In this document: one piece after another, positions 1 to 32,000 of the stretch
Position numbering within the stretch: position 1 is the stretch's first letter
Layout: each line of letters opens with the position of its first letter
Origin: Cylindrospermopsis raciborskii Cr2010
GTDB lineage: Bacteria; Cyanobacteriota; Cyanobacteriia; Cyanobacteriales; Nostocaceae
Length of the DNA: 32,000 nucleotides
Assembly: GCF_003367075.2 (NCBI RefSeq)
Contig: NZ_CP065936.1
Location: 2,910,001 to 2,942,000 of the forward strand
Direction of reading: 5' to 3'
Translations under genes and position numbers: made by a program
The notes under the pieces: model-generated
Database searches by the model: none
What the model was told of the DNA's origin: nothing
What the model saw: only the letters and a program-made list of their open reading frames with translations

Positions 1-669
1 GAGATTATCAGTGGCTTTTTTGGCCATAGCTCCCACAGGATTTAAAAACAACTGGGCAATATCCCACACCTGAAAAAGTTTCTTGGCAGCAGGTTCTAAT
101 TGACGATAAACTTCATAGCTTTGATAAACTTGTCCCACACTAACTTGATTTAAAAACGGGGATAATTTTTGCATCCATTTATCCATATCATCCACCGTAC
201 CACGAATTAATCCATATACTTGGGGAATGTAAATACTTAACAAGGGATATTTCACTTCTGGGTTATATATATGGGCAATCCCCACTACTAAATCTTCACA
301 TCTTTGCCAGAAAGTTTGTAAGTCCTCCCAAATGGCAAGATCATTTTTACCATCATTTAGAACTTTTTGTAATATCCTTTCTACCTGCTCGCTTTTTTCT
401 TTCTCTAAAGAGAAATTCACATCTTTCTCCTCACTCCATGCCAATTCTTCTTTAACCTGATCAAACACACTCTCAATTTGATTAATCATTGGTTTGGTCA
501 ATTTCACCAACAGCCAACGCCATCCAGTCAATATTAGTATAAATATACCCCAAATCCAATTTAACCCCCAACTGTTAATTTGTATCCCAGCCAATACAAG
601 TATGAAAGCAATGATTAATACTATAGGCGAGATTAATACTAACCATTGCCAGGATTTTAAACGATTCAT
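1..669 (-). CDS. hypothetical membrane protein, N-terminal 223 codons (3' end runs off the left edge of the window)
   Basis: Absent from the supplied ORF track because it has no stop in the window. I checked by hand that the minus-strand frame from ATG 669-667 has no in-frame stop down to position 1. The translation starts MNRLKSWQWLVLISPIVLIIAFILVLAGIQINSWGLNWIWGIFILILTGWRWLLV, which gives two hydrophobic helices, followed by a soluble part (...EDLQTFWQRCEDLVVGIAHIYNPEVKYPLLSIYIPQVYGLIRGTVDDMDKW...). No family recognised. Confidence 0.6.
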   Translation of the reverse strand, partial: MNRLKSWQWLVLISPIVLIIAFILVLAGIQINSWGLNWIWGIFILILTGWRWLLVKLTKPMINQIESVFDQVKEELAWSEEKDVNFSLEKEKSEQVERILQKVLNDGKNDLAIWEDLQTFWQRCEDLVVGIAHIYNPEVKYPLLSIYIPQVYGLIRGTVDDMDKWMQKLSPFLNQVSVGQVYQSYEVYRQLEPAAKKLFQVWDIAQLFLNPVGAMAKKATDNL

Positions 670-710
670 AAAAACCACTTATTGTTACTTATTGTCCCCA
701 TTTCCTCCCT

Positions 711-962
711 CTATTTAATCACTATCTCCCTTACCAATATACTCATCACCTCTCCCGGGTTACTAGTTGGCATCAAATCACTCCAATCAGTTGCATGAGC
801 ATAACCAAGCACATGTAAATAATGAATCGTACTGATAACTGTTTTCTTCGATCCAATTAACAGGTGTTTTAATGGTTCCCTGCGATCGCCTTCTGGAACT
901 ATTTTAGTGCCAACTACTGTAGTGTCACTAACATTCCCGATAAAATTCCTGGTTTGTGCCAT
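711..962 (-). CDS. hypothetical small protein (83 aa)
   Basis: ATG-initiated ORF with GAGG about 11 nt upstream. It is co-directional with the membrane-protein gene and 41 nt upstream of it, so the two may form an operon. The composition is not low-complexity. No family recognised. Confidence 0.5.
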   Translation of the reverse strand: MAQTRNFIGNVSDTTVVGTKIVPEGDRREPLKHLLIGSKKTVISTIHYLHVLGYAHATDWSDLMPTSNPGEVMSILVREIVIK

Positions 963-989
963 AATTTCATTACCTCTGAGTAAAGGGGT

Positions 990-1035
990 GTAAGGTGATC
1001 GGGCCCTTCCTGATCAGAAATCCAGATCACCTTAC
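990..1035. repeat. perfect 11-bp inverted repeat GTAAGGTGATC / GATCACCTTAC with a 24-nt spacer containing GGGCCC and TGATCA palindromes
   Basis: Read directly from the sequence. It lies 27 nt upstream of the start codon of the minus-strand 83-aa gene, so it could be a 5'-UTR hairpin or an operator. On the plus strand it is followed by TTTTA. Confidence 0.5.
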
Positions 1036-1160
1036 TTTTAAGTATAACAGCTAGTCAAATAAATATGCAAGGGGTTTATAGAAAAAAATTAATAAAATTT
1101 GTAAATCTTTTCGACTTGTCAAGCATAAGTGAAAAATGAAAAATTTTACACCTTACAATT

Positions 1161-1351
1161 ACCCACGACAAAGCCAGTCGGTTTTTAACCTAGGAAGCTT
1201 TAAGACAATTAATTTCCTGTCTCCCCCACGGACAGTCTCCAGGTAGGGGTTAATTCAAACAATTATAGTTAATCCCATAGAGAGTGCTTCGCGATCGCCC
1301 TCTTGAATTAGAGATAAACTAGGATAAGATAATAAGCACATATTCATTGGT
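1161..1351 (+). other. left boundary of the paralog array: long-form 'linker' element joined directly to a short leader, with no 123-bp repeats
   Basis: acccacgacaaagccagtcgg...ctttaagacaattaatttcctgtctcccccacggacagtctccagg is followed at once by taggggttaattcaaacaattatagttaatccc. These are the same two junction sequences that flank every internal repeat block. The leader here is about 40 bp shorter than the internal leaders and keeps an intact HIP1 site (gcgatcgc, 1291-1298). Confidence 0.6.
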
Positions 1352-2901
1352 ATGAACCCCAAAAATCTCCCCCTGGGGATCAACACCCTAGATAAACTAC
1401 GCGGTAGCAACTGTATTTACGTGGACAAAACACGACTTGCCCTCCAGTTGATAAAACAGCCTGGAGCCTTCTTTTTGTCTCGTCCCCGACGTTTTGGCAA
1501 AAGTCTGTTTATAGATACCCTCAAGGAGATTTTTGAAGGGAATCAGAAATTATTTGAGGGGCTTTATATCCATGACCAATGGGATTGGAGTAGAAAATTC
1601 CCAGTGATTAAAATAGACTTTGCTGGTGGGGTATTAAAAAACCGACAAGAGCTGGATCTGCGCATACTGGATATTTTACACGAAAACGCAGAGTATCTGG
1701 GTGTGTCCTACGAGTCAACAGATATACCAGGAAAATTAGGAACTTTGATTCGTAAGGCCATGGCAAAATATGGAGAACGTGCGGTGGTGCTGGTGGATGA
1801 ATACGATAAACCCATCCTAGACAACATCGACAACCCACCTATTGCTGCTGAAATGAGAGAGGGACTCAAGAACCTATACTCGGTTCTCAAGCAACAGGAT
1901 GCCAACATCCAGTTCATCTTCATGACTGGAGTCACCAAATTCTCCAAAGTCAGCCTTTTTAGCGGGTAAATCAACTCACGGACATTACCATCAGTAGGGA
2001 TTTTTCCACCATTTGTGGTACACCCAGGAAGATTTTGGAGCAAAAACCTTTGCCAGCACTTGCAAGGGTAGACTGGGATAAACTGCGCCTCTGGTATAAT
2101 GGATACTCGTGGCGTGGCGATTCCGTTTATAACCCCTACGATATCTTACTGTTTATCCGTGAGGGAATGGAGTATGGCAACTACTGGTTTGAGACAGGAA
2201 ACCCCACCTTCTTAATTAAGCTATTTCAGACCAACTGCTACTTCCTCCCCAAATTAGAGCATCTAGAAGTAACCGAAGAGATTTTAAAGTCCTTTGAAAT
2301 AGAACGAATTAACCCAGTCACCCTGTTATTTCAATCTGGGTATTTGACCATTGAGAGCACCTTTACCGCTATGGAACGTTACATGTTCCGACTGAAAATT
2401 CCTAACCAGGAAGTGAAAGTCGCCTTGGGAGATCAATTAGTCAACGCCTACACGGACTTCGTTGAAGAGAAATTGGGTATTCAGAGACCCTTGTATGAAA
2501 ACTTATTTCAAGGTGATGTTAATGGATTTATCGACACAGTAAGACGCCTATTTGCTTCTATACCTTGGCGGAACTTTACCAACAATGACCTGGCTAATTT
2601 TGAGGGCTACTACGCTTCTGTGCTATATGCTTTCCTGAGTTCCTTAAATGCGCGCATCATTCCCGAAGATATCACCAACTATGGTCAAGCGGACATAACG
2701 GCCATGTTGGGTAATCATATTTACGTGATAGAAATCAAAGTAGTAGATGGGGAGAACGTAAAAGAGAACCTAGCCCTAAAACAAATTCGGGAATGTAACT
2801 ATGCGCAAAAGTATAGAGGAGAACCGGGGAGAACCGTTCATGAAGTGGGGTTGGTTTTTAGTCGCAGCAAACGTAACCTCATCCAAGCAGATTGGGAATA
2901 A
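1352..2901 (+). pseudogene. AAA-ATPase_like + PD-(D/E)XK (PDDEXK_9-type) protein, copy 1, frame-disrupted (cassettes A-A-H3)
   Basis: ORF pieces 1352-1969 and 2035-2901 are colinear with the intact 516-aa copy at 24733. Several 1-2 nt homopolymer indels are clustered at about 1966-2075, for example agcgggtaaatc versus agcgggttaaatc and gcaaaaacc versus gcaaacc. Confidence 0.75.
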
Positions 2902-2972
2902 ATTAAGATAAATATAATCAGTCACGATAAAACTGAATTAGGCTTTGAGACAATTAATTCCCTGTCTCCCCC

Positions 2973-3741
2973 ACGGACAGTCTCCAGGTGTGGGTTAATT
3001 CAACTAAATCACGGGTAATCCTTTGCAATCGCGTTTATATATATCCTGTGGGTTTGTTGGGTTTCGTTCCTCAACCCAACCTACGAAACTCTCCCACGGA
3101 CAGTCTCCAGGTAGGGGTTAATTCAACTAAATCACGGGTAATCCTTTGTAATCTCGTTTATATATATCCTGTGGGTTTGTTGGGTTTCGTTCCTCAACCC
3201 AACCTACGAAACTCTCCCACAGACAGTCTCCAGGTAGGGGTTAATTCAACTAAATCACGGGTAATCCTTTGTAATCTCGTTTATATATATCCTGTGGGTT
3301 TGTTGGGTTTCGTTCCTCAACCCAACCTACGAAACTCTCCCACAGACAGTCTCCAGGTAGGGGTTAATTCAACTAAATCACGGGTAATCCTTTGCAATCG
3401 CGTTTATATATATCCTGTGGGTTTGTTGGGTTTCGTTCCTCAACCCAACCTACGAAGCTCTCCCACAGACAGTCTCCAGGTAGGGGTTAATTCAACTAAA
3501 TCACGGGTAATCCTTTGCAATCGCGTTTATATATATCCTGTGGGTTTGTTGGGTTTCGTTCCTCAACCCAACCTACGAAGCTCTCCCACAGACAGTCTCC
3601 AGGTAGGGGTTAATTCAACTAAATCACGGGTAATCCTTTGCAATCGCGTTTATATATATCCTGTGGGTTTGTTGGGTTTCGTTCCTCAACCCAACCTACG
3701 AAGCTCTCCCACGGACAGTCTCCAGATGTGGGTTAATTCAA
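2973..3741 (+). repeat. 123-bp tandem repeat block 1, 6 full units
   Basis: The 'acggacag' phase marker occurs at 2973, 3096, 3219, 3342, 3465, 3588 and 3711, an exact 123-bp period. Each unit contains the hairpin GTTGGGTT-tcgttcctc-AACCCAAC. Confidence 0.97.
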
Positions 3742-3820
3742 ACAATTATAGTTAATCCCATAAGTAGTGCTTCGCAATCACTTTTAATTTAAAATAAATT
3801 CACATAAATAACCCCGGTGA

Positions 3821-3849
3821 TTGAATTAGAGATAAACTAAAATTAAGAT
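3821..3849 (+). promoter_or_regulatory. candidate sigma70-type promoter TTGAAT-N17-TAAGAT, 13 nt upstream of the ATG (representative of 9 copies)
   Basis: The same motif sits at ATG-42 to ATG-14 of the copies starting at 3863, 6132, 8268, 10540 and 15488. It has -10 TAGGAT at the copies starting at 12889, 19598, 21983 and 24733. Copy 1 has TTGAAT-N16-TAAGAT at 1303-1330. The motif is absent upstream of copy 9 (17081). This is motif matching only. Confidence 0.35.
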
Positions 3850-3862
3850 AATAAGCATTAGT

Positions 3863-5416
3863 ATGAACCCCAAAAATCTCCCGTTGGGAATCAACACCCT
3901 GAGTATGCTACGGGAAAACAATTGTGTCTATGTGGACAAAACCGAAATAGCTCACGGTCTGATACGCATTCCTGGACGCTTCTTTCTATCTCGTCCCCGA
4001 CGTTTCGGCAAAAGTTTGTTTATAGATACCCTCAAGGAGATTTTTGAGGGGAATCAGAAATTATTTGAGGGGCTTTATATCTATGGCCAATGGGACTGGA
4101 GTAGAAAATTCCCAGTGATTAAAATAGACTTTGCTGGTGGAGTATTAAAAAACCGACAAGAGCTGGACCAAAAAATTAATGGTATTTTTTTAAAAACTGC
4201 CCAATCCCTGGGAGTGGACTATGAACTAAAGGATATTCAAGGTCGTTTCGGGGAAATTATTGCGGGTGCATATCAACGATTTGGAGAAAGGACTGTGGTG
4301 CTGGTAGATGAATATGATAAACCCATCCTGGATAATATAGACAACCCACCCGTTGCTGCTGAAATGAGAGAGGGGCTCAAGAATCTATACTCAGTCCTCA
4401 AGGAGCAGGATGCCAACCTGCAGTTTGTCTTCATGACTGGAGTCACCAAATTCTCCAAAGTCAGCCTTTTTAGCGGTTTAAACCAACTCACGGACATCAC
4501 CATTGATACTAGATACTCTTCCATCTGCGGTTACACGGAAACCGACCTCACCGAATCCTTCGGAGAACATCTTGCAGGAGCAGATCGAGAAGCAGTACGC
4601 TCTTGGTATAATGGTTATAACTGGACAGGTTCCGAGAGCGTTTATAACCCCTACGATATCCTCATGTTTATCGATAAGGGCAAGATATTTCACAACTACT
4701 GGTTTGAAACCGGGAACCCGACGTTCCTGGTTAAATTATTTCAAGCCAACAGCTACTTCCTCCCTAACCTAGAGCATCTAGAGGTAACCGAGGAGATCTT
4801 AGAGTCCTTTGAAGTAGAACGGATAAACCCCGTCACCTTGTTATTTCAATCTGGGTATTTGACCATTGATCATACCTTTATCCGTCGCCATCGCTCCATG
4901 TTTGCTCTAAAAATACCCAACATGGAAGTTCGTCTGACATTAAATGACCATTTTATCAACGCGTATACGGAAATAGTAAATGAAAAGAGTGCTATCCAAG
5001 ATAGATTATATGAGTATATGTGTAGTGGAGATTTAGAATCAACAGTGAAAGCAGTAAAGCGTCTATTTGCAGGGATTCCCTGGCGGAACTTTACTAACAA
5101 TGACCTGGCTAATTTTGAGGGTTACTATGCTTCTGTGCTATATGCTTTCTTGAGTTCCTTAAATGCGCGCATCATTCCCGAAGATATCACCAACTATGGT
5201 CAAGCGGACATAACAGCCATCTTGGGTGATCATATTTACGTGATAGAAATCAAAGTAGTAGATGGGGACAATGTAAAAGAGAACCTAGCCCTAAAACAAA
5301 TACGGGAATGTAACTATGCACAAAAGTATAGGGGAGAACCAGGTAAAACTGTTCATGAAGTGGGGTTAGTTTTTAGTCGCAGCAAACGTAATCTCATTCA
5401 AGCAGATTGGAAATAA
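3863..5416 (+). CDS. AAA-ATPase_like + PD-(D/E)XK (PDDEXK_9-type) protein, copy 2, intact 517 aa (cassettes B-B-H1)
   Basis: The N-terminus has the family hallmark LPLGINT...YVDKT...FFLSRPRRFGKSLF (GKS at aa 49-51). A Walker-B-like VVLVDEYD lies at aa 145-152. The C-terminal nuclease core is E440...D449...E462-I-K464 (YGQADITA...YVIEIKV). Confidence 0.9.
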   Translation: MNPKNLPLGINTLSMLRENNCVYVDKTEIAHGLIRIPGRFFLSRPRRFGKSLFIDTLKEIFEGNQKLFEGLYIYGQWDWSRKFPVIKIDFAGGVLKNRQELDQKINGIFLKTAQSLGVDYELKDIQGRFGEIIAGAYQRFGERTVVLVDEYDKPILDNIDNPPVAAEMREGLKNLYSVLKEQDANLQFVFMTGVTKFSKVSLFSGLNQLTDITIDTRYSSICGYTETDLTESFGEHLAGADREAVRSWYNGYNWTGSESVYNPYDILMFIDKGKIFHNYWFETGNPTFLVKLFQANSYFLPNLEHLEVTEEILESFEVERINPVTLLFQSGYLTIDHTFIRRHRSMFALKIPNMEVRLTLNDHFINAYTEIVNEKSAIQDRLYEYMCSGDLESTVKAVKRLFAGIPWRNFTNNDLANFEGYYASVLYAFLSSLNARIIPEDITNYGQADITAILGDHIYVIEIKVVDGDNVKENLALKQIRECNYAQKYRGEPGKTVHEVGLVFSRSKRNLIQADWK

Positions 5417-5487
5417 GTTAAGATAAATATAATCACTCACGATAAAACCGAATTAGGCTTTGAGACAATTAATTCCCTGTCTCCCCC

Positions 5488-6010
5488 ACGGACAGTCTCC
5501 AGGTAGGGGTTAATTCAACTAAATCACGGGTAATCCTTTGCAATCGCGTTTATATATATCCTGTGGGTTTGTTGGGTTTCGTTCCTCAACCCAACCTACG
5601 AAGCTCTCCCACGGACAGTCTCCAGGTAGGGGTTAATTCAACTAAATCACGGGTAATCCTTTGCAATCGCGTTTATATATATCCTGTGGGTTTGTTGGGT
5701 TTCGTTCCTCAACCCAACCTACGAAGCTCTCCCACGGACAGTCTCCAGGTAGGGGTTAATTCAACTAAATCACGGGTAATCCTTTGCAATCGCGTTTATA
5801 TATATCCTGTGGGTTTGTTGGGTTTCGTTCCTCAACCCAACCTACGAAACTCTCCCACGGACAGTCTCCAGGTAGGGGTTAATTCAACTAAATCACGGGT
5901 AATCCTTTGCAATCGCGTTTATATATATCCTGTGGGTTTGTTGGGTTTCGTTCCTCAACCCAACCTACGAAGCTCTCCCACGGACAGTCTCCAGGTAGGG
6001 GTTAATTCAA
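5488..6010 (+). repeat. 123-bp tandem repeat block 2, 4 full units
   Basis: Phase marker at 5488 and 5980, a difference of 492 = 4 x 123. All junctions are of the 'gtagg' type. Confidence 0.97.
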
Positions 6011-6131
6011 ACAATTATAGTTAATCCCATAAGTAGTGCTTCGCAATCACTTTTAATTTAAAATAAATTCACATAAATAACCCCGGTGATTGAATTAGAG
6101 ATAAACTAAAATTAAGATAATAAGCATTAGT

Positions 6132-7675
6132 ATGAACCCCAAAAATCTCCCCCTGGGGATCAACACCCTAGATAAACTACGCGGTAGCAACTGTATTTAT
6201 GTGGACAAAACACCGCTTGCCCTCCAGTTAATAAAACAGCCTGGAGCCTTCTTTCTATCTCGTCCCCGACGTTTTGGTAAAAGTCTGTTTCTAGATACCC
6301 TCAAGGAGATTTTTGAGGGGAATCAGAAATTATTTGAGGGGCTTTATATCTATGACCAATGGGACTGGAGTAGAAAATTCCCAGTGATTAAAATAGATTT
6401 TGCTGGTGGGGTATTAAAAAACCGACAAGAGCTGGATCTGCGAATACTGGATATTTTACACGAAAACGCAGAGTATCTGGGTGTGTCCTACGAGTCAACT
6501 GATATACCGGGAAAATTAGGAACTTTGATTCGTAAGGCCATGGCAAAATATGGAGAACGTGCGGTGGTGCTAGTGGATGAATACGACAAACCCATCCTAG
6601 ACAATATAGACAACCCACCTATTGCTGCTGAAATGAGAGAGGGGCTCAAGAATCTATACTCCGTTCTCAAGCAACAGGATGCCAACCTGCAGTTTGTCTT
6701 CATGACTGGAGTCACCAAATTCTCCAAAGTCAGCCTTTTTAGCGGTTTAAACCAACTCACGGACATCACCATTGATACTAGATACTCTTCCATCTGCGGT
6801 TACACGGAAACCGACCTCACCGAATCCTTCGGAGAACATCTTGCAGGAGCAGATCGAGAAGCGGTACGCTCTTGGTATAATGGTTATAACTGGACGGGTT
6901 CCGAGAGCGTTTATAACCCCTACGACATCCTCATGTTTATCGATAAGGGCAAGATATTTCACAACTACTGGTTTGAAACCGGGAACCCGACGTTCCTGGT
7001 TAAATTATTTCAAGCCAACAGCTACTTCCTCCCTAACCTAGAGCATCTAGAGGTAACCGAGGAGATCTTAGAGTCCTTTGAAGTAGAACGGATAAACCCC
7101 GTCACCTTGTTATTTCAATCTGGGTATTTGACCATTGATCATACCTTTATCCGTCGCCATCGCCCAAGTTTGTCTAAAAATACCCAACATGAAGTTCGTC
7201 TGACATTAAATGACCATTTTATCAACGCGTATACGGAAATAGTAAATGAAAAGAGTGCTATCCAAGATAGATTATATGAGTATTGTGTAGTGAGATTTAG
7301 AATCAACAGTGAAGCAGTAAAGCGTCTATTTGCAGGGATTCCCTGGCGGAACTTTACTAACAATGACCTGCTAATTTTGAGGGTTACTATGCTTCTGTGC
7401 TATATGCTTTCTTGAGTTCCTTAAATGCGCGATCATTCGAAGATATCACCAACTATGGTCAAGCGGACATAACAGCCATCTTGGGTGATCATATTTACGT
7501 GATAGAAATCAAAGTAGTAGATGGGGACAGTGTAAAAGAGAACCTAGCCCTAAAACAAATACGGGAATGTAACTATGCACAAAAGTATAGGGGAGAACCA
7601 GGTAAAACTGTTCATGAAGTGGGGTTAGTTTTTAGTCGCAGCAAACGTAATCTCATTCAAGCAGATTGGGAATAA
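6132..7675 (+). pseudogene. AAA-ATPase_like + PD-(D/E)XK protein, copy 3, frame-disrupted (cassettes A-A-H1)
   Basis: ORF pieces 6132-7415 and 7397-7675. An indel patch at about 7160-7440 gives a net -10 nt relative to 1554 nt. The rest is near-identical to the intact copies. Confidence 0.75.
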
Positions 7676-7746
7676 GTTAAGATAAATATAATCACTCACG
7701 ATAAAACCGAATTAGGCTTTGAGACAATTAATTCCCTGTCTCCCCC

Positions 7747-8146
7747 ACGGACAGTCTCCAGGTAGGGGTTAATTCAACTAAATCACGGCTAATCCTTTGC
7801 AATTGCGTTTATATATATCCTGTGGGTTTGTTGGGTTTTGTTCCTCAACCCAACCTACGAAGCTCCCCCACGGACAGTCTCCAGGTAGGGGTTAATTCAA
7901 CTAAATCACGGGTAATCCTTTGCAATCGCGTTTATATATATCCTGTGGGTTTGTTGGGTTTTGTTCCTCAACCCAACCTACGAAGCTCTCCCACGGACAG
8001 TCTCCAGATGTGGGTTAATTCAACTAAATCACGGCTAATCCTTTGCAATCGCGTTTATATATATCCTGTGGGTTTGTTGGGTTTCGTTCCTCAACCCAAC
8101 CTACGAAACTCTCCCACGGAGAGTCTCCAGGTAGGGGTTAATTCAA
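7747..8146 (+). repeat. 123-bp tandem repeat block 3, 3 full units
   Basis: Phase marker at 7747 and 8116, a difference of 369 = 3 x 123. Confidence 0.97.
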
Positions 8147-8267
8147 ACAATTATAGTTAATCCCATAAGTAGTGCTTCGCAATCACTTTTAATTTAAAAT
8201 AAATTCACATAAATAACCCCGGTGATTGAATTAGAGATAAACTAAAATTAAGATAATAAGCATTAGT

Positions 8268-9821
8268 ATGAACCCCAAAAATCTCCCCCTGGGGATCAAC
8301 ACCCTAGATAAACTACGCGGTAGCAACTGTATTTATGTGGACAAAACACCGCTTGCCCTCCAGTTAATAAAACAGCCTGGAGCCTTCTTTTTGTCTCGTC
8401 CCCGACGTTTTGGTAAAAGTCTGTTTATAGATACCCTCAAGGAGATTTTTGAGGGGAATCAGAAGTTATTTGAGGGGCTTTATATCTATGACCAATGGGG
8501 CTGGAGTAGAAAATTCCCAGTGATTAAAATAGATTTTGCTGGTGGGGTATTAAAAAACCGACAAGAGCTGGACCAAAAAATTAATGGTATTTTTTTAAAA
8601 ACTGCCCAATCCCTGGGAGTGGACTATGAACTAAAGGATATTCAAGGTCGTTTCGGGGAAATCATTGCTGGTGCATACCAACGATTTGGAGAAAGAACAG
8701 TGGTGCTGGTAGATGAATATGATAAACCCATCCTAGACAACATCGACAACCCAGCTATTGCTGCTGAAATGAGAGAGGGACTCAAAAACCTATACTCCGT
8801 CCTCAAGGAGCAGGATGCCAACCTGCAGTTTGTCTTCATGACTGGAGTCACCAAATTCTCCAAAGTCAGCCTTTTTAGCGGTTTAAACCAACTCACGGAC
8901 ATCACCATTGATACTAGATACTCTTCCATCTGCGGTTACACGGAAACCGACCTCACCGAATCCTTCGGAGAACATCTTGCAGGAGCAGATCGAGAAGCGG
9001 TACGCTCTTGGTATAATGGTTATAACTGGACGGGTTCCGAGAGCGTTTATAACCCCTACGACATCCTCATGTTTATCGATAAGGGCAAGATATTTCACAA
9101 CTACTGGTTTGAAACCGGAACCCGACGTTCCTGGTTAAATTATTTCAAAGCCAACAGCTACTTCCTCCCTAACCTAGAGCATCTAGGAGGTAACCGGAAT
9201 CTTAGAGTCAGCCTTGAGTAGAACGGATAACCCCGTCACCTTGTTATTTCAATCTTGGGTATTTGACCATTGATCATACCTTTATCCCGTCGCCATCGCT
9301 CCATGTTTGCTCTAAAATACCCAACATGGAAGTTCGTCTGACATTAAATGACCATTTTATCAACGGTATAGCGGAAATAGTAAATGAAAAGAGTGCTATC
9401 CAAGAAGATAGATTATATGAGTATATGTGTGTAGTGGAGATTTAGAATCAACAGTGAAAGCAGTAAAGCGTCTATTTGCAGGGATTCCTGGAACTTTACT
9501 AACAATGACCTGGCTAATTTTGAGGGTTACTATGCTTCTGTGCTATATGCTTTCTTGAGTTCCTTAAATGCGCGCATCATTCCCGAAGATATCACCAACT
9601 ATGGTCAAGCGGACATAACAGCCATCTTGGGTGATCATATTTACGTGATAGAAATCAAAGTAGTAGATGGGGACAGTGTAAAAGAGAACCTAGCCCTAAA
9701 ACAAATACGGGAATGTAACTATGCACAAAAGTATAGGGGAGAACCAGGTAAAACTGTTCATGAAGTGGGGTTAGTTTTTAGTCGCAGCAAACGTAATCTC
9801 ATTCAAGCAGATTGGGAATAA
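8268..9821 (+). pseudogene. AAA-ATPase_like + PD-(D/E)XK protein, copy 4, frame-disrupted (cassettes A-B-H1)
   Basis: ORF pieces 8268-9221, 9263-9445 and 9540-9821. There are many small indels at about 9115-9500. The total length is still 1554 nt, so the indels compensate each other. Confidence 0.75.
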
Positions 9822-9892
9822 GTTAAGATAAATATAATCACTCACGATAAAACCGAATTAGGCTTTGAGACAATTAATTCCCTGTCTCCCCC

Positions 9893-10418
9893 ACGGACAG
9901 TCTCCAGGTAGGGGTTAATTCAACTAAATCACGGGTAATCCTTTGCAATCGCGTTTATATATATCCGTGGGTTTGTTGGGTTTCGTTCCTCAACCCAACC
10001 TACGAAGCTCTCCCACGGACAGTCTCCAGGTAGGGGTTAATTCAACTAAATCACGGGTAATCCTTTGCAATCGCGTTTATATATATCCTGTGGGTTTGTT
10101 GGGTTTTGTTCCTCAACCCAACCTACGAAGCTCTCCCACGGACAGTCTCCAGGTGTGGGTTAATTCAACTAAATCACGGGTAATCCTTTGCAATCGCATT
10201 TATATATATCCTGTGGGTTTGTTGGGTTTCGTTCCTCAACCCAACCTACGAAGCTCCCCCACGGACAGTCTCCAGGTAGGGGTTAATTCAACTAAATCAC
10301 GGGTAATCCTTTGCAATCGCGTTTATATATATCCTGTGGGTTTGTTGGGTTTTGTTCCTCAACCCAACCTACGAAACTGTCTCCCCCACGGACAGTCTCC
10401 AGGTAGGGGTTAATTCAA
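9893..10418 (+). repeat. 123-bp tandem repeat block 4, 4 units
   Basis: Phase marker at 9893 and 10388, a difference of 495 = 4 x 123 + 3. The extra 3 nt come from a 1-nt deletion at about 9966 and a last unit that ends with the linker-type 'ctgtctcccccacgg' instead of 'ctctcccacgg'. Confidence 0.95.
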
Positions 10419-10539
10419 ACAATTATAGTTAATCCCATAAGTAGTGCTTCGCAATCACTTTTAATTTAAAATAAATTCACATAAATAACCCCGGTGATTG
10501 AATTAGAGATAAACTAAAATTAAGATAATAAGCATTAGT

Positions 10540-12093
10540 ATGAACCCCAAAAATCTCCCCCTGGGGATCAACACCCTAGATAAACTACGCGGTAGCAACT
10601 GTATTTATGTGGACAAAACACCGCTTGCCCTCCAGTTAATAAAACAGCCTGGAGCCTTCTTTTTGTCTCGTCCCCGACGTTTTGGTAAAAGTCTGTTTCT
10701 AGATACCCTCAAGGAGATTTTTGAGGGGAATCAGAAATTATTTGAGGGGCTTTATATCCATGACCAATGGGACTGGAGTAGAAAATTCCCAGTGATTAAA
10801 ATAGATTTTGCTGGTGGGGTATTAAAAAACCGACAAGAGCTGGACCAAAAAATTAATGGTATTTTTTTAAAAACTGCCCAGTCCTTGGGAGTGGACTATG
10901 AACTAGAGGACATTCAAGGTCGTTTCGGAGAAATCATTGCTGGTGCATATCAACGATTTGGAGAAAGGACTGTGGTGCTGGTAGATGAATATGATAAACC
11001 CATCCTAGACAACATCGACAACCCAGCTATTGCTGCTGAAATGAGAGAGGGACTCAAAAACCTATACTCCGTCCTCAAGGAGCAGGATGCCAACCTGCAG
11101 TTTGTCTTCATGACTGGAGTCACCAAATTCTCCAAAGTCAGCCTTTTTAGCGGTTTAAACCAACTCACGGACATCACCATTGATACTAGATACTCTTCCA
11201 TCTGCGGTTACACGGAAACCGACCTCACCGAATCCTTCGGAGAACATCTTGCAGCAGCAGATCGAGAAGCGGTACGCTCTTGGTATAATGGTTATAACTG
11301 GACAGGTTCCGAGAGCGTTTATAACCCCTACGATATCCTCATGTTTATCGATAAGGGCAAGATATTTCACAACTACTGGTTTGAGACAGGTAGTCCCAGT
11401 TTTCTAGTCAAGCTATTCCAAGCCAAGTGCTACTTCCTCCCCAACCTAGAGCATCTAGAGGTAACCGAGGAGATCTTAGAGTCCTTTGAAGTAGAACGAA
11501 TTAACCCAGTTACCTTGTTATTTCAATCTGGGTATTTGACCATTGAGAGCACCTTTACCGCTATGGAACGTTACATGTTCCGACTGAAAATCCCCAACCG
11601 GGAGGTAAAAGTCGCCTTGGGAGATCAATTAGTCAACGCCTACACGGACTTCGTTGAAGAGAAATTGGGTATTCAGAGACCCTTGTATGAAAACTTATTT
11701 CAAGGTGATGTTAATGGATTTATCGACACAGTAAGACGCCTATTTGCTTCTATACCTTGGCGTAACTTTACCAACAATGACCTGGCTAATTTTGAGGGCT
11801 ACTACGCTTCTGTGCTATATGCTTTCTTGAGTTCCTTAAATGCGCGCATCATTCCCGAAGATATCACCAACTATGGTCAAGCGGACATAACGGCCATGTT
11901 GGGTAATCATATTTACGTGATAGAAATCAAAGTAGTAGATGGGGAGAACGTAAAAGAGAACCTAGCCCTAAAACAAATACGGGAATGTAACTATGCGCAA
12001 AAGTATAGGGGAGAACCGGGGAGAACCGTTCATGAAGTGGGGTTGGTTTTCAGTCGCAGCAAACGTAACCTCATCCAAGCAGATTGGGAATAA
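10540..12093 (+). CDS. AAA-ATPase_like + PD-(D/E)XK protein, copy 5, intact 517 aa (cassettes A-B-H2)
   Basis: Full-length ORF with the same motifs as copy 2. Confidence 0.9.
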   Translation: MNPKNLPLGINTLDKLRGSNCIYVDKTPLALQLIKQPGAFFLSRPRRFGKSLFLDTLKEIFEGNQKLFEGLYIHDQWDWSRKFPVIKIDFAGGVLKNRQELDQKINGIFLKTAQSLGVDYELEDIQGRFGEIIAGAYQRFGERTVVLVDEYDKPILDNIDNPAIAAEMREGLKNLYSVLKEQDANLQFVFMTGVTKFSKVSLFSGLNQLTDITIDTRYSSICGYTETDLTESFGEHLAAADREAVRSWYNGYNWTGSESVYNPYDILMFIDKGKIFHNYWFETGSPSFLVKLFQAKCYFLPNLEHLEVTEEILESFEVERINPVTLLFQSGYLTIESTFTAMERYMFRLKIPNREVKVALGDQLVNAYTDFVEEKLGIQRPLYENLFQGDVNGFIDTVRRLFASIPWRNFTNNDLANFEGYYASVLYAFLSSLNARIIPEDITNYGQADITAMLGNHIYVIEIKVVDGENVKENLALKQIRECNYAQKYRGEPGRTVHEVGLVFSRSKRNLIQADWE

Positions 12094-12164
12094 ATTAAGA
12101 TAAATATAATCAGTCACGATAAAACTGAATTAGGCTTTGAGACAATTAATTCCCTGTCTCCCCC

Positions 12165-12767
12165 ACGGACAGTCTCCAGATGTGGGTTAATTCAACTAAA
12201 TCACGGGTAATTCTTTGCAATCGCGTTTATATATATCCTGTGGGTTTGTTGGGTTTCGTTCCTCAACCCAACCTACGAAGCTCCCCCACGGACAGTCTCC
12301 AGGTAGGGGTTAATTCAAATAAATCACGGGTAATCCTTTGCAATCGCGTTTATATATATCCTGTGGGTTTGTTGGGTTTCGTTCCTCAACCCAACCTACG
12401 AAGCTCTCCCACGGACAGTCTCCAGATGTGGGTTAATTCAAATAAATCACGGGTAATCCTTTGCAATCGCGTTTATATATATCCTGTGGGTTTGTTGGGT
12501 TTCGTTCCTCAACCCAACCTACGAAGCTCTCCCACGGACAGTCTCCAGGTGTGGGTTAATTCAAATAAATCACGGGTAATCCTTTGCAATCGCGTTTATA
12601 TATATCCTGTGGGTTTGTTGGGTTTCGTTCCTCAACCCAACCTACGAAGCTCTCCCACGGACAGTCTCCAGGTGTGGGTTAATTCAAACAATTATAGTTG
12701 GGTTTCGTTCCTCAACCCAACCTACGAAGCTCTCCCACGGACAGTCTCCAGGTGTGGGTTAATTCAA
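12165..12767 (+). repeat. 123-bp tandem repeat block 5, 4 full units plus one aberrant 80-bp unit
   Basis: Phase marker at 12165, 12288, 12411, 12534 and 12657, then at 12737 (+80). The aberrant unit joins the leader start 'aattcaaacaattatagtt' to the middle of the hairpin 'gggtttcgttcc'. Units in this block carry the 'caaataaatc' variant. Confidence 0.95.
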
Positions 12768-12888
12768 ACAATTATAGTTAATCCCATAAGTAGTGCTTCG
12801 CAATCACTTTTAATTTAAAATAAATTCACATAAATAAGCCCGGTGATTGAATTAGAGATAAACTAGAGTTAGGATAATAAGCATTAGT

Positions 12889-14439
12889 ATGAACCCCAAA
12901 AATCTCCCGTTGGGAATCAACACCCTGAGTATGCTACGGGAAAACAATTGTGTCTATGTGGACAAAACCGAAATAGCTCACGGTCTGATCCGCATTCCTG
13001 GACGCTTCTTTCTATCTCGTCCCCGACGTTTCGGCAAAAGTCTGTTTATAGATACCCTCAAGGAGATTTTTGAGGGGAATCAAAAATTATTTGAGGGGCT
13101 TTATATCCATGACCAATGGGACTGGAGTAGAAAATTCCCAGTGATTAAAATAGATTTTGCTGGTGGGGTATTAAAAAACCGACAAGAGCTGGACCAAAAA
13201 ATTAATGGTATTTTTTTAAAAACTGCCCAATCCCTGGGAGTGGACTATGAACTAGAGGACATTCAAGGTCGTTTCGGAGAAATCATTGCTGGTGCATACC
13301 AACGATTTGGAGAAAGAACAGTGGTGCTGGTGGATGAATACGACAAACCCATCCTAGACAACATCGACAACCCAGCTATTGCTGCTGAAATGAGAGAGGG
13401 ACTCAAAAACCTATACTCAGTCCTCAAGGAACAGGATGCCAACATCCAGTTCATCTTCATGACTGGAGTCACCAAATTCTCCAAAGTCAGCCTTTTCAGT
13501 GGGTTAAATCAACTCACCGACATTACCATCAGTAGGGACTTTTCCACCATTTGTGGGTACACCCAGGAAGATTTGGAGCAAACCTTTGCCCAGCACTTGC
13601 AAGGGGTAGACTGGGATAAACTGCGCCTCTGGTATAATGGATACTCGTGGCGTGGCGATTCCGTTTATAACCCCTACGATATCTTACTGTTTATCCGTGA
13701 GGGAATGGAGTATGGCAACTACTGGTTTGAGACAGGAAACCCCACCTTCTTAATTAAGCTATTTCAGACCAACTGCTACTTCCTCCCCAAATTAGAGCAT
13801 CTAGAAGTAACCGAAGAGATTTTAAAGTCCTTTGAAATAGAACGAATTAACCCAGTCACCCTGTTATTTCAATCTGGGTATTTGACCATTGAGAGCACCT
13901 TTACTGCTATGGAACGTTACATGTTCCGACTGAAAATTCCCAACCGGGAGGTAAAAGTCGCCTTGGGAGATCAATTAGTCAACGCCTACACGGACTTCGT
14001 TGAAGAGAAATTGGGTATTCAGAGACCCTTATATGAAAACTTATTTCAAGGCGATGTTAATGGATTTATAGACACAGTAAGACGCCTATTTGCTTCTATA
14101 CCTTGGCGAAACTTTACCAACAATGACCTGGCTAATTTTGAGGGCTACTACGCTTCTGTGCTATATGCTTTCTTGAGTTCCTTAAATGCGCGCATCATTC
14201 CCGAAGATATCACCAACTATGGTCAAGCGGACATAACGGCCATGTTGGGTAATCATATTTACGTGATAGAAATCAAAGTAGTAGATGGGGAGAACGTAAA
14301 AGAGAACCTAGCCCTAAAACAAATACGGGAATGTAACTATGCGCAAAAGTATAGGGGAGAACCAGGTAAAACTGTTCATGAAGTGGGGTTAGTTTTTAGT
14401 CGCAGCAAACGTAATCTCATTCAAGCAGATTGGGAATAA
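12889..14439 (+). CDS. AAA-ATPase_like + PD-(D/E)XK protein, copy 6, intact 516 aa (cassettes B-B-H3)
   Basis: Full-length ORF with the same motifs as copy 2. Confidence 0.9.
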   Translation: MNPKNLPLGINTLSMLRENNCVYVDKTEIAHGLIRIPGRFFLSRPRRFGKSLFIDTLKEIFEGNQKLFEGLYIHDQWDWSRKFPVIKIDFAGGVLKNRQELDQKINGIFLKTAQSLGVDYELEDIQGRFGEIIAGAYQRFGERTVVLVDEYDKPILDNIDNPAIAAEMREGLKNLYSVLKEQDANIQFIFMTGVTKFSKVSLFSGLNQLTDITISRDFSTICGYTQEDLEQTFAQHLQGVDWDKLRLWYNGYSWRGDSVYNPYDILLFIREGMEYGNYWFETGNPTFLIKLFQTNCYFLPKLEHLEVTEEILKSFEIERINPVTLLFQSGYLTIESTFTAMERYMFRLKIPNREVKVALGDQLVNAYTDFVEEKLGIQRPLYENLFQGDVNGFIDTVRRLFASIPWRNFTNNDLANFEGYYASVLYAFLSSLNARIIPEDITNYGQADITAMLGNHIYVIEIKVVDGENVKENLALKQIRECNYAQKYRGEPGKTVHEVGLVFSRSKRNLIQADWE

Positions 14440-14510
14440 GTTAAGATAAATATAATCACTCACGATAAAACTGAATTAGGCTTTGAGACAATTAATTCCC
14501 TGTCTCCCCC

Positions 14511-14611
14511 ACGGACAGTCTCCAGGTGTGGGTTAATTCAACTAAATCACGGGTAATCCTTTGCAATCGCATTTATATATATCCTGTGGGTTTGTTGGGT
14601 TTCGTTCCTCA
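14511..14611 (+). repeat. single truncated 123-bp unit (about 0.8 unit), broken inside its hairpin
   Basis: The unit runs normally up to '...gggtttcgttcctca'. It then continues as gene sequence 'gaggaagatatttcgcaac', which corresponds to codon ~273 of the paralog. Confidence 0.9.
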
Positions 14612-15350
14612 GAGGAAGATATTTCGCAACTACTGGTTTGAGACAGGTGGTCCCAGCTTTCTAGTCAAGCTATTCCAAGCCAAGTGCTACTTCCTCCCCA
14701 ACCTAGAGCATCTAGAGGTAACCGAGGAGATCTTAGAGTCCTTTGAAATAGAACGAATTAACCCAGTCACCCTGTTATTTCAATCTGGGTATTTGACCAT
14801 TGAGAGCACCTTTACCGCTATGGAACGTTACATGTTCCGACTGAAAATCCCCAACCGGGAGGTAAAAGTCGCCTTGGGAGATCAATTAGTCAACGCCTAC
14901 ACGGACTTCGTTGAAGAGAAATTGGGTATTCAGAGACCCTTGTATGAAAACTTATTTCAAGGTGATGTTAATGGATTTATCGACACAGTAAGACGCCTAT
15001 TTGCTTCTATACCTTGGCGTAACTTTACCAACAATAACCTGGCTAATTTCGAGGGCTACTACGCTTCTGTGCTATATGCTTTCCTGAGTTCCTTAAATGC
15101 GCGCATCATTCCCGAAGATATCACCAATTACGGTCAAGCGGACATAACGGCCATGTTGGGTAATCATATTTACGTGATAGAAATCAAAGTAGTAGATGGG
15201 GACAATGTAAAAGAGAACCTAGCCCTAAAACAAATACGGGAATGTAACTATGCGCAAAAGTATAGAGGAGAACCGGGGAGAACCGTTCATGAAGTAGGCT
15301 TGGTTTTCAGTCGCAGCAAACGTAACCTCATTCAAGCAGATTGGGAATAA
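14612..15350 (+). pseudogene. AAA-ATPase_like + PD-(D/E)XK protein, copy 7, 5'-truncated (C-terminal ~245 codons, H2-type; nuclease domain only)
   Basis: Colinear with aa ~273-517 of copy 8. It lacks the ATPase half and the leader. The open frame of the repeat happens to be fused in frame, giving the 274-aa track ORF 14526-15350 with a GTG start. Confidence 0.8.
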
Positions 15351-15487
15351 ATGTGGGTTAATTCAAACAATTATAGTTAATCCCATAAGTAGTGCTTCGC
15401 AATCACTTTTAATTTAAAATAAATTCACATAAATAACCCCGGTGATTGAATTAGAGATAAACTAAAATTAAGATAATAAGCATTAGT

Positions 15488-17041
15488 ATGAACCCCAAAA
15501 ATCTCCCCCTGGGGATCAACACCCTAGATAAACTACGCGGTAGCAACTGTATTTATGTGGACAAAACACCGCTTGCCCTCCAGTTAATAAAACAGCCTGG
15601 AGCCTTCTTTTTGTCTCGTCCCCGACGTTTTGGTAAAAGTCTGTTTATAGATACCCTCAAGGAGATTTTTGAAGGGAATAAGAAATTATTTGAGGGGCTT
15701 TATATCCATGACCAGTGGGACTGGAGTAGAAAATTCCCAGTGATTAAAATAGATTTTGCTGGTGGGGTATTAAAAAACCGACAAGAGCTGGATCTGCGCA
15801 TACTGGATATTTTGCACGAAAACGCAGAGCATCTGGATGTGTCATACAAGTCAACTGATATACCGGGAAAATTGGGAACTTTGATTCGTAAGGCCATGGC
15901 AAAATATGGACAACGTGCTGTGGTGCTGGTGGATGAATACGACAAACCCATCCTAGACAATATAGACAACCCACCTATTGCTGCTGAAATGAGAGAGGGG
16001 CTCAAGAATCTATACTCCGTTCTCAAGCAACAGGATGCCAACATCCAGTTCGTCTTCATGACTGGAGTCACCAAATTCTCCAAAGTCAGCCTTTTTAGTG
16101 GTTTAAACCAACTCACGGACATCACCATTGATACCAGATACTCCTCCATCTGCGGTTACACGGAAACCGACCTCACCGAATCCTTCGGAGAACATCTTGC
16201 AGGAGCAGATCGAGAAGCGGTACGCTCTTGGTATAATGGTTATAACTGGACAGGTTCCGAGAGCGTTTACAACCCCTACGATATCCTCATGTTTATCGAT
16301 AAGAGGAAGATATTTCGCAACTACTGGTTTGAGACAGGTAGTCCCAGTTTTCTAGTCAAGCTATTCCAAGCCAAGTGCTACTTCCTCCCCAACCTAGAGC
16401 ATCTAGAGGTAACCGAGGAGATCCTAGAGTCCTTTGAAGTAGAACGGATAAACCCAGTTACCTTGTTATTTCAATCTGGGTATTTGACCATTGAGAGCAC
16501 CTTTACCGCTATGGAACGTTACATGTTCCGACTGAAAATCCCCAACCGGGAGGTAAAAGTCGCCTTGGGAGATCAATTAGTCAACGCCTACACGGACTTC
16601 GTTGAAGAGAAATTGGGTATTCAGAGACCCTTATATGAAAACTTATTTCAAGGCGATGTTAATGGATTTATAGACACAGTAAGACGCCTATTTGCTTCTA
16701 TACCTTGGCGGAACTTTACTAACAATGACCTGGCTAATTTTGAGGGTTACTATGCTTCTGTGCTATATGCTTTCTTGAGTTCCTTAAATGCGCGCATCAT
16801 TCCCGAAGATATCACCAACTATGGTCAAGCGGACATAACAGCCATCTTAGGTGATCATATTTACGTGATAGAAATCAAAGTAGTAGATGGGGACAATGTA
16901 AAAGAGAACCTAGCCCTAAAACAAATTCGGGAATGTAACTATGCGCAAAAGTATAGAGGAGAACCGGGGAGAACCGTTCATGAAGTGGGGTTGGTTTTCA
17001 GTCGCAGCAAACGTAACCTCATTCAAGCAGATTGGGAATAA
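15488..17041 (+). CDS. AAA-ATPase_like + PD-(D/E)XK protein, copy 8, intact 517 aa (cassettes A-A-H2)
   Basis: Full-length ORF with the same motifs as copy 2. Confidence 0.9.
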   Translation: MNPKNLPLGINTLDKLRGSNCIYVDKTPLALQLIKQPGAFFLSRPRRFGKSLFIDTLKEIFEGNKKLFEGLYIHDQWDWSRKFPVIKIDFAGGVLKNRQELDLRILDILHENAEHLDVSYKSTDIPGKLGTLIRKAMAKYGQRAVVLVDEYDKPILDNIDNPPIAAEMREGLKNLYSVLKQQDANIQFVFMTGVTKFSKVSLFSGLNQLTDITIDTRYSSICGYTETDLTESFGEHLAGADREAVRSWYNGYNWTGSESVYNPYDILMFIDKRKIFRNYWFETGSPSFLVKLFQAKCYFLPNLEHLEVTEEILESFEVERINPVTLLFQSGYLTIESTFTAMERYMFRLKIPNREVKVALGDQLVNAYTDFVEEKLGIQRPLYENLFQGDVNGFIDTVRRLFASIPWRNFTNNDLANFEGYYASVLYAFLSSLNARIIPEDITNYGQADITAILGDHIYVIEIKVVDGDNVKENLALKQIRECNYAQKYRGEPGRTVHEVGLVFSRSKRNLIQADWE

Positions 17042-17080
17042 ATTAAGATAAACTAGGATAATAAGCACATATTCTTTATT

Positions 17081-18632
17081 ATGAACCCCAAAAATCTCCC
17101 CCTGGGGATCAACACCCTAGATAAACTACGCGGTAGCAACTGTATTTACGTGGACAAAACACGACTTGCACTCCAGTTGATAAAACAACCTGGAGCCTTC
17201 TTTCTATCTCGTCCGCGACGTTTTGGCAAAAGTCTGTTTATAGATACCCTCAAGGAGATTTTTGAAGGGAATAAGAAATTATTTGAGGGGCTTTATATCC
17301 ATGACCAGTGGGACTGGAGTAGAAAATTCCCAGTGATTAAAATAGATTTTGCTGGTGGAGTATTAAAAAACCGACAAGAGCTGGACCAAAAAATTAATGG
17401 TATTTTTTTAAAAACTGCCCAGTCCCTGGGAGTGGACTATGAACTAGAGGACATTCAAGGTCGTTTCGGAGAAATCATTGCTGGTGCATACCAACGATTT
17501 GGAGAAAGAACAGTGGTGCTGGTGGATGAATACGACAAACCCATCCTAGACAACATCGACAACCCAGCTATTGCTGCTGAAATGAGAGAGGGACTCAAAA
17601 ACCTATACTCAGTCCTCAAGGAACAGGATGCCAACATCCAGTTCATCTTCATGACTGGAGTCACCAAATTCTCCAAAGTCAGCCTTTTCAGTGGGTTAAA
17701 TCAACTCACCGACATTACCATCAGTAGGGACTTTTCCACCATTTGTGGGTATCACCCAGGAAGATTTGGAGCAAACCTTTCGCCCAGCACTTGCAAGGGG
17801 TAGACTGGGATAAACTGCGCCTCTGGTATAATGGATACTCGTGGCGTGGCGATTCCGTTTATAACCCCTACGATATCTTACTGTTTATCCGTGAGGGAAT
17901 GGAGTATGGCAACTACTGGTTTGAGACAGGAAACCCCACCTTCTTAATTAAGCTATTTCAGACCAACTGCTACTTCCTCCCCAAATTAGAGCATCTAGAA
18001 GTAACCGAAGAGATTTTAAAGTCCTTTGAAATAGAACGAATTAACCCAGTCACCCTGTTATTTCAATCTGGGTATTTGACCATTGAGAGCACCTTTACTG
18101 CTATGGAACGTTACATGTTCCGACTGAAAATTCCCAACCAGGAAGTGAAAGTCGCCTTGGGAGATCAATTAGTCAACGCCTACACGGACTTCGTTGAAGA
18201 GAAATTGGGTATTCAGAGACCCTTGTATGAAAACTTATTTCAAGGTGATGTTAATGGATTTATCGACACAGTAAGACGCCTATTTGCTTCTATACCTTGG
18301 CGGAACTTTACTAACAATGACCTGGCTAATTTTGAGGGTTACTATGCTTCTGTGCTATATGCTTTCTTGAGTTCCTTAAATGCGCGCATCATTCCCGAAG
18401 ATATCACCAACTATGGTCAAGCGGACATAACAGCCATCTTAGGTGATCATATTTACGTGATAGAAATCAAAGTAGTAGATGGGGACAATGTAAAAGAGAA
18501 CCTAGCCCTAAAACAAATACGGGAATGTAACTATGCGCAAAAGTATAGAGGAGAACCAGTAAAACTGTTCATGAAGTGGGGTTGGTTTTTAGTCGCAGCA
18601 AACGTAATCTCATTCAAGCAGATTGGGAATAA
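17081..18632 (+). pseudogene. AAA-ATPase_like + PD-(D/E)XK protein, copy 9, frame-disrupted (cassettes A-B-H3)
   Basis: ORF pieces 17081-17803 and 17743-18642. Indels lie at about 17750-17800 and in a second patch from about 18555 that continues into the non-coding linker and the first repeat unit (to about 18790). The gene is only 39 nt downstream of copy 8, with no repeat block and no TTGAAT box between them. Confidence 0.75.
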
Positions 18633-18696
18633 ATTAAGATAAATATAATCACTCACGATAAAAGATTAGGCTTCTGATTAATTCACCTGTCTCCCC

Positions 18697-19476
18697 ACGG
18701 ACAGTCTCCAGGTGTGGGTTAATTCCAACTAAATCACGGGTAATCCTTTTGCAATCGCGTTTATATATTGTCCTGTGGGTTTGTTGGGTTTCGTTCCTCA
18801 ACCCAACCTACGAAGCTCTCCCACGGACAGTCTCCAGGTAGGGGTTAATTCAACTAAATCACGGGTAATCCTTTGCAATCGCGTTTATATATATCCTGTG
18901 GGTTTGTTGGGTTTCGTTCCTCAACCCAACCTACGAAGCTCTCCCACGGACAGTCTCCAGGTGTGGGTTAATTCAACTAAATCACGGGTAATCCTTTGCA
19001 ATCGCGTTTATATATATCCTGTGGGTTTGTTGGGTTTCGTTCCTCAACCCAACCTACGAAGCTCTCCCACGGACAGTCTCCAGGTGTGGGTTAATTCAAC
19101 TAAATCACGGGTAATCCTTTGCAATCGCGTTTATATATATCCTGTGGGTTTGTTGGGTTTCGTTCCTCAACCCAACCTACGAAGCTCTCCCACGGACAGT
19201 CTCCAGGTGTGGGTTAATTCAACTAAATCACGGGTAATCCTTTGCAATCGCGTTTATATATATCCTGTGGGTTTGTTGGGTTTCGTTCCTCAACCCAACC
19301 TACGAAGCTCTCCCACGGACAGTCTCCAGGTGTGGGTTAATTCAACTAAATCACGGGTAATCCTTTGCAATCGCGTTTATATATATCCTGTGGGTTTGTT
19401 GGGTTTCGTTCCTCAACCCAACCTACGAAGCTACGAAGCTCTCCCACGGACGGTCTCCAGGTTTCGGTTAATTCAA
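18697..19476 (+). repeat. 123-bp tandem repeat block 7, 6 units
   Basis: Phase marker at 18697, 18823 (+126, three 1-nt insertions), 18946, 19069, 19192, 19315 and 19446 (+131, an 8-bp 'ctacgaag' duplication). Junctions are mostly 'gtgtg'. Confidence 0.95.
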
Positions 19477-19597
19477 ATAATTATAGTTAATCCCATAAGT
19501 AGTGCTTCGCAATCACTTTTAATTTAAAATAAATTCACATAAATAACCCCGGTGATTGAATTAGAGATAAACTAGAGTTAGGATAATAAGCATTAGT

Positions 19598-21144
19598 ATG
19601 AACCCCAAAAATCTCCCGTTGGGAATCAACACCCTGAGTATGCTACGGGAAAACAATTGTGTCTATGTGGACAAAACCGAAATAGCTCACGGTCTGATCC
19701 GCATTCCTGGACGCTTCTTTCTATCTCGTCCCCGACGTTTCGGCAAAAGTCTGTTTATAGATACCCTCAAGGAGATTTTTGAAGGGAATCAGAAATTATT
19801 TGAGGGGCTTTATATCCATGACCAGTGGGACTGGAGTAGAAAATTCCCAGTGATTAAAATAGATTTTGCTGGTGGGGTATTAAAAAACCGACAAGAGCTG
19901 GATCTGCGCATACTGGATATTTTGCACGAAAACGCAGAGCATCTGGATGTTCATATAAGTCAACTGATATCCGGGAAAATTGGGAACTTTTTGATTCGTA
20001 GGCATGGCAAAATATGGACAACGTCGATGGTCAGTGGATGAATGACAACCCATCCTACGACAACATCGACAACCCATCTATTGCTGCTGAAATGAGAGAG
20101 GGACTCAAAAACCTATACTCCGTCCTCAAGCAACAGGATGCCAACATCCAGTTCGTCTTCATGACTGGAGTCACCAAATTCTCCAAAGTCAGCCTTTTTA
20201 GTGGTTTAAACCAACTCACGGACATCACCATTGATACCAGATACTCCTCCATCTGTGGTTACACGGAAACCGATCTGACCGAATCCTTCGGAGAACATCT
20301 TGTAGGAGCAGATCGAGAAGCAGTACGCTCCTGGTATAATGGTTATAACTGGACAGGTTCCGAGAGCGTTTACAACCCCTACGATATCCTCATGTTTATC
20401 GATAAGAGGAAGATATTTCGCAACTACTGGTTTGAGACAGGTAGTCCCAGTTTTCTAGTCAAGCTATTCCAAGCCAAGTGCTACTTCCTCCCCAACCTAG
20501 AGCATCTAGAGGTAACCGAGGAGATCCTAGAGTCCTTTGAAGTAGAACGGATAAACCCAGTTACCTTGTTATTTCAATCTGGGTATTTGACCATTGAGAG
20601 CACCTTTACCGCTATGGAACGTTACATGTTCCGACTGAAAATCCCCAACCGGGAGGTAAAAGTCGCCTTGGGAGATCAATTAGTCAACGCCTACACGGAC
20701 TTCGTTGAAGAGAAATTGGGTATTCAGAGACCCTTGTATGAAAACTTATTTCAAGGTGATGTTAATGGATTTATCGACACAGTAAGACGCCTATTTGCTT
20801 CTATACCTTGGCGTAACTTTACCAACAATGACCTGGCTAATTTTGAGGGCTACTACGCTTCTGTGCTATATGCTTTCTTGAGTTCCTTAAATGCGCGCAT
20901 CATTCCCGAAGATATCACCAACTATGGTCAAGCGGACATAACGGCCATCTTAGGTGATCATATTTACGTGATAGAAATCAAAGTAGTAGATGGGGAGAAT
21001 GTAAAAGAGAACCTAGCCCTAAAACAAATTCGGGAATGTAACTATGCGCAAAAGTATAGGGGAGAACCGGGGATAACCGTTCATGAAGTGGGGTTGGTTT
21101 TTAGTCGCAGCAAACGTAACCTCATCCAAGCAGATTGGGAATAA
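19598..21144 (+). pseudogene. AAA-ATPase_like + PD-(D/E)XK protein, copy 10, frame-disrupted (cassettes B-A-H2)
   Basis: ORF pieces 19598-20041 and 20014-21144. A dense indel patch lies at about 19945-20060, for example ggatgttcatat versus ggatgtgtcatat and aactttttgatt versus aactttgatt. Confidence 0.75.
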
Positions 21145-21215
21145 ATTAAGATAAACATAATCAGTCACGATAAAACCGACTTAGGCTTTGAGACAATTAA
21201 TTCCCTGTCTCCCCC

Positions 21216-21861
21216 ACGGACAGTCTCCAGGTAGGGGTTAATTCAACTAAATCACGGCTAATCCTTTGCAATCGCGTTTATATATATCCTGTGGGTTTGT
21301 TGGGTTTCGTTCCTCAACCCAACCTACGAAGCTCCCCCACGGACAGTCTCCAGATGTGGGTTAATTCAACTAAATCACGGGTAATCCTTTGCAATCGCGT
21401 TTATATATATCCTGTGGGTTTGTTGGGTTTCGTTCCTCAACCCAACCTACGAAGCTCCCCCACGGACAGTCTCCAGATGTGGGTTAATTCAACTAAATCA
21501 CGGGTAATCCTTTGCAATCGCGTTTATATATATCCTGTGGGTTTGTTGGGTTTCGTTCCTCAACCCAACCTACGAAGCTCTCCCACGGACAGTCTCCAGG
21601 TAGGGGTTAATTCAACTAAATCACGGGTAATCCTTTGCAATCGCGTTTATATATATCCTGTGGGTTTGTTGGGTTTCGTTCCTCAACCCAACCTACGAAG
21701 CTCTCCCACGGACAGTCTCCAGGTAGGGGTTAATTCAACTAAATCACGGGTAATCCTTTGCAATCGCGTTTATATATATCCTGTGGGTTTGTTGGGTTTC
21801 GTTCCTCAACCCAACCTACGAAGCTCCCCCACGGACAGTCTCCAGGTAGGGGTTAATTCAA
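21216..21861 (+). repeat. 123-bp tandem repeat block 8, 5 full units
   Basis: Phase marker at 21216 and 21831, a difference of 615 = 5 x 123. Confidence 0.97.
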
Positions 21862-21982
21862 ATAATTATAGTTAATCCCATAAGGAGTGCTTCGCAATCG
21901 CTTTTAATTTAAAATAAATTCACATAAATAACCCCGGTGATTGAATTAGAGATAAACTAGAGTTAGGATAATAAGCATTAGT

Positions 21983-23530
21983 ATGAACCCCAAAAATCTC
22001 CCGTTGGGAATCAACACCCTGAGTATGCTACGGGAAAACAATTGTGTCTATGTGGACAAAACCGAAATAGCTCACGGTCTGATACGCATTCCTGGACGCT
22101 TCTTTCTATCTCGTCCCCGACGTTTTGGCAAAAGTCTGTTTATAGATACCCTCAAGGAGATTTTTGAAGGGAATCAGAAATTATTTGAGGGGCTTTATAT
22201 CCATGACCAGTGGGACTGGAGTAGAAAATTCCCAGTGATTAAAATAGACTTTGCTGGTGGGGTATTAAAAAACCGACAAGAGCTGGATCTGCGCATACTG
22301 GATATTTTGCACGAAAACGCAGAGCATCTGGATGTGTCATATAAGTCAACTGATATACCGGGAAAATTGGGAACTTTGATTCGTAAGGCCATGGCAAAAT
22401 ATGGACAACGTGCGGTGGTGCTAGTGGATGAATATGACAAACCCATCCTAGACAACATCGACAACCCATCTATTGCTGCTGAAATGAGAGAGGGACTCAA
22501 AAACCTATACTCCGTCCTCAAGCAACAGGATGCCAACATCCAGTTCGTCTTCATGACTGGAGTCACCAAATTCTCCAAAGTCAGCCTTTTTAGCGGTTTA
22601 AACCAACTCACGGACATCACCATTGATACTAGATACTCCTCCATCTGTGGTTACACGGAAACTGACCTCACCGAATCCTTCGGAGAACATCTTGTAGGAG
22701 CAGATCGAGAAGCAGTACGCTCTTGGTATAATGGTTATAACTGGACAGGTTCCGAGAGCGTTTATAACCCCTACGATATCCTCATGTTTATCGATAGGCG
22801 AATTTTACACTACTGGTTTTGAAACCGGGAACCCGACGTTCCTGGTTAAATTATTTCAAGCCAACAGCTACTTCCTCCCTAACCTAGACATCTAGAGGTA
22901 ACTGAGGAGGATCTTAGAGTCCTTTGAAGTAGAACGGATAAACCCGTCACCTTGTTATTTCAATCTGGGTATTTGACCATTGATCATACCTTTATCCGTC
23001 GCCATCGCTCCATGTTTGCTCTAAAAATACCCAACATGGAAGTTCGTCTGACATTAAATGACCATTTTATCAACGCGTATACGGAAATAGTAAATGAAAA
23101 GAGTGCTATCCAAGATAGATTATATGAGTATATGTGTAGTGGAGATTTAGAATCAACAGTGAAAGCAGTAAAGCGTCTATTTGCAGGGATTCCCTGGCGG
23201 AACTTTACCAACAATGACCTGGCTAATTTCGAGGGCTACTACGCTTCTGTGCTATATGCTTTCCTGAGTTCCTTAAATGCGCGCATCATTCCCGAAGATA
23301 TCACCAACTATGGTCAAGCGGACATAACGGCCATCTTAGGTGATCATATTTACGTGATAGAAATCAAAGTAGTAGATGGGGAGAATGTAAAAGAGAACCT
23401 AGCCCTAAAACAAATTCGGGAATGTAACTATGCGCAAAAGTATAGAGGAGAACCGGGGAGAACCGTTCATGAAGTGGGGTTGGTTTTTAGTCGCAGCAAA
23501 CGTAACCTCATTCAAGCAGATTGGGAATAA
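21983..23530 (+). pseudogene. AAA-ATPase_like + PD-(D/E)XK protein, copy 11, frame-disrupted (cassettes B-A-H1)
   Basis: ORF pieces 21983-22822 and 22952-23530, with an indel patch at about 22795-22950. Confidence 0.75.
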
Positions 23531-23601
23531 ATTAAGATAAACATAATCAGTCACGATAAAACCGGCTTAGGCTTTGAGACAATTAATTCCCTGTCTCCCC
23601 C

Positions 23602-24611
23602 ACGGACAGTCTCCAGGTAGGGGTTAATTCAACTAAATCACGGGTAATCCTTTGCAATCGCGTTTATATATATCCTGTGGGTTTGTTGGGTTTCGTTCCT
23701 CAACCCAACCTACGAAGCTCCCCCACGGACAGTCTCCAGATGTGGGTTAATTCAACTAAATCACGGGTAATCCTTTGCAATCGCGTTTATATATATCCTG
23801 TGGGTTTGTTGGGTTTCGTTCCTCAACCCAACCTACGAAGCTCTCCCACGGACAGTCTCCAGGTAGGGGTTAATTCAACTAAATCACGGGTAATCCTTTG
23901 CAATCGCGTTTATATATATCCTGTGGGTTTGTTGGGTTTCGTTCCTCAACCCAACCTACGAAGCTCTCCCACGGACAGTCTCCAGGTAGGGGGTTAATAA
24001 ATCACGGGTAATCCTTTGCAATCGCGTTTATATATATCCTGTGGGTTTGTTGGGTTTCGTTCCTCAACCCAACCTACGAAGCTCTCCCACGGACAGTCTC
24101 CAGGTAGGGGTTAATTCAACTAAATCACGGGTAATCCTTTGCAATCGCGTTTATATATATCCTGTGGGTTTGTTGGGTTTCGTTCCTCAACCCAACCTAC
24201 GAAGCTCTCCCACGGACAGTCTCCAGGTAGGGGTTAATTCAACTAAATCACGGGTAATCCTTTGCAATCGCGTTTATATATATCCTGTGGGTTTGTTGGG
24301 TTTCGTTCCTCAACCCAACCTACGAAGCTCCCCCACGGACAGTCTCCAGATGTGGGTTAATTCAACTAAATCACGGGTAATCCTTTGCAATCGCGTTTAT
24401 ATATATCCTGTGGGTTTGTTGGGTTTCGTTCCTCAACCCAACCTACGAAGCTCTCCCACGAACAGTCTCCAGGTAGGGGTTAATTCAACTAAATCACGGG
24501 TAATCCTTTGCAATCGCGTTTATATATATCCTGTGGGTTTGTTGGGTTTCGTTCCTCAACCCAACCTACGAAGCTCTCCCACGGACAGTCTCCAGATGTG
24601 GGTTAATTCAA
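23602..24611 (+). repeat. 123-bp tandem repeat block 9, 8 units
   Basis: Phase marker at 23602 and 24581, a difference of 979 = 8 x 123 - 5. One unit has a small deletion at about 23990 ('tagggggttaataaatc'). Confidence 0.95.
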
Positions 24612-24732
24612 ACAATTATAGTTAATCCCATAAGGAGTGCTTCGCAATCACTTTTAATTTAAAATAAATTCACATAAATAACCCCGGTGATTGAATTAGA
24701 GATAAACTAGAGTTAGGATAATAAGCATTAGT

Positions 24733-26283
24733 ATGAACCCCAAAAATCTCCCGTTGGGAATCAACACCCTGAGTATGCTACGGGAAAACAATTGTGTCTA
24801 TGTGGACAAAACCGAAATAGCTCACCGTCTGATACGCATTCCTGGACGCTTCTTTCTATCTCGTCCTCGACGTTTCGGCAAAAGTTTGTTTATAGATACC
24901 CTCAAGGAGATTTTTGAGGGGAATCAAAAATTATTTGAGGGGCTTTATATCCATGATCAATGGGACTGGAGTAGAAAATTCCCAGTGATTAAAATAGACT
25001 TTGCTGGTGGGGTATTAAAAAACCGACAAGAACTGGATCTGCGCATACTGGATATTTTACACGACAATGCGGAGTATCTGGGTGTGTCCTACGAGTCAAT
25101 TGATATACCAGGAAAATTAGGAACTTTGATTCGTAAGGCCATGGCAAAATATGGAGAACGTGCGGTGGTGCTGGTGGATGAATACGATAAACCCATCCTA
25201 GACAACATCGACAACCCGCCTATTGCTGCTGAAATGAGAGAGGGACTCAAGAACCTATACTCGGTTCTCAAGCAACAGGATGCCAACATCCAGTTCATCT
25301 TCATGACTGGAGTCACCAAATTCTCCAAAGTCAGCCTTTTTAGCGGGTTAAATCAACTCACGGACATTACCATCAGTAGGGATTTTTCCACCATTTGTGG
25401 GTACACCCAGGAAGATTTGGAGCAAACCTTTGCCCAGCACTTGCAAGGGGTAGACTGGGATAAACTGCGCCTCTGGTATAATGGATACTCGTGGCGTGGC
25501 GATTCCGTTTATAACCCCTACGATATCTTACTGTTTATCCGTGAGGGAATGGAGTATGGCAACTACTGGTTTGAGACAGGAAACCCCACCTTCTTAATTA
25601 AGCTATTTCAGACCAACTGCTACTTCCTCCCCAAATTAGAGCATCTAGAAGTAACCGAAGAGATTTTAAAGTCCTTTGAAATAGAACGAATTAATCCAGT
25701 CACCCTGTTATTTCAATCTGGGTATTTGACCATTGAGAGCACCTTTACTGCTATGGAACGTTACATGTTCCGACTGAAAATTCCCAACCAGGAAGTGAAA
25801 GTCGCCTTGGGAGATCAATTAGTCAACGCCTACACTGACTTCGTTGAAGAGAAATTGGGTATTCAGAGACCCTTGTATGAAAACTTATTTCAAGGTGATG
25901 TTAGTAGATTTATAGACACAGTAAGAAGCCTGTTTGCTTCTATCCCTTGGCGTAATTTTACCAACAATAACCTGGCTAATTTCGAGGGCTACTACGCTTC
26001 TGTGCTATATGCTTTCCTGAGTTCCTTAAATGCGCGCATCATTCCCGAAGATATCACCAATTACGGTCAAGCGGACATAACAGCCATCTTGGGTAATCAT
26101 ATTTACGTGATAGAAATCAAAGTAGTAGATGGGGAGAACGTAAAAGAGAACCTAGCCCTAAAGCAAATACGGGAATGTAACTATGCACAAAAGTATAGAG
26201 GAGAACCAGGTAAAACCGTTCATGAAGTAGGCTTGGTTTTCAGTCGCAGCAAACGTAACCTCATCCAAGCAGATTGGGAATAA
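24733..26283 (+). CDS. AAA-ATPase_like + PD-(D/E)XK protein, copy 12, intact 516 aa (cassettes B-A-H3)
   Basis: Full-length ORF with the same motifs as copy 2. Confidence 0.9.
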   Translation: MNPKNLPLGINTLSMLRENNCVYVDKTEIAHRLIRIPGRFFLSRPRRFGKSLFIDTLKEIFEGNQKLFEGLYIHDQWDWSRKFPVIKIDFAGGVLKNRQELDLRILDILHDNAEYLGVSYESIDIPGKLGTLIRKAMAKYGERAVVLVDEYDKPILDNIDNPPIAAEMREGLKNLYSVLKQQDANIQFIFMTGVTKFSKVSLFSGLNQLTDITISRDFSTICGYTQEDLEQTFAQHLQGVDWDKLRLWYNGYSWRGDSVYNPYDILLFIREGMEYGNYWFETGNPTFLIKLFQTNCYFLPKLEHLEVTEEILKSFEIERINPVTLLFQSGYLTIESTFTAMERYMFRLKIPNQEVKVALGDQLVNAYTDFVEEKLGIQRPLYENLFQGDVSRFIDTVRSLFASIPWRNFTNNNLANFEGYYASVLYAFLSSLNARIIPEDITNYGQADITAILGNHIYVIEIKVVDGENVKENLALKQIRECNYAQKYRGEPGKTVHEVGLVFSRSKRNLIQADWE

Positions 26284-26364
26284 ATTAAGATAAATATAAT
26301 CACTCACGATAAAACCAGTCGGTTGAAAACCGAATTAGGCTTTGAGACAATTCATTCCCTGTCT
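26284..26364 (+). other. right boundary of the array: long-form linker, truncated, not followed by repeats
   Basis: attaagataaatataatcactcacgataaaacc[agtcggttgaaaacc]gaattaggctttgagacaattcattccctgtct. The bracketed 15 nt are missing from all internal linkers. Homology to the linker stops at 26364, inside the 'tgtctc' arm. Confidence 0.7.
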
Positions 26365-26455
26365 TCGCTTCCCAATCGCTCTCTTGATTTATAATAAATC
26401 TCAGAATAATGCTACCATTAAAAAATCTAAATTATTTAGTTGCGAAAGGTGAATA

Positions 26456-27067
26456 ATGTCCTTTAATAACTATAAAAGTATTGCAGATGTTTTAAATGAG
26501 TTTCCTCTGATATATCAAGAGGAAACTTTCATCAAAGAAAATGTCTCCGAAATTAGTCCTTACTTCATTGAGCGATTACAATTAATACTCAAAGAGGGAG
26601 TAGTATTTAATTCAGAATATGCTATCTGTGAAAATATTATTTCTCCAATTTTAGTAGAAATTTGGCTCAAATACAAAGATAAATTGTTACTTTGGAGTCA
26701 TCAGGCTTTAAATTATGATGAAAAGTTATCAGGAACGCCTGATTATATTATTGCTCAACGTTCTCCTAGAGGAAAAGTGATATTATATCAACCCTACTTA
26801 ATTTTAGTTGAAGCCAAAAAAGATAACTTTGATGAAGGCTGGGGACAATGTTTAGCTGAATTAATTGCAGCACAAAAACTAAACAATAATCAACAACATA
26901 AAATATTTGGTGTTGTTTCTAATGGTAAACTTTGGGAATTTGGACAATTACAGAACGATATTTTTACTAAAAATATCAAATATTATGTTTTAGAAAACTT
27001 ACTAGAATTAATGGGAGTAATTGATTTTATTTTTTCTGAAAGTGTTAATCAAGTATTAAGTAACTAG
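26456..27067 (+). CDS. hypothetical PD-(D/E)XK-like protein (203 aa), paralog 1 of 3
   Basis: ATG with GGTGA upstream. The motif ...CENIISPILVE...GTPDYIIAQ...(20 aa)...LILVEAKKDN...GQCLAELIAA fits the E / PD / (D/E)xK / Q nuclease core and resembles HsdR-N-terminal-type domains (from memory, not searched). Confidence 0.7.
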   Translation: MSFNNYKSIADVLNEFPLIYQEETFIKENVSEISPYFIERLQLILKEGVVFNSEYAICENIISPILVEIWLKYKDKLLLWSHQALNYDEKLSGTPDYIIAQRSPRGKVILYQPYLILVEAKKDNFDEGWGQCLAELIAAQKLNNNQQHKIFGVVSNGKLWEFGQLQNDIFTKNIKYYVLENLLELMGVIDFIFSESVNQVLSN

Positions 27068-27139
27068 CAAAACAAGGAATTAATTTGTAAGTACGGATAG
27101 TGGGTTTTCTCAACCCCTCTTATTTTTGAGGTATACACA

Positions 27140-27565
27140 ATGCGAATTGTCGATTATGAGGCGGACTTTTATGCTTGGGCTAACCAGCAGGCAGAACTTC
27201 TGCGACAACAGCAAGGAAATCATTTAGACTGGATGAATCTCGCTGAAGAAATCGAAGCAATGGGTCGTTCAGAAAAACGTCAGCTTGCCAGTCGCTTAGA
27301 GGTGCTCATCATGCATCTGCTAAAGTGGCAATATCAGCCCAATTTCAGATCTCGAAGTTGCCAGTTAACTATCCAAGAACAGCGCCTACGACTAGGCAAG
27401 CTTTTACAAGAAAACCCCAGTTTAAAACCCATGGTGGCGGAGATTATTTTGTCAGCCTATCCTTTAGCAGTAATAAGTGCCGAGAGAGAAACGGGCCTGT
27501 CTAACTATCCTGAAGATTGCCCCTACAGTCCAGAACAATTGCTCAGTGATCTATTTTTACCATAG
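27140..27565 (+). CDS. DUF29 domain-containing protein (141 aa)
   Basis: The sequence DYEADFYAWANQQAELLRQ...LDWMNLAEEIEAMGRSEKRQLASRLEVLIMHLLKWQYQP matches the characteristic DUF29 pattern common in cyanobacteria. Confidence 0.85.
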   Translation: MRIVDYEADFYAWANQQAELLRQQQGNHLDWMNLAEEIEAMGRSEKRQLASRLEVLIMHLLKWQYQPNFRSRSCQLTIQEQRLRLGKLLQENPSLKPMVAEIILSAYPLAVISAERETGLSNYPEDCPYSPEQLLSDLFLP

Positions 27566-27718
27566 GTTAACCGATTTCCTCTAGATTTTTCTCACAGTAT
27601 TCTGATTTAATAAAAATGCGTGAACATTATCCTCGCTAGGATGTTACAATTTCCTTAGAAGAGACAAGCAGATAATTGAATCTTGGTAACGGCGATTAAA
27701 TACAGGAGATGTTTAATA

Positions 27719-27975
27719 ATGTATCAAAGTGATGTGTATAGCAAACCCAGCTATGAGCCCTTACCTCCTCAAGAAACATTACCAACAATGTATGAGCTAC
27801 CTAGCGAATATCCGGAGGAACCAGGCTTGCCAGACGAATTTCACCTTTTACAACCAGAATTATTGCGTAGCACCTTTTGTCCACATTCTTATCCAAAAGA
27901 TAATGTATTCATAGGTAGTGAATTAAATTTATACTATGACAGTAAGCATACACAATGGTATAAACGCCCTTGGTT
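27719..27975 (+). pseudogene. Uma2-family (DUF820) endonuclease, 5' fragment only
   Basis: 27660-27975 is near-identical to 30786-31100, the promoter region plus the first ~85 codons of the intact gene at 30845. Homology ends after ...HTQWYKRP, and the ORF runs into unrelated sequence up to the stop at 28030. The TTG start at 27683 in the ORF track is probably not the real start. Confidence 0.75.
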
Positions 27976-28064
27976 ATATTTAACCCTAGCACAGATTAAG
28001 CAGCAAGACTTCAGTGTTAGGCTAATGTGAGGGCTATTTCATTCTAAAAAAAGGGTTATAAAAA

Positions 28065-28676
28065 ATGGCTTATAGTGACTTTACTCTAGAAAGAATCACA
28101 AAAATATTTGGCATTAACATTGAAGAAAGAACAAATGTTTTTACGGCCTTTGACCAGTTAAGAGTTGATGATTTTTTTATCAAATACTTACAAAATAATA
28201 TTCCCTTAGCGCAAGCAATTGGTACAGAAAAAGCTAAATCAGAAATGATTATTGCGCCCGTTTTGATTGAAGTAAGAAGATTATTAAATAATAAAATTAG
28301 TTTATTTTCAGGAATTGATTTTAATGTTAATATTGAGCAGGGTTTAAATGGATTTTGTGATTTTTTAATTGGGTTATCATCTCAACAGTTATATGTAACA
28401 GCTCCTGTGATTGCTTTGGTGGAAGCGAAAAATGATAATCTTAAACAAGGATTCGCTCAATGTATTGCGGAAATGATTGCTGCTGCCCAATTAAATCAAT
28501 CGGAGGGAAATAATGTGGAAAATATTTATGGTTGTGTTACCAATGGTAATCAGTGGGTGTTCTTGCAATTAACTGGTAATCTAGTAGTAGTTGATTTAGA
28601 TGAGTACTATATAAATCAACCAGAAAAAATTATTAGTGTATTTGTGAGTCTAATTAAGTCAGAGAAAGATTTTTGA
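28065..28676 (+). CDS. hypothetical PD-(D/E)XK-like protein (203 aa), paralog 2 of 3
   Basis: The sequence SEMIIAPVLIE...GFCDFLIG...ALVEAKNDNLKQGFAQCIAEMIAA is alignable along its full length with the protein at 28693 and more distantly with the one at 26456. Confidence 0.75.
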   Translation: MAYSDFTLERITKIFGINIEERTNVFTAFDQLRVDDFFIKYLQNNIPLAQAIGTEKAKSEMIIAPVLIEVRRLLNNKISLFSGIDFNVNIEQGLNGFCDFLIGLSSQQLYVTAPVIALVEAKNDNLKQGFAQCIAEMIAAAQLNQSEGNNVENIYGCVTNGNQWVFLQLTGNLVVVDLDEYYINQPEKIISVFVSLIKSEKDF

Positions 28677-28692
28677 TTGTGGAATTTTACTT

Positions 28693-29310
28693 ATGCCATA
28701 TAGCCAGTTTACAATCCCTAAAGTTGTGGAAGATTTTGGACTCACCTTGATTGAAAGTGGGGCATTTCTCAATGCAACTCAAACTGTCACCCTCAGTCCT
28801 TATCTTGAGGAATTTATTACTAAAAATTTACAACTCGCCATTGCGCTGAATACCGAAAAAGCCCGTTCTGAATTAATTATTTGCCCTGTTTTGTTAGCAA
28901 TCAAAGAAACCTTACCCAGTATTAGCTTTTTTTCTGGGGAAGAATTTAACGTTGATGCCGATTTAGGTTTAAATGGGGTTTGTGATTACATTTTGAGCCA
29001 ATCCGCCGAGCAGTTGTATGTTACTGCTCCTGTAACAATGGTGGTGGAAGCGAAAAAGGAAAATCTCAAAGGGGGATTAGGGCAGTGTATTGCTGAAATG
29101 GTTGCCGCTTGGAAGTTTAATACAGAGCGCAACAGTACCATCAGTTGCATTTATGGTGTCGTAACCACTGGCACAGTGTGGCGATTTCTCAAATTACAGG
29201 AGCAAACCGTAACTATAGACCTTAATGAATATCCACTACCCCCAATTAACTCAATTTTGGCAAAACTGACCCAGATGATGTTCCCACAATCAATGGACAC
29301 CGTGCGATGA
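28693..29310 (+). CDS. hypothetical PD-(D/E)XK-like protein (205 aa), paralog 3 of 3
   Basis: The sequence SELIICPVLL...GVCDYILS...MVVEAKKENLKGGLGQCIAEMVAA. It starts 16 nt after the stop of the previous paralog, so the two are probably co-transcribed. Confidence 0.75.
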   Translation: MPYSQFTIPKVVEDFGLTLIESGAFLNATQTVTLSPYLEEFITKNLQLAIALNTEKARSELIICPVLLAIKETLPSISFFSGEEFNVDADLGLNGVCDYILSQSAEQLYVTAPVTMVVEAKKENLKGGLGQCIAEMVAAWKFNTERNSTISCIYGVVTTGTVWRFLKLQEQTVTIDLNEYPLPPINSILAKLTQMMFPQSMDTVR

Positions 29311-29593
29311 ATGAAGCAGTTGAATCTTTGAAATGTGCGATCGCCAATAAACTTACATAAACAACCTCAGTAGTTGAGTGGGGTAGAAACCAACTTGATT
29401 CAAGTTAAAATAAAATGCGATCGCTTAATGTGTGACTCAAAAAAATGTGGTAATTATCAGGTGTACAAATGTTGGGTTATTAAACTCAACCTACGGTATA
29501 ATACAGTATAGTGTTGATAACGACCATAGAAATTTTGTAGAGACCATACATACAAAGTCTACACAAGAGTTCTAAATAAGGAGATAATGAATC

Positions 29594-30493
29594 ATGTATC
29601 AAAGTGAAGCACCTCCACTAAAAACCATATCCACGGATTTACCCAGTCAGGATATTGATAAGGATATTGATGAAGAATTAGACTCTACAATTCATCCCCG
29701 TCCACCCTGGGAAACCTTGCCCACCATGTATGACCTACCCAGTGAAAATCCGGAGGAACCAGGTTTGCCAGACGAATTTCATGACTTTCAACCCCAATTA
29801 TTGCGTGAAACTTGCCAATCTTCAGTTTATCCCCGAGAGGAAATGTTTATTGGTACAGATTTAAACTTGTACTATGATGTGCATCATTTTTCATGGTATA
29901 AAAGACCAGATTGGTTTTTAGTATTAGGCGCACCCGCTTCTGAAACCCAGCAAGATATGCGGTTGAGTTATGTAATTTGGCAAGAAGGATTCGCTCCATT
30001 TTTAATAGTGGAATTATTATCACCAGGTACAGAAGGGGAAGATTTAGGAAAAACATTAAGAAGTGCCAATAAACCCCCAACAAAATGGCAAACTTATGAG
30101 CAGTATTTGCGCTCACCTTACTATATCATTTTCGACAGATATGAAAATCAACTGCGAGTATTCCAACTATTGGGAATAAAATATCAAGCGGTGGAACTGA
30201 CAGAGTCAAAATTCTGGTTTCCTGAGCTAAAATTGGGGGTAGGAGTTTGGTCAGGAAAATATCAAGGTATAGAAGGTTTATGGCTACGTTGGTATAATGA
30301 AGATGGTGATTGGATAGCTACTTTAGCTGAAACAGCAGAACAGGAAAAACTACGAGCAGAACAGGAGAAACTACGAGCAGAACAGGAAAAACTACGAGCA
30401 GAACAGGAAAAGCAACGAGCAGAACAGGAAAAACTACGGGCGGACAAATTAGCTGAAAAATTGGCAGCTCTGGGTGTAAGTTTGGATGAATAA
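29594..30493 (+). CDS. Uma2-family (DUF820) endonuclease, 299 aa, with a C-terminal heptad-repeat tail
   Basis: The sequence LPTMYDLPSENPEEPGLPDEFHDFQPQLL...DLNLYYD...PDWFLVLG...VVELLSPGTEGEDLGK is a typical Uma2 pattern. AAGGAGA lies about 10 nt upstream of the ATG. Confidence 0.85.
   Translation: MYQSEAPPLKTISTDLPSQDIDKDIDEELDSTIHPRPPWETLPTMYDLPSENPEEPGLPDEFHDFQPQLLRETCQSSVYPREEMFIGTDLNLYYDVHHFSWYKRPDWFLVLGAPASETQQDMRLSYVIWQEGFAPFLIVELLSPGTEGEDLGKTLRSANKPPTKWQTYEQYLRSPYYIIFDRYENQLRVFQLLGIKYQAVELTESKFWFPELKLGVGVWSGKYQGIEGLWLRWYNEDGDWIATLAETAEQEKLRAEQEKLRAEQEKLRAEQEKQRAEQEKLRADKLAEKLAALGVSLDE
30335..30439 (+). repeat. 5 x 21-bp in-frame tandem repeat (gcagaacaggaaaaactacga) encoding (AEQEKLR)5
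   Basis: Units start at 30335, 30356, 30377, 30398 and 30419 with 1-3 substitutions each. The repeat lies inside the 3' end of the Uma2 gene. Confidence 0.95.
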
Positions 30494-30504
30494 AATCCGC
30501 CACC

Positions 30505-30730
30505 ACAAAAGCTGGAGGGAAAACCCTTCATGAAGTCGGGTTCGTTTTCAGTCGCAGCAAGCGTAACTTCATTTAACCGCATTGAGAATAAGCTAAGATA
30601 GACCAGTATGGTTTATCTTAACCCAGCCCACAAATCATCTACGACAGAACAAGTCGCTTGAAAACCGAATTAGGCTTTGAGACAGGGAATTGATTCCTTG
30701 TCTCCCCCAGGGACAGTCTCCAGGTGTGGG
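30505..30730 (+). pseudogene. diverged relic of the paralog unit: last ~30 codons of the ATPase-nuclease gene plus the linker, ending exactly at the unit junction
   Basis: aaaagctggagggaaaacccttcatgaagtcgggttcgttttcagtcgcagcaagcgtaacttcatttaaccgcattgagaataagctaagata aligns with aaaagtataggggagaacc...ttcatgaagtggggttggttttcagtcgcagcaaacgtaacctcattcaagcagattgggaataaattaagata. It is followed by ...gaaaaccgaattaggctttgagacagggaattgattccttgtctcccccagggacagtctccaggtgtggg. Confidence 0.8.
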
Positions 30731-30844
30731 AAGACAGGTTGAGTATTTATTGATCGGCGGTTATGCTTTAAGATACTATGGTTAAAGAGACAAGTATATA
30801 ATTCAATCTTGGGAACAGCGATTAAATACAGGAGATGTTTAATA

Positions 30845-31624
30845 ATGTATCAAAGTGATGTGTATAGCAAACCCAGCTATGAGCCATTACCTCCTCAAGA
30901 AACATTACCAACAATGTATGACCTACCTAGCGAATATCCGGAGGAACCAGGCTTGCCAGACGAATTTCACCTTTTACAACCAGAATTATTGCGTAGCACC
31001 TTTTGTCCACCTTCTTATCCAAAAGATAATGTATTCATAGGTAGTGACTTAAATTTATACTATGACAGTAAGCATACACAATGGTATAAACGCCCTGATT
31101 GGTTTGCAGTTTTAGGTGTATCCCGTTTTTATGAACAAACAGAACTAAGATTAAGTTATGTTACTTGGTGTGAAGGAACATATCCATTTGTTGTGGTAGA
31201 ACTAATATCACCAGGAACGGAAAAGGAAGACCTAGGTAAAAATTTACGAGAAGTTAATCAACCCCCTAATAAATGGACAGTATATGAGCAAATTCTAAGA
31301 ATCCCCTATTATTTTGTCTATAACCGTTATACCAACGAATTTCACTGTTTTGGTTTAGTAATGAACCGTTATCAACCGCTATCTATTAATGGATTAGGAA
31401 TATGGCTAGAAGAAGCTGAATTGGGTTTAGGATTATGGGTTGGAGAATATCAAGGACTAACCAGACAATGGTTGCGTTGGTATGATAAAGATAATAATTG
31501 GTTGCCTACTCCAGAAGAAAGAGCAACCCAACTGGCAAAACAAGAAAAACAGCGGGCAGATTTAGCGGAAGCAGAATTAGCTAAACTAAGACAATTAATA
31601 GCAGAACAAGGAATTAATTTGTAA
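30845..31624 (+). CDS. Uma2-family (DUF820) endonuclease (259 aa from ATG 30845)
   Basis: The track ORF starts at TTG 30809. I prefer ATG 30845 (MYQSDVYSKP...) because AGGAGA lies about 8 nt upstream and the paralog at 29594 also starts with MYQSE. Uma2 motifs are as in the 29594 gene. Confidence 0.85.
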   Translation: MYQSDVYSKPSYEPLPPQETLPTMYDLPSEYPEEPGLPDEFHLLQPELLRSTFCPPSYPKDNVFIGSDLNLYYDSKHTQWYKRPDWFAVLGVSRFYEQTELRLSYVTWCEGTYPFVVVELISPGTEKEDLGKNLREVNQPPNKWTVYEQILRIPYYFVYNRYTNEFHCFGLVMNRYQPLSINGLGIWLEEAELGLGLWVGEYQGLTRQWLRWYDKDNNWLPTPEERATQLAKQEKQRADLAEAELAKLRQLIAEQGINL

Positions 31625-31680
31625 GTACAAAGTACAGATGGTGGGTTTTCTCAACCCCTCCTATTTTTGAGGTATACACA

Positions 31681-31753
31681 ATGCGAATTGTCGATTATGA
31701 GGCGGACTTTTATGCTTGGGCTAACCAGCAGGCAGAACTTCTGCGACAACAGC
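31681..31753 (+). pseudogene. DUF29 gene, 5' fragment (first ~24 codons)
   Basis: 31603-31753 duplicates 27066-27213, which covers the Uma2 3' end, a 56-nt spacer and the DUF29 start MRIVDYEADFYAWANQQAELLRQQ. Homology stops abruptly at 31753. Confidence 0.8.
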
Positions 31754-32000
31754 GGTAATTCCTTCTTCCTTGCTACCGTTTGTCCCAATTTTGAAGGGGG
31801 GTAATAGTGAGGTAAATCTGCGTCAGGCTCTACTCAATATGATCTCGGTTCATACCAACCAGACTCACCCACAGCTACGAGAGTCGAGTGGCAGGGTTTT
31901 TCTGTCTCAATTTTAACCTATAACCAATAATCACCCACGACAAAACCAGTCGGGTTTAACCCACTTGAGCTTTGCGATCTTCTGTATGGAGTGCTTAGCA

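Follow-up and report, generated by a model that had tools for sequence, protein, structure and literature searches.

A strain-variable tandem array of mosaic DUF1703 genes, predicted to encode NTPase-nucleases, with an intercalated 123-bp satellite in Raphidiopsis raciborskii

Introduction

The DUF1703 family, defined by Knizewski et al. 2007 (PMC1913061), is characterised by a deviant Walker A motif (RPRRFGKS) and a Walker B motif (DEYD). Expansions of DUF1703 paralogs have been described in Cardinium cCpun and a midge Rickettsia (Siozios et al. 2019, PMC6387759), where intragenic recombination proceeds without homogenisation (PMC6387759). The locus described here, from the bloom-forming cyanobacterium Cylindrospermopsis/Raphidiopsis raciborskii, resembles these expansions in its PF09820 and PF08011 domains, in both motifs and in the presence of many paralogs per genome. 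However, the Cardinium paralogs share a mean identity of only 39%, and their description, based on a draft genome, mentions no tandem arrangement (PMC6387759). The raciborskii array instead places 7-12 copies at a single locus, arranged head-to-tail and 77-98% identical in DNA; its cassettes have discrete trans-specific alleles, its 3' ends are homogenised and a 123-bp satellite lies between the genes. The original prediction, made from the sequence of this locus, that no described system is organised in this way needs narrowing: paralog expansion with intragenic recombination is known (PMC6387759), but no description of a tandem DUF1703 array with a satellite was found within the searchable literature.

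Plant NLR clusters and bacterial STAND/Avs proteins offer a second comparison, and Avs3, Avs4 and Avs7 likewise use PD-(D/E)XK-type nucleases (PMC13581612). Apaf-1-type STAND and Orc1/Cdc6 proteins are the best structural matches of the NTPase module here, and NLR clusters share with the array tandem co-oriented mosaic paralogs, copy-number polymorphism, and an invariant effector with other surfaces variable. Characterised STAND defence proteins have a repeat-type sensor domain, whilst the DUF1703 array shows no LRR, TPR or WD40 sensor, bears its nuclease at the C- rather than the N-terminus, and yields neither a PADLOC Avs match nor evidence of positive selection. Concerted evolution, as in rDNA arrays, Borrelia vls and Neisseria pilS, is a third parallel, with homogenised spacers and gene ends, segment exchange and fast change in unit number; in raciborskii, by contrast, homogenisation is partial and the cassettes stay dimorphic. 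Furthermore, vls and pilS pair one expression site with silent cassettes, whereas all units of the raciborskii array appear expressible. Finally, NsiR1 of the heterocystous cyanobacterium Anabaena consists of tandem, mutually similar intergenic units of about 100 bp, each with its own promoter and terminator; in the 123-bp units, which derive from the gene array's own spacer, neither was seen.

Results

The window, i.e. the whole 32,000-nucleotide stretch of DNA that was analysed, contains 12 co-oriented DUF1703 copies (blastn, with one copy as query), comprising 11 full-length genes and one 5'-truncated gene, together with nine blocks of 123-bp repeats of 0.9-8.3 units each (TRF, blastn). The array begins at about 1163 (CACGACAAAGCCAGTCGG...) and ends at about 26364 (CCCTGTCT), with unique sequence beyond. 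The coordinates, periodicity and domain calls of the original prediction all proved correct on re-analysis (blastn, TRF, Pfam), and its 12 co-oriented copies were recovered by blastn, save that copy 7 retains only the 3' 735 bp and 6 of the 11 full-length copies are frameshifted, leaving five open as assembled (at 3863, 10540, 12889, 15488 and 24733). The features are as follows, with mismatches and indels counted against genes of the same locus in CP091284.1.

1161..26364, plus strand: whole DUF1703 tandem array, 11 full-length genes and one truncated, with spacers and satellites
1161..1351, plus strand: spacer and leader ahead of g1, of ancestral type and homologous to C. curvispora spacers; unamplified, retaining the remnant of a hairpin and a single partial repeat (1221-1258)
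1352..2901, plus strand: g1, type AAAA (one letter per cassette); frameshifted in the assembly, with 6 indels, confined to 1967-2066, and no mismatches against CP091284 g1
2966..3741, plus strand: satellite block 1, 6.3 units of 123 bp
3863..5416, plus strand: g2, intact, 517 aa, type BBBB; 100% identity to CP091284 g2
5481..6010, plus strand: satellite block 2, 4.3 units
6132..7675, plus strand: g3, frameshifted as assembled; 4 mismatches and 9 indels (at 7164-7438, within cassette 4) against CP091284 g3
7740..8146, plus strand: satellite block 3, 3.3 units
8268..9821, plus strand: g4, frameshifted as assembled; 11 mismatches and 17 indels, at 9117-9490, against CP091284 g4
9886..10418, plus strand: satellite block 4, 4.3 units
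10540..12093, plus strand: g5, intact, 517 aa, type ABBA; CP091284 lacks a close ortholog
12158..12767, plus strand: satellite block 5, 4.3 units and an irregular 80-bp duplication (0.6-unit tail)
12889..14439, plus strand: g6, intact, 516 aa, type BBAA
14504..14611, plus strand: lone 0.9-unit repeat, interrupted in its hairpin loop and joined there to sequence from mid-gene
14616..15350, plus strand: g7, 5'-truncated, 3' 735 bp only, from about aa 272
15351..15487, plus strand: g7/g8 junction, leader only; linker and repeats deleted, the TAA stop abutting ATGTGGGTTAATTC
15488..17041, plus strand: g8, intact, 517 aa, type ACBA; protein exactly that of CP091284 g7
17042..17080, plus strand: g8/g9 junction, 39 bp, a deletion between AGATAAA microhomologies; leader and promoter region gone
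17081..18632, plus strand: g9, frameshifted as assembled; 9 mismatches and 3 indels against CP091284 g8
18690..19480, plus strand: satellite block 6, 6.3 units
19598..21144, plus strand: g10, frameshifted as assembled; 17 mismatches and 11 indels, at 19951-20058, within cassette 2, against CP091284 g9
21209..21865, plus strand: satellite block 7, 5.3 units
21983..23530, plus strand: g11, frameshifted as assembled; 12 mismatches and 8 indels, at 22797-22943, against CP091284 g10
23595..24611, plus strand: satellite block 8, 8.3 units
24733..26283, plus strand: g12, intact, 516 aa, type BAAA; 0 mismatches against CP091284 g11, with Pfam matches
26284..26364, plus strand: terminal linker with intact hairpin CCAGTCGGTTGAAAACCGA; array homology ends here
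30510..30730, plus strand: solo DUF1703 relic, the final ~90 bp of the gene, then linker and the start of a repeat-like motif; the linker holds a 12-bp palindrome, GAGACAGGGAAT/ATTCC(T)TGTCTC

Gene and repeats are separated by a linker of about 64 bp, rather than the 85 bp first proposed, and each repeat block closes with a partial unit of 38-42 bp, after which comes a leader about 121 bp long. The numbers of units per junction (6.3, 4.3, 3.3, 4.3, 4.3 with the 0.6 irregular tail, 0.9, 0, 0, 6.3, 5.3 and 8.3) agree with the predicted series. The window assembly clearly has local consensus problems inside the array. The frameshifting indels, each of 1-2 nt, form clusters in six genes, lie inside variable cassettes and are almost free of accompanying substitutions; the frameshifts are probably assembly consensus errors. 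Truncated g7 is joined (14611/14612) to a repeat unit whose hairpin is interrupted, a fusion junction absent from every other locus compared, and both this copy and the exact repeat numbers could reflect assembly errors in the window.

Comparison with other strains nevertheless indicates that the 25-kb tandem array, with its 11-12 mosaic copies, is genuine and varies between strains, and is not an artefact. Intact genes at the same locus number 11 in CP091284.1, 7 in VHLJ01000003.1 and no fewer than 5 in JBPFSD010000001.1, independent long assemblies in which gene order is the same and all ORFs are intact; the array is real and large, as first described. The rapid change that had been suggested is likewise evident, with 7, 11 or 12 genes per strain and unequal repeat counts at orthologous junctions (6.3/7/6.3/5.3, 4.3/4.3/4.3/5.3 and 3.3/4.3/2.3/0 in four strains), the genes beside these variable junctions being 99-100% identical between strains.

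The predicted domain assignment was upheld by Pfam searches of four of the five intact ORFs, each of which matched the AAA-ATPase_like family PF09820 over its full length (1-201/201; E = 8e-60 to 8e-62, 202-209 bits) and the PD-(D/E)XK family PDDEXK_9, PF08011 (about 3e-17, ~63 bits), well above the gathering cut-offs of 26.1 and 25.5 bits, respectively. SRPRRFGKSLF and VLVDEYDKP, containing the deviant Walker A (RPRRFGKS) and the Walker B (DEYD) motifs, are present in 16/16 aligned copies, and R44, P45, F48, G49, K50, D149 and D152 show no variation in 66 members of the family. The C-terminus, with which the DUF1703 protein ends, is assigned as a PD-(D/E)XK nuclease with putative catalytic residues E419, D449, E462 and K464 (motifs I-III), found in every array copy and at least 90% conserved family-wide. 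A structure model (pLDDT 91.8), with Apaf-1 (E = 5e-5) and Orc1/Cdc6 (E = 5e-4) as its top PDB matches, points to an N-terminal P-loop module of Apaf-1 / Orc1-Cdc6 structural type, followed by a putative helical/winged-helix region. A repeat-type sensor (TPR, WD40 or LRR) combined with an N-terminal effector was not seen, Pfam giving these two domains only and the model containing no solenoid. On this modelling each gene is predicted to encode a self-contained NTPase-nuclease. The family acts as a module of one gene, with no conserved neighbour among 139 flanking ORFs.

The copies are far from uniform, their DNA identity of 77-98% following a mosaic pattern in which paralogs 2-23% divergent occur in distinct combinations. 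Four variable cassettes (aa 14-39, 103-143, 215-302 and 336-404) each exist as two or three ancient alleles, reshuffled so that nearly every copy is a different combination (12 distinct combinations in total). Among 360 informative sites Rm was at least 32, and neighbour incompatibility was 0.14 as against 0.53 in 300 permutations, none of which was so low. The nuclease domain and spacer, meanwhile, are homogenised among units. These patterns demonstrate that the cluster evolves by unequal crossing-over and gene conversion, and with its tandem mosaic paralogs and copy-number polymorphism it follows an NLR/R-gene-like evolutionary mode. One contiguous segment (nuclease domain, linker, satellite, leader and first 13 codons) stays similar among units and supplies the homology for gaining and losing them. 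Recent RecA-type tandem amplification, with near-identical units and a single novel junction, was rejected, as the divergence between units reaches 23% and their alleles go back to before speciation.

The cassette alleles are older than speciation: A and B alleles recur in the C. curvispora array, at a different locus, with 92-97% amino-acid identity, and the best-matching allele for Sphaerospermopsis protein P0015 is 90-100% identical. Synonymous divergence (dS) has reached saturation in the cassettes, and the intervening blocks give values of 0.25-0.56, with dN/dS of 0.3-0.5 and 0.05, respectively; all copies are subject to purifying selection and appear catalytically complete. Positive selection (dN/dS > 1) is not shown, because cassette dN/dS lies below 1 and dS is saturated; the 0.3-0.5 applies to the two computable cassettes, with low power at such divergence, dN/dS being undefined in cassettes 3 and 4 through saturation of dS. 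The nuclease domain, nearly invariant in the array, is across the wider family (2.34 bits) more variable than cassettes 1 and 3. Conservation across the family is lowest in cassettes 2 and 4, and relaxed constraint could therefore explain part of the pattern.

The 123-bp unit has three parts: ancestral spacer (55 nt), new sequence (about 35 nt) and a hairpin element that is also dispersed elsewhere in the genome. Spacers of C. curvispora can be aligned to the linker, to the opening 55 nt of the repeat and to the leader, and are unamplified there; these alignments demonstrate that the satellite arose secondarily in this lineage, by amplification of spacer sequence from the array itself, and is, by all appearances, not a separate functional partner. 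Within the genus, the DUF1703 arrays of C. curvispora (5 genes, homologous spacer), strain LYXA01 (at least 8 genes, spacers of 27-60 bp) and R. brookii D9 have no satellite, and the originally proposed coupling of gene and satellite as a property of the system does not survive this comparison. The zero-repeat junctions in the window are simple deletions. The satellite grows and shrinks like a VNTR (variable-number tandem repeat), and we infer that its only importance is most likely to add homology for recombination or to space the genes.

That the units are themselves functional, as tandem sRNAs, promoters or operator sites controlling adjacent genes in the manner of NsiR1, we judge improbable. 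The repeats are more uniform than the genes (93-100% identical in blastn to a single reference unit; 103 units are polymorphic at 10 positions, with variants common to different blocks), they contain an 8-bp GC-rich hairpin, a CACGGG/CCUGUG pairing that includes a G-U wobble, the tract TATATATAT and the motif GACAGTCTC, akin to the palindrome of the linker, and beyond genome assemblies our searches met the repeat only ahead of DUF1703 genes. Against this, there is no Rfam match even at E = 1, on neither strand is the folding energy better than that of shuffled sequence (z = -0.8 and -1.0), and no promoter-like, terminator-like or coding signal was found within the repeats, so that none of the marks of a tandem sRNA array (per-unit promoter, terminator, stable conserved fold or Rfam match) was present. 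Moreover, the same genes are arrayed without satellite elsewhere in the genus, and unit number varies freely from strain to strain, with three junctions having none.

Discussion

The reading that we favour, with some reserve, is of a long-lived DUF1703 cluster of recombining mosaics with a spacer-derived satellite, whose paralogs may constitute a nuclease repertoire against foreign or selfish DNA. The paralogs would form a set of NTP-switched nucleases sharing one effector and differing on surfaces that determine ligand or nucleic-acid specificity, and would act on foreign or selfish DNA. If this is true, the cluster is a bacterial counterpart of the plant NLR/R-gene cluster. The defence locus of the original prediction is plausible but unsupported, and we continue only to infer it: no PADLOC family matched the DUF1703 protein at E <= 0.01, and 45 loci of other taxa showed no conserved defence neighbourhood, their flanks being heterogeneous and defence genes scattered.

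A selfish or mobile unit, in which gene plus spacer copies itself alongside or the nuclease drives its own duplication, was the other origin first suggested, and we consider it decidedly unlikely. Horizontal spread is implied by the identity of 64-74% that the subfamily keeps across phyla, together with its host-like GC; unrelated lineages show repeated expansions of the family (PMC6387759), and the solo 3'-end relic lies 4 kb downstream of the array. Yet the array contains no transposase, integrase, terminal inverted repeats or target duplications, the units meet at homologous boundaries, simple microhomology marks the deletion junctions, purifying selection acts on all copies and the chromosomal locus is fixed across strains.

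Still less probable are cassettes of antigenic or phase-variation type, with silent donor copies rewriting one expressed copy. Discrete cassettes are indeed shuffled among copies, and the window holds frameshifted copies and a truncated one; however, those frameshifts resemble consensus errors, and all copies in CP091284.1 (11/11) and VHLJ01000003.1 (7/7) are intact and full-length with their own start codon, most with their own leader. A single expression site with promoterless or truncated donors, as in pilE/pilS and vlsE, was not found, and the protein, with no signal peptide or surface domain in the Pfam results, is cytoplasmic as judged from its architecture.

An assembler's multiplication of one or a few true copies, which the local consensus errors (the 1-2-nt indel clusters in six genes) and the one odd truncated copy with its unique junction might suggest, already appears largely refuted and scarcely credible, as the copies are distinct mosaics and not duplicates, their orthologs stand in the same order with intact ORFs in CP091284.1, VHLJ01000003.1 and JBPFSD010000001.1, and many distinct array-type proteins have been deposited from other strains and metagenomes. 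Short-read contigs end exactly at the array edges.

Organisation of the array

The array is a tandem cluster, polymorphic between strains, in which ancient cassette alleles are maintained and reshuffled. Twelve co-oriented copies of a ~1.55-kb gene, as foreseen by the original prediction, were borne out by an ORF list, by Tandem Repeats Finder and by a blastn search of the window with a single copy; the array accounts for about 0.65% of the chromosome. The anticipated ATPase and nuclease domains were recovered when the proposed HMM check was run, the four intact ORFs scanned matching Pfam PF09820 over the full model (E = 8e-60 to 8e-62) and PF08011 (E ~3e-17). Only five array copies are open reading frames as assembled.

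1352-26283, forward strand: 12 co-oriented copies (g1-g12) of the DUF1703 gene
14616-15350, forward strand: g7, the 3' 735 bp of the gene only, joined to a satellite unit broken in its hairpin

The repeating unit had been described as constant; gene, leader (~121 bp) and 123-bp satellite repeats were found as described, but the linker between stop codon and first satellite unit measures ~64 bp rather than ~85 bp, and one copy (g7) is truncated. In junction order the counts of the 123-bp unit are 6.3, 4.3, 3.3, 4.3, 4.3 (plus an irregular tail), 0.9, 0, 0, 6.3, 5.3 and 8.3, and every satellite block is closed by a partial unit of 38-42 bp, followed by the leader and the ATG.

The locus in other strains

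The nearest database proteins are annotated Cylindrospermopsis (Raphidiopsis) raciborskii, and the locus is bordered by an 83-aa gene and a GTPase on one side and by a PD_DExK gene on the other. The array comprises 11 genes, all intact and encoding 516-517 aa, in the complete chromosome CP091284.1, 7 genes, again all intact, in VHLJ01000003.1, and at least 5 in JBPFSD010000001.1. Window genes 1-4 and 8-12 are orthologs, with order kept, of CP091284 genes 1-4 and 7-11 (0-17 mismatches each), and the two arrays differ in the middle. Comparison of related strains, which had been put forward as a check, found that gene number and repeat number both vary, satellite units across strains numbering 6.3, 7, 6.3 and 5.3 after gene 1, 3.3, 4.3, 2.3 and 0 after gene 3, and 8.3, 12.2 and 13.2 in the last block. 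Expansion of the array during assembly is all but ruled out, because the locus is present in three other assemblies and because contigs from short-read assemblies and metagenomes end at the first and last array gene.

Against CP091284, the left flank and g1 have no mismatches over 2965 bp but six 1-2-nt indels, all in 1967-2066. For g3, g4, g9, g10 and g11 there are 4-17 mismatches and 3-17 indels, about half of the latter in homopolymers, and in g3, g4, g10 and g11 the indels are packed into 100-400-bp stretches.

Clusters of 1-2-nt indels, with almost no substitutions, relative to CP091284
1967-2066
7164-7438
9117-9490
17752-17781
19951-20058
22797-22943

By our mapping all of these stretches fall inside the variable cassettes, i.e. 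where reads from paralogs would get confused in polishing, and indels of this kind are absent from the single-copy flanks. The frameshifts in the window copies are probably consensus errors, and it is very likely that the strain truly carries 11 intact genes and one fragment. The clusters, which look like failed polishing with paralogous reads mixed, are a warning for annotation of this assembly. Apparent third alleles at g3, g4, g10 and g11 in a mosaic table built from the window only were rejected as artefacts of the indel-ridden stretches, and the table based on CP091284 was used.

Cassettes, recombination and selection

Alignment of the 11 CP091284 genes with two window genes and three VHLJ genes resolved four variable protein segments, or cassettes (aa 14-39, 103-143, 215-302 and 336-404), each with two alleles; cassette 2 has a third allele as well, and cassette 3 a sub-variant. 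Alleles of a cassette differ by 38-59% in protein sequence, the blocks between cassettes are nearly identical across copies, and the nuclease domain (405-517) is almost invariant. Twelve combinations were found (AAAA, BBBB, AABB, ABBB, ABAA, BBBA, ACBA, BCBA, BCBB, BAAA, ABBA and BBAA). With 360 informative sites, at least 32 recombination events were detected, and incompatibility between neighbouring sites was 0.14, compared with 0.53 ± 0.004 in 300 permutations, none of which was as low.

Between A and B, synonymous divergence has reached saturation in the cassettes and is 0.25-0.56 in the blocks that separate them. Values of dN/dS were 0.3-0.5 in the cassettes, which with dS saturated there do not show positive selection on the array genes, and about 0.05 in the intervening blocks; all copies are therefore under purifying selection. 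Across the wider family the nuclease domain is more variable (2.34 bits) than cassettes 1 and 3 (2.1 bits), and its near-identity within the array therefore reflects homogenisation and not just constraint. What is kept similar among units is one contiguous tract, which begins with the nuclease domain, takes in linker, satellite and leader, and ends with the first 13 codons.

Both A and B alleles also occur in a five-gene array at a different locus in C. curvispora (92-97% identity), and a Sphaerospermopsis protein is 90-100% identical to its best-matching cassette allele; the A and B alleles are old. A silent-cassette variation system is rejected, since all genes are intact in CP091284.1 and VHLJ01000003.1, as is recent amplification, the copies being mosaics with 77-98% identity to one another and the alleles old. 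The array evolves by unequal crossing-over and gene conversion, with gene ends and spacers homogenised, and we hold this structural and evolutionary part of the explanation with high confidence. It is a clear bacterial case of partial concerted evolution, in which gene ends and spacer are homogenised and cassettes remain dimorphic across species, and its turnover between strains is VNTR-like; the host, a filamentous toxic bloom-former, has one of the smallest genomes of its kind. Together with its satellites the array is a strain-typing marker, and it is also a known trap for assembly and polishing.

Origin and possible role of the 123-bp satellite

Spacers of the C. curvispora array (200-520 bp) align, in order, with the window linker, the first ~55 nt of the unit (CTCCCCCACGGACAGTCTCCAGGYGTGGGTTAATT..AAATCACGGGTAAT) and the leader, without tandem amplification. 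The remainder of the unit consists of ~35 nt of new sequence and the hairpin GTTGGGTTTCGTTCCTCAACCCAAC(CTAC), which belongs to a small family of dispersed repeats with further copies elsewhere in R. raciborskii. The satellite derives from the array's own spacer.

L013 (CP060822.1) 6300-15182: C. curvispora DUF1703 array, five genes, adjoining GUN4 and dnaX; spacers homologous to those of the window, unamplified
L001 3477: dispersed hairpin GTTGGGTTTC(N)CTTCAACCCAACCTAC
L099 4671, 9235: the same hairpin
L103 9628, 9816, 10008: the same hairpin

The dispersed hairpin often lies beside a second one (GGGTCGAGTAACGAGACCC), forms its own ~190-bp tandem triple in L103 and is included in a ~228-bp duplication in the C. 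curvispora spacer at 5778-6299 of L013. Its translation in two frames yields the peptides LGFVPQPNL and VGFRSSTQPT, which also occur in spurious cyanobacterial ORFs; a literature search for this peptide signature found no paper.

Both junctions lacking repeats are simple deletions: at one the last partial unit's tail directly follows the stop codon, and the other, of 39 bp, formed between AGATAAA microhomologies. Unit variants are common to different blocks, and differences within a block are only slightly lower (2.3 vs 3.0). Beyond the genome assemblies, only two metagenome contigs were found to contain the satellite core, and in both the order is repeat, leader, DUF1703 gene. No match was found in plasmids, no comparable satellite lay beside DUF1703 genes of other taxa (0 of 80 loci), and the satellite is absent from other arrays of the genus, in LYXA01000001.1 and R. 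brookii D9.

A regulatory or RNA role for the satellite appears improbable. Rfam gave no match (whole window at gathering threshold; one block at E <= 1), folding energies of the unit on both strands were no better than those of shuffles (z = -0.8, -1.0), and a promoter/terminator scan placed no sites in the units, with totals at or below shuffle expectation; on these grounds an sRNA array was rejected. Coding repeats were also rejected: open frames such as 2988-3755 propagate trivially because 123 = 3 x 41, third codon positions show no excess of polymorphic sites, and gene callers put no gene there in CP091284.1. No sign of function having been found, the satellite is regarded as VNTR-like, a by-product of the recombination by which the array is built. 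The near-identical homology that it would add between genes, up to 1.6 kb, may promote gain and loss of whole units.

The DUF1703 protein and its relatives

The family is DUF1703 (Knizewski et al. 2007, PMC1913061), which at E <= 1e-3 comprises 15,054 clusters at 50% identity. All copies carry a deviant Walker A motif (RPRRFGKS), Walker B (DEYD) and the nuclease motifs E419, D449 and E462-x-K464. No PDB relatives of the array protein were detected by sequence or by profile, and PADLOC and NCBIfam gave no match. The best PDB matches of an AlphaFold model (mean pLDDT 91.8) were Apaf-1 (E = 5e-5) and archaeal Orc1/Cdc6 bound to DNA (E = 5e-4), and its C-terminus was matched by PD-(D/E)XK enzymes. 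By position, cassette 2 would correspond to the insert of two helices that lies between strand 2 and Walker B, cassette 3 to the lid, and cassette 4 to the helices and beta-hairpin preceding the nuclease. The elements at these positions contact DNA in Orc1/Cdc6-type proteins.

Homologs in MAGs of Bacteroidota, Chloroflexi and Desulfobacterota (L017, L018, L020-L028) share 63-74% protein identity with the cyanobacterial genes and have the GC content of their hosts (36-57%); the occurrence of close homologs (64-74%) across phyla with host-like GC suggests that this subfamily spread horizontally between phyla and then ameliorated. Among 139 ORFs flanking homologs in 45 loci there was no conserved gene partner, the commonest Pfam family occurring four times and PADLOC matches being scattered (one DpdF, one PsyrT and one TnpB-like protein). 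Phage records containing the protein were only 32 unannotated gut-metagenome 'Bacteriophage sp.' contigs, at <40% identity, and are uninformative.

Groups of two to five tandem copies are common: about a quarter of the 80 loci have more than one copy, usually co-oriented, and the 11-12-gene array is the largest among the loci examined. Another R. raciborskii assembly (4.01 Mb) has an array at a different locus, adjoining a CHASE2-Ser/Thr kinase. Its spacers, of two alternating types (27-36 bp and 58-60 bp), contain no 123-bp satellite, and their alternation indicates a two-gene higher-order unit.

L108 (LYXA01000001.1) 1-11554: at least 8 co-oriented DUF1703 genes, 517/521/522 aa, 80-95% identity

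A tandem repeat of 13.3 copies of 129 bp (L083 11731-13447) lies directly downstream of a Sphaerotilus DUF1703 gene; its sequence bears no relation to the 123-bp satellite, and it may be a coding repeat of a neighbouring gene.

The original prediction had named no described system of this organisation. Literature searches found no paper on the locus, whilst expansion of DUF1703 paralogs with intragenic recombination has already been described in Cardinium and Rickettsia symbionts (PMC6387759), and that part of the claim is qualified accordingly. New here are head-to-tail organisation at such scale, clean cassette dimorphism common to several species, partial concerted evolution and a spacer-derived satellite.

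Possible function of the cluster

Each paralog may be a stand-alone NTP-switched nuclease whose cassettes decide what is recognised, and the cluster would then act as a repertoire of recognition specificities, directed at foreign or selfish nucleic acids. A defence function is conceivable, at somewhat less than even chances. The fuller proposal, a germline-encoded combinatorial immune repertoire analogous to a plant NLR/R-gene cluster, is tentative and, taken whole, rather unlikely. On this proposal a fixed PD-(D/E)XK effector would be coupled to the NTPase, with four cassettes, including an ISM (initiator-specific motif)-like insert, a lid and a winged-helix/helical region, setting target specificity; unequal exchange would continually reshuffle long-maintained alternative alleles, and the 123-bp satellite would have been co-opted as a recombination spacer, such that genes could be gained, lost and reordered without damage. 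The array evolves in a manner like that of plant NLR clusters. Unlike Avs/STAND defence proteins, the array protein has no sensor repeats, no HMM match and its effector at the opposite end. For so large a family the array offers a natural experiment on function: it has 7-12 intact and closely related paralogs, and nearly all that distinguishes them is the swapping of four discrete cassettes ahead of an invariant nuclease.

Flanks of the array

26456-27067, 28065-28676 and 28693-29310: PD-(D/E)XK paralogs, 203-205 aa, PADLOC PDLC01472
27659-27958 and 30785-31084: segmental duplication, 97-98% identity
27089-27212 and 31630-31753: segmental duplication, 97-98% identity
30334-30438: in-frame 21-bp tandem repeat (AEQEKLR heptads, 5 copies) in the Uma2-family gene 29594-30493
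30510-30730: solo relic of a DUF1703 3' end (~90 bp), between two Uma2 genes, 4.2 kb beyond the array
L098 18133-19973 (CP091284): SMC_N/AAA_21 ATPase gene, ~8 kb upstream of the array; also in L097 and L099-L102

The three paralogs match PDLC01472 ('PD_DExK, CRISPR-associated', E = 1e-48 to 1e-51) and have no Pfam or NCBIfam match; no CRISPR array was seen within the window. In L098 a neighbour of the SMC_N/AAA_21 gene has a weak DUF4276 match, and the two may be a defence-type pair. The reading of the cluster as a repertoire fits this neighbourhood of nuclease families (three PD_DExK paralogs, Uma2, DUF29 and the upstream AAA_21/weak DUF4276 genes). Duplicated in the paired segments are the 5' part of a Uma2 gene and a stretch upstream of DUF29; homologous exchange therefore rearranges the right flank as well. 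The solo relic's linker still has the 12-bp palindrome in intact form, together with the beginning of the repeat motif. The 21-bp repeat is a second VNTR of the window, a 126-bp (6-unit) insertion at this site in CP091284 implying about 11 copies there.

What the first reader, a model, noticed from the sequence alone, without database searches (positions are those of the whole stretch)
1352..26283. Paralogs form a near-complete, non-redundant combinatorial set of cassette alleles (11 of 12 possible 2x2x3 combinations, each used once)
From the translations, almost all differences fall in three blocks that exist in only 2-3 sharply different versions. The blocks are separated by segments that are near-identical in every copy. 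V1 (aa 14-40) is either A 'DKLRGSNCIYVDKT[PR]LALQLIKQPGAF' or B 'SMLRENNCVYVDKTEIAH[GR]LIRIPGRF'. V2 (aa 103-144) is either A 'LRILDILHENAE..VSY.STDIPGKLGTLIRKAMAKYG' or B 'QKINGIFLKTAQSLGVDYEL.DIQGRFGEIIAGAYQRFG'. The C-terminal block (aa 215-404) has three haplotypes. H1 is 'IDTRYSS..NPTFLVKLFQANSYF..DHTFIRRHRSMFALKIPNMEVRLTLNDHF'. H2 is 'IDTRYSS..SPSFLVKLFQAKCYF..ESTFTAMERYMFRLKIPNREVKVALGDQL'. H3 is 'ISRDFST..VDWDKLRLWYNGYSWRGDS..NPTFLIKLFQTNCYF..ESTFTAMERYMF'. Copy by copy: 1=A-A-H3, 2=B-B-H1, 3=A-A-H1, 4=A-B-H1, 5=A-B-H2, 6=B-B-H3, 8=A-A-H2, 9=A-B-H3, 10=B-A-H2, 11=B-A-H1, 12=B-A-H3. All 11 are different. The only missing combination is B-B-H2, and the 5'-truncated copy 7 carries an H2 C-terminal half, so it could be the remnant of that twelfth combination. 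Under a naive uniform model, 11 draws from 12 classes being all distinct has probability 12!/12^11, about 6e-4 (hand arithmetic, simplistic model). The predicted catalytic motifs (GKS aa 49-51, VVLVDEYD aa 145-152, E440/D449/E462-x-K464) all lie in invariant segments. This looks like a recombination-shuffled specificity library, with gene conversion homogenising the conserved blocks and selection keeping each combination once.
Basis: seen in the sequence. Interest (0 to 1): 0.92.

Follow-up and report, generated by a model that had tools for sequence, protein, structure and literature searches.

The report
Recombining tandem array of ATPase-nuclease genes
A cyanobacterium (Cylindrospermopsis raciborskii) carries a row of 12 copies of one ATPase-nuclease gene of unknown function. 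Recombination has re-assorted a few very old sequence cassettes among these copies, but the striking "every combination exactly once" pattern does not hold in sister strains.

Summary
Window 1352-26283 is a tandem array of 11 full-length copies plus one 3' fragment of a DUF1703-family gene (Pfam AAA-ATPase_like + PDDEXK_9).

The mosaic comes from recombination (PHI 0/1000; at least 33-36 events). It is finer than three blocks. The cassettes are ancient: synonymous sites are saturated and dN/dS is about 0.35-0.5. They sit in regions that vary across the whole family.

The "selected non-redundant library" reading is not supported.
- With the observed cassette frequencies held fixed, P(all distinct) is 0.016, not 6e-4.
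- Strain CP091284 (flanks 99.9-100% identical) has 10 distinct of 11. These include the "missing" B-B-H2 and a duplicated A-B-H3.
- Strain CP073250 has 8 distinct of 11 typed copies, including two identical copies.
- The "invariant" segments are conserved as protein (dN/dS about 0.05), but their dS is 0.13-0.53.

Six window copies carry frameshifts that look like unpolished long-read errors.

Recombining paralog expansions are already published for this family (Cardinium, Rickettsia). This is a new, unusually large tandem example of a known kind. The protein's function is unknown.

The parts
1352..2901 (+). Copy 1, A-A-H3; frame broken by indels at gene nt 615-714
   Evidence: the counterpart m1 in CP091284 is an intact 516-aa gene
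3863..5416 (+). Copy 2, B-B-H1; intact, 517 aa. Within it: V1 = 3902-3982, Walker A = 3992-4015, V2 = 4169-4300, Walker B = 4295-4318, H = 4502-5077, nuclease E440..K464 = 5180-5254
   Evidence: Pfam PF09820 E 7.8e-60 and PF08011 E 3.7e-17; identical to m2; motifs
6132..7675 (+). Copy 3, A-A-H1; frame broken by 10 single-base deletions at gene nt 1032-1306
8268..9821 (+). Copy 4, A-B-H1; 24 indel columns at gene nt 849-1222
10540..12093 (+). Copy 5, A-B-H2; intact, 517 aa; no one-to-one counterpart in CP091284
12889..14439 (+). Copy 6, B-B-H3; intact, 516 aa; no one-to-one counterpart in CP091284
14526..15350 (+). Copy 7, a 3' fragment (about gene nt 790-1554) of H2 type, joined directly to a minisatellite unit
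   Evidence: absent from CP091284
15488..17041 (+). Copy 8, A-A-H2; intact, 517 aa
   Evidence: protein identical to m7
17081..18632 (+). Copy 9, A-B-H3; 3 indels; starts 39 bp after copy 8 with no minisatellite between them
19598..21144 (+). Copy 10, B-A-H2; 13 indel columns at gene nt 353-461
21983..23530 (+). Copy 11, B-A-H1; 10 indel columns at gene nt 814-960
24733..26283 (+). Copy 12, B-A-H3; intact, 516 aa
   Evidence: identical to m11
2966..3741 (.). Intergenic 123-bp minisatellite, 6.3 units. Similar arrays lie at 5481-6010, 7740-8146, 9886-10418, 12158-12779, 18694-19432, 21209-21865 and 23595-24611
   Evidence: Tandem Repeats Finder; unit number differs between strains; no Rfam match; fold no more stable than shuffles

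Best explanation
The region is a tandem array of paralogous DUF1703-family genes in Cylindrospermopsis (Raphidiopsis) raciborskii. Each gene encodes an N-terminal AAA+/STAND-like ATPase, a helical middle part and a C-terminal PD-(D/E)XK nuclease.

The array evolves by ordinary homologous recombination between its own copies.
- Unequal crossing-over changes copy number and makes chimeric genes. It can start in the 123-bp minisatellite spacers or in the conserved gene segments.
- Short-patch gene conversion moves pieces from one copy to another.

Three regions are poorly constrained throughout the family. They are the N-terminal helices before Walker A, a helix hairpin between strand 2 and the Walker B strand, and the lid/linker before the nuclease. 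Within the array these regions have diverged to 55-65% nucleotide identity. Inferred: recombination can no longer start inside them, so they persist as 2-3 ancient cassettes that move only as whole units. The conserved segments between them are held by purifying selection and partly homogenised, and they serve as the crossover sites.

The result is near-free assortment of cassettes at roughly balanced frequencies. Under that state, 11 copies are expected to show about 8 of the 12 combinations. This strain shows 11, a modest upper-tail outcome. The sister strains show 10 and 8.

Shown here: family membership, the mosaic, pervasive recombination, the age of the cassettes, purifying selection, and strain-to-strain turnover. 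Inferred: the recombination pathway, and the idea that divergence blocks recombination inside cassettes. Unknown: what the proteins do. An ATP-driven nuclease acting in genetic conflict or defence is the most plausible guess.
For: - Family: Pfam PF09820 + PF08011. The RPRRFGKS, DEYD and E/D/ExK motifs match the family description in PMC1913061.
- Organism: source names.
- Block-wise divergence.
- Recombination: PHI 0/1000. Rm is at least 33 (CP091284) and 36 (window), with intervals spread along the whole gene, not at fixed sites.
- Cassette age and constraint: pS 0.60-0.76 and dN/dS 0.35-0.53 in V1 and V2 (dS saturated in Ha and Hc); dS 0.13-0.53 and dN/dS about 0.05 in conserved segments.
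- Cassette classes are recognisable at 86-95% identity in a more distant genome and in R. brookii D9.
- The variable blocks coincide with family-wide variable regions: column entropy 1.0-1.7 bits (Hb 0.83) against 0.4-0.6 in the conserved ATPase-core segments.
- Turnover between near-identical strains: 12, 11 and about 16-17 copies, different minisatellite lengths, and different central copies built as patchworks of segments found in other copies.
- Redundant combinations occur in sister strains.
- Free-assortment permutation P = 0.016, 0.11 and 0.60.
- The same three-module mosaic appears in two other tandem arrays at unrelated loci in the genus.
- Intragenic recombination among DUF1703 paralogs is already reported in Cardinium and Rickettsia (PMC6387759).
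- All 11 copies in CP091284 and all 11 typed in CP073250 are intact ORFs.
Against: - Simple neutral drift simulations of unequal crossing-over plus block conversion give only 5-7 distinct combinations for 11 copies, and 10 or more in under 1% of states. The real arrays (11, 10, at least 8; also 7/7 and 5/5 elsewhere) are therefore more diverse and more balanced than pure drift predicts. Something may favour diversity. Candidates are selection, faster deletion of fully identical neighbours, or collapse of identical copies during assembly.
- The three arrays at this locus share ancestry, so they are not independent tests.
- About 11 kb in the middle of the CP073250 array was not seen.
- Fine-scale differences between the window and CP091284 could partly be polishing artefacts, because the window assembly has low-quality patches in the array.
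Confidence: 0.65

Rival explanations
1. Selected combinatorial repertoire. The cassettes are recognition modules of an ATPase-nuclease sensor, and selection maintains a maximally diverse set of module combinations, though not strictly one of each.
For: - Arrays are more diverse and more balanced than neutral drift simulations predict.
- All copies are distinct in the window (11/11), in L087 (7/7) and in L088 (5/5).
- Both cassette classes of each block persist across strains and related species.
- All copies are intact, with dN/dS about 0.05 in the cores, in two good assemblies.
- Catalytic motifs are invariant while predicted helical regions vary.
- There is weak fold similarity to the STAND ATPase Apaf-1.
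Against: - Duplicated combinations occur in sister strains, including an exact duplicate.
- Permutation P values are unremarkable except for the window.
- dN/dS is below 1 in all cassettes.
- The variable regions are simply the least constrained regions of the family.
- No PADLOC or NCBIfam defence model matches the protein.
- A more distant strain has a decayed array with truncated copies and an IS insertion.
Confidence: 0.2
2. Assembly artefact. The combinations are chimeric paths through a collapsed repeat graph and do not exist physically.
For: - The window assembly has error-rich patches confined to the array.
- Copies 5-7 are patchworks of 150-450 bp segments that match different copies of CP091284.
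- Short-read assemblies break at this locus.
Against: - Nine of the 11 combinations, in the same order, are reproduced in the independent assembly CP091284.1, where every ORF is intact. Copies 2 and 12 are identical base for base.
- The same cassettes and mosaics are present in CP073250.1.
- Raw indel errors imply long-read scaffolding, which preserves block-level linkage over 1.5 kb.
Confidence: 0.05
3. Decaying junk array. Most copies are pseudogenes drifting without function, and the pattern is meaningless debris.
For: - Six of the 11 full-length copies in the window are frameshifted and one copy is truncated.
- A more distant strain has a degraded array.
Against: - The frameshifts are dense 1-2 bp indels with almost no accompanying substitutions. 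Copy 4 has 24 indel columns against 1 substitution in 370 bp.
- The frameshifts are absent from CP091284, whose flanks are 99.9-100% identical.
- Conserved segments show dN/dS about 0.05.
Confidence: 0.05

Closest known systems
DUF1703 paralog expansions in Cardinium cCpun and midge Rickettsia (Siozios et al. 2019, PMC6387759)
   Same: Same protein family (PF09820 + PF08011). Many paralogs per genome. Intragenic recombination among paralogs detected by RDP and PHI. No full homogenisation. Function unknown.
   Different: The Cardinium paralogs are widely divergent (mean 39% amino-acid identity), come from a draft assembly, and were not described as one tandem array. Here 11-17 copies are 75-100% identical at nucleotide level and strictly tandem. 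They are separated by a 123-bp minisatellite and built from only 2-3 discrete cassettes per module. The host is a free-living cyanobacterium.
Neisseria opa gene family (modular exchange of the SV, HV1 and HV2 regions among 11-12 loci). Recalled from general knowledge, not tested here.
   Same: About a dozen paralogs. Discrete hypervariable modules are separated by conserved segments. Modules are re-assorted by homologous recombination, and the repertoire differs between closely related strains.
   Different: The opa loci are dispersed and phase-variable and encode surface adhesins under immune selection. Here the genes are tandem and cytoplasmic, encode an ATPase-nuclease, and show no evidence of phase variation or positive selection.
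Tandem paralog clusters with copy-number variation by unequal crossing-over, for example the Staphylococcus aureus lpl lipoprotein cluster. Recalled from general knowledge, not tested here.
   Same: A head-to-tail array whose copy number and composition change between strains through recombination in conserved sequence.
   Different: Different protein family. Near-free assortment of ancient cassettes is not a reported feature of those clusters, as far as I know.
STAND/AAA+ ATPase-nuclease defence proteins (Avs/AVAST type; Mrr-NACHT fusions noted in PMC1913061)
   Same: A P-loop ATPase with helical and winged-helix parts fused to a PD-(D/E)XK nuclease. The best structural match is the Apaf-1 NB-ARC module (E 5e-5). 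The C-terminal domain matches the CinB nuclease.
   Different: No C-terminal repeat sensor domain. The nuclease is C-terminal. There is no match to any PADLOC model. The structural similarity is weak (TM 0.33/0.17). No defence phenotype is known.

Membership tests
DUF1703 family (AAA-ATPase_like + PDDEXK_9) | N-terminal PF09820 domain above the Pfam gathering score | tested here: met
   202.6-205.8 bits against a cutoff of 26.1; residues 7-203
DUF1703 family (AAA-ATPase_like + PDDEXK_9) | C-terminal PF08011 PD-(D/E)XK domain above the gathering score | tested here: met
   62.7-63.2 bits against a cutoff of 25.5; residues 417-513
DUF1703 family (AAA-ATPase_like + PDDEXK_9) | Atypical Walker A RPRRFGKS and Walker B DEYD (Knizewski et al. 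2007) | tested here: met
   Present at residues 44-51 and 149-152 in all 16 intact copies checked. The family description is read.
DUF1703 family (AAA-ATPase_like + PDDEXK_9) | Nuclease motifs E (I), D (II), ExK (III) and Q (IV) | tested here: met
   E419, E440, D449, E462, K464 and Q479 are invariant or nearly invariant (Q479) in the 74-sequence alignment. The E440..D449..E462-x-K464 stretch is identical in all copies.
DUF1703 family (AAA-ATPase_like + PDDEXK_9) | ATPase and nuclease activity | not testable with these tools
   No biochemical data. No solved structure found by sequence search.
Recombining modular multigene family (opa-like behaviour) | Discrete variable modules separated by conserved segments | tested here: met
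Recombining modular multigene family (opa-like behaviour) | Statistical evidence of intragenic recombination and the same module in different combinations | tested here: met
   PHI 0/1000; Rm 33-36; combination tables
Recombining modular multigene family (opa-like behaviour) | Repertoire differs between closely related strains | tested here: met
   Three strains with 98.9-100% identical flanks have different arrays
Recombining modular multigene family (opa-like behaviour) | Modules determine specificity or phenotype | not testable with these tools
   No functional data.
Programmed cassette systems (shufflon, DGR, pilE/pilS or vls type) | Dedicated recombinase or reverse transcriptase at the locus | tested here: not met
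   Other ORFs in the 32-kb window are DUF29, Uma2, small PD-(D/E)XK proteins and one 83-aa ORF that was not scanned. Flanking genes in the sister strains are CobN, a 2OG oxygenase and a dynamin-like GTPase.
Programmed cassette systems (shufflon, DGR, pilE/pilS or vls type) | One expression site plus silent partial cassettes, or fixed recombination sites | tested here: not met
   All copies are full-length genes with a start codon, and most have the same upstream sequence. Recombination intervals are spread along the whole gene.
Known anti-phage defence systems (PADLOC models; Avs-type STAND) | Match to a defence-system protein model | tested here: not met
   No PADLOC hit at E up to 0.01 and no NCBIfam hit
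Known anti-phage defence systems (PADLOC models; Avs-type STAND) | STAND NTPase fold with a separate repeat sensor domain | tested here: inconclusive
   Foldseek top hit is Apaf-1 at E 5e-5 but TM is only 0.33/0.17. The protein is 517 aa with no repeat domain.

The most novel reading that the evidence does not exclude
The array, like the similar arrays elsewhere in the genus, is a selectively maintained combinatorial repertoire of small STAND-like ATPase-nuclease sensors. In this reading, three exchangeable helical modules set target or partner specificity. Homologous recombination within the array then acts as a diversity generator, giving each strain a different, highly diverse set. It would be a germline-encoded, module-shuffled innate immune repertoire in a bacterium.
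Probability: 0.2. Interest if true: 0.75.

Novelty: new member of a known kind. Interest (0 to 1): 0.4.

Why it matters
DUF1703 proteins are abundant across bacteria, often in many copies, and have no known function. This array shows which parts of the protein are free to be swapped and which are fixed. That points to where specificity may lie and gives a natural set of module swaps for experiments.

The locus is also a clear example of how a tandem gene family can hold ancient cassettes in near-free assortment. It is a hotspot of structural change between bloom-forming C. raciborskii strains that are otherwise 99.5-100% identical around it, which could make it useful as a strain marker.

The claim that would have made it remarkable, selection for exactly one of each combination, does not survive comparison with sister strains.

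Tried and rejected
- Rfam scan of the whole window: no match.
- RNA folding of the 123-bp unit on both strands: no more stable than shuffles, z about -0.7.
- Promoter/terminator scan of one repeat period: fewer sites than in shuffles.
- PADLOC and NCBIfam for the array protein: no hit.
- PDB sequence search: no relative.
- tblastn against phage records: only 31-35% identical hits in unannotated faecal virome contigs, uninformative.
- Draft and metagenome contigs carrying close homologues (L089, L090, R. brookii L003/L006): each ends at the first copy, so the array is not assembled there.
- Exact-protein look-ups for copies 5 and 6: not on record, so the window's own genome is not in the collection.
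- Literature searches for this array in C. raciborskii and for InterPro identifiers of the family: nothing relevant.
- I considered and rejected a site-specific or programmed mechanism, because there is no recombinase and breakpoints are spread along the gene.
- I considered and rejected real pseudogenisation of six copies, because of the indel-to-substitution ratio and the comparison with CP091284.
- I tried to reconstruct the order of duplication events from neighbour relationships. Sharing of blocks between neighbours is not significant in the window or in CP091284 (P 0.73 and 0.56), so no history could be inferred.

Full report
**What is there.** The window holds twelve head-to-tail + strand copies of a roughly 1554-bp gene between 1352 and 26283. 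Eleven are full length and one (14526-15350) is a 3' fragment. Most copies are separated by arrays of 3-8 units of a 123-bp minisatellite. Copies 8 and 9 are only 39 bp apart.

The encoded protein matches Pfam AAA-ATPase_like (PF09820, E about 1e-60) and PDDEXK_9 (PF08011, E about 1e-17). This is the 'DUF1703' family described by Knizewski et al. 2007 (PMC1913061). All intact copies carry its atypical Walker A RPRRFGKS, its Walker B DEYD and the E/D/ExK nuclease motifs. Close homologues are named Cylindrospermopsis raciborskii by their sources.

**Check of the observation.**
- V1 cassette A occurs in copies 1, 3, 4, 5, 8, 9 and cassette B in 2, 6, 10, 11, 12.
- V2 cassette A occurs in copies 1, 3, 8, 10, 11, 12 and cassette B in 2, 4, 5, 6, 9.
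- H1 occurs in copies 2, 3, 4, 11; H2 in 5, 7, 8, 10; H3 in 1, 6, 9, 12.

All 11 full-length copies differ, and B-B-H2 is absent. Divergence is clearly block-wise. Cassette classes are only 55-65% identical at nucleotide level in V1, V2, Ha and Hc, and 81-84% in Hb. 87% of variable amino-acid columns lie in the three blocks.

Four qualifications apply.
1. Only copies 2, 5, 6, 8 and 12 are open reading frames. The other six carry clustered 1-2 bp indels.
2. H is composite: Ha has two types, Hb three and Hc two, joined in only three ways. V2-A and V2-B also have sub-types. '12 classes' is therefore one of several possible granularities. A finer one makes distinctness trivial, and a coarser one makes it impossible.
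3. The segments between blocks are conserved as protein but not as DNA, with dS of 0.13-0.53.
4. The figure 6.4e-4 assumes uniform multinomial sampling. Shuffling cassettes among copies with the observed, balanced frequencies held fixed gives P(all distinct) = 0.016.

**Sister genomes.** Exact-protein look-ups led to the same locus in complete genomes. The same genes lie upstream (CobN, a 2OG oxygenase, a dynamin-like GTPase) and downstream (DUF29, Uma2).

*CP091284.1* has flanks 100% (1351 bp) and 99.9% identical to the window. Its array has 11 copies, all intact, and no fragment. Copies 1-4 and 8-12 of the window have one-to-one counterparts with the same combinations in the same order, and copies 2 and 12 are identical.

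The central copies differ. The window has A-B-H2, B-B-H3 and the fragment. CP091284 has A-B-H3 and B-B-H2. So the 'missing' twelfth combination exists in the sister strain, and A-B-H3 occurs twice there: 10 distinct of 11.

*CP073250.1* has flanks 98.9-99.7% identical to the window. Its array is about 36 kb, roughly 16-17 copies, of which 11 kb in the middle was not retrievable. The 11 fully typed copies give 8 combinations. B-B-H1, A-B-H2 and B-A-H1 each occur twice, with 16, 9 and 0 nucleotide differences within the pairs, and all ORFs are intact.

Under free assortment with fixed frequencies, the probabilities of seeing at least the observed number of combinations are 0.016, 0.11 and 0.60.

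**The frameshifts.** The window's indels are dense runs of single-base insertions and deletions confined to patches of 100-400 bp. Copy 4, for example, has 24 indel columns and one substitution within gene nt 849-1222. There are none in the unique flanks and none in CP091284. This is the signature of unpolished long-read consensus in a repeat, not of gene decay. It follows that fine-scale differences between the two assemblies should be read with care. The block-level combinations, however, are corroborated by an independent assembly.

**How the mosaic arises.** Recombination is pervasive. The PHI statistic is lower than in all 1000 permutations, and the four-gamete minimum is 33 events among the 11 CP091284 copies and 36 in the window. 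The intervals are spread along the whole gene, including inside the 'conserved' segments and inside the blocks. There is no recombinase or reverse transcriptase at the locus and there are no fixed breakpoints, so general homologous recombination is the economical mechanism (inference).

Unequal crossing-over is visible as differences between strains in copy number and minisatellite unit number, and as exact or near-exact duplicates in CP073250. Patchy conversion is visible in copies 5-7, which are mosaics of 150-450 bp stretches that each best match a different CP091284 copy.

The cassettes are old. Synonymous sites are saturated (pS 0.60-0.76) and dN is 0.37-0.74 in V1, V2, Ha and Hc (Hb: dN 0.05-0.09). 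dN/dS is about 0.35-0.5 in V1 and V2 and cannot be computed for Ha and Hc, so there is no sign of positive selection. The same cassette classes are recognisable in a more distant genome and in R. brookii D9.

The conserved segments have dN/dS of about 0.05 and a lower but substantial dS. This fits purifying selection plus partial homogenisation. The variable blocks coincide with the regions that vary most among distant homologues: column entropy 1.0-1.7 bits (Hb 0.83) against 0.4-0.6 in the conserved ATPase-core segments. I infer that these poorly constrained regions diverged past the point where recombination can initiate within them, and now behave as indivisible cassettes flanked by recombination-competent sequence.

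**Is there still something to explain?** Partly. Simple drift simulations of unequal crossing-over and block conversion, conditioned on all cassettes surviving, give 5-7 distinct combinations for 11 copies and 10 or more in under 1% of states. The real arrays are thus more diverse, and their cassette frequencies more balanced, than such drift predicts.

Two further tandem arrays of the same family, at unrelated loci in C. raciborskii LYXA01000001.1 and C. curvispora CP060822.1, show the same three-module mosaic. All 7 and all 5 of their copies are distinct, though neither result is individually significant.

Possible causes are selection for diversity, preferential recombinational loss of fully identical neighbours, or collapse of identical copies in assemblies. 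My models are crude and the arrays share ancestry, so I treat this as a lead and not a result.

**Function.** No function is known for the family. The only relevant papers in the library describe it as a predicted AAA+ ATPase plus PD-(D/E)XK nuclease (PMC1913061) and report paralog expansions with frequent intragenic recombination in Cardinium and Rickettsia symbionts (PMC6387759).

An AlphaFold model (mean pLDDT 79) places the blocks as follows:
- V1 lies in the N-terminal helices before Walker A.
- V2 lies in a helix hairpin between strand 2 and the Walker B strand.
- Hc lies in a beta-hairpin plus a three-helix region before the nuclease.

Its best PDB matches are the STAND ATPase Apaf-1 (E 5e-5, TM 0.33/0.17) and, for the C-terminus, the CinB nuclease. 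No PADLOC or NCBIfam model matches. An ATP-dependent nuclease acting in genetic conflict is a reasonable guess, supported only by architecture and by the nuclease-rich neighbourhood. Small clusters of 2-4 adjacent paralogs occur in 12 of 80 loci from other phyla, so tandem clustering is a family habit. This array is an extreme case.

**Verdict.** The pattern is really in the sequence, and the mosaic is genuine and recombination-driven. The 'each combination exactly once, kept by selection' reading is not supported, because sister strains at the same locus carry duplicates and the 'missing' class. This is a new, large, tandem member of a known kind: a recombining DUF1703 paralog family, with opa-like modular exchange. 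It is moderately interesting because of the near-free assortment of ancient cassettes and its fast turnover between strains.

Noticed in passing
window 1966-2065, 7163-7437, 9116-9489, 17752-17781 and 18557, 19950-20058, 22796-22942 (approximate patches inside copies 1, 3, 4, 9, 10, 11): Dense 1-2 bp indels with almost no substitutions. They are absent from the near-identical strain CP091284.1 and from the window's unique flanks. They look like unpolished long-read consensus errors, so the source assembly is locally unreliable at base level.
   Followed up: yes
window 2966-3741, 5481-6010, 7740-8146, 9886-10418, 12158-12779, 18694-19432, 21209-21865, 23595-24611: A 123-bp minisatellite sits between gene copies. 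Its unit contains an 8-bp-stem hairpin (GTTGGGTT...AACCCAAC), and its 3' part resembles the unique sequence upstream of each gene start. It creates long spurious ORFs (for example 2988-3755, 255 aa). Among the loci fetched it occurs only at this locus of C. raciborskii. There is no Rfam match and no unusual fold stability.
   Followed up: partly
window 14440-15487: Copy 7 is a 3' gene fragment joined directly to a minisatellite unit. It is followed by a 137-bp spacer. CP091284.1 has no such fragment. This is either an illegitimate junction or a local misassembly.
   Followed up: partly
window 17041-17081: Copies 8 and 9 are only 39 bp apart, with no minisatellite and no copy of the usual upstream region. 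The same is true in CP091284.1 (spacers of 37 and 39 bp). These genes are probably co-transcribed with the copy before them.
   Followed up: no
window 26456-27067, 28065-28676, 28693-29310: Three paralogous proteins of about 203 aa lie just downstream of the array. They have no Pfam or NCBIfam match, but match the PADLOC model PD_DExK ('CAS-associated') at E 1e-48 to 1e-51. No CRISPR array or cas gene was seen in the window.
   Followed up: partly
window 29594-30493 (repeat at 30334-30438): A Uma2-family gene contains a 21-bp coding tandem repeat, (EQEKLRA)n. The sister strain's protein is 42 residues longer (341 against 299 aa), so the repeat number varies between strains.
   Followed up: partly
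window 27683-28030 and 30809-31624: The 115-aa ORF shares its N-terminal sequence with the 271-aa Uma2 protein downstream (a repeat of about 316 bp at 97% identity). It looks like a truncated Uma2 paralog.
   Followed up: no
L087 1-11554 (LYXA01000001.1) and L088 6300-15182 (C. curvispora CP060822.1): Further tandem arrays of the same gene family lie at unrelated chromosomal loci. One has at least 8 copies with 27-60 bp spacers, and the other has 5 copies. Both show the same three-module mosaic. In L088 neighbouring copies 1-4 differ stepwise by one module (AAA, AAB, ABB, BBB).
   Followed up: partly
L085 (GCA_002321945.1, NPIL01000001.1): A more divergent genome has a degraded version of the array. 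It contains truncated copies, inserted DUF29 genes and a Tn5-like transposase gene, so the array is not maintained everywhere.
   Followed up: no
window minus strand inside the copies, e.g. 15700-16149, 22195-22644, 6488-6793: Antisense ORFs of 83-149 aa recur in the V2-to-cons2 region of each copy. They are most likely a by-product of the repeated sequence and not genes.
   Followed up: no

Follow-up and report, generated by a model that had tools for sequence, protein, structure and literature searches.

How gene-bearing units of about 1.78 kb and gene-less units of 123 bp came to stand in one tandem array with common end sequences was the question raised by this locus of Cylindrospermopsis raciborskii, on which the literature search found no paper. 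The initial annotation had suggested either the autonomous/miniature relationship of MITEs or a cassette array with a common recombination site. The analysis of the window (the whole stretch of 32,000 nt) and of related sequences pointed instead to a REP/BIME-like mosaic minisatellite combined with tandem gene amplification, both arising through unequal crossing-over and replication slippage, to which a probability of about 0.7 was given.

Unit map of the locus

The junction motif, in which GACAGTCTCCAG abuts RTRKGGGTTAATTCAA, occurred 52 times in the window; in its general form, GACAGTCTCCAG followed by (G/A)T(A/G)(G/T)GGGTTAATTCAA, the count was likewise 52. It divided 11 gene-bearing long units (about 1.75-1.78 kb) from 38 short units (mini-units) of about 123 bp. 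The mini-unit was modular and contained J (palindrome-containing, spanning the junction), B (with a HIP1-like site), C (a short AT tract) and one REP. Modules A and T are identified by their sequences in the list below. The layout of 2941-3862 was a linker end (2941-2987), six 123-bp units (2988-3725) and a leader (3726-3862).

1160..1242, plus strand: one composite spacer element ahead of the first gene unit, made up of module A ("acccacgacaaagccagtcgg...") and J-left
1243..26372, plus strand: concatemer that comprises, according to the unit map, 11 full-length gene units (1.66-1.78 kb), a gene copy truncated at its 5' end (14613-15350) and nine ~123-bp mini-unit arrays
2941..2987, plus strand: linker end after gene copy 1, with J-left as a truncated palindrome (gagaca...tgtctc) and then cccccacggacagtctccag
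2988..3725, plus strand: array 1, six 123-bp mini-units
2988..3110, plus strand: modules of the first mini-unit, J-right (2988-3021), B-end (3022-3033), C (3034-3044), REP with flanks (3045-3087) and J-left (3088-3110)
3056..3084, minus strand: the first REP hairpin of the window, which holds 41 copies, reading 5'-GTAG GTTGGGTT GAGGAACGA AACCCAAC on that strand
3726..3862, plus strand: leader of gene copy 2, with a J-right variant, degenerate B (gcttcgcaatcac), T module (ttttaatttaaaataaattcacata) and the gene-specific upstream region
3863..5416, plus strand: gene copy 2, 517 aa, AAA-ATPase_like plus PD-(D/E)XK nuclease
5503..5994, plus strand: array 2, 4 mini-units
7762..8130, plus strand: array 3, 3 mini-units
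9908..10402, plus strand: array 4, 4 mini-units, among them variants of 122 and 127 bp, the longer of which terminates in linker-type CTGTCTCCCCCACGG
12180..12751, plus strand: array 5, 4 mini-units plus an 80-bp hybrid (12672-12751)
14526..14612, plus strand: mini-unit cut within the REP loop and joined to mid-gene sequence
15339..15368, plus strand: gene stop codon joined straight to ATGTGGGTTAATTCAAAC, the entire linker gone
17030..17060, plus strand: linker-leader fusion via AGATAAA microhomology, the entire spacer gone
18712..19460, plus strand: array of 6 mini-units, one of 131 bp with an 8-bp ctacgaag duplication
21231..21845, plus strand: array of 5 mini-units
23617..24595, plus strand: array of 8 mini-units, one of 118 bp
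26284..26372, plus strand: linker past the last gene copy, A hairpin intact, J stopping after ccctgtct
30508..30735, plus strand: diverged relic of a gene 3' end, A, and J-left with the full palindrome; J-right ends after GTGTGGG
31930..32000, plus strand: beginning of another tandem array, its 129-bp units composed of A, B, C and REP without J

Units ran head to tail with partial repeat copies at the array ends, and irregular short units of 80, 118, 122, 126, 127 and 131 bp were recorded. The same A+J sequence lay upstream of the first gene in CP073250.1 (L121 7794-7871). The proposed concatemer of long and short units was borne out in that one boundary block was common to both; the further statement that all are joined at the same junction was not, since three joins in 14526-18711 differ.

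The amplified gene combined PF09820 (AAA-ATPase_like) with PF08011 (PDDEXK_9). PADLOC and NCBIfam gave it no assignment, and it is not a recognised transposase. The gene units were mosaics with 79-95% identity and the same upstream region in all 11 long units, and 11 to at least 17 gene copies were present per array. A dynamin-like GTPase gene and an 83-aa ORF lay upstream, and PD-DExK, DUF29 and Uma2 genes downstream. Tandem arrays of the gene family were found at several loci, the others having 27-60-bp spacers with neither J nor mini-units. The search of a phage collection gave no match.

Shared ends and dispersed modules

The last 22 bp of the unit differed from the linker end at a single position (score 39; shuffle mean 14.5, with 0/1000 shuffles as high), which agreed with the earlier claim for the right ~21 bp. 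For the left ~58 bp, which had been said to align with the leader, the first 16 bp were identical to the leader start, while the similarity over positions 17-58 was weak when taken alone (reached by 10/1000 shuffles). The alignment nevertheless established real homology over 17-58, because the repeat-type aaatcacgggtaat and the leader-type gagtgcttcgcaatcgc occur together in a C. curvispora spacer. In the alignment, gcgatcgc, gcaatcac and gcaatcgc also proved correct as the degenerate HIP1 series.

Shared ends of this kind are expected, since every tandem array with partial terminal copies matches its flanks. The block in common measures 38 bp in this locus, and the break point between CCAG and G is an arbitrary choice of phase. 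The 38-bp junction block was nearly invariant in its 52 copies, while the genes diverged by up to 21%. Such uniformity would be explicable by recent amplification or gene conversion, and equally by a functional site. When the C/T variant located 19 nt to the left of the junction was tallied against ATGT on the right, 5/9 ATGT junctions came after the C variant, a hand count that is uninformative on the crossover point.

The centre of the unit had been taken as a hairpin module specific to the repeat. This view was not sustained: the module is a dispersed REP hairpin, and a 66-nt block including it was 89% identical between the 123-bp units and those of the nearby 129-bp array. All REP copies in the window (41/41) read GTAG-GTTGGGTT-GAGGAACGA-AACCCAAC on the minus strand, and alternating orientation was absent. 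An unpaired 5' GTAG is followed by an 8-bp stem, predicted by folding, and a 9-nt loop. Other genomes, from cyanobacteria, Desulfobacterota, Poribacteria and further groups, contained exact matches to the 25-mer hairpin in at least 120 stretches. CTAC, which is GTAG on the opposite strand, followed almost every time, and inverted doublets were frequent; a literature query with the hairpin sequence gave only unrelated primer matches.

The REP adjoined Y1_Tnp/RAYT genes at five loci (Nostoc L018, L009; Desulfobacteraceae L129; Anaerolineae L130; Halotia L132). Sequence identical to the window REP flanked the RAYT genes in L018, L009 and L129, and the stem changes in L130 were compensatory. The RAYT proteins of the five loci matched Pfam PF01797 and carried DHLH...YIHYNP motifs; the NCBI family name for the RAYT protein is "REP-associated tyrosine transposase". 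The central hairpin is identified as a GTAG-tagged REP, and the cognate RAYT of its family is conserved across phyla. The REP/RAYT pair is documented as almost unchanged in several phyla. Within Cylindrospermopsis, dispersed REP copies were few in the ~400 kb examined (L121 4046-4190; plasmid 65479), and tblastn detected no RAYT in this ~400 kb, one whole plasmid included, nor was one present among the best 120 homologues. Three distinct REP-containing tandem arrays, with periods of 123, 129 and 83 bp, were nevertheless found inside ~45 kb in C. raciborskii.

The other modules were dispersed as well. Solo copies of J and B occurred on both chromosome and plasmid in Cylindrospermopsis, and a 146-kb C. 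curvispora plasmid carried about 40 copies of B and four of J-left+B. The full J palindrome GAGACAGGGAATTGATTCCCTGTCTC was present in C. curvispora, and J could form a hairpin, CCCAC(G)...(G)TGGG. In the dispersed J-left copies the palindrome was preserved through compensatory changes, which indicates that something recognises J-left; these dispersed copies ran straight into B without J-right. The check proposed earlier, a search for solo units outside the array, was positive for the long form, with a solo B-T-A-J-B-T copy at L123 18940-19200 and copies on the C. curvispora plasmid. The exact 123-bp unit was found inside the gene array only, and its specific motif in only 3 metagenome contigs, all in gene-array context.

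The 129-bp array lacked J and did not lie beside the amplified gene; 7 of its copies were present in CP073250.1. Mini-units of 148 and 228 bp also existed, in other phases. The A and J hairpins were partly lost from C. raciborskii spacers, and in C. curvispora J accompanied the gene array at another place on the chromosome. Support for J as a divergent copy of A was marginal in the shuffle test (25/2000 for one copy, 265/2000 for another).

Copy-number variation and breakpoints

Copy number was polymorphic at both levels of repetition. The successive spacers of the window held 6, 4, 3, 4, 5, 0, 6, 5 and 8 mini-units, and those of CP073250.1 held 2, 2, 2, 2, 0, 0, 2... and 8, 5, 2, 13, so that the number per spacer spanned 0-13 depending on the strain. 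Sequence variants clustered among neighbouring mini-units, and the order and duplications of gene units differed between two strains. At 26284..26372, the L128 strain has one 148-bp mini-unit and the window strain none, with a 26-bp direct repeat flanking the difference.

Scars of illegitimate recombination were also observed. In the 80-bp hybrid (12672-12751), the leader start was joined to REP at a GTT microhomology, and further breakpoints away from the junction were seen in the fusion of REP loop to mid-gene sequence, the AGATAAA deletion, the 8-bp duplication and the 127-bp unit. One deletion (15350/15351) ended exactly at the junction between CCAG and G, within a microhomology of +/- 2 bp.

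These results favored simple unequal crossing-over, which the initial annotation had named as its alternative: the strain-dependent copy numbers, the local variant clusters, the microhomology breakpoints off the junction and the 148- and 228-bp units fitted it best. The building blocks REP, J and B are dispersed elements, mobile in type, which supports part of the initial interpretation but not an autonomous/miniature or cassette mechanism. The 123-bp repeat is a REP-centred minisatellite, a head-to-tail iterated mosaic of small dispersed repeats from Cylindrospermopsis genomes, probably derived from a longer ancestor (148-228 bp) that lost internal sequence lying between short direct repeats. 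A longer form of the same mosaic, A-J-B-T, forms the spacer before every copy of the ATPase/PD-(D/E)XK nuclease gene, and short and long units have both ends in common for this reason. Unequal crossing-over of the RecA type, together with replication slippage, is inferred to make both repetition levels grow, shrink and reshuffle. With their near-identical sequence, the mini-arrays (0.25-1.6 kb) may serve as portable homology for gene copies only 79-95% identical to one another, and would therefore permit gain, loss and reordering of whole gene units with the reading frames undamaged. None of the observations requires a new mechanism.

Competing explanations and related repeat systems

It is unlikely that the head-to-tail clusters were made, rather than by general recombination, by a RAYT (an HUH tyrosine transposase) acting on single-stranded fork DNA or by stalling of the fork where the hairpin forms. 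In favor of this reading, the REP is genuine and has cognate RAYTs elsewhere, three REP arrays lie close together in C. raciborskii, and a possible link between REP amplification and clustering has been raised (PMC3733652); however, the searches of ~400 kb of Cylindrospermopsis sequence and of the best 120 homologues yielded no RAYT, RAYT-linked REPs are usually inverted doublets (REPINs) rather than 123-bp direct repeats, and the gene-level repeats occur without REP. The window REP resembles GTAG-REP/RAYT systems and REPINs in its 5' GTAG and stem-loop, in being a dispersed extragenic hairpin (with inverted doublets in other genomes) and in flanking RAYT genes, and differs from them in the single REP per 123-bp unit, with all 41 copies direct in one locus, and in the RAYT-free ~400 kb. 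Large-loop cyanobacterial REPs have been described, with which the loop-variable relatives of the window REP agree, as have REP "singletons reiterated in tandem with flanking DNA" (PMC3733652).

A site-specific cassette system, in which J is attC-like and a dedicated recombinase excises and integrates long and short units as circles, would accommodate the uniform 38-bp block, the location of J within a potential hairpin, the deletion terminating at the junction and the passage of J with the array to a different C. curvispora locus. It is nonetheless highly improbable: many rearrangement breakpoints lie elsewhere than at the junction, the 148- and 228-bp mini-units are out of phase, and dispersed J continues into B with J-right absent. 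In the window and two other genomes, the 10 kb on each side contained no integrase or recombinase, the flanks held no transposase, and every cassette would hold the same gene with its own upstream region, so that the integron-like reading was not supported. Integron cassette arrays are similar in that gene units are set apart by a recurring structured site, but their genes are diverse and mostly promoterless, each with its own attC, whereas all 11 long units here are paralogues of one gene, the "site" is an identical 38-bp block rather than a variable attC, the scars are of homology type and there is no integrase. We consider it very unlikely, too, that an enzyme dedicated to the J/REP-bounded units acts on them, whether a RAYT-type HUH transposase or the ATPase/PD-(D/E)XK nuclease encoded in the array. 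On that view the locus would be a cassette system that amplifies and shuffles itself and diversifies a defence-like gene family, and the 123-bp units would be cassettes without a gene.

That the gene unit is autonomous and the 123-bp unit its deletion derivative, moved in trans by the ATPase-nuclease, is scarcely credible, and the MITE relationship proposed in the initial annotation was not supported. The common ends of long and short units, the PD-(D/E)XK nuclease domain encoded by the gene and the large tandem arrays of the family at several loci are in its favor. Against these, there are neither terminal inverted repeats nor target-site duplications (the unit ends, GTAGGGGTTAATTC... and ...GGACAGTCTCCAG, do not form an inverted pair), the exact 123-bp form was found only inside the gene array in the sequences searched, the shared ends are dispersed repeats that are also present without the gene, the centre is an unrelated REP with no gene remnant, and the gene is not a recognised transposase. 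The likeness to MITEs such as the cyanobacterial Nezha thus extends to a small non-coding hairpin unit and to end sequences common to a longer unit; the differences lie in the ends, the lack of dispersal and the partner gene just mentioned.

Retention of the arrays for a function is quite unlikely, although it would be compatible with unequal crossing-over and slippage. The hairpins might stabilise or insulate transcripts in 3' UTRs, where E. coli REPs act, or the arrays might bind proteins or be translated as a 41-residue repeat. The unit folds into an extended hairpin with an outer stem CCTGTGGG/CCCACGG round REP, and the periods of 123, 129 and 228 are all multiples of three with one open frame. 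However, folding gives the unit a z-score of only about -1, spacers without mini-units exist, C. raciborskii spacers have lost part of the A and J hairpins, and the scan of 2850-3900 found no promoter or terminator consensus in the units. Rfam at gathering thresholds gave no match and the tRNA scan none. A coding role for the open frame through the arrays was rejected, with variable sites distributed 6/3/7 by codon position and hence no coding signal; assignment of the array ORF to a protein family was also rejected, the Pfam scores being additive and spurious with no passing stretch. Because the periods are multiples of three and one frame is open, gene callers annotate the arrays as proteins, and "hypothetical proteins" of up to 522 residues result.

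The preferred reading, a mosaic minisatellite with tandem gene amplification, has its nearest relatives in BIMEs and REP clusters. E. coli BIME-2 likewise consists of REP and short conserved motifs in variable tandem number between genes, and here J, B, C and REP were regularly repeated 0-13 times per spacer. BIMEs differ in alternating REP orientation and much shorter periods, against a uniform orientation and 123-129 bp here, and in that the present arrays alternate with an amplified 1.78-kb gene unit. In Salmonella, REP-mediated duplications represent tandem gene amplification through unequal crossing-over at short flanking repeats. The head-to-tail order, partial end copies, strain-variable number and mosaic paralogues are features of such amplification, whereas the array here is stable and old (79-95% identity), reaches 11 to at least 17 copies and has a nested second level of repeats in its spacers. 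Elhai et al. are said to have described, in 2008, small dispersed repeats in heterocystous cyanobacteria. B (HIP1-like, ~40 copies per 146 kb), J and A are similarly very small, dispersed and mutually nested; HIP1 itself is the subject of PMC5861425. Small dispersed repeats in long tandem arrays interleaved with a gene family were not found in the literature searched.

The locus provides a clear natural case of two nested levels of tandem repetition, in which REP-type repeats supply diverged paralogues with long tracts of perfectly matching sequence. The maintenance and reshuffling of 11 to at least 17 copies of one ATPase-nuclease gene in a small (~3.9 Mb) cyanobacterial genome may be explained in this way.

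Layout of the repeat array and the amplified gene

The repeat-bearing spacer was composed of the following parts on the forward strand:

2941-2987, linker end (intergenic)
2988-3725, six 123-bp units
3726-3862, leader of the next gene

The junction motif, GACAGTCTCCAG followed by (G/A)T(A/G)(G/T)GGGTTAATTCAA, was found 52 times in the window, and the stretches between motifs fell into three classes: 11 long, 38 short and a few irregular ones. The long stretches (gene copy plus spacer) were mostly 1745-1777 bp, two of them, at 4186 and 6128 bp, being larger composites, and the short ones (gene-less mini-units) were mostly 123 bp, with one each of 80, 118, 122, 126, 127 and 131 bp. Mini-units were 97-100% identical to each other and their variants were grouped in adjacent units. 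The initial annotation had described the mini-unit as a miniature of the gene unit which shares both of its termini. In shuffle-tested alignments the ends of the short units did match the linker end and the leader start: the final 22 bp matched the linker end with a score reached in 0 of 1000 shuffles, and the first 16 bp matched the start of the leader, while the unit-leader similarity past position 16 was weak taken alone (10 of 1000 shuffles). The termini common to short and long units are real.

Each long unit encoded a product of about 517 aa with PF09820 (AAA-ATPase_like) and PF08011 (PD-(D/E)XK nuclease), to which PADLOC and NCBIfam gave no assignment and whose closest proteins were from C. 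raciborskii (96-97% identity). The complete genome CP073250.1 has this locus too, between the same flanks and with at least 17 gene copies. The structure is not an assembly artefact, since it recurs in that independently assembled genome and in three metagenome contigs. The 11 gene units in the window (1243-26372) were 79-95% identical and formed block mosaics of two sequence types, and their linkers and mini-units were near-identical. The mosaicism is suggestive of recurrent exchange between two ancestral paralogues, or of diversifying selection acting on the nuclease family. Two gene copies (1960-2050; 17740-18700) carried several one-base homopolymer length differences leading to frameshifts, which resemble long-read sequencing error, with real pseudogenes being possible. 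A cluster of small genes of nuclease type (26456-31624) separated the last gene copy from a relic of a gene 3' end. Besides one DUF29 gene and two Uma2 genes, it contained three 203-205-aa paralogues matching the cas-associated PD_DExK model of PADLOC; a 21-bp tandem repeat (30334-30438, 5 copies) in a Uma2 gene C-terminus encoded AEQEKLR heptads.

A five-copy array of the same gene family was located at a different chromosomal site in C. curvispora. Arrays of this family in LYXA01000001.1 and NPIK01000002.1 had spacers of 27-60 bp, in which J, the module spanning the junction, and mini-units were absent; they represent a second locus of the family, with at least 8 genes per array in an alternating two-gene unit.

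Modular composition of the 123-bp unit

In the phase of the initial annotation, the 123-bp unit consisted of J-right (34 bp), the end of the HIP1-like module B (12 bp), the AT tract C (11 bp), a hairpin with flanks (43 bp) and the end of J-left (23 bp). At least 120 stretches from other genomes contained the hairpin 25-mer GTTGGGTTTYGTTCCTCAACCCAAC, and the matches listed came from many cyanobacteria as well as Desulfobacterales, Poribacteria, Brocadia and one gammaproteobacterium. In these listed matches, CTAC nearly always followed the hairpin, i.e. GTAG stood 5' of it on the opposite strand, and the hairpin was often paired with a loop-variable partner as an inverted doublet. In Nostoc (stretch L018) and in L009 the same hairpin adjoined genes that carry the HUH/Y1 motifs DHLH...YIHYNP (Pfam Y1_Tnp). 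Homologues of that gene had the exact or a variant hairpin beside them in Halotia and in two MAGs, one of Desulfobacteraceae and one of Anaerolineae, the latter with compensatory stem changes. The NCBI name for this family is REP-associated tyrosine transposase (RAYT); its members from cyanobacteria and Desulfobacterales were 64-68% identical. A REP is defined as a 5' GT[AG]G plus a hairpin (PMC6006769, PMC3733652), and the central hairpin of the 123-bp unit is a REP. Since it is dispersed, of REP type and next to RAYT genes, its earlier description as specific to the repeat was wrong in the wider sense. A REP of 25-29 nt was identical among cyanobacteria, Desulfobacterota, Anaerolineae, Poribacteria and Brocadia (L001-L120, L129-L132), along with the 64-68% identical RAYT; cross-phylum co-conservation or transfer to such a degree is unusual.

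The C. curvispora spacer (L122) was longer and better preserved than that of C. raciborskii, and contained:

Module A, cacgacaaaaccagtcggttGAAAaccgact...
Module J-left, palindrome GAGACAGGGAATTGATTCCCTGTCTC, then CCCCACGGACAGTCTCCAG
Module J-right, GCGTGGGTTAATTTAACCAAATCACGGGTAATTGG
Module B, CGAGCTCCTGTAGGGAGTGCTTCGCAATCGCCC
Module T, ttttaatttaaaataaattcacata
Gene-specific upstream region, last part of the spacer, after T

This spacer holds both "repeat-type" and "leader-type" sequence (alignment A1), and the repeat-leader homology suspected earlier is therefore proven. On the 146-kb C. curvispora plasmid NZ_CP060823.1, B occurred in about 40 copies as a HIP1-bearing small repeat of about 35 nt, TTCGCGATCTCCCATAGGGAGTGCTGCGCAATCGCCC, and J-left+TTGCTAGTCC+B in four copies, with the J-left palindrome kept by compensatory substitutions. 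Across dispersed copies (NZ_CP060823.1 27369, 40837 and 74418; the C. curvispora spacer; 19060 of L123, a stretch of CP073250.1) the palindrome read GAGAC(A/C/T)GGGAATT(G/C)ATTCCC(T/G/A)GTCTC, its symmetry being perfect via compensatory changes; it appears to be under selection, by a protein dimer or by a hairpin. In C. raciborskii, a solo B-T-A-J-B-T copy lay about 7 kb downstream of the array (L123 18940-19200). The non-REP remainder of the unit is likewise assembled from dispersed modules, and the 123-bp form in its exact shape was found only in array context.

A second tandem array in CP073250.1 (L123 17040-17990; period 129 bp, 7 copies), annotated there as a 284-aa protein, consisted of A, B, C and REP without J, lay away from the ATPase gene, and shared a 66-nt block with the 123-bp unit at 89% identity. 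The last bases of the window already belong to it:

31930-32000, start of the 129-bp array

An 83-bp REP repeat was present upstream in two copies. Mini-units also came in longer forms: one of 228 bp in C. curvispora, and one of 148 bp that a metagenome strain (L128) carried at the array's 3' end; the window lacked the 148-bp unit at that site, and the difference was bracketed by a 26-bp direct repeat.

Copy-number change and origin of the units

The number of mini-units per spacer was 6, 4, 3, 4, 5, 0, 6, 5 and 8 in the window, and 2, 2, 2, 2, 0, 0, 2... and 8, 5, 2, 13 in CP073250.1. The zero counts mean that gene-to-gene junctions without a mini-unit exist. The order and duplication of gene units also differed between the two strains, the first copy being the only positional orthologue. 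The units are thus polymorphic in copy number. A deletion at 15350/15351 ended at the junction, and several joins in the window broke away from it:

12672-12751, 80-bp hybrid, leader joined to REP at GTT
14612/14613, unit broken inside the REP loop and joined to mid-gene
about 17050, spacer deletion via AGATAAA microhomology
19330-19460, 8-bp duplication
127-bp unit, linker-type end

The simplest account has four parts. The gene spacer holds a mosaic of small dispersed repeats that is REP/BIME-like; this mosaic would have been iterated in tandem and trimmed to the 123-bp form by deletions between short direct repeats; gene and spacer would have been amplified in tandem; and both levels may at present vary through unequal crossing-over and slippage, a recombination pathway that we infer, with the near-identical mini-arrays as tracts of homology that link diverged paralogues. 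The initial mechanistic reading stands only in part: the termini are shared, because they descend from one spacer mosaic and because the phase of a tandem repeat is arbitrary, and they are not transposon ends or an att site.

Cluster formation driven by a RAYT, whose genes adjoin the hairpin in other genomes, has a low probability. No integrase or transposase was found in the flanks of the array in the window or in two other genomes. The same low probability is given to a site-specific cassette mechanism, to be set beside both the junction-ending deletion and the joins elsewhere, and to a selected RNA or DNA function. The extended hairpin into which the 123-bp unit folded had a modest z-score, about -1; folding was stronger in the C. 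curvispora spacer (z -3.2) and in the 129-bp unit (z -3.8). Rfam, tRNA and promoter/terminator scans were all negative. The array periods (123, 129 and 228) are each divisible by three, and one reading frame stays open through the arrays, which is why they are annotated as proteins; 123-bp arrays were called as hypothetical proteins of 194-522 aa (L123 1026-1979, 3787-4371, 8325-9893). A coding reading of this frame was rejected: it matched no family genuinely and its substitutions did not follow a coding-type pattern. The database entries for such proteins are probably spurious.

The repeat and gene-array structure is real and well described, and it belongs to known kinds: its repeats are of the same kind as REP clusters and BIME-like mosaics, and the locus is of the same kind as other tandem gene amplifications.
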